Part shown: piece by piece, positions 1 to 64,000 of the stretch
How the letters are laid out: each line of letters begins with the position of its first letter
How positions within the stretch are numbered: position 1 is the stretch's first letter
Assembly: GCF_030684315.1 (NCBI RefSeq)
Contig: NC_081371.1
Location: 17,851,440 to 17,915,439 of the forward strand
Reading direction: 5' to 3'
From: Stegostoma tigrinum
Lineage: Eukaryota
Length of the DNA: 64,000 nucleotides
Notes under the pieces: generated by a model
The model's input: only the letters and a program-made list of their open reading frames with translations
The model's database searches: none
What the model was told of the DNA's origin: nothing
Position numbers and translations under genes: made by a program

Positions 1-356
1 TATTATCTGCAGCTCAAGCAATTTTGGCTCAGAGTTGCTGAGCTACAATCTGCTCAGATAAAGTTATGGGCCATCAGGGAATGGAGTAGTTACCTGGACA
101 CTGTTTGAGAAGGAGGCACATTCTTTAGATTATGCAGTATTTTAGGGACGATCAATGGTCAAGGGTAAGAGGCCATGACTGAGCACCATGCAGGTATGGA
201 AATCGAGGACGAAGTGGTTGAGGTGACCTGGTCTTCATACAAGTGACACAATGAACGTGCTGCCATTGTGAATGATTACCAGGCATATAGGAAGATTGGT
301 CAAACTGATCATATTGCAGGATGTCATTCTGAATGGGTAGGGGACAGAATCAAAAA

Positions 357-2400
357 CTAGCAGATGGAGTCCAGTATGGATAAATGTGAGGTGTTGCATT
401 TTGGTACAACAAACAAGGGTAGGGTTTATACAATTAATGGTACACCTTGGGTAGTGTTGCAGAACAGAGGGATCTAGGGGGATGGGTCCATAATTCTTTG
501 ACGTTTGTGTTACATATAGACAGCATGGCTAAAGAGGCTTTTGACACACTTGCCTTCATTGCTCAGTCCTTTGAATATAGGAGTTGGGAAGTCATGTTCA
601 GATTCTAACGGACATTGGTGAAGCTTCTTCTAGAATACCATGTCTAGAACATAGAACATAGAACAGTACAGCACAGAACAGGCCCTTCAGCCCACAATGT
701 TGTGTCGACCATTGATCCTCATGTATGCACCCTCAAATTTCTGTGGCCCTATGCATGTCCAGCAGTCTCTTAAATGACCCCAATGACCTTGCTTCCGCAA
801 CTGCTGCTGGCAACACATTCCATGCTCTCACAACTCTCTGTGTAAAGAACCCGCCTCTGACATCCCCTTTATACTTTCCTCCAACCAGCTTAAAACTATG
901 ACCCCTCGTGCTAGCCATTTCTGCCCTGGGAAATAGTCTCTGGCTATCAACTCTATCTATGCCTCTCATTATCCTGTATACCTCAATTAGGTCCCCTCTC
1001 CTCCTCCTTTTCTCCAATGAAAAGAGACCAAGCTCAGTCAACCTCTCTTCATAAGATAAGCCCTCCAGTCCAGGCAGCATCCTGGTAAACCTCCTCTGAA
1101 CCCTCTCCAAAGCATCCACATCTTTCCTATAATACGGCGACCAGAACTGGATGCAGTATTCCAAGTGCGGTCTAACCAAAGCTTTATAGAGCTGCAACAA
1201 GATCTCACGACTCTTAAACTCAATCCCCCTGTTAATGAAAGCCAAAACACCATATGCTTTCTTAACAACCCTGTCCACTTGGGTGGCCATTTTAAGGGAT
1301 CTATGTATCTGCACACCAAGATCCCTCTGTTCCTCCACACTGCCAAGAATCCTATCCTTAATCCTGTACTCAGCTTTCAAATTTGACCTTCCAAAATGCA
1401 TCACCTCGCATTTATCCAGGTTGAACTCCATCTGCCACCTCTCAGCCCATCTCTGCATCCTGTCAATGTCCCGCTGCAGCCTACAACAGCCCTCTATACT
1501 GTCAACGACATCTCCGACCTTTGTGTCGTCTGCAAACTTGCTGACCCATCCTTCGATCCCCTCATCCAAGTCATTAATAAAAATTACAAACAGTAGAGGC
1601 CCAAGGACAGAGCCCTGTGGAACCCCACTCACCACTGACCTCCAGGCAGAATATTTTCCTTCTACTACCACTCGCTGTCTTCTGTTGGCCAGCCAATTCT
1701 GTATCCAAGCAGCTAAGTTCCCTTGTATCCCATTCCTCCTGACCTTCTGAATGAGCCTACCATGGGGAACCTTATCAAATGCCTTACTGAAGTCCATATA
1801 GACCACATCCACAGCTCGACCCTCATCAACTTTTCTAGTCACATCCTCAAAAAACTCGATAAGGTTTGTGAGGCATGACCTACCCCTCACAAAGCCGTCT
1901 AGTTCTATTGCCCACTTTTAGGAATGGTACTATAATGCTGGAGCGGGTTCAGAAGAGATTTAACAGGATGTTGCCTTGTTTGGAAAGTTTGAGTTAAAAA
2001 GAAAGGCTGGATAGGCTGGGACTTTTTCCACTGGAGTGTTGGAGTTTGAGAGGCAACCTGATAGAAGTTTACAAAATAATGAGGTATAGACAGAGTTAAT
2101 GGTAGTTGTCTTTTCCTTAGGATGGAGGGTTTCAAGTCTAAGGGGCACATTTTTAAGGTGAGAGGAGACTTAAGGTGAGATTTAAGACAGACCCGAGGGG
2201 CATTTTTTTTTAAACCACAGGGGATGGTTCACGTGTGGAATGAACTTACTGACGAAGTGGTGGATGTGGACATTTGGATAGTACATGAATATAATTGGAG
2301 GGATATAGGTCAGCAGTAGGCAGGTGGACCTAGTTGGGTTTGGGATTATGTTTGGCATGGACTGGTTGGACCGAAGGGTCAGTTTCTGTGCTGACTCCAT
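357..2400 (+). mobile_element. Older degenerate CR1 3' half, split by the 648-1896 insertion
   Basis: Decayed RT C-terminal coding sequence continues across the insertion (gaataccatgtctag|ttctattgccc, EYCVQFWSP-like); CR1 3' UTR near 2330-2400. Confidence 0.85.
648..1896 (-). mobile_element. Young 5'-truncated CR1 LINE with uninterrupted RT C-terminal ORF (733-1890) and (TTCTATG)n tail
   Basis: 385-aa ORF with [21 protein letters not shown] and FADD motifs; AGAACAT repeats at ~646-665; GTCTAG duplicated at 642-647 and 1897-1902. Confidence 0.95.
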
Positions 2401-4350
2401 ATTGCGTTTTGTTTCATAGTTTTCAACTAATTGATATCAAAGATTAAGGTTCAGCAGAGGAATTTGAAGAGTTGGCTTTTAAATTAATAAGCAGAGTCTC
2501 AAGCATAACAGTTTCTGAATTATTTCCTGAATCGCTCATACCAACTGACACAGGGTCAAGTTCAACAGCTGATCACATGACTCAGACTGGTATTGGAAGG
2601 GGTTTTGGGTTCAGATACTAGCACCAGCACTGGGGCAATAAAGAGTTATTCTGTTGGGACAGGCTTCAATTCATCTGGTCTGAGATCAGTGACCTGGCAA
2701 ATTAAATGACTCAGGCTATCAACATGTATTTTAACTAATTGGAAGAAGATGAGTTACACGAAGAGTTATATAGGTATCTAAAGGGAAAATTAAGGCAACA
2801 GAGGGATAGGAAGGTACAAAGAGATTAGTGGTAATAGCATATCAACAAGAACACGCAACAGAGGACGGAAACAGGGAAACAGAGAAATAGGAATTAAGAA
2901 CCAAATCTCCAGGATGTGACACACACATCACAGGGATCCAAAGAAGGTGGCTTGAGAGACTGTAGAAGCAATGCTTATGATCTTCCAAAATTTACAATTC
3001 TAGAATGGACTGTTTGAGCAATATCTAAGTTAGAAAGCAACACTCTGAGAAAAGATGGAGATGGAAATAAGAGAACGATGGGCAAATTAATCTATCGCCA
3101 ACCATCAGGAAATGGGCTGGAAGCTACAATGGACGTTGTAACAATGTACTTTGAAAAACACTGAACGATTGGACAGCATCAATACTGTCTTACAAAAGAG
3201 AAAGCAGATTTGGCAAATTTACAGTGTATTTGAGCTTTTGAGAGAAATGTAACTGACAGGGTAAGTAAGGTGGAGCCAGAGACGCCTTATTCAATTGACT
3301 TACACTCAGACTAAAACGTACCGTAGGGTATTGCCATCTCCAACAACAGAGAATCTAATCATGTCCCACTGACATTCAATGCCATTATTACTGCTGAATC
3401 TGCATTAGCAACATTCTGAGGAGGTTATAAACTGTAAAGTGAATTGAATTGGACCGAACATATAAGTAACTCCAAGAGTTGGTCAGAGGCTGGGAATCAT
3501 TGGCAGAGTGATAGAAAGGATTATTCATGCAGCATTATGCAAAGGAATAACATGCTCATTAACACTCATTTTCTGTTCTATCAGAGCCATTCAGCCAGAG
3601 TCCATTACTGTCTTTGTCCCATCATGAACAAAAGAACTGAACTCTAGATGGGACAGATTGTGACAAATTTATTTTGCCTGAATTTCTCCTCTCATTAATT
3701 GATTACTGGGGTGGTAATCAAAATGCTGCCAACTTGTTTCTAGTAATAGCAAGCTATTAGTGAAAGTGCCTGTTTTTAAAATTTGTAGAACGTTTGCCAT
3801 CGTAAGGAACATTTGGCTAGAAAAGGAAACTGTCATATTATATCCATTCTGTGGTAATATAAAACATTGAGTTATGGCAAGAGATCATGTTAGGAACTGC
3901 AGTGGTCAACTTATCTAGACATCAAGAAACTGCATGCTGCAAAAGACGATGGCTATGCATTTATATCCTGTAAATTCTCCATGAAGTTAAAAAAGGAATA
4001 CTTTTTCCAACATATTCCCTTACAGCAAAATAAAAAACACAGACTATAAGTTTCCATTAGAAATATGAATTTTATCACATCCATGAGAGTCTCTCTTACA
4101 GATTACTCCAATGATGTTACTGATGAGCACCATGAAGTTGCATTTGACAAAGTTTCATGATTTAACTGCTGAATTAGCCACTTGGGGAACAATACTATTG
4201 ACTAAAGATGCAGTAAGGCGAATATGAAGAAGGGGAATAAACTACTGTTGATTAATTTGTCTCTGGATTATGTACAAATATATCATAAAGCAGCCTGATT
4301 ATGCCAATTTTCTTCGTCTTGTCAAACACTTCCATTAATATGGTCCTCAC

Positions 4351-4695
4351 CTTGTCTGTGCTGAGTAGAAGAGGTTGGACACTGATAGTGTCACTGGTCA
4401 GAGAGACTGTACTGCTGCTCACGGAACTCCCATTGTTTGGAGAAGCAGAAATGATTGCAAAAGCCACACCAGCACTGCTGATTGGTGTGGAGACCAATGG
4501 CGAATCTGCAAAATGTTGTGTTTGGCCAGTTGGTGTCTGTACATGGTTGACCGTGTTGTTGGCAGTAGGAAGAGCAGGACTGGGATTCTTGATGCTAACT
4601 ACAGTGGCCTTCTGAAGAGACTGAGGCTGACTGGAGGTCTGGTCACGGCACAGTGTGACTGAGAGGCTGTCCGGAATCAGGGTCTTTGGCCTAAC
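4351..4695 (-). CDS. PHF21B: PHF21B internal coding exon (115 codons, phase 0/0): [19 protein letters not shown]...[25 protein letters not shown]...[16 protein letters not shown]...[15 protein letters not shown]
   Basis: tttctgtag acceptor, AAG|gtgagg donor, 345 nt open. Strong match to recalled human PHF21[12 protein letters not shown]...[22 protein letters not shown]...SSAGVAYAIISTSP...VQPLLISADNK. Confidence 0.95.
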
Positions 4696-5369
4696 CTACA
4701 GAAACAAATTAATCATAAAATCACATTTTTAAAAAGCAAATTCCTTAAATGGTTTGCTTACTCTCAACAACTAACACCATGAATGTTTTTTCTGGATGGG
4801 GCAGCTACAAATGATGCCAATTAAATTATCTGCTTCACAAAACATGTGCAACTACTGAACGCAAAAGCTAAATATGTTTGAAGAGCTAGTACAGAGACTT
4901 TCATTTCCACTTTAATATCTAAGCATCAGTAGCTTCAGAGAGTGAAATGAGCTTTCACAAGAAATTCTAAGAAGCACTTTTACCAGAGAGAAAATCATAA
5001 TTTAAGATAATCATGTCTTCAACATACACTCTAGTAAGGGAATGTGCACTCTGGAAAAGTCATTCTCGTTCACTGCATAGATTTAGCATAGGAATCATTA
5101 GATAGGAATGGGAAACCCACCTCAAATGACACATAGAACAGGCGCTTTGACATTGGGAGAAACCACTGGTTAGCTAACACCCATCTTAGGGTGAACAACC
5201 CCTGACTAGTATATGTTGACCTTCCACAAACCATCTACTTCCCTGAGCGCTTGATGCTATGAGTCTCCACTCAACAAGTGTCCTAAATCCACTGCATCAA
5301 GCAAATAAACAAAACAAATAAGAGCAAAGAAACATAAACAAATTGCTCGAGAAACTCGGCATGTCTGGC

Positions 5370-6935
5370 AGCTAGGGAACTCCAGAAAATAAAATGTCCT
5401 GAAAACAGTCCATGTTATAGAACAGACAGTGTTGGCGGTCTTAAAAAGCACAATGGTAGATAAATCTCCTGGGCCAGAACAACCGTATACCAGGACATTG
5501 CGGGAAGCTAGGTAAGAAATTGCGGGGTCTCTAGCATACATATTTGTATCATCTACAGTCACGAGTGAGGTGCTAGAAGAATGGAAGATGGCTACTGTTG
5601 TGCCTTTATTAAAGATAGCCTGCAAGGGGAAATCAGTGAGTCTGATATCAGAGGTGGGTAAATTGTTGGATGGGATTCTGACAGACAGGATTTACATGCA
5701 ATTAGAGAGGCAAGGATTGATTAGAGATATTCAGCATGGCTTTGTGTATGGGAAATAGTGTCTCACAAAATTGACTGCGTTTTTTGAGGATGTGGCCCCA
5801 AAAAAATAGATGCGGGCAGAGCAATAGATGTTGTTCACGTGGGTTTTAGTAAGGCCTTTGACAAAGGTTCCACATGGTAAACTGGTTAGTAAAATTAGAT
5901 CACATGGGATTCATGGAGAGCTTGACAGTTGGATACAAAATTGGCTTGATGATAGGAGACAGGGTGGTGGTGGACGGTGCTGTGTCCGCTGTTGCTGTCA
6001 TTTATATAAACGATTTTGAAGAGAATATAGGAAGCACGGTTAGTAAGTTTGCAGATGACACCAAAATTGTAGGTAGTGTAGACAGTGAACAAGGTTATCT
6101 AAGGTTACAAAGGAATCTGAACCAATTGGGCCAATGGGCCAAGGAGTGGCAGATTGAGTTTAATTTAGATAAACGAGAGGTGTTTAATTTTGGTAAAACA
6201 AACAATGGCAGGATTTACAAAGTTAATTGTAAATTAACTGGTGAATATTGTCAAAACCATGGGTTCAGGTTGAGTTCTTTGAAAGTGATGTCACAGGTAG
6301 ACACAGGGTGGTAAAGGCAGTATTTGGCATGCTTGCCTTGATTGCTCAGTCCGCTGAGTATAGGAGTTGGGACATCATGTGGAGGTCATACAGGATGTTG
6401 GTGAGGCCGCTTTTGGAGTACTGTGTGCAGTTCTAGTCACCATGCTACAAGAAGGATATTATTAAATTGGAGATTGTGCAGACAAGATTTACAAGGATGT
6501 TACTGAGACTGGAGGGTTTAAGTTATCAGAGGAGGCTGGATAGGCTGGGACTTTTTTTGACCAGAACATAGGGGTTAATAAAGTCATGAGATGCACAGAT
6601 ATGGTGAATAGCAAATGTATTTTCCTTAAGGTAGGGGAGTTCAAAACTAGAGGGCATAATTTTAAGTTGAGAGGAGAAAGATTTAGAAGTGATCCGAGAC
6701 GTAACATTTTCACACAAAGGGTGGTTCACATGTGGAATGAACTGCCAGAGATGGTGGCACAAACAGATACACTTACAAGATTTAAAGGATATTTGGACAG
6801 GTACATGAATAGGAAATATTTAGGAGATAAAGGCCAAATGCAGGCAAATAAAACTGGTTCAGTTTGGGAAACTTGGTCAGCATGGACAAGTTGAACCAAA
6901 GGGTCCGTTTCCATGTTGTCTGACCCAATTACTCT
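5370..6935 (+). mobile_element. Degenerate 5'-truncated CR1 LINE
   Basis: ORF fragments with KVPHGKL, SKFADDTK, LEYCVQF and TRGHNFKL; CR1 3' UTR. Confidence 0.9.
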
Positions 6936-6999
6936 ATCTACAGAGCACATTTACTTACATTACAGAGCTGTTAGATAGGTATTCACCATGCCCACCAGA

Positions 7000-7630
7000 T
7001 GTCTAAAACAAAATTGTGTCAATCAGATCAATGTTACATGGCAAACATGTCAGACAAAAATCCCATACTCAGCAACACTTTAGCAGCAAATGGATAAACT
7101 CTCTCATGCGTCTAAAAAAGTGGATAGACCAGAAGCACCAGGAAGGCAGATGTCTCAATCTAGAATTCTGCCATGCCATCATTAATCTGCATTAACAATG
7201 GGATGCTGTAGTTTGTTGATAACTTCACATATCTAGGCTCCAGAAATACAAGCAATCTGTCATTTGATGCTAAAATCAAATTATGGATCACAAATGTTGT
7301 AGCTCTTATACCCAAGCTGAGTAAGAGGTACTACAATAGCAAATTGAATACAGGTAAGATTTCAAGTTTGCTTTCCCAAATGTATCTTTAGCATTGTGTA
7401 GCAAGATAAAGTTGCCTACTCACTAATCTGCAGCATATTAATTACATCAGCATACACTCATTGCTACGGTTTACATTTCTTTGGCCATGTTCAATGATGG
7501 TCATACACCCAAAACACCTCCTGCATGGCGACATGGCCAATGCATCAGGATCCACTGGATGTACATAGTTCTGTTGCAAGGAAATCTACAAGCAACATGT
7601 GAAGATGACAAACATTGACTGAGACAATTG
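7000..7630 (+). mobile_element. Highly decayed RTE-clade LINE fragment
   Basis: gttgataacttcacatatctaggctcc translates to VDNFTYLGS; downstream remnant of the RTE C-terminus. Confidence 0.5.
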
Positions 7631-9659
7631 GAAATCAAACACACATGCCTGTAATGTCTGTTGGACTGTTTGGAGGGCCCACAGAAAACAAAGTGCAGGC
7701 AATCCTGCACCTTTTCAGCAGAGGCTACTATTTCAGAGAGGGCACCAAAGCCACAGCAGGCTATGTTTGACATAAGAGCACAATTCATTATCTTATGAGA
7801 GAGATGGCTGCCAAAGAACTTGTGAAGCATACTGCCCATTTCAAGAATGAAAGCCACCTTTCATTTACTTCATTCATCCACTATAGTGGTTATGAAGATG
7901 CACTGGCTGAAATATTAAATTTAAAAATATCACTGACTGGATAGAAATCTATACCTTGGATTTTTTTTTAGAAAGAACATATTGTAAACCAAAGCAGACC
8001 GGCATCAGCAGGAAAAATTTGCATTTGCAAAGAACACAAGCTGTTTGAGAGAAGACACCTAGTATGCAACAATTACACAGTGAGGTCACATGACCCCATT
8101 TGTGGCTACAATAAAACTACTGGATTCATTCATGGAATTGGAGAGTTGACTTGCCTGGACCACTTGCCGTCTCTCTTTCTCAAACTCCTTTCATCAAATT
8201 TTGAGAGTTGAAAACACAGTGAAAGATCACATAACCCTAGGGTTGCTAAAGGAAGAACTCTTCATTGGTACAACCGGAGAGTTAAAGCATCCAAATCTAT
8301 CACACTGTCTCCAGATAAAAAGAATGCAACCAGCTGTCACTGTACTGGGAAGACAGAAAGCGCTAACTGCTTGTGTGCAAACTGACTAGCCATAGACTAG
8401 TATTTGTGACAACCTGTGAATTTTTAAAATAAATTTAATTGTTATTTTCATCTGGTCTTAGAGGATGTGTATGTTAAGTTTTCAAGGATAGGTGTTTACA
8501 TTTGCAAATTTTAAAACTTTTATTCATAACCTTTACAGCTTTGAAATAAAAATAAACTAGTTCATTGGCAATAATTTTTAAACATTCCTTTTTACATTCA
8601 CATTTTGTTGTGGCCAGTGGACGAGCCAGACAAGGAATCAGTCTACCAGTCAGAACTCAGTCATAACAGTAGAAAGTAATCGAAATAGCACAATTGAGGG
8701 TTGGATACTGATGATGCAAACATAAGAAATCAAACTTAATAATCAAATCACCAAGAATTTGTTGCATCCACTTGTCAAAATGACACAGCATATTAAATTA
8801 ACGTGAAGAGTTTGGTATTTGGTAGCTCAGTTAGAATTCACATGCTTGCAATCCCTCATTCTTAGCCTTCAACGAACTCTCATTATTCTGTATTGTAATG
8901 AAGTACAGAAAAAAAGAACGACTACTGGGTTACAGATTTTCCTTGATTCTTTTCACATTACCAAATTACTTTCTAACTCTTTCTTAAAAGAAAAATCCAA
9001 ACTTCACAGCACTGAAAATCAAATACACATTCTACTTTGGAATCTAAGTTCCTAATTAATAACAAAATATTAGAAACCTTCATCACATTATTGATCAGAA
9101 TCTTAACTGAACAAGTCCGATAAATACTGTAGCTACAATAGCAGACCAGATGCTGGCAATCTGGAGGCAATAATTCACCACCTGATTCCCCAAAGCCTGG
9201 CCACCATCTAATAGGTATAAATCAGGAGTGTGCCAGAATACCATCCAATTGACTGGATCAGTACAGCTTCAACGTTCTTACCCCATCACTGAAGCAAAAA
9301 GGCAGGAGTGTTAATCTTCTACAAGATGTTCTGCAGCAGCTCACCAGGCACCTTCAACAGCACCTTCCAAACCCACAATCTCTATTACCTAGAAGGTCAA
9401 AGGCAGATGATGTATGGGAACGCCACTACCTCTAGGTTGCCCTGCTTGCCACAGGATATCCAGAATTTAACCATATTGTTGTTCTTTCACTGTTGCTGGA
9501 TTAAAATTTTGGAATGCCCTTACTAACAACAAATTGAATGCACCTCCATGGCCTGCAATGTTTCAAGAAAACGGCTCACCACTATCTTCTCAAAGAAAAT
9601 TAGGGAAGTATGACAAACACTGGCTCAACCAGTAATAGCTATGTACATACCATTTCTTC

Positions 9660-10990
9660 AAAAAAAAGGCATGTCAATAATGTCATCAAGGCACAACATA
9701 CAGAAGAGGAAGTGAATAGAGCCTAGGTCAAATATTTTGCAAGTACAGAGGCAATGATGTACAGCTGGGAAGCAAACAATTGTGCTAACTGTGGTAACCA
9801 GGGAAAGAGTAAGGATAATTTGGCACCCTAAGGGGGCTATCTGTGCATGAATCTGGAGGACATTGGGAGAGTGTTCAATAAGCACTTCACATCTGTCTCA
9901 ACTCGGGAGGACAATGCAAGAACAGGATTTGAGAAGATGTACGGAAGTTCTTGTGCAGATTGATATAAGCAGCGAGGGGCATCATACCACCAGAGATGTA
10001 CAGCATGGGAAAAGACCCTTTGGTCCAACTCATCCACACTGACCAGATACCCTAAATTAATCTAGACCCATTTCCCAGCATTTGGACAATATTCCTCTAA
10101 ACTCTTCTTATTCATATACCCTTCCAGATGCCCTTTAAATGTTGTCATTGTACCGGCCTCCACTAGCTCCTCTGGTAGTTCATTCCATAAATGCCCCACC
10201 CTCTGCGTGAAAAGTTGCCACTTAGGTCCCTTTTAAATCTTTCCCCTCTCACCTTAAATCTATGCCTTCTAGTTTTGGACTCCCCTACCCTTGGGAAAAG
10301 GCCTTGACCATTCATCCTATCTATGCCTCTATGATTTTATAAACTTCTGTTAGATCACCCCTCAGCCTCCGATGCTCCAAGAAGTTTTGGCAGGTTTAGA
10401 AGTGGACAAACCAGATGAGTTGTATCCCAGGCTACTGCAGGAGACGAAGGAGAAAATAACAGGGCCCTGACCCAAATTTTAAATTGTCTTTGGCTACAGG
10501 GGAGGCTCCAGAGGCCTAGAGGACTCTGTGCTGTTCTGATCCTACAGGAAGGATATGATTACACTGGAGGGGGTGGAGAGGAGGTTCACCAGGATGTTGC
10601 CTGGGTGGAGCATTTCAGCTATGAAGACTTGCTGTATAGGCTCAATGTTCTTTGGAGTAGAGAAGTTCAAGGGGGAACTCAAGGGGGATAGAGGTGTATA
10701 ATATTATGAAGAGCATGGACAGGATGAATAGAAAGCAGTTGCTTTCCTTAGTCAAAGGCCAAGAAGGGACAACACTTTTAAAGTGAGTGAAAGGAAGGAG
10801 ATTTAGAGAGGATTTGAGAAAAAATGTTTTCATCCAGAGGATACTGGGGGTTTGGAACGTACTGCCTCAGAGGATTGCTGAAGCAGGAAACCTCAGAAGT
10901 TTTAAAAAGTGCTTGGACGAGCACTTGAAGTGTCGTAACATTCAAGGCTATGGGCTTATGGCAGTACTGTATTTTTGACAATATGGACTC
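9660..10990. mobile_element. Nested CR1 fragments: a + strand copy interrupted by a minus-strand CR1 3' end (~9990-10380)
   Basis: CR1 ORF2 remnants on + (ERRFTRMLPG-like, RKNVFIQR); reverse-complement CR1 3' UTR in the middle. Confidence 0.8.
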
Positions 10991-11669
10991 GATAGAATCC
11001 TTCAGCACAGAGGAGGCTATGAAAACAGCCAATAGTTCAAATGCAGAAAGCAGGTACCTTTATCCAGGAAAAAGAGACCATGTTATCCTTCAGCAGAAAT
11101 GCATGAGTTGACGATTGTCTGGGCTAGCAATAGGTTCCTGTCCAGGCACTGAAATCCTCAATTCTTGTCATGTACCTCCACAGAGGATTAAGTTCCAAAT
11201 ATTTTCCTGTGATCCCAGCAGTAGAATGTGGTCATCACAGAAAGATTGTGAACCAGTTTCTCCCAGTTTGTAGATAAGGAATATCATAGCATTACCTTTC
11301 AAATGTATATAGATTGCTCCAAACTAAATCTGAAACTGCTTCCAAGCATGACACTGACCTCAAATCCAGATAGATATACCATATGGACAATTGAAGTCCA
11401 TTTAATTTCGATACTTAGCCACTTCTCATGTTTTTGGGTTTTTTTTTACAAACTACTTAATGCAAATAACATGTATACAACTTTTTTTTTAACACTAAAA
11501 ATTTGTTCCTTTCCACTCCAAAGAATTTGACTTTTGGTTGATTGTCTCTTTGTATTACTCATATTTATGCCCATAATGTTCAAACTTTATCCTCATTTGC
11601 ATGCTGACCAAAATACTGGTTAGGATATAATTACTACACCCTAAGTATTCTCTCAGTTTGAAAGACTTA

Positions 11670-12125
11670 ACTCATTGTAAAAGCTTCTATAGGTATGTGA
11701 AGAGAAAAAGGTCAGTGAAGACAAATGTCGGTCCCTCAAAGACAGAAACAGGTAAGTTATAAATAGGTAACAAAGATACGGCAGACCAATTAAATAAATT
11801 TTTTGGTTCTGTCCTCTCAAAAGAGGATACAAATAACATACTAAAAATGTTGGGGAAATGCAGGGTCTAATGAGAGTGAGGAACTGAATGAAATCAGCAG
11901 TTGCAGGGAAATTGCTCTGGGGAAATTGATGGGATTAAGATCCGTTAAATCCCCAAAGCTCAATAAATCTATGTAAAGAAAGTGGCCCTAGAAAGAGTGG
12001 ATGGATTGGTTGTCATCTTTCAAGATTCTAACGACTCTGGAACTGCTGCTATGGATTGACGGCTAGCTAATGTAACCCTATTATTTAAGAGAAAGGAGAT
12101 AGAGAAAAAAAAACACATGGAATTT
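11670..12125 (+). mobile_element. CR1 ORF2 internal fragment
   Basis: Remnants of FYRYVKRKR, KSP and ANVTLLFK motifs. Confidence 0.75.
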
Positions 12126-12127
12126 TA

Positions 12128-14285
12128 GATGGGTGGTGCTATTGTAGTCTGGAATACTGACCTCTACCTTGCAGAGGCTGAGTGCCAACTCTCAGTTACC
12201 TCCTCCTATCTTCCCCTGGACCATGACCTCACCATGACACATCAGACCATTGTATCCACTACGGTACCTGATCTCATTTCATCTGGTGATCTCCCCTCGT
12301 CCGCTTCCAAGCTGACAGTCCCCCAACTCTGCACAGTTCATTTCTACCTCCTCCCAAAAATCCACAAACAGGACTATTTGGGCTGACCCATAGTTTCTGC
12401 CTGCTCATGCCCCACAGAACTCGTTTCTTCCTACCTTGACTCAATCTTCTCCACCCCCCAGTCCAATCCCTGCCCACATACATCCGTGATTTCTCTGATG
12501 ACTTACATCGGTTTCAAAACTTCCAGTTTGATGGTTCCAGCCGCCTCTTCTTTACCATAGATGTGCAAACCCTTTTATACATTCATTCACCACCAGGAGG
12601 GACTTAGGGCTCTCCGCTTCTTCCCAAACCATCCCCACCCACCACCACCCTCCTCCGCTTGGCCGAGCTTGTCCTCACCCTCAACAACTTCTCTTAACTC
12701 CTCTCATTTTCTTCAGGTAAGATGGGTGGCCATGGGTACCCGCAGGGGCCCTAGTTATGCCTGTCTCTTCATGGGTACATGGAACATTCGTTGTTTCAGT
12801 TCTATTCCTGCCCCCACCCACAACTCTTTCTCCAATACATCAATGACATCATCGGTGCTGCTCCTCCCCCTCATCTGGAATCGGAAAACATCAACTTCAT
12901 CTCCAATTTCCACCCTGCCCTCATTTTCACCTGGTTTATCTCTAACTCCTCTCTTCACTTCCTTGACATTTCTGTTCTCATTTCTGGGGATAGACTGGCC
13001 ATTAATATCCACTACAAACCCAGTGACTCCCACAGCTACCTCGACTGTACATTCTCACACGCCACTTTCTGTAAAGACTCCATCCCATTCTCTCAGTTCC
13101 TCCATCTCCGTTGCATATGTTCAGATGGAGGCCAGCTTCGACAAGGGAGCCTCCGAAACATCCACATTCTTCCTCAACCGAGGATTCCCCAGCTCCATTG
13201 TCAACAAGGCTCCCAAACAGGTCCGACCCATCTCCCGCACTTCCGCCCTCAACCCTTCTCCTCCCTCCCGCAACAGTGATAGGGTTCCCCTTATCCTCAC
13301 CTACCATCCCACCAGCATTCACATCCAGAAGATCACCAGATGCCATTTCTGCCACCTCCAGCAAGATACCACCACCAGAGTCATATTCCCCTCCCCTCCC
13401 TTGTCCGCCTTCCGCAGGGACCGTTCCCTCTGGGACATCCTGATCCACACTTCTTTCACCCCCAACACCTCTCCACAGCCCCATGGCAACTTCCCCTGCA
13501 GCTGGCAACGGTGTAACACCTGCCCACATACCTCCTCCCTCCCCAGTATCCAAGGGCTCAAACATACTTTGCAGGTGAAGCAACACTTCACCTGCACTTC
13601 CCAGAATCTAGTATACTGCATTTGCTGCTCACAATATGGTCTCCTCTACACTGGTGAAATGAAGCGTAGACTTGGCAACGACTTCGCAGAACATCTTTCT
13701 GCTCGCAAAAAAGGTCCTGAGCTACCCGTTGCCTGCCACTTCAATGCACCACACTGCTCCCAGGCCAACATCTGTCTTTGGCTGGCTGCAGTGTTCCAGC
13801 AAAGCCCAATGTAAGCTGGAGGAACAACACCTCATTTTCCGCTGGGGGACCCTGCAGCCCTCCGGACTGAATATGCAGTTCAATAATTTTAGGGCCTAAA
13901 TTCTCCCATGTTCCAGCCCCCTACCCCACACACCAGGCCTTGTTACCACACAGCCTGCCAGTACACACCTCCCATTGTTAGTCACTAACACTCCCCATTA
14001 ACAACTATTCACCCTCCTGACCTGCTTGTTATCAATGCCTTTGTCTGTCCAACTGTCTTTCTCTCTCTTTGGGCTCTATCCTAAATTTACTTCCGACCCA
14101 ACCCAACTCCCTATTTTCTGCGTATAAACTGACGTTTTCCCAGCCACCATCAGTTCTAAGGGTCATCAGACCTGAAAAGTTAACTCTGTTTTTTCCTTCA
14201 CAGTTGCTGCCAGACCTGCTGGGCTTTTCCAGCAACTTTGTTTTTGTTCCTGATTTACAGCATCCGCAGTTCTTTCGGTTTTTAT
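12128..14285 (+). mobile_element. 5'-truncated, frameshifted Penelope-like element (Neptune-type; second family)
   Basis: FYLLPKIHK, AMGTRRGPSYACLFMG, YINDI, YKPSDSHSYL, Cys knuckle (FPCSWQRCNTCPH) and GIY-YIG-like LVYCICC..YTGE; decayed hammerhead-like motif at ~14155-14185 and a PLE tail. Confidence 0.92.
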
Positions 14286-14810
14286 TTAGGTGCATTATTT
14301 CCTTCTATAAGGGCTGGAGATGATCTTCACTGCTTTGAGCAAGCGATACTAATGAAATATTTGTCAGTACATGCAGACTTCATGCTTTATTTAGAAAAAT
14401 CAAGCTTTCTACATGTTTCAGAAAAACTTCTTGAGTAAACCATATGTACTGACAATGCTGATGTCCTTGAATATGGACCTGAATCTTCCCAGCTACTATT
14501 ATAAGCCAGAGCCTGCTGACTTTCCAGACTGTAGTATGTTTGGCAGCTTTCAAATGCCAGGAAACTGAAAGTTGAAATTCCTGGTAATTGCCACATTGTC
14601 AGGGGACCTCGGATTCAAAAAGCTCGGCCACTACGTCCAACATCTTTCCTAGGGTATCGATATCTGCTCATCATGAATCGAAATTCACAAAATAACAACA
14701 TTTAGTAAAAACCTGCTATCTTGTTGCTGCTATAGTCAAAACAAAGGTGGTTTTGTGACCAATTATCCTTTGGCTCATCAGCATTGTTTAGTTTTATCCT
14801 ATGTTTGGTG

Positions 14811-14990
14811 CACTAAAAATGCTGGCACTCAAATTCTGCAGTCACTGCCTGGCGCTCTCTATCCCTTTATTCCCAAGGACACCGTTTCGGAGTTCTGAAG
14901 GGTCACTGGGCCCAAAACAATTCTACATTCTCTCCGCAGATGCTGTCAGATTTGATGAGTTTCTCCGGCTATTTCTGTTTCAGTTTTAGA
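14811..14990 (+). mobile_element. PLE 3'-end remnant (second family)
   Basis: gttctgaagggtcactgggcccaaaac decayed hammerhead followed by cagatgctgtcagatttgatgagtttctcc. Confidence 0.6.
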
Positions 14991-15014
14991 TTTTTTTTTG
15001 TTGTTGTTTCCTAT

Positions 15015-15730
15015 TAGAATTATATAGGTTTCTACAAGATTCACTCTCTGTCTTCTAACCGCCACTGAATTTAATCCTAGCCAATTTAGTCTCTTCATAC
15101 ATCACTCCTACCATCTCAGGGACCAGTCTGATAAATCTTTGTTGCACTTCCTCCATAGTCAGAAAATCCTTTCTCAGATATGGAGGCCACACAATACTCC
15201 AGATGTGGCCTCATACAATTGCAGCAAACCATCTGTCTTTCTACACAAATCCTCTCGTAATGAAGGCCAACATTCCACTTTCCTTCTTCACTGTCTGCTG
15301 CACCACATGCTTACTTTCAGTGACTAGCGTACTAGGACACAAAGGTGTTTTGCAACTCCCTTGTCTTCAATCTATCACCTTTCAGATAATAATATGCCTT
15401 TCTGCTTTTGCAACCACAGGGAATAACCTCACATTTATCCGCAGTACATTTGATCTGTCATGTATTTGCCCAATTACTCAACTTGTGCAAATCACAGTGA
15501 AGCATCTCTGCATCCTCTTCACAGCATACTTGGTTCCTTTAATTCCTAAATCGATGAGATATTTGTGAATAGCTAGGATCCTAGTACTGGTCCCTGTACC
15601 ACCTCACTGTTCACTGGCTGCCATTCAGAAAATGACATGTATATTCCTACTCATTGTTTCCTGTCTGTCAACGTGTTCGCTATCCATCTCACTATCCTCA
15701 GATCTATATACACTAATTTTACATGTTAAT
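15015..15730 (-). mobile_element. Degenerate CR1 fragment
   Basis: Reverse complement of CR1 RT C-terminal region. Confidence 0.7.
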
Positions 15731-15731
15731 C

Positions 15732-16055
15732 TCCGGTTTCCTCCCACAGTCCAACAATGTGCAGGCTAGGTGGATTGGCCATGTTAAATTGTAACGTTTA
15801 GGGATGTGTAGATTAGATGGGTTACAGGGGACGGGTCTGGATGGGATGCTCTGAGGGTTGGTGTGGACTTATTCGGCTGAAGGGCCTGTATCCACACTGA
15901 AGGGATTCTATAATAATAAAAAAATTAGAATCCTAGAATCCCTACGGTGTGGAAGCAGGCCATTAGTGGCCCAACGAGTTCACACCGATCCGCTGAACAG
16001 CATCCCACCCAGACAACCCCTCCACTTCCCATGACTAACCCACCTAACCTCCCTG
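15732..16055. mobile_element. Two partial HE1-like SINEs tail-to-tail (+ ~15732-15912; - ~15925-16055)
   Basis: ccggtttcctcccacagtcca...ggtggattggccatg V-SINE core and CR1-derived tail; the second copy is the reverse complement of the tail. Confidence 0.8.
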
Positions 16056-16485
16056 GTCAATACAACTACCTTCCTTTTGGGGCATTTTCTGTGTCAGAAG
16101 GAAATTCTGACTGTAAGTCAACATATTTGAGGTGCTTTGGTCCCAAGACAGAAGGAATAAATGAGATTCAGTAAATACAGGGCTGTTCCAAGATATATTA
16201 GCAACTATCCACCATTCCCTCAACCCTAAAGAAACGACCCATGGGTCGTCTTCTATAGCTGTGACAGCTCTTGAAAATTGCCCAAGTGATGACTTGCTTG
16301 TAGGGTTTTAACCAAACCTGATCCTACACTTAACTATTTCCCCCCCACTTAGGCATTTCCCAAAAGAAGTCAGTGTAACACAACAACAGACCAGGCTCAT
16401 TCTCCTTCATCCCCAGTGAAAGAATATTGAGACATATTCCAGCACTCTCCCTTGAATTATTGCTGAAGATACAAAAATGTTAATT

Positions 16486-16660
16486 ATAGAACATAGAACA
16501 TAGAACACAGAACATAGAATATTACAGCACAGTACAGGCCCTTCGGCCCTTGATGTTATGCCGACCTGTCATACCGATCTCAAGCCCATCTAACCTACAC
16601 TATTCCATGTACGTCCATATGCTTGTCCAATGACGACTTAAATGTACGTAAAGTTGGCGT
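16486..16660 (-). mobile_element. Short CR1 3' end with (TTCTATG)n tail
   Basis: agaacatagaacatagaacacagaacatag followed by acaggcccttcggccc, the same terminus type as at 648. Confidence 0.85.
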
Positions 16661-16770
16661 ACATTAATTCATCTAATTGAACTGTGTAACTGAAGAATCT
16701 CTCCAACGTAATAAAATGTGAGACTGGATGAACACAGCAAGCCCAGCAGCATCTCAGGAGCACAAAAGCT

Positions 16771-16798
16771 GACGTTTCGGGCCTAGACCCTTCTTCAG
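16771..16798 (-). ncRNA. Minimal type I hammerhead ribozyme motif
   Basis: CUGAAGA-A-GGGUCUAGGCCC-GAAAC-GUC on the minus strand; stem I only ~2 bp, activity untested. Confidence 0.7.
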
Positions 16799-17144
16799 AG
16801 AGGGGGATGGGGTGAGGGTTCTGGAATAAATAGGGAGAGAGGGGGAGGCAGACCGAAGATGGAGAGAAAAGAAGATAGGTGGAGAGGAGAGTATAGGTGG
16901 GGAGGTAGGGAGGGGATAGGTCAGTCCAGGGAAGACGGACAGGTCAAGGAGGTGGGATGAGGTTGGTAGGTAGGAGATGGAGGTGCGGCTTGGGGTGGGA
17001 GGAAGGGATGGGTGAGAGGAAGAACAAGTTAGGGAGGCAGAGACAGGTTGGGCTGGTTTTGGGATGCAGTGGGTGGAGGGAAAGAGCTGGGCTGGTTGTG
17101 TGGTGCAGTGGGGGGAGGGGATGAACTGGGCTGGTTTTGCTTCT

Positions 17145-17172
17145 CTGATGAAGGGTCTAGGCCCGAAACGTC
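17145..17172 (+). ncRNA. Minimal type I hammerhead ribozyme motif
   Basis: CUGAUGA-A-GGGUCUAGGCCC-GAAAC-GUC; palindromic ACGU in place of stem III. Confidence 0.72.
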
Positions 17173-18118
17173 AGCTTTTGTGCTCCTGAGATGCTGCTGG
17201 GCCTGCTGTGTTCATCCAGCCTCACATTTTATTATCTTGGATTCTCCAGCATCTGCAGTTCCCATTATCACTGATACAATCTCTCCAACGTACTTTCTTA
17301 CACTGAGCCTATTATACTTCCAAAGCGATTCAAAAGAAAAAAATGTTTTTTCAAGACCCTGTCTGTGCATTAGGACAACAACTGATAGCACGGTCAATAA
17401 TTAGTGATAAATAATCAGTTTCTTTAATGTGAGTCACTTTGAGTGCATTCATTGGGAGATTATTACAACGTTAGAGTATCTGAATCTACTTCCGTTTTAC
17501 TCATTATTAGGAAGATTAGTAAATATTAATACACAATGCAATTATAGTTTCACACTGGAATTGAACAAAAAGTCAATATTTTCTCTTCATTCACTACTTT
17601 ATAATTTAGTGATTACTCATATCTAACACTAATTTCACAATTTCAATTCAGTATTATCCATTAATTGAGAAGTTGAAGCAATATTAAAAAGGAAAACTTC
17701 ATCATAGATACATATTACTCTGACATCCTTCATTATCAATTTACTGAAAACGTATTAGGTCTTCAAAGTACCACTCACTGACCATAGCAACAGGGAAGTG
17801 GAAGTCTACTTGGGCAGGGGGGGTTGAAATGTTGTCAAAGAATCAGCAATGGAATTATTATTCACTCTTTTAACAGTACTTTTGAGCCTAACAGAAACGA
17901 GAGCCAGACAGGAAAGTGGATGTCAGGCCGCAGTCAGGTGAACTGAAATAGATTCAGACCCTACACCTTTGTTATAATACCCCAACAAATGCACTGAAAG
18001 TGATTCATGTAGAGAAACGACCATTATTTGTCACGAACTATCTTAGCTTATGAATGGCAGAGCAGGTGTGGGGCTAAATGGTTAAAACTCAAATGTTCAT
18101 ACGTCGTATTATCTTTAC

Positions 18119-18211
18119 CTGAGGTAGCACTGCTGGTCCTTGGCCCGCCAACCTCTGCAATGAGCTGACCTGGGGGACCTTAATGGGCACTGCAGTAATA
18201 GTTCCCAGCGT
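18119..18211 (-). CDS. PHF21B: PHF21B internal coding exon (31 codons, phase 0/0): [31 protein letters not shown]
   Basis: cttgtgcag acceptor, CAG|gtaaag donor, 93 nt. Nearly matches human PHF21[32 protein letters not shown] (recalled). Too short for the supplied ORF track. Confidence 0.93.
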
Positions 18212-19289
18212 CTGCACAAGTAAAAGGAATGACAACATATTAGAGTCAGAGACGGTTCATGAGTTACTTCCGAAATTATGTTATTGAACCTACGGATGAA
18301 ATTATGGTTTCTACAGAATTTGTAATTTAAAACATTACAACAATTGACATTTAGCTATTCAACATTAACCATTAGGAAATATTTTCCTCAAGTGAATATG
18401 TAAAAGGAGCTATGAATAGAATAAATCCTGCACACAAACACAATACTTCATTCCATGCGAGAATTTGGCTCTTGAAGGAACTAAAATAATTTAATATTTC
18501 AAGTACACACTATCTTTATTCTCATTGATTTTGGAGACCCAAACTTGCACAGTTCAGACATCAATATTAAGTATGGAGGTGGAGCAATTAAAATATTTCT
18601 TCAACTCCTCCAATTCTTATTATTCTCCCTTATTGTTACGGCAGCTTCATACTTATTTAGTTGGAGAACTTGGTCTTGAAGGGTTATGAAAACCTGTAAT
18701 TTTCTTCCCCCCAGAGAAAGGCCAACAAACATTTTTATATCAAGGCATTTTTTGAACGTCATATCATGTGGTAACCGCTTATTTACTGCCGATCCCTGCC
18801 AGGATTTACGACAATCAAGTTACAGCTTCTGTTTTGCTGACTACTCAGATTTTTACTTGGCGGACAGCCTGTGGAAGGAGAAGAGCTTTTCAGTACCGCT
18901 CTCCCACTCCTAAAAACCTTCTGTTGTGGGTCTAGTGTTATACCTGATACCCTGGTGCAATCTTAACTCAAGTTATCCTCAAAAGCATTCAGCACAATAT
19001 TCAATACTGTGTTTCTTCAAGCTGCTTTGGCAAAAATCCCATAGACATCTACTTGTGCTTGGAGACGTCTGTCTTTGCACACCAGAATGCCTGATTGACA
19101 GCTGTCTGAGCATTCTGCACCTTTTCCTTTTTTGCCTTCAAATGACCCAGAAGTGAATCTTTGCGAAGAGAAATCCATTTTTCTTCTTTTCCTAGTATGA
19201 CTGCACATGTCTATTTACAGGAATATGCAATTATATTTTCACATTTGTCATCAGCAATCACTTGCTAACAAGTTGGAAATTCTAAATCA

Positions 19290-19830
19290 CTTAATGGATT
19301 AGGTAGGTCCTTCATGGCTGGTGAGCCCAATCCTATAGCCACATCTCCAACCACACATCTAGCAGATCCTTGGCCTTGAAATTTCTGGCATTCCTTTCTC
19401 CAGTTCCTTTTCCATACTGCCTCTTCCAGAGGCGTTCTTAAAATAAAAAGAAGTGTACTTTCATACAGGAAGTTCCTTCAAGTCAAGAACATTGACATCT
19501 ATGTTGCATTTCATGAGGGAAGCCTTCAGGGAAATCTCTGAAGATTTCCTGTGTTGTCCTCTTGTTTCAGAGCCTTCCTTGAGCTGGACAAAGATGACCT
19601 GCTTTGGCAGTCGGAACTCAAGCATCCTAAACAGAACCAACTCCAACAGAACTGGTTCCAAATATTCGTGGCCTTGACTGTGTTGGGTCCTTCAAGGACG
19701 TGATGTTAGCACACGTGGAGAATTTATCTCAAACAGTGCTGATAGCACTTCCCAAGAGCCTTTAGGTTGTATATACATGTAGTCCAAATTTTGAAACCCA
19801 TATAAGAGTCGGAAGGCTGGCTGCCCACTT
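19290..19830 (-). mobile_element. RTE-clade LINE 3' fragment
   Basis: RMLEFRLPKQVIFVQLKEG...SLKASLMKCNI resembles the RTE/BovB-type C-terminus. Confidence 0.75.
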
Positions 19831-19929
19831 TCATATTACAAACTCTATCAACAAATTTACATCTTCACAGAATAAGTTGTTCAATAAACAAAAAAAAATT
19901 ATGGAAGATGACTTGATGTGAGCACAGAA

Positions 19930-22210
19930 ATTAGCATAATCAAATTTGTAGATGACAGTAAAATGGGTGGGAGAGTAAGTTGCAATTAAGAAGAAATCTA
20001 TAAATGAATAGGTGCAGAGAATGGGTGTGAGATCATCCATTTTGGTCAGAGGAATAGAAAGGCAACTTATTACCTAAATGGAGAGAAACTTCAGAGGGCT
20101 TCAGTGGAGAGAGATCTCAGTGTCCTTGTGCATGAATTGCAGAGCACTGGTATGCAGGTACAGCAGGTTATAACAAATGCAAGTGGAATTTTGGCATTTA
20201 TTGCGAAAGGAATAGAATATGAAAGGGGGGAAGCGTGGCTGCAACTGGATGTAGTTGTATTGAAGACAGTTCAAAGGAGGATCACTAGAGATTGACTCTG
20301 CGGATGTGGGGTTTGTCTTGTGAAGACAGATTGAGCAGTCTAGGCCTATACTCTAGAGTTTAGACGAATGAGAGATCTAATTGAGAGGCTAAAGAGGGTT
20401 GTCAAAGTAGATGTAAAAAGGATGATTCCTCATGTAGGGCAAACTAGATTAAGAGGTCAGTTTTAGGATAAGTAGTAGCAGATTTCAAACCGAAATGAGG
20501 AGAAAGTACTTTGCTGAAAGGGTCATGAATTTGCATAAGTCACTAGCCCAGAGTGTGGCTGATTCTGGGGCACAAAGTAAATTTATGGAGGCAATAGTTA
20601 TGTTTTTAATGATTCATGGGTCAAAGGCTTATGAAGAGGGGTCAGGAAAGTGGAGTTGAGGGTGAGATGAGATCAGCTATGATTGGATCAAATGGCAGAG
20701 CAGGTTCAAGGTGCTGAAATGTCTACTCCTGCTCCTAGTTGTTATGTTCTAAAATAGGGAACAAGGTGGAAACAAGAGAAAGAACAGGAAACTGCAGGCA
20801 AGTCAGCAATTCTGAGGGACACAATTTATCTGCACTCAGAGGCAGAGATTAATTAAGATCCAGTCAATGTGGTTTTGTTAAAAGAGAGGTCATTTCTCAA
20901 CAACATAATTGAATTTTCCAAAAAGTTGAGCACGTGTGCCAATGAATGCCATCCATTCAACATAGTCTGCTCTTCAGCAAGGCTTTTGATAAGGTTCTGC
21001 ATAGAGAGAGATGCTTAGCAAAGATAAGAGCTCATGGGATCCGCAAAAATTTTGTTACTTGGATCCAGAATTGGCTGAACACATGAAGCACAGGATGTTG
21101 ATCAAGGATTTTGTGTGTGACTGGAAGCCTGTGTCTAATGGGGTTCCGTGGTGATCAGTGTTGGGACCATTGTTGTTTGAGGTAAATATGAGCCATGCAA
21201 AAAATTTGCAAATGATGTGTAAATTAGTGCAGTGGTAAATAGTGAGGAAGATGGTCCTAGATTACACAAAGGTAACAGATGTGGCAGTCAGATGGGCTGA
21301 TCGATGGCAAGTGGAACTTAATCCAGCTAAATAGGAGGTCATGCACGTGGGCAAGACAACGAGGCAAGGGGATATATGAGTGGTAGGACCCTAGGAAGCA
21401 CGAAGGTTCAGACTGACTTTGGTACACATGCCCACCAGTGCTTTAAGTCAGCAGGACAGTCAGAATGGCTAAGAAAGCATATTTTGCTTTTATTAGCTGA
21501 GGCACAGAGTTTAAGCTGGAGGTTATGCTGGAACTGTATAACCTGTCAGTTAGGTCAAAGCTAGAGTATTGTGTGTAGTTCTGGAATTCATATTACAGGA
21601 CTGCACTGGAAAGGGTGCAGACGAGATTTATGAGGGTGTTGCATGGACTGGAAAGTTTCATTTATGAAGAAAGATTGGATGGCCTGGGGTTGTTTTCCTT
21701 GCAGCAGAAGAGACTGAGGGGGCACATGACTGGGATTTAGAAAATTGAATGGCATAATGTAAACAGGAAGGAACATTTCCCCTTGGAGAAGGGATCAATG
21801 ATGAAGGGGCAAAGATTTAAGGTTAGGAATTAGGTTGAGAGAGGGTGTGAGGAAATTATTTTTCATTCACAGGCTGATGGGAATCTTGAACTACCGCCTG
21901 TATGAGTGAAAGAGGCAGAAACCCTCAGAGGCAGTCAAGAAAAATTTAGATGTGCATTTGCAATGCCAGGGCACACAAAGTTATTGACCAACTGCTGAAC
22001 AAAGGGATTAGAATGGTCAGTATTCTGAGGAAGAGTCAGATGACCCAAAACATTAACTTTGATTTCTCTTCACAGATGCTGCCAGACCTGCTGAGCTTTT
22101 CCAATGATTTCTGGTTTTATTTGTGTGTTAGAATAGTTAGGTCATGCTGCTTTCAAATGGCACAAACTGAATAGGCCAAATAGTCTTTTTTCTCTGCTGT
22201 AGACCTCTAT
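19930..22210 (+). mobile_element. Two consecutive degenerate CR1 3' halves (~19930-20750 and ~20760-22210), the second containing a PLE-end remnant at ~22021-22120
   Basis: ERDLSVLVH, FSKAFDKV and GVP-SVLGP remnants; two CR1 3' UTRs. Confidence 0.8.
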
Positions 22211-22320
22211 GACTCTATAAACTAGAGTAATAAATCTTTTCATTCCAAGTCTAATACAGAGAAAGCATTCAATTGACTAGACGACAACTGCATAAAATCA
22301 GTTAAACTTATGTTGTAATA

Positions 22321-22515
22321 AAACAGACATGGCAAAGAAACTCAGCAGCCCCGGATTCATCAATTAAAGGGAGAAACAAAGTTAATGTTTAAGTCTGATA
22401 TGTCTCTCCTTCAGACTCAAAATGTTTCTCTCACAGTGGATACCACCAGTCTTGCTGAATTTCTTCAGCACTTCTTCCTTTATTTCAGACCTCTAGTATC
22501 CACTGTACTTTGCTT
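22321..22515. mobile_element. Decayed palindromic PLE-end element (second family)
   Basis: aaactcagcag...gttaatgtttaagtctga faces tcagactcaaaatg...ttgctgaatttc, followed by a tail-like segment. Confidence 0.55.
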
Positions 22516-23284
22516 AATTTTGTTATGATCTGTAGGGTACAAGACAAGAAAAAGACAGTGACCTCTTCACATCTCACTTATAACATGGAGAGTTGAATAA
22601 GCATGCAAGGGCACAGAATGCAAAAATTTCACCACAACTCTTCCACTACACACAGAGATCACGAAGGAAATGCAAATTTTGGTGGCTTTGGAGATTTCTG
22701 CTTTGACCATGGAGGAGTAAAGTTGGAGGATATGAGAAAAAGAAAGACTGTGCATGAGGTCATGATTGGGGAAAAACTGGAAGTGAAGAAAGAAAAGGCC
22801 CACAGCAACACATAATACAGCTTTGAGAAAGTTATATGCAGCATGCTCTGTTCTAAAGGGGAAAGGAACTAGAGATTTTGCTTTCATTTTCTGAGTATGG
22901 ATGTAAGGAAACTTCCAGATCGGCGAAAGAAGGACTGTTTTTAAAGTTATAATTGTTTCCCATATGAACATCAACTGATGTTTCATTTTGGCCATTGTAG
23001 GTATCTGCATGTGCTGTTTTGAGTTTATGAATTGTTTTTCCTATTCATGTATACTGTTTAGAGTGTACATAGAAATATGAAGATCGTTGAATACAATCAT
23101 TTCAACCTAAGATTTTGAATTCACAGTTGGAGAAAATTCTGGGTTTTAAGTTAGAAAAGTGAGTATGTCACACAACTCAAACTCCGTCAAAATATTTTAA
23201 TTTTAATTTTAACTGAAAATCAATCTCTTGTTCAGTTTTTACAGTAATTCAGAAAGACATTTGAAGGAAGGGAAGAAATTTCAA

Positions 23285-23437
23285 AAATAAAAGCAAAACA
23301 CTGCAGATGCTGGAAAAATGAAAGTGGAGGAGCAACTCAGCAGCATCTGTGGACGAACAGAGTTAACATTTAGAACCCAATATTGCTCTTCTTTGGAGCT
23401 GAAGAGTCATATTAGACTCGAAACATGAACAGTCTCT
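23285..23437. mobile_element. Decayed palindromic PLE-end element with hammerhead-like motif at 23399-23428
   Basis: ctgcagatgctgga tail, then an inverted decayed motif, then ctgaagagtcatattagactcgaaacatg. Confidence 0.55.
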
Positions 23438-26400
23438 GACAATACATCGAAGATGCTTGCGTTTGGTTTACAATTTTAAACCTGAATTATACTGGAAAAG
23501 TGATTTTCTTTAATTGTTTTATGGAACGCGGGAGCCACTGGAAATCCAATATTTGTTACTATTGCCTAATTGCCCTGGAGAAGGTGCTAGTGAGTCACTT
23601 TCTTGAATTGCTGCAATCTGTTCAGTAGAAGCCCATATAGACTGCAAATTAAGTTGTTAAAAAAACTTTCATTGGGCCCACACTCAAATTCTCACTATAA
23701 TAAATTATATGTGAATTTCTACTTCTAGATAAAATTAACTGGCTTTTCTGCTCACTTCCAAGAAGTCGGTGGTTTGAAATGACTGTTCAATTCTCTTGGA
23801 GATCCCAGAAAACTAGACAAGAAGAAAGGACGTATTCTGCTGGCATGATGATAATGATCTGTTGACATCTTGCAGGTAGACTGCAACAAAACATCAACAC
23901 TATGAAACAACTTACCTTTGAGACTGCATGAACCTGACACAGTTGACATTGATTGATGATGTCTGTATTTGTCTCCTTTTGAAGTGCAGAGGCATTAACT
24001 TCACAAGCACCGTTTTATATAATCACATTAATTGTTTTTAAACCTCGCAAGCAATAATTTTCATCTAGAAATTCATTTGAGGTTGTTTGATATTTTTGAA
24101 TCATTAGGTGTTAGCATAGGTTTACTAAATTCAATGGAATGCAGTTTGGTTTTAAGTTTGCATATAAATTGAAACCCTTTTACAAGCATGCTGCTAAGTG
24201 ATCTATATATAGAAATTCGTACATCTGAATATTGTGTCATACTGTTCAAACCAATCGCTTCTAATTCTTGACTGTGATCATTTACAGTTCCATCAACACA
24301 AAGTGACCACAGACCAATATACAAATGGCATCTTGAGATGCAGCAATTCTACTTTGATCCCAATAGTGTCATCTGGAATGGTGTTTATGAAACAGAGGTT
24401 CTGAATAGCTTCAGTGTTTGAATCAAACAACTGTTGTACACATTATTATATAGCTGAAAACGAACGGACTATATCCACACAACACTGGATCAAACACGAG
24501 GTGTGAGCTCTTAAGAATTATTATTCAAATGGAGCCCAATAACTGCAGGTGATGTTTCAACTGTAGTTTCAAACTAAATGTTTCAATTGTGTTGGTAATA
24601 TTAAATTTATTACCGATGGTATATTTAAAAGCAAGGCACACAATCAGCAATGCTATTATCAGTCTTAATTGACTGCACAAGCGATACTCAACAGGCTTCT
24701 GTTGGCAAAAACCAAAGAGAGCAAGGATCTTATATCAGAACATACCTTGCTGTTCATGGGATCACCACATGATAAATTAAAACTATTTTCAGGATTAAGT
24801 GCTGAAAACAGGAGAAGTCACTCATCTCTATCTTAAGAGCTTGGAAACATTTTATCATAATAAAGTGTCTGGTTGAATCTGCAATCACGATAACAGAATC
24901 TGTAGAAGAGGTTGATGAACAAGTGGTTCATGTTCACTCAATATTATCTGAGGTCCACACTGAGGCTCTGAATGTACTATAAAATTACTGTTAATAGAAA
25001 TGGAATGCAGGGATGTAAAGCTAGAATTTAGTGTTGAGTTGAACCATGCTCTAATGCCAAGGCTAGATAGCCAAATGCTCCAATGATTTGTGAATTCATT
25101 GATGACCAGATAAACAATCTTACATAAGTTGATTGAACGATCATGACGGGGAGGGTAACGAGCTTGTGAAAACAAGGAACTGATTTTGCAGCTGTTACTT
25201 TTATGTTTGCAGCTTTACATGTTTAAAAAACAAGACAAAAGTACTGTTGAAGAAAAGTTGGCATTATGTTGCAGTATTCCTCATAGATGGTATGCTTTGC
25301 TGCCACAACATGCATGTTGTGGGGAGTGGGTGAATGCTTAAGGTAGAGATGGTGTCAGGATCGAGTGGTCTGCTACAACCTGTATAGTTTCAAGCTTTCA
25401 GCTATGGGAGCTGTGCTTATTCAGGCAAGTGGACAGTAGTCTACCCCTCTCTTGACTTACGCCTTCTGGGTGGTTGATAGGCTTTAGGGAAATCAACAGT
25501 TAAGTTCCTCCTTGTCAAATTCCCAATTACTGACCTGCCATTGTAGCCGCAGTATTTATGCGATTGATTCAGTTCAGTTTCTGGTCAATGGTAACCCAAT
25601 GGTAACAATCTTTGCTTTCAGTTTAATCATTTTGGTAGAGCCGAATAAGCTGTCAATTTACATAAAAGAGTCTTCATTTAAGTGGGCAAGAATACTTCAG
25701 ACATAGCTCAGAAACAGCAACTACTTTTCTAAATTTATAAAAGGTGATAGCCCAACTCCTATGTAGAAACATGCCCAAAGCCTAGACTGAAATTTCAATA
25801 TAATGGGTATATGTCAGAGGTTACGTGAAACAATATCCCTAACTATTGACTATATGGGTACATTAAAAAATGTCATGACATTGTCTGAAGTGATGTGGGG
25901 AGTCTCTGGGCAATAAATAATTCTTAACCAATATCACTTTTAAAAAATCCAGTAGTAAACACATCAATATCTGTAGGGCCAAATTGGCAGCCCTATTTTC
26001 TATAAAACACCAATAACAATTTTAAAAAAGGTATTTCATTGACTGTAAAACTTTGGAATGTCACCAGATCATGAAAGGTACAATATATAAGCAAGTTCTT
26101 TCTTTATCTTCTAAAATGGTGTAAACTTATGTTATTAACACAATAGCAGGGTCAGAAATAACGCAATTTTCTATATTAGCATAATGCTCAAAACAAAAAT
26201 ATCTAAACATTCACTAAAATAGTATTGTTGAAACTTTTAAGATGAGCATTTACAATTAAACACTTGCTTAATCAAGTGTTTAATTATTTTATGCATTCCA
26301 TTACATCCTCTACCACCATGTTCACTCTAAATGAAACACAATATTGTCTGTACAAAATTTTAACATTGTTTACTCCTAATTGTTCACTTCTTCACACAAC

Positions 26401-28169
26401 TAAATATCAGTGTGATTGGCACAACTGTTTGCCACATCACTGTACTGCAAGACAGTAAATGCAATAAATACAGATGCCTTACCAATATTTCAACAGGCGA
26501 TGCATAATTTACTTAAGTGTAAGTGCAAGGATGATCCTTATTTTCACTTTCTTTCTCAACTGAATTGTAGAGATGTTAATAGTCAACTTTACAAACTTCA
26601 CAGTAGAAGAACTGCAGCAGACTTAATTTTAAATGGTACCCTGTAAATCGGCACTCTTGATAAACTGGCAAAAATTATATACCTTAAAAACTGAAAGTTT
26701 ACTGTATTATCACAATCTCTGCAATGTCTGAATAGTCAGTTGAGGGTACGAGTAAAGAAGGCTCTCTGCCAGTAAATTTTATTTAAGGCAACATTGCAGT
26801 ATTATTTAAGTAAATATTATGTAAATAAAGTATATCAGTGCTGTGTATACCGCCATTCTTTACATTTCTAATACTGTGAGTTTTTACATAGATTATGTGG
26901 ACCTCTAGATCTACCAGAATATTTGACCAACCTGTATACTCTTGGGCCCATATGCACCAGATAATTAAAAAGTTTGTTGTAAATCAAAATATTAGTCTAT
27001 CACACATCGGAAAATTATACCAAAAAAGTTTATTATTTTTGTTCCAATAAATGCAAGAATGTAAAAATAATGCTGAATTCACAGCACTTGCTGATATAAT
27101 TCACCATTATTACTGAATAAAAGGCCCAGCAATTTATGCCAAGGAAGCAATATGCTGTAATGTGTGAATTGCCACCAATTGCTGAATAATACCGTCTCTC
27201 CACAATTAGCCTTGCGAACACAGGAACACATCATTAATCTGCCCAAGCATGTCAACAACTTGCTGGACTGGCACCATAAATACAAATTAAACTCCCCGAG
27301 AAAATAATGGCTTCTACTTGTTAAATAAGAGTCTTGTTATTGGGGTGATTATCGGGCTTATCATCCCACTCAACCCTGAAGACCTAGAAGGTAATATTTG
27401 AGACTATGAACTTTCACTTCTGCATTTAGAGAACTGTTCCGAGAGGATTTTTAAGTTCAGTGTTTAAATTTCTTCGTTTTCCCCATTTTTTCCCTTCCCA
27501 AGTATTTAACTTGACTCTGATTTACCTCAATTCCTTCTCCTTGGTTTTATTCTCTATCAGTATATTTAGGAGTTACTTCAGGAGTTAAGTATTAGCCCTA
27601 TCAATTCACTAATGGTTCAGACGTCTCAATGATCTTATCATGCCATTCAAGCAATTTGTGATACAAGAATAACTGGAGCTCATAGGTGAAGAAAAATCAA
27701 ACCCATGCTACATGATACAAAGATGATTGCTTACAGCATGTTTTAAAATTTACAGAAGTGCCTCTGGAATGAAAGCCACTCCCAAATTGAATACATTCTT
27801 TCACATATCCTTAATAGTCCTTATTCTAACTCCAAACTTCGTTAACGTATCATATTAGTATTCTCATGCCACAACGCTCAAGCACAAGCAGTTCAAAATG
27901 ACGTTTGCGAGATTTTAAAACAAAACTCCACTGGGGTTTTTCATTATTTGCAACAAGAAACCTATTGCTGTTGTGTTACATTAAGCTATTATGGAATAAA
28001 TGCTATTGTACTGATGAAAACAGCTGTTTTAAAGTCTGTATTCAAGTAACATGCATTTCTCAATAAGAGTTCTGGAAAGCAATAAGAGTACAGTTGATTT
28101 AGTCCTCTCTGACCTTACCCGAAGTATTCTCAGCCACTTCGGATCAAATCCAGAAGTGGACTTTGATGA

Positions 28170-31100
28170 ATATCAGGCATCAGTGAGGAGGATGATCAGC
28201 AAGGAGGTAGGGGTAGGGTAAGAGTCAGTTCTTAACGTAAAGGGGTAGAGATGGCAGTTGGGGCAGTGGTGTGCTCCTCCTGCCAGATGTGGGAGATCAG
28301 GGAGCAGTCTAGGTGTCCCTGCCATTTGCAGGAAGTGTGCCCACAGCTGCAGCTCCAAAAAGACCACGTGGTTTGGTTGGAGACACAGTTGGACACACTG
28401 AGGAGCATATGGCAGGCAGAGAGTGTGATAAACACTAGTTACAGTGATGTGGTCATACTGGAGGTGAGCAGGTAGTGCAGGAGTCTCCTGCAGCAATTCT
28501 CCTTTCAAACAGGTACACTGTTTTGGATAACGTTGGGAGGGCAGCCTCTCAGGAGACACCAACAGTAGCAGCCAGGCTTGTGGCACTACGACTGGCTCAG
28601 CTGTAGAACAGGGTCGGGCAAAGTCCAGGCGACTCTTAGAAGGGGACTCACTATTCAGGGACACAAACAGGCGTTTCTGTAGCAACAATTGTGATTCCAG
28701 AATGGTGTGTTGCCTCCCTGGTGCCAGGGTCATGGATGTCTCAGAGAGGTTGCATAAAATTCGTAAGGGGGAGGGTGAGCAGCCAGAGGTCATTGTACAT
28801 AATGGCACAAACGACATAGGTGGGAAAAAGGGATGAGGTCCTGAAGGGTGTTTAGGGAATCTGGCAGAAGGTTAAACTGCAAGACCTCAAGGGTAGTATT
28901 ATCCGGATTACTTCCAGTGCCGTGTGTTAGCAACAGCAGGAATAGAAAGATTTGGCAGATGAATGTGTGGCTTGACAACTGGTGCAGGAGACAGGGATTC
29001 AGATTCTTGGATCATTGGGATCTCTACTGGGGCAGAAGTGACATGTACAACAGGGACGGGGTGCACCCGAAATGGAGGGGTACCAATCTCCTGTCCGGGA
29101 GATTTGCTGGAGCGACTCGGGAAGGTTTAAACTAGTTTGGCAGGGCAGTGGGATCCAAAACAGTCAAGAAACAACAGAGAAAGTTGAGGACAGTTCAGAG
29201 ATTGATCAGGGCAAGTTAAATAGTAAAGGCAGTGTTGGTAATCCCAGTCGTAGACAGGGCAGGCAAAAGCACAGCATTTAATTTCAATACAAGAGGCCTG
29301 GCAGGTAAGGCAGATGACATGAGACAGAAATCAGGAGGGCTAAAAGGGACATGAGATGGCATTGGCAGAAAAGGTAAAGGAGAATCTAAGGAGATTCTAC
29401 AAGTACATGATGGGCAAAAGAGTAACTAGGGAGAGAACAGGGCCTCTTAAAGATTAACAAGGTCACCTATATGCACAGCCACAAGAGACGGGCGAGATCC
29501 TAAACGAATACTTCTTGTAGTATTTACCGTGGAGAAAGGTACGGATGGTAGGGAACTTGGGGAAGTAAAGTGATATCTTGAAGAGTGTCCATGTTATAGA
29601 AGTAATCTTAAAACCTAATAAGGTAGATAAATCCCTGGAACCTATTGAAGTGTATACCAGGACTTTGTGGGCAGCTAGGGAGGGAATTCTGGAGCCCCAG
29701 AGATATTTCTATCAACAGCCATGGACAAAGTGTCCAAAGATTAGAGGGTGGATAATGTTATACCAGTATTTAAGAAAGGCTGCAGGGAAATGCATGGGAA
29801 TTAGACTGGTGAGCCTAATGTCCATGGTGGGTAAGTTGTTAGAGGGAATTCTGACGGACAGCTCCACAGGCATTTGCAGAGGCACGGACTCCTTTGAGAT
29901 AATCAGCACAGCTTTGTGTGTGTGAAATCGTGTCTTACAAATCTGACTAGTTTTTTGAAGGCATGACCAAGAAAGTAGATGAGTGACGTGTGTTGTCCAG
30001 ATGGCCTTTAGCAAGGCCTTCGACAAGGTAACACATGGTAGTATGGTTGAGTAAGGTTAAATCTCATGATATTCAGGGAGAGCTAGCCAACTGAACACAA
30101 ATTGACTTGATTGTAGAAGTTAAATCCTGGTGGTGCAGGGTTGTTTTTCAGACTGGCGGCCTGTGACACTGGTGTGCCACAAGGATCAGTGTTAGGTCCA
30201 CTGTTATTCATCATTTATATCCATGATTTGGATAAGAATTTAGGAGATATGGTTAGTAAGTTTGCGGTTTGATTGATGGTACAGTGGATAGTGAAGGTGG
30301 ATATCTGGGGATGCAGCGAGATCTTAGTCAACTGGGCCAGTGGGCTGAGGAATAGCAGACTGAGTTTAACTTAGATAAATGCAAGCTGTTGCAAGGCAAA
30401 CCAGGATAACAAAGTGTGGAGCTGGATGAACACAGCAGGCCAAGCAGCATCTTACGAGCACAAAAGCTGACGTTTCAGGCCTAGACCCTTGTGCACCTAA
30501 GATGCTGCTTGGCCTGCTGCGTTCATCCAGCTCCACACTTTGTTATCTTGGATTCTCCAGCATCTACAGTTCCCATCATCTCTGATCGCAAGGCAAACCA
30601 GGGCAGGGGATTTACACAGTCAATAGTACGGCCCATCCCTAAAGAACAAAGAGATGTATGGGTGCGGACTCATAGCTCCTTGAAAATGGAGTCACAGGTA
30701 GACAGGGTGGTGAAGGTGACTTTTGGATTGCTAGCTTTAATTGGTCAGAGCACTGAGTGTAGGACATGAGATGTCTTGTTGCAGCTGTATAATAAATTGG
30801 TGAGGCCACATTTGGAATATTACATGCAGTTCTGGCCATCCTATTATAGAAAGAATATTATTAAACTAGAAAGAACGCAGAAAAGATTTACTAGAATGGT
30901 ACCTGGGATGAAAGGTTTGGTTAAAAGCAGAGGTTGGATAAGTTGGGACTTTATTTTCTGCTGGAGCTTGGCAAACCAAGGGGTGAATAAAGTCATGATA
31001 GATGGCAGACAGCTTTTACTCATGGCAGGGGAGTCTAAAACTAGACGGTATAGGTTTAAGATGAGAGGAGAGAGATACAAAGGGTCCAGAGGGGCAATTT

Positions 31101-31320
31101 TTTCACAAGAGGATATTGAGTGTCTGGAATGGACTGCCCAGGATAGGGGTGCAAGCGAGTACAATTTTGTCATTTAGGAAACATTTACACAGGTACATGG
31201 ATGGGATAGATATGGGGGGATATGGACCAAACAGAGACAAATTGGACCAGTTCAAATTATGAAAACTGGGCAGCATATGCAAGGTGAACCAAAGGGCCTG
31301 TTTTCATAGACCTCTGGCTC
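28170..31320 (+). mobile_element. Internally deleted CR1 LINE retaining ORF1 (Cys-rich, coiled coil, SGNH-esterase-like) and a decayed ORF2
   Basis: MAVGAVVCSSCQMWE; GDS, GTND and DGVH esterase-like motifs; RT remnants and 3' UTR. Confidence 0.9.
30406..30587 (+). mobile_element. Short palindromic PLE-end insertion inside CR1
   Basis: TSD GCAAGGCAAACCAGG at 30391-30405 and 30588-30602; inverted arms; hammerhead core lost at the junction. Confidence 0.92.
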
Positions 31321-32279
31321 TATAAATATTATGATATCAGAGTGCAAATTTGGGACTGAACATGGAAATCCCAGATGCTCACTCAAATTTGAACCATTTT
31401 AATAATATCCCCAAAAGCTTTATGCCAAGCGATGGAATAAATTAATGTTTTTCAATATTGATATTTGTAATCATTGTATCTCAAAGTCCATTATTAATTC
31501 AGTCAACTAGAAACATGCAAGTGTAAGAGCTAGATTTTGTTTTGATTTACAAAGTAGTTACTCTCAACGGTGCATATGAATAAAATCTGTTCAGTATTAT
31601 TCACTTTAGCCAAAAAAAAAATCAGGGTCTCAGAAATTGGTGAATTTCCAAAATGTATTGCACTTATTTGTCCTCCAAATAAAAGTAGCAGAAACAGCGA
31701 TATCTGATGCTCAGTTTGGGTTCTACTAGGCTACTCAACTCTTACCTTATTTTAGCCTTAGTCCAGTTAAACTCTGGAAATAAAGTGAGAATGACTGCCG
31801 TTGATATCAAGGACACATCTGAGTGAATATAACATCAAGAAACATGACAGAACTGGAGTCATTGGGAATTGGGGAGAAAATTTTGAAGGTTTGACAGCTT
31901 CTCCTGATCTGGTGATCATGTACTCATCGAGAGAGTTGTTACTCTCAGTGCTGTTGGCTGACAACTAAATTGTCTTGCTGCTATCGCTATGGCTCAGGAT
32001 CATTGCAGAATCAAGATTTAAGATTTCTCCCTCATTCTGTGTGCATTATTGGCATACTGTACATTTGCCTATCCTGTCTCTTCACCACATAGGTAATGGC
32101 TTCATATGAGCTGAACTAATTGCTGATTTTCAGATGTTTGTGGTTGGATTTCTGATGTGCACTCTCTATCCGCTGTGTAGCTGTGGTTAGTCCTCTACCA
32201 GCTTGCTTGTTATATGTCTCTTGCACTTTCCTTTGCTTTTGAAGAACAATATCTTGTGTCTCGAAATGGCTATATAATT

Positions 32280-32650
32280 ACAGATTCATGGAGTTATACA
32301 GCTCAGGAACAGACTCTTTGGTCCAACTTGTCCGCACCAACCACATATCCTAAACAGATCTAATCCCATTTGGCCCATATCCTCTGAAATTCTTCTTATT
32401 CATGTACCCCACAGATGCCTTTTAAATGTTGTAATTGTATCCACCCCCACCACATCCTCTAGCAGCTCATTCCCTACACACACCACCGTCGACTGGAAAA
32501 AGTTGCTCCTCAGGCCCCTTTCAAATCTTTCCCCTCTCACCTTAAACCTATGCCCTCTAATTTTGAACTACCCCACCCTACAAAGATGATCTTGTTTATT
32601 CACCCTATTCACACCCCTCATAATTTTATAAACCTCTATAAAGGTCACCT
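32280..32650 (-). mobile_element. CR1 3' end
   Basis: Reverse complement of a CR1 3' region similar to the copy at ~9990-10380. Confidence 0.8.
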
Positions 32651-32724
32651 GTTGCTTGGCAAGGTTGTCCGTACTTACCCTCCAAACTTAAGTTATGTTA
32701 AGGATGGTAGGCACTTGGGACTTG

Positions 32725-32950
32725 AATTAGCTTTATTGTTACATGTACTCACATGAGTATAGTGAAAAGTTTACAAGTCGTCACTTACAGCACCATCTTA
32801 GATACAAAGGTACCAAGATACAGATTCTGGGGTACAAACTCTCAGGGGAAAAAAAAAGTAGAAAAATAGAGAAATAAAAAGTAAGCATTACAGACCAAGG
32901 TACAGAATCATAGTAATAATTTTTTTAAAAAGTAAATAAAAAGTTCAGAA
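32725..32950 (-). repeat. Unclassified interspersed repeat, second copy at ~49197-49409
   Basis: Shared aattagctttatt...gaaaagtttacaagtc.tcacttaca...ccatcttag.tacaaa...aaataaaaagttcaga; AATAAA near the minus-strand end. Confidence 0.75.
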
Positions 32951-33849
32951 TAACTGTCCTTCCACGATAATACAATGAAGAAATTTTTTAAAAAGAGAGA
33001 ATTTAAGTTGAAGTCCACTTAGTCCATTTCATAGCATATTCAATCTCGTAGTCTACAGTATTCATGTCCAGCAAGAGGGGCATCTTGTCTGTGTGGTTCA
33101 GGTAATTTGCTAAATGCATCAGATCCCTGCACATTGACAGATAAATATTGCAATGCGCCATTTAACAGTGGCTTATGGTCCACTTCAACAATGAATTTCT
33201 TGACAAACAAACAAATAAGTATGAAATCACATAATGCAAAACATCAGAGCCAACATCACCACTCTATGATGGAATATTTGCTTGGGGCACAGCTTTTGAA
33301 CAAAAACCAATAGATGTTTCATCTTGCAGATGTCACTGGTGAGATTCACACCAAATAAGTCATCATAGCAGCTTTATCACAAAATTGAAGGAAACAAAAT
33401 GGCAGAAACAAATAACCATAGCATACAGATAAGCTCCTTTTCATTCATAAAAATCACTTTTAGTGCTTAAAATGCTGTTCTTTCAAACAGAAAGGCTGTG
33501 CAGTTTAACTGATGGCATCTTTTGACTACTGGTATTAGTTTTAAGCCTACAGGAATCCAGTTAGGTACAGATTTTTTTCCCTGGAATTTAATCCACGCAA
33601 GTGTGAGATCAGACACTGGTAGTGCTTACTACTATGCTGCCAGATGGGTCACAATTTATTGAAGGATTGAATGAACCTTTGTTACAACACCTGGTATCTA
33701 TGTATACAGGACAATCACAAGCATGTGTGTGTTTGTCCTCAAACTAAGCAATTCAGACGGACTGCAGCACACTTTCCTCAGCTTGTCATTCTGCAACAGA
33801 ACAGAGCTCTGTACAATGGTGACAAAGATGTATACTATTAGTCACAGGC

Positions 33850-34430
33850 CATGATATGGTGATGACATTATAAGCATGCCCTTCAAAAGGGTATATCGCA
33901 TATCCGCTGTGAGACATAACATAAAAGTGGTTGCGGGAGGTCAATCATTCTTAGTTCAATACAGTAGAGCTCCTCAGGCTAGTAAGTTATGTTCAACCAT
34001 CTTCAGCTTCTTCATCAATAACCTTCAGTCCAGCATAAAGGCAAAAATGCAGACGTTCACTGATGATTGCACAATGTTCAACACTATGCATAAATTTCTC
34101 AGATATTGAATCAGTCCATGTACATATGCAACAAAATCAGGACCACAAGTAGCAAGTAACATGCACACCGCACAAGCACCAGGAAAAAAATGACTACCGT
34201 TAAAAAGACAGAATCAAACCATCTCCATTTAAAATTCAAGGGTATTATGATCACTGAATCTTCCCCCCTCTCCTTGTTATCAAGACCTTCAAGATTCCCA
34301 CTGACCAGAAACCGAACAGAACCAGCTATATAAATACTGTGGTATAACAACAGCTCACAGGTTAGGAATTCTGTGGAGGATAATTCACCTCCTGTTTCCT
34401 CAGTGCCTATTCACCACCCACAAGCCTTTG
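33850..34430 (+). mobile_element. Old L2/CR1-like LINE RT fragment; related pieces at ~3300-3500, 9140-9640, 25270-25600 and 58350-59530
   Basis: PQASKLCSTIFSFFINNL..FTDDCT remnant; mutual similarity among the listed pieces. Confidence 0.6.
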
Positions 34431-35045
34431 AATCAGAGAGTTCCGAAGTTGCACGACACTGAGAAACAAAATTCTCCACATCTCTGTCCTGAAGCTTTCA
34501 GAGTCCCATAGTTCTGGACTGACTCACAACAGGAAACAGACTTCTCATGTCTTTATCAAGATCATTCAGGATCTTAAAACACCTCAATCAAATTACCCCT
34601 CAGTCTTCCATACTGCAACTTGCCCTTACGATCCCCTAAAATGTTTATGATTTTAATTTCTGTCTTTATCCCATGTGTATTTCCCAAATATGCATTTCAT
34701 CAACTAGAAAATTTAAAGTTTAAGTAAAAGGGAGCCGATTTTTTTTTTATTTTTCAGTTTGGTGTCTGCAAGAATAACTCAATGGGATTCCCGCTTCAAC
34801 CATTTTGAAAGCAACTTTCTCTGGAGATTTGGAGATTGCCATGGTTCATCAGAAAATTCAGATGCCAGGAAAAGAGAAGTTGCACCACTGAAATTACTAG
34901 ATCTTTATATGTATCGTCCTTCAAGGTCAGTGGGAAGCGCTGTTGCCTCACCACTAACCAAACCATCCAGTGCTATCTCTGTATAACAAAGTGTGGAACT
35001 GGATGAACACAGCAGGCCAAGCAGCATCTGAGGAACACAAAAGCT

Positions 35046-35073
35046 GACGTTTCAGGCCTAGACCCTTCATCAG
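35046..35073 (-). ncRNA. Minimal hammerhead motif (G-U at base of stem II)
   Basis: CUGAUGA-A-GGGUCUAGGCCU-GAAAC-GUC on the minus strand. Confidence 0.6.
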
Positions 35074-38000
35074 AGAGGGGGATGGGGAGAGGGTTCTGGA
35101 ATAAATACGGAGAGAGGGAGGCAGATCAAAGATGGAGAGAAAAGAAGATAGGTGGAGAGAGAGAGTATAGGTGAGGAAGTAGGGAGGGGATAGGTCAGTC
35201 CAGGGAAGACGGACAGGTCAAGGAGGCGGGATGAGGTTAGTAGGTAGGAAATGGAGGTGTGGCTTGAGGTGGGAGGAAGGGATAGGTGAGAGGAAGAGCA
35301 GGTTAGGGAGGCGGGGACAAGCTGGGCTGGTTTTGGGATGCAGTTGGAGAAGGGGAGATTTTGAAGCTTGTGAAGTCCACATTGATACCATTGGGCTGCA
35401 GGGCTCCCAAGTGGAATATGAGTTGCTGCTCCTGCAACCTTCGGGTGGCATCATTGTGGCACTGCAGGAAGCCCATGATGGACATGTCGTCGAAGGAATG
35501 GGAGGAGGAGTTAAAATGGTTTGCGACTGGGAGGTGCAGTTGTTTATTGCAAACCGAGCAGAGGTGTTCTGCAAAGCAGTCCCCAAGTCTCCACTTGGTT
35601 TCCCCAATGTAGAGGAAGCCACACCGGGTACAGTGGATACAGTAAACCACATTGGCAGATGTGCAGGTGAACATCTGCTTAATATGGAAAGTCATCTTGG
35701 GGCCTGGGATGGGGGTGAGGGAGGAGGTGTGGGGGCAAGTGTAGCACTTTCTGGGGTTGCAGGGGAAGGTGCCAGGTGTGGTGAAGATGGAGGGGAGTGT
35801 GGAGCGGACAAAGGGAGTTACGGAGAAAGTGGTCTCTCCGGAAGGCAGACAAGGGTGGGGATGGAAAAATGTCTTGGGTGGTGGGGTCAGACTGTAGATG
35901 GCGGAAGTGTCGGAGGATGATGTGTTGTATCTGGAGGTTGGTGGGGCGGTATAGGCAGACGGAACCCTGCCCACAGCCGACGACCTCATTGCTCCGCCCA
36001 CTACCTCCACAGCCAGCAACCCCAGAGAAGACAGCCACACTGAGCCCTGCCAAATCTTCACCATCCCCCCAGACCTCCACTTAACTGAGGACGAACGGTC
36101 AATCCTCAGCAAGGGGCTCACCTTTGTGCCCCTTCACCCACACATCAACTAATACCAGTCACATTTGGACATAGAGCAGTTTTTCCGCCGCCTTCGCCTC
36201 CTTCTTTAACCGGGAGCCTAACCCTCCCTCAACCGACCCCTTCACCCACCTCCAACACAAATCCTCTTCCTGGACACCACCTCCAGGCCTCCTACCCTCC
36301 CTCGACCTCTTCATCACCAACTGCCGTCGTGACAATAACCGCCTCAACCTCTCCACCCCTCTCACCCACTCGAACCTCTCCCCCGCAGAACGGGCAGCCC
36401 TCCGCTCCCTCCACTCCAACCCCAACCTCACCATCAAAGCCACAGACAAGGGAGGCGCTGTGGTAGTATGGCGCACTGACCTCCACATCGCCGAGGCCAA
36501 ACGCCAACTCTCCGATACTTCCTCCTACTGCCCCCTTGTTCATGGCCCCACCCCCGAGCACCAAACTATCATCTCCAATACCATCCATGACCTCATCACC
36601 TCAGGGGACCTCCCACCCACAGCCTCTAACCTTATTGTTCCCCAACCCCGCACGGCCCGTTTCTATCTCCTTCCCAAAATCCACAAACCCGCCTTCCCTG
36701 GTCAACCTATTGTCTCAGGCTGTTCCTGCCCCACCGAACTCATCTCCACCTATCTGGGCTCCATTTTCTCCCCCTTGGTCCAGGAACCCCCCACCTACGT
36801 CGGTGACACCACCCAGACGCTCCACCTCCTCCAGAACTTCCAATTCTCTGGCCTCCAACACCTCATTTTCACCATGGACGTCCAGTCCCTATACACCTGT
36901 ATTCCTCATGCAGATGGCCTCAAGGCCCTCCGCTTCTTCCTGTCCCGCAGGCCCGACCAGTCCCCCTCCACCGACACCCTCATCCGCCTAGCTGAACTCG
37001 TCCTTACCCACAATGACTTTTCTTTCAATTCCTCCCACTTCCTACAAAGATGGTGGCCATGGGTACCCGCATGGGCCCAAGCTATGCCTGCCTCTTTGTA
37101 GGTTACGTGGAACAGTCCCTCTTCTGCACCTACACTTGCCCCAAACCCCACCTCTTCCCCTGTTACACTGATGACTGTATCGGCACCGCCTGTTGCTCCC
37201 CAGAGGAGCTCGAACAGTTCATCCACTTCACCAACATCTTCCACCCCAACCTCAAGTTCACTTGGGCCATCTCCAACACATCCCTCACCTTCCTGGACCT
37301 CTCAGTCTCCATCTCAGGTAACCAGCTAGAAACTGATGTCCATTTCAAGCCCACCGACTCCCACAGCTACCTAGAATACACCTTCTCCCACGCACCCTCC
37401 TGCAAAAATTCCATCCCCCATTCCCAATTCCTCCGCCTCTGCCGCATCTGTTCCCAGGATGAGGCATTCCACTCCCGCACATCCCAGATGTCCAAGTTCT
37501 TCAAGAACCGCAACTTTCCCCCCGCAGTGGTTGAAAACGTCCTTGACCGCGTCTCCCGCATTTCCCACAACACATCTTACACACCCCGCCCCTGCCACAA
37601 CCGCCCCAAGAGGATACCCCTCGTTCTCACATACCACACCACCAACCTCCGGATACAACTCATCATCCTCCGACACTTCCGCCATCTACACTCCGACCCA
37701 ACCACCCAAGACATTTTTCCATCCCCACCCTTGTCTGCTTTCCGGAGAGACCACTCTCTCCGTGACTCCCTTGTCCGCTCCACACTCTCCTCCAACCCCA
37801 CCACACCCGGCACCTTCCCCTGCAACTGCAGGAAGTGCTACACTTGCCCCCACACCTCCTCCCTCACCCCCATCCCAGGCCCCAAAATGACTTTCCATAT
37901 TAAGCAGATGTTCACCTGCACATCTGCCAATGTGGTTTACTGTATCCACTGTACCCGGGATGGCTTCCTCTACATTGGGGAAACCAAGCGGAGGCTTGGG

Positions 38001-38578
38001 GACCGCTTTGCAGAACACCTCTGCTCGGTTTGCAATAAATAATTGCACCTCCCAGTCGCAAACCATTTTAACTCCCTCTCCCATTCCTTTGACATGTCCA
38101 TCATGGGCTTCCTGCAGTGCCACAATGATGCCACCCGAAGGTTGCAGGAACAGCAACTCATATTCCACTTGGGAGCCCTGCAGCCCAATGGTATCAATGT
38201 GGACTTCACAAGCTTCAAAATCTCCCCTTCCCCAACTGCATCCCAAAACCAGCCCAGTTCATCCCCTCCCCCCACTGCACCATACAACCAGCCCAGCTCT
38301 TCCCCCACTGCATCCCAAAACCGGCCCTGCTTGTCCCCACCTCCCTAACCTGTTCTTCCTCTCACCTGTCCCTTCCTCCCACCTCAAGCCGCACCTCCAT
38401 TTCCTACCTACTAAACTCATCCCGCCTCCTTGACCTGTCCGTCTTCCCTGGACTGACCTATCCCCTCCCTACTTCCTCACTTATACTCTCCTCTCCACCT
38501 ATCTTCTTGTCTCTCCATCTTCGGTCCGCCTCCCTCTCTCTCCCTATTTATTCCAGAACCCTCTCCCCAACCCCGTCT

Positions 38579-38606
38579 CCGATGACGGGTCTAGGCCCGA
38601 AACGTC
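38579..38606 (+). ncRNA. Hammerhead motif with mutated core (CCGAUGA), probably inactive
   Basis: ccgatgacgggtctaggcccgaaacgtc. Confidence 0.5.
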
Positions 38607-39339
38607 AGCTTTTGTGCTCCTCAGATGCTGCTTGGCCTGCTGTGTTCATCCAGCTCCACACTTTGTTATCTTGGATTCTCCAGCATCTGCAGTTCCCATT
38701 ATCTCTGCTCGCTATCTCTGTATATCATGTCAGTCCATCTACTGCCCCCTACTGTCAGCCTACTGAACCAACTCCCAGGATTGCAATGAGCCACACCATA
38801 TATCTAGTTAACTGTTTTGAAGAAGGCCATCATCGCATAACATCATCCTTCCCTATCTCTACATCTTCCTTTAGCACTACAATTATCCCATCTTCCAATG
38901 TGCACTGTACAACCATTGTCCATTTCCTCATATTGGCAGCTGTCTGGAAATCACATGCTGGAATTCACTGTGTTATCCATCAACCTCTGTGTTTTTCTCT
39001 CTCTTCCTTCAGCTACTTCAAGCACCCTTATTTGTTCAAGATTTTACCCAATTACTCTTCTTAAAAATGTTTTGTTCTTTGTTTCAGAGTTCATTTTTAC
39101 AATTGCCGCCTCTGTAAAGCTCCTTAGGAAAGTTTTCTATGCAAAAAATAGTATGTAAATCAACATTATTAGTTTACATTTGGTATACCACAATACACAC
39201 AAAAGACATTGGAAATATTCAAGCAGGTGCTGGAGGTGTAAAAGCAAGTTCAAGGCTGATGACCTATCAGTATTGGGAAAAGTTGAGAGATTCTAAAGTG
39301 GGGAAAAGAGCCAAATTAATTACAAAATGCAAAAACAAC

Positions 39340-40080
39340 AAGAGTTTTGAACAACAAAAGGGATAACATTGCAAGGTACAGGAGTTAGTAACGGGATAAG
39401 AACCAAGTTATATGTCTATGGGAAATACACATGAAAACTGCAAAATCATTGAAAGCTGCCATCTGAAAAAGGCGGCACAAGTTACGATCTGAAGTTGCCG
39501 AACTCAATACTTAATTTGGGCAGCTGTTAGGTGCTCAACTGAATTTTGAGGTGCTGATCGTTTAAAAAAAATAAAATTCAGTCGGAACACTACAGGAAAT
39601 AGAAGAGGCACACATCAGAAAGGGAACCAGGTAGAGATTTAATATAACAGGTGACCACAAATTACAGGAAACTGTGCTGTGAACCGCAAATACAATGATA
39701 AATTGGAAGAAGTGCCAAGTAAATCATAGTTACACTTATCAGGAGCATCTGAGGTCCTAAAAAGGTGCCAAATAAAAGGTGAAGGGGTAGGTGTAACAAC
39801 TGTAGCAGTTCTTTGAGAAAAGGAGGAAAAGTTGATCGGAGTGTTGTAGACGGAACAGTCCCTTTGGAATGCTAATAAAAAGGGAAGATCAAGGGAAATG
39901 TATCTGTTGGTGTCACCGGAAATAGCAAAATATAATGCCATCCTTCTCATGCATTGATTAAGTATGAAATGGAGTAGAACCCTGTTGTAGTTCCAACAGG
40001 GAGAGGAAGGGGTGAGCAAAAGTGTGGGAAATAGAATAGACACAGTTGGAAGTTGTGTGGAGGGGATCTTCAATTGAGGA
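39340..40080 (-). mobile_element. Highly decayed PLE fragment
   Basis: LLAFQRDCSV and NRVLL remnants resembling LSAFRRDHSL and DRVPL of the intact PLEs. Confidence 0.55.
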
Positions 40081-40189
40081 AAAAGACAAAATAAAATGGG
40101 ATGCTATGCCTAATTCTTCTTCTATGTGCTCAAATTATACTTTTCACACATCAGCTACCAATTGAAGGCCTTCACGTGCTGTTAGTGTC

Positions 40190-40520
40190 AGCAGTAGTTC
40201 AGTTGGCAGCACTCTCACCTCAAAGTCAAAGTTACAAGACTGCAACAGAAAAATCAAAGCTGATCCTCCAATGCAGTAATACGGAAGTGTTCCACTATCA
40301 GAGGTGTTGCCTTTCTGGAGGTCCTGCTTGTCAGATTACACTAATATACACTGTACTATTTTGAAGAATAGCAACAGTTATCCCGTTGCGCTCGACAATA
40401 TTTATCCCTGTCAGTCAGATTATCTAGTCATTCCTGCATTTCTGTTTGTGGAACATTAGTACTGGCAACTTAACAGCCATACTTCCTAGATTGCAACAGT
40501 TACTACACCTCAAAAGTACT
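40190..40520 (+). mobile_element. Old Deu-domain SINE (SacSINE1/AmnSINE-like); related pieces at ~25900-26110 (+), 43310-43460 (-) and 57590-58170 (-)
   Basis: tRNA-like head remnant and caatatttatccct...gattatctagtcatt...ctgtttgtgg...caacagttactacacctcaaaagtact core (recalled family features). Confidence 0.6.
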
Positions 40521-40524
40521 GCAG

Positions 40525-40850
40525 TGACCAAAGGCCCCATTCCCACGACATACAGGACTACTGTAGTGTACAAAATACTGTGCAAGGACTGCCAAAAACA
40601 TTACATTGGACAGGCAGGAAGGGAAGTAGCCATCAAGACACATGAACACCAGCCAGCATCAAAACAACACGACAAACTTTCCCTCATTTCAGTACACTCA
40701 GACAACGAAGGCCACCAACTTAACTGGGACGACATGACCATCTTAGCTCAAGCTTAGACACACACGGCAATTTCGAGGGACCCGATTCTCTAACTGTAAT
40801 GCTATCAATAAACATATGGAATTAGACCCCATATACAAACCCTTGCTGTT
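40525..40850 (+). mobile_element. GIY-YIG endonuclease fragment of a different PLE clade (Poseidon-like)
   Basis: VVYKILCKDCQKHYIGQAGR...HEHQ...SVHSDNEGHQLNWD. Confidence 0.8.
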
Positions 40851-43800
40851 GCAGTTACAACAGTTCTACTACCAAACTCTTGACATTGCCAGAATGATTA
40901 CAGCATTGATTGACCAGCTGCCAGAAAATGGGACTTCCTTGCACTAAAGGGTGAAAGTTCCTCTTCTCCCTTTTAGCACCCACCCCCTTTGCTTTTCATT
41001 TTAAATACACGTAGAGAATGTTTTCTCTAAGCTGCACGGCCATATGGCCACCGAGTTGTGTGTCAGGTCCACACAGACCAATTGGCACATCTTCTGATTC
41101 CAGAAGTTACTACCACACACAGATCACAGAAATCTGTAGAACAGCAAAAAAAAATTCAGGGAATTGAACCCAATAAAACTCTTGTTATCCACCTTTTACA
41201 TTCCTAGCTAGCTTCCTCTCATGCTAAAATTTCTGTCTTTCTATTAACATTTAATCATGCTCTGCCATTCCTAGTATTTTGTCCATACACCTGACACTCC
41301 ACTCACCTTTGTGTGAATATATGCTTTCCTTAATATTAAGTTAACCATGCACAGTTGGTCCTCCCTTTAGAATTTTTCCCCATACTTGTAATATACTTAT
41401 TCTGAGAAGTTCTCCGGTACCTTGTACCGTTTACTTATTTTTGCTATATGAGGTCACTATACTGCCAGCATAAATGAGTAATGAATTTTTTTTTAGAAAA
41501 GTATAACATGCCATATAAATTTATGTACAAAAACAGTAATATCAAATCACCACAATAATTTTTTCACTTAGCAACTGATATTTGCATAAAAATCATATGC
41601 AACATATTCTTAAAAAGGATCGTGTGTCAGCAAAACAATCCATGCAGAAGCCTTGAATTCACACCTACTGCCCTCTTTTAAACTTTTAATGACAAAAAGG
41701 TTCCTTCCTATTCTGCATTCCTCATCTCCTACAGCCATGGGCAGCAAGAGGTGACCTGTTTGCACAAAGCCAGGAATTTAAGCCAATATACCTCAACAAA
41801 ATGAAATTTCTGCACAATTAAAATGCACATATATTACAAAATGAAAGGCACACAAACAGAAGAAAATTCTTGGCAATTTATGATGACTAGTTATTTTCTT
41901 GCCTAACACAGTATCAATAATAATTTTCCATTCTGCAAATGGTACGTTATTATGTACTGCAAAATGTTGCTAAGCAACAGCTGAGCAATCTTAACTCAGT
42001 TCCTGAATTATTGTTTTCTAGATAATTATAAATTTTCAGAATTATGCTTATTTTGGGCTTTTTAGTATGGGCTAACCTTGAATGAGCAATTTTCTTAAAG
42101 GCAAAAGGTATTTGAATGCAATAAAAATATTCTCAAACATTTTATCTGACCTTGGCAATGATCTAGCTTATAAGCATTTTCATTCTACTGTATTGATTGG
42201 TTCAGGATTTGAAAACTCTGGCAACCATCACACATGTAGGATTTCACTAATTATCACTATCTCAATGATATTTTTAAAAATTTAATAAGCAGCACAAATT
42301 GTAAATCAAACATGATGTATGAATGGAACTATTTCAGTCTTCCTCCATGCCACTGCTGACAGACTTTAATAAAGAATAAGGTCCTCAAAAAAAAATCTGA
42401 AAACTCAAGGTGGATTAGTTATTATCACCATAGAATGCAACCCAAAAGGGCAGTAACAGAGACTCGAGTCTGGAACACCACAGTACTCAAGAGGATTGAA
42501 GAAAATAAACTAGGTTTATTAATTGCAATACATTTTTTAATCAAGTTTGAGCCAAAAACAGCCCATGTGGATTTTTTGGGCAAGTCACGTTTACTAAGTT
42601 TAATAAGTGTTGTTTAAAGCAAGTCTGTTTGGATAGATAGAGATAATGGGATAAAGACACAATAAAGTAGGGTACTTCAGTTAAGGTTTTTCAGAGAATG
42701 CAGCTACATGATCCAACAGAAAATTGAACATCCTTCACAGAAAATTACAGAGTAAAATTGACATTCTCTCATTAGGGAAAGGTTGAAGGCCCAGGGATTT
42801 TTCTCGTGCTCAACCTTTTTTCACTATGATTTGGACTCCAATTTAGGAAAACATTCACAAAATTTGTAGACAGTATTAAAAATAAAGGATATCTGCCAAA
42901 CAGTAGAAAACAAACATTTCAGTAAGACAGATTGTAAGAGATCATATTATTTTTCTTTTTTGGGCCTATATGGCTGAAATACCAGCACAGTTTTACAACT
43001 TGGAAAAGTCAGATGCTGCATGTTTAGCTGTTCAAAGCAATGTTGTTTTTCAAAGCAATGGAGGAGAAACCTTTACAGACATTCAGAGTGGCACTGACAA
43101 TCTTTGAGTTAATGAAATTCAGCCTGACTATAACCCTCTGGTTGTAATGAATTACAGCCGAACCAAAGAAGCAGAGATATCCTCAGCTCGCAAACTGAAC
43201 ACCCCTCTCAATCCAATTTAATTTTGCTCAGTGATTACGAGAATAAAGTTTTTAAAAGGAGGAGGGTACACTCAAGGGAAGCAAACGAGAGCAGATAAAA
43301 CCCTGAAAAAAATATCTTTCACAATCTCGGAACAGTCCAAGTGCTTTAGAGACAAAGTATTATAAAGTATTCGCACTGTTGTAGTGTAGAAAAACAGCAA
43401 TCAATTTGTGCACAGCAAGCTCCCACAACTAGTAACAGAAAAAATGGCACTCTCTGTTTTTGCAATTCATTATCTTGTCCAGCATCACTTATCTTTCTTT
43501 ATTCCATACGACTGTTGACATTCAAATGTAGTTGCCATGTTTACGAGGTACAAGATTATTTTCTAAGTAGCATTCTATTCAATCCACTCCACACGTGGTG
43601 CGTGTTCTTCCACTGCTCATTATTGTACAATTGAATGCACCTGTGACCAGAACATTCATCACTTGTGGAGGCTTCTTGTGGCCAATGTAATTTCTTTACT
43701 CATATTGCCTTATGACTTTTCTGTGCTGTGTCATTTCAAAAAACCTTACCTGTCCCATTTTTGACAAGTCATTACATCAATGAAACAAATTATAGGGAAA

Positions 43801-44917
43801 AAAAACAGGAGAAACTTAGCAGGTCTTGTACAATCTCTGGAGAGAGAAACAGAGATAATGTCAAGTCCAAGATGGCTTCTTTATCTGGTCACCAACATTC
43901 TCATGTCCCCAGTAATAACAGGATCAATCATACTCTACCTAATCTGACTGAAAGAAAAGGCTGCAACATAACAGAATCTGAAAGGAACAATGCAACAGTC
44001 AAATCAGAGGTGGAGTAAAAAGCCTCTTAGTTCATTATTTTTAAATAGAAGTCAGCATTGATCTAGAAAATGTTTAAAAACATTACAGAAACATGCCTTC
44101 TGAAATCCTAGAAGTGTTCTCCCGTTCGTTAAGTTTTTGAAAACCTTTTCATTTTATTTATGCTCAAACAAATTATCAATTTGTTTATTGAGACATTCCT
44201 AATTAGGTGATTTTATCATCTCATTAATATTTAAATCCTTCAAGTCTCCAGCATTCAGAAGAAGAATGATGCCTACAACTGCCATATTTTGTAGATATTC
44301 ACAAGCACTGTAACATGATGACTACTGGAACACAAAGATAAAATATAATAGTTTTTATTCTTCCATTCTGTTCAATCCCACGTTGTTGCTATTGTTTACT
44401 AAGTCTTCCAAATACAACCACTATCAGATAGAAATTAAGAAAATAGTCACAGCCTGAGCCACGTTCCTTCAATTTTTTGACCACCATTAGAATGCAAATT
44501 CGCTGACACCTTTAAACTCCTCTCCCTACAGAAACATTTTGGCTCTTGTTTGACGCCCTCAGATTTGAGTTACAAGAAAGTATTTTGGCTGAAAACTTGG
44601 GATCAATCACAATATAACATTTATAAATTAAACCCTTTAAAATGTACCGCATCCATATAATAAATATTTGAAAACAGAATTTCCTCTAAGGGATTGCATT
44701 ATATTATATCTAAGGGGCCAACAATTACTTTTGGCACTTAATGTACTCATCCATCATAATAAAGCAATTAGATCAAGATCTCATTTCTAAACAGATTACC
44801 ACTTACTATTTGTTTACTGCAGTGTTTAGTGTAACAGAATGAATACTTCAATGGCTAGAATCCCATATCTACTGAAACTTTTTCCAGCACAACAATAAAT
44901 CAATACTTTAACTGAGG

Positions 44918-44947
44918 ACACACACACAACACACGGACACACACACA
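44918..44947 (+). repeat. Imperfect (CA)n microsatellite
   Basis: acacacacacaacacacggacacacacaca. Confidence 0.85.
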
Positions 44948-47149
44948 TGCTCCCTTTTTAGTTAAACCAACTCATGCAAGAACTTGTTACAAAATTACTT
45001 CCTAGTTCCAGTCAAGGCTCAAGGCAATGATGCACAAAAATTCTCACGCAGCAGAAATGTGGAGAATTCAATCAGGCTTTAGAAGTTTTTTTTGGCACTA
45101 CACAATTCATTGCAAAGAAATACTAAGAAATCAATTTCGATGTTTTGGAGTCACAGACAGTTTCATAAAACAATTCACTTCTAGCATTTTAGGAAGGAAA
45201 AAATAATTTGAAATGGACTCTTCCAAACTGGTGAAAAAATGGCGATTTCAAAACAAAACCAAGTAATACCCGATTCCCTCACAGGTCTTTGGGGCATGAG
45301 GCAGGCATTTCACTGCCTCACTTAGCTCGTACAGGCCAACTATCAAAACAGTACAAATTTCTAAAAGAACAATAAATCTTCATCAGATTTCATTCCAACC
45401 TTGAGATGGAAGTAGTTCCAATGAGATAAAATATATATTCCAACGGCCTGATTTGGAAAATTTCATCTAAGTTCTATTTCACAAAACAGCTCAGCAATAA
45501 GACAGTTTTGGGACTAAAAGAAGAACTCAGTGGAAGGCACGTTTTACAATCGACTGTGTAAAACGATTGGTTGCAAAGCACATGTTCAATATTATAGGTC
45601 ACAAATGACAAATCTTGAATTATTTGTTATACGATCTAAACTATAATTAAGACAAATCAAAAGGAAATCAAGTCAACCTACCAGTGTGAACAATATAAAT
45701 TTTCTTTAAAATCTTTAAAATGCAGCTTACAAATAAATAACTGAATTTCTGATCAGTTCAATTATTCTAAACAATTCACAATACCCAAACACACTCCCAG
45801 CAAAAGTACAAAAACTCCTTCTATTTTCCTTAAAAAAAATCCCTTCCAAAGGGATCCCAAAGCAAAATGCACAACATTGATAAATATAAGCCATAGCGTA
45901 GCTGAATGGGCTTAAAACAAATAAATCTTGACATTTGTTCCATATGGTGCAGTACCGCCAAGTTGATGCTGCTTGCAGCTATCTCTACCAGAAAATCTAC
46001 TGCAATGACGTTTACACAAACATGATCCTCACTTATCCACTTTAGTTCATCTGCAACTGTTTCTATGACACTCAACATTCAACTATGCCTATGTCAACTC
46101 TATTTCTGCTGCTCTCTATTTTGGCCTCTAGAAAAGATCAATTGTAGCTTTTCAGCTCTTATCAAATGACTGAACTGGCACACTCTTTTCTGGGTGTCAA
46201 TTTTGAAAGTTTTTCTTTCCTCTTTCAATTTCAAGTACTTTTTCGTTTACCTTATGAGTTGTATGTGGAATTATAATCCTGCATTTTAGCAACCACATCT
46301 CAAAGGCTTTTATCTTCCTTTCACAGTTCCAGGTTTCTGAAGCAAAACAAGAAAGCGAATAAAACTTACCAACTTATGAGTTTTTTCCCATTATGAGCTT
46401 GGGTTTTCTTGGTGTCAACAGTCCTTCATCTTGAAATTGCTTCTAGTTCATGCTTCTTTTCTGCACCCATCATTTCATCATTTCTCCTCAATAGACGTGC
46501 TTTTCCAACATGACATCATCTGCATCAATACTCACTATATTTTTCTAACATATTCGTTCCAAATACTTTTTTGTTTTCTCTTTCAGGTTTGTTCTCAATC
46601 CACATTCTAAATGCTGTATTTTACCTAATCCATGATATTTTCTAGGGCCTCTTCTAATTCTACATGTAGCACTAGGTCAGCACAACACCATAGCTTGTAG
46701 TGTTCTTGCATCCAATGTTTACCCTTAGAAGTTCAATTAATTCTCTGAATATTTACTCTGTATACAAACTGTATAATTTTAGCAACATTACACAGGCTTG
46801 TCATACTCCTCTCCATACTTGAAGCATATCAGATTTTCCAACCTCTAACCCGACACTCTCCATTCAGAGCAAACGTAGGCTCTCGACAATCTTTACCATC
46901 CATATCACATTTCAAACTTAACAATGAACTTTTGATGATAAATGTAATGATTTTATTTTTCACTGTTATTGTTTGTCCTTTTCTATGCAACACCATCCAC
47001 ATCAATCTTAGCTAGCTTTTTCTAACATATTCCTTTTAGCCATTTTATTTGAGATAATGGGAACTGCAGATGCTGGAGAATCCAAGACAACAAAATGTGA
47101 GGCTGGATGAACACAGCAGGCCAAGCAGCATCTCAGGAGCACAAAAGCT

Positions 47150-47177
47150 GACGTTTCGGGCCTAGACCCTTCATCAG
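47150..47177 (-). ncRNA. Minimal hammerhead motif
   Basis: CUGAUGA-A-GGGUCUAGGCCC-GAAAC-GUC on the minus strand; flanks GAGAGCU/AGCUUUU can form a 7-bp stem I with two G-U pairs. Confidence 0.75.
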
Positions 47178-47183
47178 AGCTCT

Positions 47184-47211
47184 CTGATGAAGGGTCTAGG
47201 CCCGAAACGTC
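47184..47211 (+). ncRNA. Minimal hammerhead motif
   Basis: ctgatgaagggtctaggcccgaaacgtc. Confidence 0.72.
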
Positions 47212-48023
47212 AGCTTTTGTGCTCCTGAGATGCTGCTTGGCCTGCTGTGTTCATCCAGCCTCACATTTTGTTGTCTCAGCCATTTTATTTGGCTCTGTTT
47301 AGTATTTGGTCCACATTCTAAGGTGCTGAATTTTACTTGATCCATGATATTTTGCAGGGCCTCGTCTGATTCTGCAAGTTGTGCTAGATCATCAGCATAT
47401 TACAGTTTGTAGTATTCTTGCATTCAACTTTTACCACTAGAAGTGCATCTAGTTCTCTGAATGTATATTATTATATGTACAAATTCTTGCTCATTTCTAG
47501 ATATTTGTCAAGGGTTGTTCTTAGGTTAGATATTCTGTCTCTTGTTCCCATTCCAGGTCTACTTCCAGACTGGGTTTCACCAATTTCAGCTTGCGTTATT
47601 TCTTTCTGCTATGATTTTCAAATTTGTTTGAATGTGATGACTTGTTCAACCTTATAGTTCTAGTTACTGGACTCCATTACTTTTGTTTCTTATGTAACTT
47701 CATGAATAGATGCCTCAAACAACTTGAAACATATCCTTTGGTATAAACTTGAACATGAATTTCTCCTTTTTATTCATTCATAGGATGTTGGCATTGCTGG
47801 GCCACCAGTCGCCCATTTGGGATTCCCCATATGAAAATTAAAAGTCACATTGCTGTGGGTCTGGAGTCATATGTAGGCCATAGCAGGTAAGGACAATATT
47901 AGTGAAGCAGGTGGGTTTTTCCAACAATCAATGGTTTCATGATCAATAGATTCTTTATTCCTGATTTTTACTTAATTCAAATTCAAGGTTCAAACCAGAG
48001 TCCCCAGAAAATTAGACACAACA

Positions 48024-48418
48024 AGTGCATAGGAGGTTGAGAGGTGACCTTATAGAGGTTTATAAAACAATGAGAGGCATAGATAAGGTGATCAGCAAAG
48101 GTCTATTCCCTAGGATGCGTGAGTTCAAAACTAGGAGGCATATTTTTATGGAGTGAAGGAAAGATTTGAAAGGAGCCTGAGGGGCAGGATTTTCACACAA
48201 AATGGTTCATAGGTGGAATGAACTGCCAGCAGAAGTGGTAGATGCAGATACAGTTACAACATTTCAAAGACATTTGGACAAGTGCAGGAATAAGAAGGGT
48301 TTAGACGCAGATGGGCCAAAAGCAGGTAAATGAGATGAGTTTAGTTTGGGAAACGTGGTCAGCATGGACGAGTTGGATCAAAGGGTCTGTTTCCATGCCG
48401 TATGACTTTATGGCCTCA
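48024..48418 (+). mobile_element. CR1 3' end; near-identical inverted copy of 48703-49089
   Basis: Direct read-through comparison with the reverse complement of 48703-49089. Confidence 0.9.
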
Positions 48419-48702
48419 AGTGAGATTATGGACTGAAATTTTGGAGTCACAAGCTTGAAGGCAGAAATGTTCTCATTGATCTATATCCAACACCTGTACT
48501 AAAACCTCTTTCAAAATTTAATTCCTTGTTTTCAGATTCCTCCACGTGCTTGCCCCCTCTATCATCTTAATTTTTTCCAAAATCTTGACTACTCCAATTT
48601 TGTTCTATTACATATTTACATTTATTGCTCCAACTTTGACAGCTGTGTTTTCAGCTACCAAGGCCTTGAAGGAATAAATAATAAGAATTTAAATGATTTA
48701 AA

Positions 48703-49740
48703 TGAGGCCATAAAGTCATACAGCATGGAAACAGACCCTTTGATCCAATGCTGACCACATTTCCCAAACTAAACTCGTCTCATTTACCTGCTTTTGGTCC
48801 ATCTGCATCTAAACCCTTCTTACTCCTGCACTTGTCCAAATGTCTTTGAAATGTTGTAACTGTACCTGCATCTACCACTTCTGCTGGCAGTTCATTCCAC
48901 CTATGAAAAATCTTGTGTGAAAATCCTGCCCCTCAGGTTCCTTTCAAATCTTTCCTTCACACCATAAAAATATGCCTCCTAGTTTTGAACTCACGCATCC
49001 TAGGGAATAGACCTTTGCTGATCACCTTATCTATGCCTCTCATTGTTTTATAAACCTCTGTAAGGTCACCTCTCAACCTCCTATGCACTAGTGAAAGAAG
49101 TCTCAGCCTATCAAGCCTCTCCTCATAATTAAAACCCTCCGGTCCCATTAACATCCTGGTAAATTTATTCGGAACCCTCTCCAATTTAGAACATAAAATT
49201 AGCTTTATTATCACATGAACTCAAATCAGTACAGCGAAAAGTTTACAAGTCATCACTTACAATGCCATCTTAGGTACAAAAGGCACCTAGGTACAGAATC
49301 TGAAGTACTAATTATTAGGGAAAACAAATTAGAAAAATAAAGTAGGACAAAGTCCAGCATTACAGATCATAGAAATAAATCAGATAACTAAAGAAATAAA
49401 AAGTTCAGAGCATTGAGTATAGCAGTTCAGGCCTCAACAATGATGTCCAATTCCTATACTCAGTGGTCTCAGCAATGAAGGCAAGCATGCCAAACACCTC
49501 CTTAACCACCCTGTCTACCTACGATGTAATTTACAAAGAACAATGTACTGAACCCTTAGACCTCTGTCCTACACACTACCGATGGCCCTACTTTTAATTG
49601 TATAAGTCCTGTCCTTGTTCATTTTACCAAAAAAGCAACACCTTGCATTTATCCAAATTAAACACCATCAGCTACTTCTCAGCCAATTGGCCCAAGAGAT
49701 CATGGTCCCTTTGTTATATCAGATAATCTTCTTCACTGGG
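48703..49740 (-). mobile_element. CR1 3' half interrupted by the unclassified repeat (~49197-49409)
   Basis: LERVPNKFTRML...RRLRGDLTEVYK ORF fragment; RT remnant resumes after 49410. Confidence 0.88.
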
Positions 49741-50729
49741 CTAAGGTAGGCCTTTCTGCTACTCTCTCACTCTTCTCCGTTAAACCACTTAAAACTAGTC
49801 CCTTTGAACAAGTTTTTGTTCGCCTGTCCTAATGTTTTGCTTTATGAATCTTATTGGATAAAACATTTATGAAGTGTCTTCAAGTGTTTTCCTACACGAG
49901 TGGTGTTATAATAAATGCAAATCATTGTAGTAAATGTATTGACAAGCGATTGTTGGAGATCATTTTGTTCATTTATAATCAAAACTCAGGTAATTTCAGT
50001 ATTTGTAAAGTTATTAGTTTTGTATAGCTTACTAGTACAATAAAACTTCATGGGAGTAGCAGACTTCATTAATCCTAAATTAAGCAAAAAATAAATTAGC
50101 ACATAAGAAGAATGGCAAGGAAGGTCATGTGTTCCGATGGCAAGACGCTGATGTCATCAAAGGCAAAAACATCTGCCGTAAGAGTCTGAAGCTGCAGAAA
50201 CTTCAGGTCAAACTTTGAGTTGGAAGCTATGCACAATGGGGAGAAGAAATTACGTGGACACACTTTAGGGATCACAGTGCCACTTAGAAAAAGGTCAGTA
50301 GTCAGAAACAGGGAAGTATGGCTGCAGGTGAGGCAGGTAGGAGAACCCAGAGTGTAGGAGTTTCAGCCTTTGCAATTGACCAAAAGGTGCAAGATTCTTT
50401 CATCATGTTTGAATGAGATTGGGGCTGCAGAGTGTATGAGCCAACAGACCATAGCACCATGGTAGAAGAAGCCATTCAAAAGCGGGAAGCAAAAAGCATT
50501 GTAATGATAACGGGCATCATTGTCATCAGCACTCACTAACTAGCGAGTATGATTATCCACACAAAATTCTGTGTCACTGGTCATTGGGTATGTGGGTCCT
50601 TGTCTGGCTGACGAGTCTAATCCTAGAACCACATCTCCAAGCACACATTTAGGAGGTTTTCCCAGGTGGATTAGGTTCATTATCTTGAGGTTGCTGGCCT
50701 TCCTTTCTCTGTACTTCCTCTTGTTGATT

Positions 50730-51450
50730 GGTGTTCTCAAAAAAAATTTTAATACCACATACAGGAGGTTCCTCCAAATCAGTTTGAGTGAAGGTTTTCC
50801 ACATGTTAACATTTAGGATGCATTTCTTGAGGGAAGCCTTCAGGAATCTTTGAACACCTCCTCTTGTTCTGAGTGGCTTCCTTAAGCTGGCCGAAGATGA
50901 TTTGCTTTGGTAGTTGGAACTCGGGCATCCTAAAGATGTGGCCATGCCAACTGTGTTAGTTTCAAATGATTATGGTTTTGATGCTGATGCTAGTGGTTAC
51001 TTCAAGAATTTTGATGTTAGTATGCCTGTCTTCTCAAACAACTCTAATGCCATTTCTTGAGGTGTCATCTACACAATGTCCAAATTTTGGAGCCATATAC
51101 AGGAGTCAGAAAATGTCTACCTTATATGAAAGGATCTTGGCATTAGTATTGATATCATGGTTGTCGAAGACTCTCAACCATAGGTGCCCAAAGGCAGTGC
51201 GTGCAGATTGATGTGGAGATGCAATAACGCATCCAATGTCAATCTTAGGTGAGAAGTAGCTTCCCAGGTATGGGAAATGTTCCACATTTGGAAGGATTTC
51301 TCCACTGATCTTAATAAAGGAAAAGACAAGAATTTGCCCTGGAGTTTGTCAGTAAAGGATGAGTTTTTGAGGTTGAGGCAGAGTCCAATTCTTTGGTATG
51401 CTTACATGAAGGCATTAAGCAAGGCATTGAGGAGATTAACACTGTTCTCT
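50730..51450 (-). mobile_element. RTE-clade LINE fragment inserted within a decayed + strand CR1 ORF1 region (~50110-52100)
   Basis: HFPYLGS and RGGVQRFLKASLKKCI remnants. Confidence 0.7.
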
Positions 51451-54400
51451 GTAGCAAAGATCAAGAGTCCAGAAGACTATATTACATACCCAGTGCAAGG
51501 GTTCAGGATATCTGCTGGAGAGGAACTTAGAGTGGGAAGGATCCAGTGGATAAGGATCATGTCAGTATCAAATACATATAAAGATAAGGAAAGAAATTCT
51601 GTTTATTCAGCTTGAGGAGCTAGGTACCTAATTAAGCTGCAGAAATCAAAGTTGATAAACTATTATTTCCCAAATAATGACCTAAGCCACACGCAAAAAC
51701 GATTACTGAAATGAACGCTGTGGCTCAAAGTCTGCAGTGAGAGAAATAGGTTCTGGTTTGTGTTGCACTGGCACAAGTACTAGGGAACTTTTTTGGCAGG
51801 GGGGTGTGGGCGCGATAGGCTATACCACTATGATGGCTTACATTACACTTCGCAAGGGCCACTGTTTTAGTCAGTTGCATGATGACAGAAGTAGCAAAGG
51901 TTTTAAACTAAATAGTGGTGATCGGGGATTATGCTTGGGAAGATATGGTAAATCAAAAGACGTAAATAAGTCGAGAGAGAACAACATTAGTATGGGAAAT
52001 AATATACAAATTTAAGAGTTAATCAGCGTATAAGGCTGAAAGTTTCAAGAATAATTAAAGGGCAAAACTACAGGTCCTTGGTTGCACGTAGCATTCGAAA
52101 CGAAACAGACTCCACTGCCAACTCAGTCTATCATAATCCTTTTTGCTGTAATCAGGTGATGTCCTGTACTTGCAGGTCTTATACTGTGCCAGGTCTCCTT
52201 TGGATGGTCCCCATCTTCTCCCAGCTGGTGTAACCTATTCAACTGTCATTTTGGTAGGGTAAACACAATCAGGAAACAAAATTCATTCCCTCTCGACTGC
52301 CTTTGATATAATGTCCTGTAGGTACCTTTGACCAGTTCACTGTAACACTTCTTCATTGGTGACGTTGCCTTTCAAAGTAATGCTCAGGAACATGCAGAGG
52401 GAATACTGATGAGAGGCATGCAACTTAGTGACACACTAACTTCTCTTGCATATCTCACAGATATAAACTATGGTTAATACTATTTTCGACATGTATTAAA
52501 GCACTGTAAAGTAATAACTTGGTACGTACTGACTCAGAAGAGTTAGATGTTGCTTAAATCAAATTCAACATCCTTCAGAAATGCCAACTCAAAAGTCTCA
52601 AATGCCACATTGTGAAAAGTGCTGCATAAAAGGCTACAAATTGATTTGTATTAATTTGGTACCAATCTTGAAATAGTAGCTAATTAAGCATAATAAATGT
52701 ACTTACAATATAGGGTTATCTCAAGCAATGAGTGTGAAGAAAGGTGAGCTAAACAGAATTACTTCAATCAAAATTGAGTAAAACAAGGATGAAATGGAAT
52801 GAAACATAGGTGACAAAGCATTTTTAAAAAAAAATACAAATTCTATGAATCAAAAGGATGAAAAAGATCCTGCATTTGCCAAATCTACAGATGAAGTTGA
52901 AAAAGACTCAAGTGTCTTAGTAGGTGCAACATATAAAACAATAGAATATCATGCTTTCTGCTTAAAAATATAGAACACAAATCAGTGGAATTCAGGACCA
53001 AAACTCAGAATGACCTATTCAAAGTTGTTGATGGTCACTGAGGCATGGGAGGCAGTCAAGCACTCAATGTAGAACAAAGCAATGGAGGTTGATCAGCGTC
53101 AAAAATATGGGTTGTCAGGAAACACTGCAAAAACTTAGGCAGCCAGGTCTCAAACGAAGGGCATTTGTAAGCAAGAGGCATATATATAATTGATGAAATA
53201 GAATGTATGTGGCTGGAATCATACATTGACTTAAATCATGAAAGGACAAAGAAAACAGTAATTTTTGTATGGATGAATCAAGTTTATTAAAACTGCTTCA
53301 CCATTACCTTATGATCTATTTCACTCGTATTATGTGCAGGTTGAAACCGACAATATTCAAACTCAATAGCTCATATTGGACCTTCTGCAAAAAAAAATTT
53401 GCTTACTTTCACCTCTCCAGTATGAACATCTTTGCTGTTTCTCCCCTTACTCCAATATGACAAGCAATGCTATGAAGGCATTTGCATTTCTTCTGAAGTA
53501 ACTGTCACCTCACTGTAATTGCTCTGAGGCCAGAAAAACTTGGGACAACTACAATTACATGTGCAAAGCATATTAAATTAGAGGCTAACTTATTAACATG
53601 ATTAAATATACCAAATATCATCTCACAGCAGGTTGGCTGTGTGTCTTTCGCCCCACCTACACACAATCCTTTTTTTTGCCTATTTACCCTAACCCTGATC
53701 CATAAATAAACCAAACTGCCCCCCCATGATAAAATACTCTCCAATGAGTCGATGACTCAATTGCCTTGCTGAAAGACGTTACCCTCCACTATGCAACATC
53801 TGATACAAATGGCAAGTGGACTGGAAATTATTGCATCTTTTTCCTGAGAAAACAAAGCTGGTCATAACTATGGATGAAAGTTCTTGAATCAGAACATCAA
53901 AGCCGGAAAAGTGTGGAATGTGCTTCAACATGGTGCAGTTGAAGTGATTTGCATGGATACTTTAACAGGAAAGGCATATTAGATATATACAAAGGAGAAC
54001 ATACTAGCAGGATATGCGGAAAGACTGACATGAAGTTAGTTGAGAGCAGGCTCATGAGAACCACACTGCTGAGAGAATTATTTCCATGCTGATAATTCAA
54101 TGTAAAATGAAGTTCAGTCTAAATAAAAGCCTTGTCCATACCATAATTTTAAGCTTTACTTTGTCTTCACTGGTCGCCCGTGCTTCCTGATGATGGTGAC
54201 ACTCAGTCAGCTTTTTGACACTACATTTAAAAATCCTTCCATGGCTGAATTCATCATTTTTCTATCACCTCCTCTTGCCAAGTGTTTAAAAAGTCCCTAA
54301 CTGCCCTCTTTTATTCTTACTTCATCACTGGAAAAACCTTCAATTTCTCTTGAACCCTCTCCTACATCTTCTATACCTGGTGACCACTTTCTCCAGTTTA

Positions 54401-55385
54401 AAGATCTCTTTGGATCCATTTTGTACTTCAACATACTTCGATTTGGGGAAAAAATATATTGCTCTTAGCTTGATTTAGAAAAAAGGTTGGACCAGTTTCA
54501 AATGGAGAACTTTGTTTTTTAGGAATGTTAGCCTTCAAACTCAAAATGCTGCCTATATGCCAGAAACAGGCACTACAAAACATTTCAAAGCTTCAAACAT
54601 GAAACTTAATCTATGCTTATCAAAATAGCATGCACTAAATGTACAGATAGTTGGTGTCCTTGCACATCACAAAACAAAAAATAACAGAACATATTCCCTC
54701 ATTAAAAATGTTGAATGTTCTCTCAATGATTCATAACCAACCTGTCGTATAATTTTCTAATCTTTTATGGCTGCGTCTCCCACAATTTTTTTATTTCTAG
54801 GTGTCTTGCTCAGCGTCCTATTCAAGTTGGGAACATCAATGCCAGTAGATTACTTGCTTCATTAAATCGAGAAATATATTTTACAAGGCACAATGATAAT
54901 TAAAGAACGGTTACAGCACGGACAATGGTCATTCAATAGTCAAGCCCATGCCGGTCCTCTGCAAACATAATTTAGCTTATCCTGCTCCCTGTCCAGGATA
55001 CTGGTTGTGGATGATCAGCCATGATCATAATGAATGGTGGTTCTGGCTCAAGGGGCTGAATGGCCTACTCCAGCACCTACCGTCTATTGTCTGTCGTTTT
55101 TCCGTTGTCATGCCACTATTCTTCCCACCAGGTGTTTATCCAATTCTCTTCTGAAAACCACAAATGAATCAGCCTCCACAGCCCTCCATGGTATATCAAA
55201 ATAGCTTACTGCAGGGTAATTTTTCTCATGTTGCCTTTCGTTCTTTTGCCAATGAAAAGAGTGAACAATAAATGCCAGCCCAGCCAGCAAAGCCCACATC
55301 CAATAAGGAGGGGGAAAAAAAAAGGCAATTTTAAAACATGAATACAGTTTAATTTCCAGAAATGGTATCATTGATAAAAATATTT

Positions 55386-55670
55386 GGTGGGTATGGTGGC
55401 TCGGCATTCAGTACTGCTGCCTCACAATGCTGTGGACCTGGGTTCGATTCCAGCCTTGGGTAACTGTGTGTATGGACTTCGCACGTTCTCCCCATAATTG
55501 CCACTTTCTTCAGTTTCCTCCCAAAGTCCAAAAATATGCACATTAAGTGGATTGGCCATGCTAAATTGCCCTATAGTCTCCAGGGATGAAAAAGTTAAAT
55601 TGATAAGCCATGTTAAATGCGGGTTTACAGGAAAAGGGTGGGAGACTGGGTCTGGGAGGGTTGCTCTTTG
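55386..55670 (+). mobile_element. HE1-like V-SINE (3' truncated)
   Basis: tggctcggc A-box-like and gggttcgattcc B box; V-domain core. Confidence 0.85.
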
Positions 55671-56169
55671 GATAAATAAATATCTTACATGCGTATGCAC
55701 ATCCAGGCAACAGACTGGATATCTGGAGACAATTTTGCAAAACACTTGTCTTAACAGAACATTGAAAGTACCTTAACTTTTGAAAAAGAATACTCTAAGT
55801 AAACAAATGTAGGCTCCAGTTGCGGCACCTATGAGATACAAGTTGTGATGTTCTTCTGACCTTTTTTTGCTATTTTCGTTGCTTTTCTTCAAACTGTTTT
55901 AAATGGTAACTTAAAATCAGTTAAAATTTATAAGACTTTTTAAATCAAACATTCTGCCCTCCCCATAACCAAAACATTTTTGCCCCCCCCAACACCAGTG
56001 TTTCCATCATCAAACCTGCCCTGAAGTATGAGCTAAACCTGTCAGATTTTCCATCCGCCCAACCAACCACGTCCTCCCACCACGCGCACCCCTCCCCCCG
56101 CCCCACCCCCAACTTCGAATTTAGGTTTTACTCCTGTGGCTTTTATTATCCCACCATTTGATCCTAACT

Positions 56170-56520
56170 TAGAACTTCACAGAATATCTACCATGTGGAA
56201 ACAGGCCATTTAGCCCGACAAGTCCACACTGCCCCGAGGATCATCCTACCCAGACGCATCCCCTCCTATCCTTTCCTGTAACCCTAAATTTCCCATGGCT
56301 AATCCACCTCATTTACACACCCCTGGACACCATGGACAATTTAGCATGGCCAATCCACCTAAGCCACACATTTCTGGACTGTAGGAGGAAATCAGAGCAC
56401 CTAGTGAAAACCCACCTCATGGAAAGACACAGGGAGAAGGTGCACACTTCACAACTTCCACCCAAGGGTGGAAATGGAACCTGGTTCAGTGAAGCAGCAA
56501 TCTCCAACTGTTGTTTTTCT
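56170..56520 (-). mobile_element. HE1-like V-SINE
   Basis: Reverse complement of the SINE core and CR1-derived tail. Confidence 0.8.
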
Positions 56521-57763
56521 ACCCCGAGTATCTATTTTCCAGACTCCTGCTTGAGCCAGTTTTTGCTTCATCTGCCCACATTGCTTATCCTGGCAACTCT
56601 AGGTTTCTTTTCATCGTTTAAATGTCTTTTTTATTGCCCTTGAATTTATCCTTGTGCTGACATTGCTGACTGTTTATCATTCCTTTCAGGAGCGTAGATT
56701 TTTGGGGTGAGAAACAGAGGGTTTGTGGAAGGAGGGGGGTGAGTGTGAGGGGGAGAGAAATTTGGGGGTGAGGGGGAAAAGAGCAATAGAATGGAGAAAT
56801 TTGAGCTGAAGACGGGCATACAGGGAGATTTTTTTTTAAAAAGTGTATGGAATGTTCAGAAATGTACATTTAATGGTACAAGGGAAAAGAATTCAGTGAA
56901 TTTCTCATGCAAACTACTTCAGGCCCATCTAACCTAACTTTTAAGAAAGTTGCACTAAAAAGTTAACATTCTAATCATCTTGCTAACCAAACCATCCCAG
57001 GACTTTATTCTGCTCCTCATGGACTCAACCTGATATGGCCTATGCTACTACTCTTGCATTCAGCTTTTCTTTCCAATTGTTAATTCATGGTGATGCTCTT
57101 TTTTCCCCATTTTTGCTCCTGTACTAGTCATGGTTTAGGAATCAGGTCACCTTCCCTGCGTTTTACTTAACTTCTTGCAGCACACATTGCTCCAAAATCT
57201 TCACTGCTTTCCTTTTTTTGGCCTGGAAAACTAATACCTTATAAAGTGCTTTCCAAAATAATTTTTATTACGTTTGAATAGCATCTACGATATTAAGTGC
57301 TACTTCCGTACTTATTCTTATGTTTTGAGTAACAATTCACCAATTAGGTGTCTGAGAAGTTATTTTTTCAAATCAGCTAGATCAGCTGCCATCCATCTGT
57401 ACAAACCTGTAGGCTTCTTGCATGGCAAATCCCTGTAGCAAGCTTCACATAAACGCAGCTAATAAAATTTTGGATAAAGCTGACAAAAAATAGTCAGCAT
57501 TTTAAAGCAAACAACTACATTTTCTCAACTTGTTCTGTCATTTCTCTTTGATTAAAAAAAACTGCATTGTATCAAGGTACCTATACATTAAAACAAAAAG
57601 GAAAGATTTGCATCTCTCCCACAATTTCAGAATGCTCCAAAGTATAACCAGATGTACTTTCTTTTGAAGTGCAGTCATTGTAGGAAAACGGTATCCAACT
57701 TGTAGACAGCAATGTCTATCAAAAGCATTGTCACAATAATAAATAGTCAGTTTCTGGTGTTAG

Positions 57764-57969
57764 ATAACAAAGTGTGGAGCTGGATGAACACAGCAGGCCA
57801 AACAGCATCTTAGGAGCATTAAAGCTGACGGTTCGGGCCTTGAAGGGTCAAGGCCCGAAACGTCAGCTTTTGTGCTCCTAAGATGCTGCTTGGCCTGCTG
57901 TGTTCATTCAGCTCCACACTTTGTTATCTCGGATTCTCCAGCATCTGCAGTTCCCATTATCTCTTATCA
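57764..57969 (+). mobile_element. Short palindromic PLE-end insertion inside a Deu-SINE
   Basis: Imperfect TSD CAGTTTCTGGTGTTAG (57748-57763) / CAGTCTCTGATGTTAG (57970-57985); arms meet inside hammerhead stem II. Confidence 0.9.
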
Positions 57970-59321
57970 CAGTCTCTGATGTTAGCTGAGAGTTAAATAT
58001 TGACAGGATAAAGGATGAGCTGCCATGCTGTTCTTCAAATTACTGCCACAGGATCTCTGTCCAGCTGAGGGGCATGGCTAGAAATATCATCTGAAAGACC
58101 ACATTTTTAAGCAGTGCAGGATTCCTTCAGTACTACATGAGAGTTTCAGCCTAGGTTGTGTGCTCAAGTCAGTACTCCAAAATTTGTATTTTCCTCTGAA
58201 TCAATGGACACATAACATTTTAGAATTAGCATGTTTATTACTTTATGATTCATAATTACTTGAAGGCTGAAGTTTTTAATTTGAAAGAAGGTAGTGTGAT
58301 CAAAGGACACGTTTCTTTTGAAAATATAAATTCTTGGGATTATGGTCATCTTAATGAGGCCAGTATTTACTAGTCATCCTTTAAGCCTTTGAACAACTTC
58401 AGTCCATTTGGTGAATTCACTTTCACAATACTGTTTGGTAGGACATTTCAAGAGCTTTTCCTAGTGATAGGAAGGGGACAGATGTGTCACCAAATTAGAA
58501 TAATAAGCAACTTTAAGGTCATGGCACTTCTACAAACCTGATGCTTTGTCTTTTTAAGATGCAGAAATTGCAAGTTTAGGAAGTGCTCCCAAGGTATCCT
58601 AGGGTGATTTACTGCAATTTATCATGTTTGGGACATCAGCGATTGACAGATGAAAGAAATATTTAAGTTCATAGATGGGAGGAGGCATGATTAAATTAAC
58701 TCTTCTGTTCTTGATATCAAGCTCCGAAGACTGCTGGTACAACTTCGCTTATCCAGCTAGGTGAAGAGCGCTCCATCACATTCATATCTTCTGTGCTTTA
58801 CATAGTGGAAAGGGTTGGCAGAGTCAGTGAGTTGGGAGGTGAGTCACTCAGTATTTGGCCTGTTCCAGTAGTCACAGTATTTATGCGGTTGGTCTATTGA
58901 GTTCCTTAACAGTGGTGACATCCTGGATGCTGATTATGTGCAATTCAAAGATGGAAAAGCAATGAACATCAATTCTGTTAGTTAAGCTCCCACTCATTGG
59001 AGGTGGTCTTTGCCTGGAACTTAGTGTACATATTGGTTGCCATTTATCAGTCAAGCTTGGAAGTAGTCCAGACATTGTTGCATGCAAGCATGTATTCCTT
59101 CATTATCTAAAGAATTGCAAATAATCTGAAATCGGTACGATTGCCAGTGAATAAGCTACACTAATGGAGAAAAGTAATTGACAATGAAAAACTGAAGACA
59201 GTTGGACTTAGGATGCAGTCCTGAAGAATCCTGCAGCAAATGATTGAATTTGCCTCTCATTTATGTTTAGATCAAAGCTGTAATAAGTTCTGGAGTCAAG
59301 GGGCACTGTGGGGTCCAAAAT

Positions 59322-59375
59322 GAGCAACAGTGAGCAGGTTATTGAAAAGAGCAACAGTGAGCAGGTTATTGAAAA
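59322..59375 (+). repeat. Perfect 27-bp tandem duplication
   Basis: GAGCAACAGTGAGCAGGTTATTGAAAA x2. Confidence 0.95.
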
Positions 59376-60572
59376 CGACGTGCTCCAAGATGGAACACAT
59401 CATCAGCAATTCTACCACTTTGCTGATACTGAAAATAAAGAGAAATTGGTTGTGTTGGATTCGACCTGATTTTTGAGAAGAGGATATTCCTGAGCAATCT
59501 TCTATATTTGTCAACAAACGACAGTATTACAGTTGTGCTAAAATAGTTTGGGTTTTCATTCTTTCCAGTCCTTGTTCACTCTACTGCTTCTTCTATTATA
59601 AATTGATCAACAACATCTTCCTGTATGTGAGGTGTGTTCTATAAATATGGCTGCTGTGATATTTCTCAGATAATCTGTGGTAATACTTTAAAATAAAGTT
59701 TAAAAAATAATATTGGACACTTTCTCCCAAATCACTGTTTACAGTCTTGTGCCAGGAGACTGTCAAGTCTTTAGAATGATGTGGCAAGTTATGTTCTGCT
59801 GGATTCTAAGGTAAGTAATTAGCTTGGCTGCAGCTTCAGCGAAAATGTTTTCCTACAGTTCAAAAGGTGTGTTATTACATCATCATTTCTGTCAGTTTAT
59901 TTTCTCTGTCACAGAATTCCGGAACTGTGCATTTATAGATGCTATCTCCTAAAAGCAAATGCAGAAGAAAAACTTCTGTCACGCTGCAACAGTGCTGCAT
60001 CATTAGGACAACATGAAATGGACTAGTAAAATATACATGACAACTTTCATTTTGTTCCTTATCTCTTGCATGATAATACAGTTTAGATATGAATAAATAA
60101 CTTTCTAAAATGCATTTATAATACCTTTGAAAAGAAGATGAAATTATTCAATTATCCATCCAGTTGAAACTTGAAAGGCTGAAGAATGAATGTGCCAATT
60201 GATAATTAACAAAGGCTTCATGGAATACCTGGCATATATTTACAAGAATTCTTTGAGGTGGTATCAAGCAGAACAGGCAAAGTGAAAGAAGTGCATAGAA
60301 CATATTCAGATTTTCAGAATGCGTTTAGGGTACCACACATTAGGCTACTCAATAAGCTAACAGCCCATGATGCTGGGCTGTTACATTTTAGGATGAATTG
60401 AGGATTGGTTAACTAATAGCACAGAAGTGGAATAAGGGGGACTTTTCAAGATAGCAGACTAGCTAGAGTACAACAGGGATCAACGCTGGATGAGGAATGC
60501 AAAAATGTACTACAGCCATGTTTGCGGATGATACAAAAAATGGGAGGGCAAGTGATGAGGGTGGCACAAAGA

Positions 60573-60645
60573 GGTTGCCGTGGAGTAATGGTGAGCACGC
60601 CGGTTTGTAACCGCTGGGGTCTGAGTTCAAGTCCCGGGGCAGCCT
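60573..60645 (+). pseudogene. 73-nt tRNA-like unit (tRNA-Gln-like D and T arms; non-canonical anticodon arm)
   Basis: GGTTGCC/GGCAGCC acceptor pairing, A box TGGAGTAATGG, B box GAGTTCAAGTCC; TGGAGTAATGGTGAGCAC resembles vertebrate tRNA-Gln (recalled). Confidence 0.7.
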
Positions 60646-60651
60646 ATTTCT

Positions 60652-60980
60652 GGGGCGGCACGGTGGCTCAGTGATTAGCACTGCAGCCTCACAGTGCTAG
60701 CGACCCGAGTTCGATTCCAGCCTCGGGTAACCGTCTGTGCGGAGTTTGCACATTCTCCCCGTGTCTGTGTAGGTTTCTTCCGGGTGCTCTGGTTTCCTCC
60801 CACAGTCCAAAGATGTGCAGGCTAGGTGGATCGGCCATGCTAAATTGCCTTTAGTGTTCAGGAGTGTGGGGGTTATAGGGGATGGGTCTGGGTGGGATGC
60901 TTCAAGAGGCGGTGTGGACTTGTTGGGCCGAAGGGCCTGTTTCCACACTGTAGGGAATCTAATCTAATCTAATCTAATCT
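60652..60980 (+). mobile_element. Full-length HE1-like V-SINE with (AATCT)n tail
   Basis: ggcacggtggctcagtg A box, gagttcgattcc B box, V-domain, CR1-like tail, five AATCT units. Confidence 0.93.
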
Positions 60981-62701
60981 AAAGAGTCTATAGAGGAATA
61001 AAGACAAGTTAAACAAGTGGGCAAAAAATTTGGCAAGTGGAAATATAATGTGGGGAACATGTGAGATCATGTACTTTGGCAGGAAAAATAAGGGAGCTGA
61101 ACTTTATTTAAATATAGAGAAAGACTATAGTAAGCTAAGAGGAGGATTTGTGGGCCCTTGTCCGTGGATCACAAAAAGCTAACACTTAAGTTCAATGAAT
61201 ACTAGGGAAGGCAAATGGAATGTTGGCCTTTACTTCAATGGGAATGAAGTATAAAAGTAGGATGTTGCACTAAAAATATATCAGGCACTAATCTAATTAC
61301 AGCTGGAATACTGTGAACAGTTTTGGGCCATTGTCTAAGGAAAGATACACTAGCAGTGAAAGCAGTCCAGAGGTGGTTTACCAGGCTGATATCAAATATG
61401 GAGGGACCGTCTGATAAGAAGTAGTTGAGTAAATTCTGTGCTCATTGGAATTCAAAAGAATGAGACATGACCTTACTGAAATGGAAAAAATTCGTAGAGG
61501 ACTTGGGAGGGTAGATGTTGCTTCCTTTCATGGGACAGCATGAGAGGGCATAATCTCCGAATAAGAGATCACATATTTGAGACAGAGAGAGAAGGAATTT
61601 ATTCTCTGAGAATCTATGGAATTCATTACAGCAAAGAGCTGGAGAGGCTGGATCATTAAATCTATTCAAGGCCAAGATAGATAAGATTTTTAATCAGTGT
61701 GGGAATCTAGGTTATGGGAAAAGGCTGGAAAGTGGAAATGAGAATTCTCAGATCAGACACGATCTCACTAAATGGCAGAACTGACTCAATGGGCTGAATG
61801 GGCTCCTACATCTGCTCTTAAACCTAAGGTCTTTTCTATCATAAGATGCTTTCTAAAGAAAAAATTGCCCTTTTAATAAACAACGTTTTCTTTACGTCAG
61901 TGCTGCAAACCCTTGCCAAGTTGAAAACTAATTGCTTGCTTTATAGTCTGTTTATTAACGTTTGATGGAAATTGGAGTTCTTTAATACTGGATGTTTCTG
62001 GCTAATGTAGCATGAGATCTCATTTAACTGTTACAGCAGTTACTTGCTTTCCCCAAACACAAACAACTTCTAATTAACAAGGATGGTGACAACAAGGAGC
62101 ACCAAGGTCAATATACTCCACAACTTGACAAACAACTATACAACACTATATTTATTCCATTATCAACAGATTACATAGGGAAAAAAACTGTTACTAAGAA
62201 AAAATTAAAATTAACCATCAGATGAAATTGGGTACGAGCAATTGTCCCATGTCCACTGGATAGAAAGATTCAAATGAGCGATTGACACAGGGTAAACTAC
62301 CAGCCACTGAAAAAAGGGGACATCAATCAACGCTCCTGACGAAAACTACATTGACCTTGAGCAATCATCTTCAGAATGAAGGCCAGAAGAGAACAAGGGA
62401 AGACCCAGGAAAAAGTTCCCTAACATACTGACTAGACAGCAGCATGATGTCTTTATAGTTTCAGAGATCAACACATTCCAAGGCAACTGCCATATCCTCT
62501 GGTATCCGTGGGCCTTACTCAACTTTACATATTGCATACTTTGTTAGATCTAATTAACTGAAGTCTCATATCTAAACTTCTGCTTCTTTACAAATTTAAT
62601 AAATTATCTGAAAATTTTCCAAAAACAATCGATTTCCTAAATTACCTAACAGCGGTCATGAACCTCCAAAATCTAAGAGTTTATTCCCTGATTGTATCTA
62701 C

Positions 62702-62959
62702 CTGTGAGCTTGACGTTTCGGGTACTCTCCTCCCAGTGGAGTTCAAATTGCTCCCTGCTAGTTTGTTTGTTGTTTGGAGGTTAACCGGGGCCATCTGTGG
62801 AGGATCCGTGCTTGCCACCTTCTGTCCATTAATATGTGCAGTCACCATGGTGATCGGATTCTTAGATGGCACCACTGAAATTGCTATGCTCTGGTTGGGT
62901 GCTTTGATGAGTGGAATAGGTTTGGTACTTCCAACAGGGCAACTTCTTAGAGCAAGCTT
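62702..62959 (-). CDS. PHF21B: PHF21B internal coding exon (86 codons, phase 0/0): KLALRSCPVGSTKPIPLIKAPNQSIAISVVPSKNPITMVTAHINGQKVASTDPPQMAPVNLQTTNKLAGSNLNSTGRRVPETSSSQ
   Basis: Polypyrimidine tract ttttttctttcag acceptor, CAG|gtagat donor, open frame of 258 nt. The peptide resembles the PHF21A segment ...[30 protein letters not shown] (recalled) and splices in frame to the 18119-18211 exon. Confidence 0.85.
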
Positions 62960-63184
62960 CTGAAAGAAAAAAAATTAACTTATCAAACATTGTATATTAA
63001 ACTGAAGAAAATTTAGAGACAACAAGTTGAATAACATAAATTTAATGCTTAAAACATACACATACTGGTTTAATAGTGAGATATTCTGTAAAATACTGAA
63101 CAAAATGATAACAACTCATTGCATGTGTTTGACCCAAAATAAATTAAGAGAACCTCACAAACACTACTCAAACAAATATTAATA

Positions 63185-64000
63185 AGAACATCAGATATAA
63201 CAGAAGAATTAGCCAATACAGCCCATCAGGTCTGCTCTGCTATTCAATCATGGCTAATGTTTCTCAACAGCATTCTCCTGCCTTCTCCGTGTAACCTTTG
63301 ATCTTCTTAGTAATTATGAAACAATGTATTCATCTGTCTTAAACACACAATGACTTGGCCTCCATAGCCTTCTATGGCAGTGAGTTCCATAGATTCACCA
63401 CTCTCTGGCTGAAGAAATTCCTCTTTATCTCAGTTCTAAAGGGTCATCCCTTAATTCTGAGGCTGCATCCTCAGGTCCTAGTCTCACCTAACAGTGGAAA
63501 TATCTTCTCCACATCCACTCTGTCAAGGTCTCGTAGTATTCTGTAAATTTAAATCAGACACCACACCCCCTCCCTCTAAACTCCTTCTAAACTCCACTGA
63601 GTACAGACAAAGAGTCCTCAACCATTCCTCATTATATGATGAGCCTTTTACTACCAGGGTCATTCTTACAAGCCTTCTGCAGACCCCATCCAAGGCCAGC
63701 ATATGCTTTCTGAGATTTGGGGGGAAAAAACTGCTCTCAAATATTCCAAATGTATTCTGACCAGAGTATTATAGAGCCCCCAAAAATATGTCCCTGTACT
63801 TGCATTCTAGGCCCCTTGAAATGAAAGCTAATATTGCATTTGCCTTCCTATCTGCCAATTGAATCAGCAAGTTAACTTTAAAAGAATCCCAAACCAGGAC
63901 ACCTAAGTGACTTTGATTCAGATTTCCGAGGAATATTTCCGAAATGGGGAAAGGCTATGTCTTTATTCCTCCTACCAAAGTCCATAACCTCTCACTTTCC
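63185..64000 (-). mobile_element. Degenerate CR1 3' half running off the window edge
   Basis: Reverse-complement CR1 3' UTR at ~63185-63300 and RT C-terminal remnants. Confidence 0.85.

Follow-up and report, generated by a model that had tools for sequence, protein, structure and literature searches.

Five insertions with a common layout

The window, here meaning the whole stretch of 64,000 nt of Stegostoma tigrinum DNA under analysis (GCF_030684315.1 NC_081371.1:17851440-17915439), carries five insertions, copies A to E, at the positions given by the first-pass annotation and flanked by TSDs of 15, 15, 14, 14, and 16 bp. The plan proposed there, an inverted arm followed by a forward tailed arm between TSDs, is recognized in all five, except that the copy at 47 kb is flipped and has its tail at the left. 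Element coordinates are counted from the C of the TTATC preceding the tail (coordinate 0, window position 38670).

16696..16710, unstranded: copy A, left TSD, 15 bp (right copy 17278-17292)
16711..17139, minus strand: copy A, tail-less arm, extending to coordinate -423
17142..17277, plus strand: copy A, tailed arm, start about -94, probable RNA 5' end
17145-17172, plus strand: copy A, hammerhead core, predicted cut 17172/17173
17278..17292, unstranded: copy A, right TSD
30391..30405, unstranded: copy B, left TSD, 15 bp (right copy 30588-30602)
30406..30490, minus strand: copy B, tail-less arm, to -85
30489..30587, plus strand: copy B, tailed arm, from -58, junction overlap 2 nt
30588..30602, unstranded: copy B, right TSD
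34972..34985, unstranded: copy C, left TSD, 14 bp (right copy 38711-38724)
34986..35952, minus strand: copy C, tail-less arm, ~970 nt, to -1039, GIY-YIG region inverted inside
35955..38710, plus strand: copy C, tailed arm, 5'-truncated at -2715
36175..38348, plus strand: copy C, RT-EN frame, broken in pieces (36175-37101, 37017-38042, 38043-38348)
38545..38552, plus strand: TATA-like TATTTATT, at -125, 30 nt ahead of the wall of arm 5' ends
38579..38606, plus strand: minimal type I hammerhead motif, core degenerate in copy C, predicted cut 38606/38607 (-63)
38671..38710, plus strand: copy C, tail, +1..+40, between the two putative priming registers; the RNA would run on into the ORF start
38711..38724, unstranded: copy C, right TSD
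47038..47051, unstranded: copy D, left TSD, 14 bp (right copy 47278-47291)
47052..47179, minus strand: copy D, tailed arm, to -93
47180..47277, plus strand: copy D, tail-less arm, start -95, intact hammerhead core 47184-47211
47278..47291, unstranded: copy D, right TSD
57748..57763, unstranded: copy E, left TSD, 16 bp with 2 mismatches (right copy 57970-57985)
57764..57843, minus strand: copy E, tail-less arm
57841..57969, plus strand: copy E, tailed arm
57970..57985, unstranded: copy E, right TSD

Tail-less arms end within -4..+2 in the five copies, in agreement with the near-constant start described for them. The microhomology of 1-3 nt to the TSD is likewise seen in four copies, copy D (47 kb) having none, and the diagnostic base following GCATCT (C, T, or G) matches, as claimed, between the arms of each copy. 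An apparent haplotype mismatch in copy C is likely an alignment artefact.

Identity and coding content of the element

By the motifs read from their sequence, the insertions are assigned to a Penelope-like element (PLE) of the EN+ Neptune/Nematis type, using the motif definitions in the accessible part of PMC8557442. The frame of copy C, although broken, places RT motifs, including the DKG motif (TDKGG), ahead of a C-terminal GIY-YIG as expected for one ORF. Its pieces also contain, ahead of the endonuclease, a CX4CxxC linker (CNCRKCYTC and CNPRKCYTC) of the CX2-5CxxC type, which the same part of PMC8557442 describes as absent in Penelope/Poseidon. Two cysteines lie between GIY and YIG (VVYCIHCTRCGFLYIG in the inverted arm of copy C), and the third Cys of this region is replaced by Asp in the forward arm. 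Searches of the frame pieces against Pfam gave a weak GIY-YIG match (E=7e-4, below cut-off) and no RT hit, and PDB sequence searches with both pieces returned no relative.

The pLTR is a partial tandem copy that reads through into the ORF start, locus L106 carrying inverted arm, pLTR, and ORF start together, and the inverted 5'-truncated copy and the 30-40 bp tail of EN+ PLEs are both present. The pLTR also contains a predicted hammerhead ribozyme, identified by reading the sequence against the min-HHR description in the available text of PMC4209133; Rfam gave no match in 34800-38900. The microsatellite insertion bias hypothesized for the Neptune clade is not seen here: TSDs are ordinary sequence, in a survey that favours sites with a callable TSD, and host flanks of the 101 clean pairs (defined below) show only a weak A-rich motif.

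Frequency of head-to-head pairs

Pattern searches of the genome returned at least 248,632 exact core matches. Tails come in several variants, one of them with 64,312 matches, and exact tails number 51,623 versus 253 exact read-through copies, which indicates that both termini are internal to the RNA. Pairing was evaluated in a non-random sample of 888 kb, from the first 3.6 Mb of C1 and 264 kb of C22, whose partly tail-anchored selection hides tail-less/tail-less pairs. A TSD score of at least 10 validated 104 of 261 candidate pairs; since the best score of random arm pairs was at most 9 in 149/150, chance is excluded. Dropping three of the 104 left 101 clean pairs, two more were dropped for length coupling (99), and leaving out 6 with long unaligned centres gave 93 resolved pairs.

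TSDs of 14-16 bp, the range claimed from the window, were found in 66/101 clean pairs, the rest falling outside it, and 13-16 bp covers 78/101. The claim that the family always inserts head-to-head proved wrong. Of the 331 ends with an identity of at least 88%, validated pairs account for 188, and a further 52 lack a TSD call but have an inverted piece upstream. Single-armed ends number 82, of which 11 are 50-nt tandem units, and the last 9 extend past the locus boundary. This tally puts the head-to-head share at ~60-65% of insertions and single-armed ones at ~35-40%. Leaving aside tandem units and one doubtful call, single-arm copies with TSD scores of at least 10 occur at both registers (9 tailed, 8 tail-less). 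Tail-only inverted remnants were not evident beside single arms; 5/169 tails are without core, mostly through mutation or small deletions.

Two start registers, one for each arm

Validated pairs combine a tailed and a tail-less arm in 103/104 cases, the remaining one having a diverged tail. Tail/tail combinations were absent from the 104 validated pairs and from 99 adjacent pairs within 300 nt, and one such palindrome, L147, carrying two different tail variants, appeared among 20 loci picked by junction pattern. The constant tail-less start extends beyond the window (-4..+5 in 81/101 clean pairs), tailed ends fall at +31..+45 in 93/101, and the offset between arms, put at ~35-40 nt from the five copies, has a median of 37 nt (IQR 34-41) in the 101 pairs, with only 3/297 young ends between +9 and +25. 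The offset shows no correlation with TSD length (rho 0.07, n=77), nor does one terminus with the other (rho 0.10). The same pairing is displayed by a second, older family in this genome. The MFE fold of the pLTR-ORF junction is no stabler than shuffles (z 0.85) and hence provides no structural account of the two registers.

Microhomology averages 1.79 nt at tail-less ends (n=70 clean of 101; simulated 0.79) and 2.11 nt at tailed ends (n=72; simulated 0.83), with maxima over 1000 simulated runs of 1.30 and 1.21, respectively. The two TSD edges are bordered on their outer side by the same host motif (A at -7: 65/101 and 68/101; background 0.285), and untemplated bases occur at ~30% of target junctions. 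These ends bear on the proposal, advanced in the accessible part of PMC8557442, that the tail difference arises only once the cDNA is made, when the endonuclease resolves an intermediate, which would likewise yield one tail per insertion. Both ends, however, show microhomology to the continuing template, which fits priming, as does the spread of tail-less ends across -4..+5, and in vitro RT start sites coincide with tail ends (PMC11167929, available text), so that this resolution appears improbable, marginally more so than the fold-back considered below.

Arm 5' ends and the predicted hammerhead site

A wall near -95, 30 nt beyond TATTTATT, limits the arm 5' ends, which often carry an extra G: 81/186 ends lie within -102..-83 and 0/186 within -160..-103. 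A G precedes the start C in 23/25 non-C cases; 17 of these 23 could be the partner arm's own last base. Exact palindromes centred at the wall number 1,002. Pol II polypyrimidine initiators have a TCT consensus. TATA boxes fall within -33..-23 (PMC5287114). The wall is probably the RNA 5' end, a capped start, as judged from these sequence features.

A second accumulation coincides with the predicted ribozyme cut: ends at -63 occur in 9/93 insertions versus a mean of 0.98 at nearby positions, and palindromes at this site number 791 versus 50 and 26 for controls, the ACGT control carrying a decaying CpG. Because the AGCT at -63 is self-complementary, symmetric joining is favoured there whether or not the RNA is cleaved. 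Most arms are not randomly truncated, ending instead at the probable RNA 5' end or at the hammerhead site (-63). This non-random truncation was missing from the first-pass annotation.

Coupling between arms and origin of the second arm

Arm lengths are coupled, 95/99 pairs having both arms short (72) or both long (23) and 4 being mixed (p=3e-18). The claim of shared diagnostic bases holds in part, as 55/83 pairs are identical at 5 columns versus 22% expected for random pairs, while 3/83 differ at 4. At least two subfamily-column mismatches are found in 22/98 pairs versus 2.4 expected, partly through alignment error, and ungapped comparison leaves 12/83 pairs discordant; ~10-20% of pairs exceed background, so that a single RNA is not universal. 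An asymmetric dimer whose protomers each keep to one register, priming on two separate RNAs or on a tandem RNA with two pLTR units, would explain the swapped subfamily haplotypes with good TSDs (e.g., C1_2569247, C1_2504094, and C1_3371937), pairs with one arm to -63 and the other to -92 or beyond, and the two tail variants of L147. This alternative is nonetheless unlikely, because independent RNAs predict ~37% mixed pairs instead of 4/99, haplotypes are identical well above the random level, and rare private deletion junctions are common to both arms (C1_58433, C1_2569247, C1_110775, C1_1355669).

Strict register coupling and shared variants would equally follow from one priming event and self-priming or fold-back, with a hairpin second strand ending ~36 nt short, an idea related to the antisense self-priming described in the accessible part of PMC3846280. 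Junctions symmetric within 15 nt (55/93 pairs) and short fold-back inserts such as ctct at some junctions are in line with it. However, in 18/93 pairs it is the tail-less arm that reaches further 5' by >15 nt, at most by 1.4 kb, while in another 20 it is the tailed arm. Neither is therefore nested in the other; in copy A the tail-less arm exceeds its tailed partner and cannot be its fold-back copy. Late asymmetric deletion of the centre could mimic non-nesting, yet would not leave the shorter arm at -94/-63. Considering also the tail-less single-arm copies with TSDs and the discordant haplotypes of some pairs, fold-back is regarded as improbable.

Descent from one or a few pre-formed palindromes moving as units, for which the 1,002 and 791 identical junctions might speak, is largely refuted and has a negligible probability: junctions are highly varied in the 101 pairs and recur independently across subfamilies, and 15 AGCT-centred palindromes have unrelated TSDs and belong to several core haplotypes and tail variants. 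A single junction common to all copies, which the first-pass annotation gave as refuting its reading, is not seen.

A model of coupled double target-priming

Considering that (i) microhomology and the same host motif occur at both ends, (ii) single-arm insertions with TSDs exist at either register, and (iii) arms are not nested and junctions vary and recur across subfamilies, the double priming with head-to-head joining proposed from the window stands as the best-supported model, its "always" and its novelty having been overstated. On these sequence patterns, the probable mechanism is double target-primed reverse transcription in a coupled form, with one RNA usually serving both primers. A GIY-YIG endonuclease, probably dimeric, would nick both strands ~14-15 nt apart at sites of like preference, and both 3'-OH ends would prime cDNA inside the RNA, aided by 1-3 nt of pairing, one nick at register ~0 and the other at ~+36, almost never at the same one. 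From the pLTR that opens the transcript, both cDNAs would run off the RNA 5' end, which would lie either near -95, at the probable capped start, or at -63, where the hammerhead would cut, so that the palindromes measure ~100-230 bp; from a downstream pLTR, both would be long. Their 3' ends might then be joined by microhomology, small template switches, or end joining, with fill-in creating the TSD, and a single-armed copy at either register would result when only one nick primes productively.

According to the accessible text of PMC11167929, a Poseidon protein cuts and extends both strands in vitro from two sites bounding the tail. The same text reports priming without homology, the same start site on both strands, and no need for hammerhead cleavage, which, like the untemplated bases at target junctions, count against the model.

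Comparison with known systems

In L1 twin priming, the RNA is also primed at the second nick, and the two resulting cDNAs meet head-to-head within the TSD. Its second site is variable and far upstream, its pieces are non-overlapping, and it is a minority event. In the shark family the second site keeps a constant distance of ~36 nt, both arms copy the same sequence, and most insertions are of this kind. The L1 form was rejected since arms overlap fully and the second site is fixed; the process works alike. Twin priming of L1 is named in the available part of PMC4859970.

The layout is already published for PLEs in the accessible parts of PMC8557442, PMC3846280, and PMC2377424, contrary to the novelty claimed. 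An inverted 5'-truncated copy and a 30-40 nt tail at one end are typical of PLEs, and the EN+ Neptune/Nematis elements share an RT with DKG, the CX2-5CxxC linker, a C-terminal GIY-YIG, and a pLTR with hammerhead (PMC8557442). As described there, however, the tail is optional and due to EN resolution, whereas the shark family has strictly one tail per head-to-head pair and clear 13-16 bp TSDs in ordinary sequence instead of microsatellites.

Poseidon PAc of Anolis (PMC11167929, available text) is similar in its internal priming at two tail-bounding sites with both strands extended, its predicted dimer, and a hammerhead just upstream, but belongs to another clade and displays neither strand difference nor homology at priming. 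That text reports RNA-seq without evidence of hammerhead cleavage and leaves aside within-insertion site coupling, TSD length, and the inverted junction. Adineta vaga Pen2a/Pen2/Pen3a (PMC3846280, accessible part) have an inverted pLTR, a 31-bp tail, a TSD, and a palindromic head-to-head junction, but TSDs of 8-10 bp and few copies, and their structure is explained there by self-priming on an antisense template. Drosophila virilis Penelope (PMC2377424, accessible part) shows variable-size inverted terminal repeats, a 34-bp repeat, and a pLTR promoter; this promoter is internal and TATA-less, with an intron, whereas the shark family has a TATA-like box upstream of the putative start.

Minimal hammerheads of PLEs and non-LTR retrozymes share the extra base before stem II and the palindromic helix III, and opposite-strand hammerhead pairs lie 100-700 bp apart in Schistosoma (PMC4209133; bioRxiv 10.64898/2026.07.22.740005; available parts). 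According to PMC4209133, evidence of cleavage in vivo is lacking, whereas shark arm 5' ends pile up at the predicted cut.

Implications

Neither the element nor its layout is of a new kind. Within the open-access literature searched, neither the tight pairing of two start sites nor a published coupling or double-priming model for PLEs was found; other literature may hold one. The origin of PLE inverted repeats and tail is called undefined in the accessible part of PMC8557442, and the in vivo role of PLE hammerheads an open question in those of PMC4209133 and PMC11167929. Hundreds of thousands of arms together with clean TSDs make such questions countable, and provide exact predictions for the existing in vitro system: nicks staggered by 14-15 nt, each using a single register, and run-off both at the cap and at the ribozyme cut. 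More tentatively than the mechanism itself, these sequence patterns could mean that PLE integration is by default a two-primer process, in which both strands are cut by a dimer that makes two copies of one RNA from obligatorily different registers, the capped start and the hammerhead cut being recorded as run-off ends. If true, this would give a first in vivo record of hammerhead cleavage in PLEs and would explain the inverted pLTR and the tail across PLE clades.

Insertion layout and element identity

The five insertions of a Penelope-like element (PLE) proposed by the first-pass annotation were confirmed in the window, with target-site duplications (TSDs) as follows:

16711-17277: copy A, TSD of 15 bp
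30406-30587: copy B, TSD of 15 bp
34986-38710: copy C, the longest, TSD of 14 bp
47052-47277: copy D, flipped, TSD of 14 bp
57764-57969: copy E, TSD of 16 bp with two mismatches

Each shows two inverted arms with outward 3' ends, one tailed and one tail-less, and the base following GCATCT matches between both arms of every copy, as had been claimed. The RT-endonuclease frame of copy C is broken and gives a weak Pfam match; recognizable in it are DKG, the CX4CxxC linker and a GIY-YIG region containing internal cysteines. By the criteria of PMC8557442, these motifs point to a Neptune/Nematis-type PLE. A putative minimal hammerhead core was recognized at -91 to -64 (0 being the C of TTATC before the tail, +1 to +40) by eye against PMC4209133; an Rfam search returned no match to this core. 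Exact matches across the 3.2 Gb genome number 248,632 for a 25-nt core, 51,623 for one tail variant and 253 for read-through from tail to ORF start. Since read-through copies continue past the tail into the ORF start, both element termini lie inside the RNA, not at its end.

An older second PLE family (window 12131-14330; e.g., loci L099, L101 and L129), whose ORF shares 66% identity with that of copy C, has its own hammerhead-like motif and tail. Judged by eye, ~11 of its 15 adjacent head-to-head pairs combine a tailed with a tail-less arm, with an offset of ~35-40 nt and TSD scores of at least 10 in four of them, the remainder being one tail/tail pair lacking a TSD, two interrupted and one ambiguous. 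At L129, L030 and L055, copies of the studied family have inserted into the hammerhead-holding repeat (pLTR) of either their own family or the older one. Separately, a 345-nt inverted pair (48021-48365 and 48748-49092; 96% identity, 382-nt spacer), with relatives in the window at 6589-6823 and 9999-10330, seems to consist of two fragments of some other interspersed repeat.

Two registers and their template

The survey covered 888 kb and yielded 439 ends and 261 candidate pairs; it took in a contiguous 264 kb of C22 and, within the first 3.6 Mb of C1, loci picked by anchoring on core or tail. A TSD score of at least 10 was reached by 104/261 candidates and by 1/150 random pairs; 103 of these 104 were tail plus tail-less, the other having a diverged tail. 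When 99 adjacent pairs within 300 nt were counted ignoring TSDs, 93 were tail plus tail-less, none tail/tail, three tail-less/tail-less by score (two diverged tails and one tandem array) and three involved read-through units. End positions formed two clusters, with 134 ends at up to +8, 154 at +26 to +52, 3 between them and 6 further out, and across 101 pairs the register offset had a median of 37 nt, TSDs measuring 13-16 bp in 78. The assertion that insertion is always head-to-head proved wrong, because 82/331 young ends are single-armed (11 of them tandem units); head-to-head insertions are estimated from these ends at about 60-65%, and TSD-flanked single arms are seen at either register. 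Twenty loci selected for their junction pattern included a lone tail/tail palindrome, at L147 (C1:14681220); it is centred on the hammerhead site and has two different tail variants, and no TSD was found there.

Arm lengths are coupled (short in both arms for 72 pairs, long in both for 23, mixed for 4), several pairs have a private deletion junction common to both arms, and arm haplotypes are identical in 55/83 pairs vs 22% for random pairs, differing at two columns in 9/83 and at four in 3/83. One RNA is probably the usual template for both arms, a minority of pairs reflecting two templates, template switching or later conversion; double priming on two RNAs is, as an account of the family, unlikely. 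At L165 and L163 the last ~16 nt of the tailed arm come from one subfamily while its upstream part matches that of the partner, possibly a template switch just after priming.

Signs of priming at both ends

Microhomology between TSD and template continuation averages 1.79 nt at tail-less ends (70 clean of 101) vs 0.79 simulated, and 2.11 nt at tailed ends (72 of 101) vs 0.83; 24 later-fetched insertions gave 1.4 and 1.83 nt, respectively. The host base at -7 outside the TSD is A in 65/101 and 68/101 cases at the two edges (background 0.285), a like bias that is expected if a single endonuclease specificity cut both nicks. Both ends look primed. In 18/93 pairs it is the tail-less arm that extends further 5', and in 20/93 the tailed arm; that either can be longer counts against fold-back copying of a single cDNA, which we regard as improbable.

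Placement of arm 5' ends

Arm 5' ends are not randomly placed, 81/186 lying at -102 to -83 and 0/186 at -160 to -103. In two subfamilies they start at the C opening a pyrimidine tract, 30 nt past TATTTATT; this start presumably resembles a TCT initiator. The base before it is G in 23/25 non-C cases, 17 of these adjoining the partner arm, a possible source of the G. The 30-nt spacing suits a TATA box (PMC5287114), and untemplated G in L1 and SVA is interpreted as cap copying in PMC4859970. On this view the wall near -95 would mark a capped RNA start; alternatively, RT may stall ahead of the C-rich tract. A second peak, at -63 (the predicted hammerhead cut), involves 9/93 insertions; in six of these the partner end is unrelated. 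Exact palindromes centred on the wall number 1,002. Palindromes centred at -63 number 791, compared with 50 and 26 at two self-complementary tetramers close by; those at -63 arose repeatedly, in several subfamilies. Descent of the insertions from one fixed palindrome is very unlikely.

Internally deleted non-autonomous units (L162, L176, L112+L137, L165), fusing ORF start +130 to +245 with -150 to -235, build retrozyme-like pLTR-to-pLTR tandems of 300-480 nt, and some such units carry the tail on the inverted arm. At L024 (C1:1104570), L182 and L195, 50-nt tandem arrays of pLTR segment -46 to 0, up to ~14 units with the tail at the end, suggest that RT re-primed several times, or slipped, at the tail-less register.

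Proposed mechanism and published PLEs

Double target-priming on one RNA is probably the route, in which (i) paired nicks would fall ~14-15 nt apart at the target, (ii) the 3'-OH of each would prime at its own register, (iii) the cDNAs would extend to the RNA end or truncate, and (iv) their 3' ends would be joined. Arm junctions are flush or overlapping in 51/93 cases (mean overlap 1.9 nt) and contain inserts in 42/93.

PMC8557442 draws an inverted copy with a one-sided tail as typical of PLEs and puts the tail down to resolution; that endonuclease resolution makes the one-sided tail here is improbable. Elements in PMC3846280 share the plan of the Stegostoma family but have a 9-bp TSD, self-priming being proposed for them, and the Drosophila element of PMC2377424 has the same layout. 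PMC11167929 describes, in vitro, a pair of start sites flanking the tail, both strands being extended, with no strand difference and no homology at priming, unlike the Stegostoma insertions; its RNA-seq showed no cleaved RNA ends. The layout, and two registers in vitro, are already known. The earlier double-priming claim stands for the two registers and the ~15-bp TSD, but not for universality. No statement of register coupling or run-off in PLEs was found in the open-access literature searched; the evidence for both appears new, and opens the PLE mechanism to direct test.

Follow-up and report, generated by a model that had tools for sequence, protein, structure and literature searches.

The 64,000-nt stretch of Stegostoma tigrinum DNA analysed here (the window) contains a short palindrome with a hammerhead ribozyme motif on each strand, and its nature was in question: it could be the minimal product of integration of a Penelope-like element (PLE) or a MITE-like unit that spreads by itself. 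Self-comparison of the window confirmed the perfect palindrome reported in a preliminary description, the inverted arms (47085-47179 and 47182-47276; 95 nt each) being 100% complementary around a 2-nt spacer, as well as the perfect 14-bp target-site duplication (14/14 identical). The insert spans 47052-47277, or 226 nt (Table 1). The letters CUGAUGA-A-GGGUCUAGGCCC-GAAAC-GUC were found on each strand, as had been described; on the plus strand, in the tailless arm, CTGATGA occupies 47184-47190, stem II 47192-47203 and GAAACGTC 47204-47211.

Table 1. Coordinates of the palindromic insertion, its host intron and related insertions in the window (the slash in AG/CT marks the junction)
Feature	Position	Strand	Remarks
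PHF21B host intron	18215..62701	-	Lies between exons 62702-62962 and 18113-18214; holds the insertion
Left target-site duplication, 14 bp	47038..47051	+	Exact repeat; site empty in organism B
PLE tail, 33 nt, one arm only	47052..47084	-	From comparison with family copies including L086
Tailed arm, 5'-truncated pLTR	47085..47179	-	Core begins at 47177; predicted cut between 47150 and 47149
Centre CT, 2 nt	47180..47181	+	Extra element bases of the right arm; junction AG/CT
Tailless arm, 5'-truncated pLTR	47182..47277	+	Predicted cut after 47211
Right target-site duplication	47278..47291	+	Exact repeat
Long insertion of the same family	34983..38704		Tailless inverted arm and tailed arm; 14-bp duplication
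Two-arm insertion of the same family	16702..17269		Tailless arm ~440 nt; 15-bp duplication
Short two-arm insertion of the same family	30405..30581		15-bp duplication
Short two-arm insertion of the same family	57762..57962		Decayed duplication, 6 nt found

The insertion is real and younger than the split from organism B, a relative with ~5% divergence (49 differences in 910 nt), because contigs from two same-organism runs bridge the flank junctions (46300-47071 and 47255-47872) with 0 differences and contigs from two organism B runs join 47043 directly to 47283, that is, across an empty site. This evidence concerns the flanks: the palindrome centre is crossed by no contig, and the same 28-nt centre is present 401 times in the assembly.

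The surrounding intron of 44.5 kb belongs to a minus-strand gene, PHF21B, an exon of which shares 98% identity with the whale shark protein and so marks the host as a shark. The landing site is itself an older local duplication with a period of ~710 nt and 77% identity (46513-46755, 46990-47035 and 47310-47467). A different repeat in the intron forms an inverted pair of ~398 nt with 94% identity (48021-48418 and 48703-49092). Elsewhere in the window are a 394-aa LINE reverse transcriptase (RT) frame at 733-1917 on the minus strand (RVT_1, E=2e-24), which is presumably CR1/L2-like, and an older PLE copy at 12131-13705 with 66% identity to the young family's RT region.

Parent element

The four other window copies are also inverted two-arm insertions. 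Each of the five family insertions in the window is a head-to-head pair of one tailed and one tailless arm, and four of them retain a duplication of 14-15 bp. At 16702-17269, the tailed arm ends at the 5' edge of the ribozyme. A sequence variant shared by both arms of the palindrome is, as first noted, absent from the other window copies; however, it is a subfamily marker and not private, since it recurs at ten fetched loci (two of them overlapping at one place). A 94-nt arm identical to the window arm occurs at two loci (L010 and L105).

The tailed arm of the long insertion at 34983-38704 carries a broken RT and GIY-YIG frame with a DKG motif and a CX2-5CxxC linker. DKG and VVY...YIG lie within 36175-38042 and supply the RT and endonuclease (EN) combination expected of EN+ PLEs, the GIY-YIG match (E=7e-4) being under the Pfam cut-off. 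The N-terminal RT frame (36175-37098) gave no Pfam match. Among 112 longer homologues, which include no named reference sequences, most contain RVT_1 and some GIY-YIG. Further EN+ PLE hallmarks were found: in a tandem copy (L086) the pLTR bears the hammerhead and the 33-nt tail continues directly into the start of the element body, and the copies are inverted and 5'-truncated, with a one-sided tail of 30-40 nt and a target-site duplication of variable length.

In the window copy, the linker motif is present as CNCRKCYTC. CX2-5CxxC in the RT-EN linker defines Neptune/Nematis in the available text of PMC8557442, and its occurrence in the shark ORF points to a parent element of the Neptune/Nematis type rather than Poseidon. 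The Penelope/Poseidon clade, which requires absence of the motif, was rejected. The family is very abundant, with 92,176 exact matches to a 28-nt segment of the arm across the 3.2-Gb genome. The 226-nt insert exemplifies the shortest common version of the usual head-to-head insertion of this apparently Neptune/Nematis-type PLE, and is one among thousands of short inverted insertions of a known retroelement kind.

Several features of the family copies were noted in passing. The element ORF includes a GC-rich repeat of 12-18 nt, variable in number, that codes for PTEPRPRP-like units (window 35953-35990 and L076-L093); many long copies are truncated close to it, the query having selected copies that reach there. 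A 200-kb stretch without N (C3:50000001-50200000; L154-L173) contains zero family arms, whereas the C22 block averages roughly one every 7 kb. At one locus (L081), a truncated element has its 5' end joined to a stretch, ~700-480 nt upstream of the match, that resembles 28S rRNA.

The palindrome as a candidate mobile unit

The preliminary description took many identical junctions as a sign that the palindrome propagates as a unit. Copies of the exact 28-nt centre were indeed found, the 401 copies representing 5.8% of the 6,927 palindromes whose arms are joined here within 14 nt. However, this test is misleading, because the first 50 listed of the 6,927 already comprise about 30 types of junction (hand count; the window type appears four times) and the identical junction is found in both tail orientations in both main subfamilies. 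At the loci with the identical centre (30 plus the window), exactly one arm is tailed in 29 of 31; in 10 of these the tail belongs to the arm that is shorter at the centre and in 19 to its partner. Arms diverge by 3.9% within a copy, against 7.4-7.5% between same-side arms of different copies; duplications of 12-18 nt share no motif, and both outer termini are ragged. These observations on isomers, divergence, duplications and termini argue for repeated fresh formation at a hot spot, with no master element.

A MITE- or retrozyme-like non-autonomous unit, copied whole and with ribozymes active on both strands, would account for the 401 identical centres and for 28 parsed copies of 221-233 nt, but it conflicts with the diversity of junctions, the two isomers in both subfamilies, the closeness of arms within a copy, the motif-less duplications, the ragged ends and a ribozyme fold 61 kcal/mol uphill. 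It is scarcely credible as an origin of the palindrome, and the MITE-like option is largely refuted. A MITE has fixed termini, a fixed short duplication and a single master unit, none of which applies here; a non-LTR retrozyme is built of units in direct tandem, every one of them bearing a type I hammerhead, and the window insertion is an inverted pair. The other origin first considered, the minimal product of PLE integration, is supported by the two-arm, one-tail layout that the palindrome has in common with the family insertions.

Family census

A census of 378 arms in ~1.05 Mb combined junction-, tail- and arm-selected loci with contiguous stretches. Only 270 of the 378 arms, and 22 of 38 within an unselected contiguous 264-kb block, belong to inverted pairs; other insertion forms therefore exist. 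The 131 inverted insertions comprise 113 with a tailed and a tailless arm, two with two tails, two with no tail and 14 with a damaged arm. Where the duplication is at least 12 nt, the tailed-plus-tailless layout accounts for 85 of 89 insertions and a damaged arm for the other four, and no insertion is two-tailed or tailless. An added check of the one-tail rule at a further 20 loci yielded one two-tailed case. Duplication lengths peak at 14-15 nt (9 or less in a mismatched-flank control), and the layout is constant over insertion lengths from 117 to 5,050 nt. Tailed and tailless outer ends have the same ATTATCT motif, 33 nt apart, and each is ragged over ~10-15 nt.

Stop sites were scored in 72 insertions, after removal of 33 junction-selected insertions, the window copy and seven with complex centres; six junction-selected loci that are also among the first 100 matches of the arm search were retained. 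Stops at element positions -4 to 3, position 3 being the first base of the ribozyme core, account for 42 of the 144 arms. Of the 72 insertions, 19 have a tailed arm that extends further 5' than its partner and 27 a tailless arm that does so, which reveals no polarity. Arm lengths are correlated (Spearman 0.75), some arms within one insertion differ by more than 1 kb, and in 11 of 41 pairs off the hot spot the two stops are no more than 5 nt apart (2.0 expected by permutation). Rare variants common to both arms number 22 (1.5 expected), with 21 in 81 short insertions and one in 27 long ones, a contrast that might reflect preferential homogenisation of arms in short palindromes or simply the greater age of the short set. 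Arms of mixed subfamily occur in four of 94 typed pairs and in six of 103 at column 57. One example is a 228-bp palindrome with a 12-bp duplication (L002; C1:5797649-5797876), whose arms may derive from two templates or from later conversion. At another locus (L058:1428-2610), the arm junction carries a 24-nt insert with telomere-like AACCCT repeats.

Formation of the inverted insertions

Taken together, the palindrome is a short head-to-head insertion of the hammerhead-bearing PLE end, likely a dead one-off that was primed from both nicked target strands and joined mid-way. The observed duplication suggests that the GIY-YIG nuclease would nick the two strands ~14-15 nt apart. The tailed arm would then arise from a 3' end that primes at the outer ATTATCT of the RNA, and the tailless arm from the second 3' end, which would prime at the inner ATTATCT 33 nt away. 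The one-tail rule and the repeated motif are observed; priming at these sites is proposed by analogy with PAc (Poseidon of Anolis carolinensis), for which the available text of PMC11167929 describes cutting and extension of both strands in vitro, two RNA start sites that bound the tail and a predicted dimer. Each cDNA would run to the 5' end of the RNA or to a stop, which in the window copy falls on the C residues immediately preceding the ribozyme core and is probably where the transcript begins. The cDNA ends would finally be joined through 2-4 nt of self-complementarity, typically AG/CT, with filling of the gaps. The templates would mostly be one RNA, or RNAs of one source.

The upstream stops sit on C at positions -1, 1 and 3, after a pyrimidine run, a sequence that resembles a TCT-type initiator. 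An extra C copied from the cap might give self-complementary GC ends and AG/CT joins. Contigs of four putative RNA runs over L144:250-800 displayed neither a start nor an end. A splice acceptor was rejected as the cause of the upstream hot spot, there being no AG at positions -4 to 3; in D. virilis, an intron ends at helix I, according to the portion of PMC4209133 available.

Priming from two sides is favoured by the pairing of a tailed with a tailless arm in 85 of the 89 insertions with a duplication of at least 12 nt. The correlated arm lengths, near-equal stops and shared variants fit two enzymes working on one RNA, and they fit equally well a fold-back process in which the 3' end of a single cDNA folds back and the second arm is copied from it, to be cut or stopped 33 nt short. 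Self-priming of this kind would explain the near-symmetric junctions, the subfamily agreement in 90 of 94 pairs and the shared rare variants, and a related model has been proposed for Adineta Penelope elements in the accessible part of PMC3846280. However, it does not account for the lack of polarity between tailed and tailless arms (19 versus 27), for arm pairs that differ by more than 1 kb, for arms of mixed subfamily, or for a tailless end that is ragged at an RNA motif just as the tailed end is, and both strands were extended from RNA in vitro (PMC11167929, available text). Fold-back is thus unlikely, even though later gene conversion among the ~10^5 copies could have produced the mixed-subfamily arms.

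Long palindromes are unstable, and the hot spots could be rejoining sites and not RNA ends if longer inverted insertions had lost their centres through cruciform or hairpin processing. Such secondary shrinkage would agree with the microhomology or templated inserts seen at many junctions. However, the self-complementary 4-mers nearest the centre are little used (CTAG in four and GGCC in three of the first 50 listed of 959 palindromes), and ACGT is the centre of one of the first 50 listed of 1,783, compared with 30 of 50 for AGCT at the predicted cut. In addition, one arm may stop at a hot spot while its partner stays long, and in the window copy the arms match throughout and the duplication is perfect. 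Shrinkage is therefore very improbable as a general cause, and two-sided priming is retained as the preferred explanation.

Ribozyme fold and predicted cut site

The conserved core and helix II identify the motif, by its letters, as a minimal type I hammerhead; Rfam at the gathering score gave 0 matches in the window. Contiguous stem I measures 2 bp on the plus strand and 7 bp, including two G-U pairs, on the minus strand. The 7-bp stem I highlighted at the outset thus exists on paper, but the 95-bp hairpin is favoured over it by ~61 kcal/mol. Forcing the hammerhead in the whole insert costs this amount relative to the hairpin on either strand, against 7-9 kcal/mol in a single arm, and the initial idea of an ambisense ribozyme is consequently unsupported. 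Whichever strand is transcribed, the complement of the ribozyme is made before the ribozyme itself. Both ribozymes would be passengers: when the host intron is transcribed, the hairpin is predicted to hold them locked.

AGCT starting at the predicted cut forms the centre of 30 of the first 50 listed among the 1,783 palindromes whose arms meet just downstream of the ribozyme. By extrapolation, ~1,070 palindromes are centred there, compared with ~40-80 at neighbouring self-complementary 4-mers, and a 2-nt AG/CT site nine bases further on is used in seven of the first 50 listed of 2,136; these centres were counted by hand, with anchors of slightly different stringency. Twenty cut-site loci, which span several subfamilies, comprise 18 with one tail, one with two tails and one tandem with a unit ending at the same base. 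Asymmetric 5' ends at positions 30, 31, 32 and 33 number 624, 1,220, 541 and 590, the search pattern for position 31 being a third stricter than the others.

The clustering of junctions at the predicted cut is suggestive of cleavage in vivo, confounded by microhomology. It is suggestive only, because many position-31 ends can borrow AG from the partner arm, which counts against the cleavage reading, four of 30 position-31 cases checked turn out not to be ends but small deletions or changes inside longer arms, and positions 34-45 are as dense in stops as 29-33 in the 72-pair sample. Direct tandem units downstream of the ribozyme start at or beside the predicted cut at four loci (L258, L221, L236 and L243), which would fit repeated copying of a cut RNA fragment. 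A tentative wider reading is that the junctions could be a fossil record of RNA ends, with a dimer priming at two copies of the motif, both enzymes running off one shared 5' end, and that end formed by either a capped start just upstream of the hammerhead, as in the window copy, or a hammerhead cut.

Comparison with known systems

The two-arm, one-tail architecture is already published, and the window copy is a further instance. Pen2a of Adineta vaga (PMC3846280) and the general EN+ PLE scheme (PMC8557442), as far as their available texts describe them, likewise show an inverted, 5'-truncated copy placed head to head, a tail of 30-40 nt confined to one arm, a short duplication and a junction palindrome. 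Unlike Pen2a, the window palindrome lacks a coding body, and its family has duplications of 14-15 nt instead of 8-10 nt; in addition, ~10^5 shark copies permit a census that reveals a near-strict one-tail rule and fixed stop sites.

In the PAc element, as presented in the available part of PMC11167929, the hammerhead likewise lies upstream of two start sites bounding the tail, and the tail has the same position at the pLTR-body junction (in the shark, L086). AT-rich targets are shared, although the shark duplications have a mean GC of 37%, near the window background. PAc is a Poseidon element, whereas the CX2-5CxxC linker places the shark ORF with the Neptune/Nematis type. Its authors did not find RNA reads with an end at the ribozyme cut, where the shark insertion junctions cluster.

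Minimal hammerheads of metazoan PLEs (PMC4209133, available text) have the same CUGAUGA...GAAA...GUC core, an unpaired base before helix II and a palindromic residual helix III. In contrast to them, helix II of the shark element is predicted at 4 bp and helix I at 2 bp, the latter resembling D. virilis Penelope. Opposite-strand pairs of minimal hammerheads, 100-700 bp apart, are in print for Schistosoma in the same source. Non-LTR retrozymes (bioRxiv 10.64898/2026.07.22.740005, available portion) are similarly non-coding, PLE-derived and equipped with a type I hammerhead, but they are direct tandem repeats with one ribozyme per unit, and the shark insertion is an inverted pair. In the open-access literature searched, no treatment of two-sided PLE priming or cut-site junctions was found, nor any open-access paper on twin priming in PLEs, shark PLE ribozymes, template switching or structures.

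In L1 twin priming, a second target nick primes a second cDNA, and the resulting inversion is joined by microhomology. The route proposed for the shark family would share this second-nick priming and microhomology joining. However, the two L1 cDNAs cover different parts of the RNA, whereas the shark cDNAs cover the same part, which is why a palindrome forms.

Implications

The single palindrome is ordinary, and the interest lies in the family census. It bears on how PLEs build inverted one-tailed insertions, a question left open in the available texts of PMC8557442 and PMC3846280, and on cutting in vivo by minimal PLE hammerheads, left open in those of PMC4209133 and PMC11167929. It also yields exact predictions about RNA 5' ends and the outcome of a two-RNA assay. 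If the hammerhead-cut 5' ends are true, they would be in vivo evidence of cleavage by minimal PLE ribozymes and of retrotransposition of the cut RNA. For the shark genome, the thousands of palindromes of 65-95 bp, one of them in an intron of PHF21B, are potential sources of double-stranded RNA and cruciforms; at the palindrome described here, long double-stranded RNA from the host pre-mRNA and cruciform extrusion are plausible.
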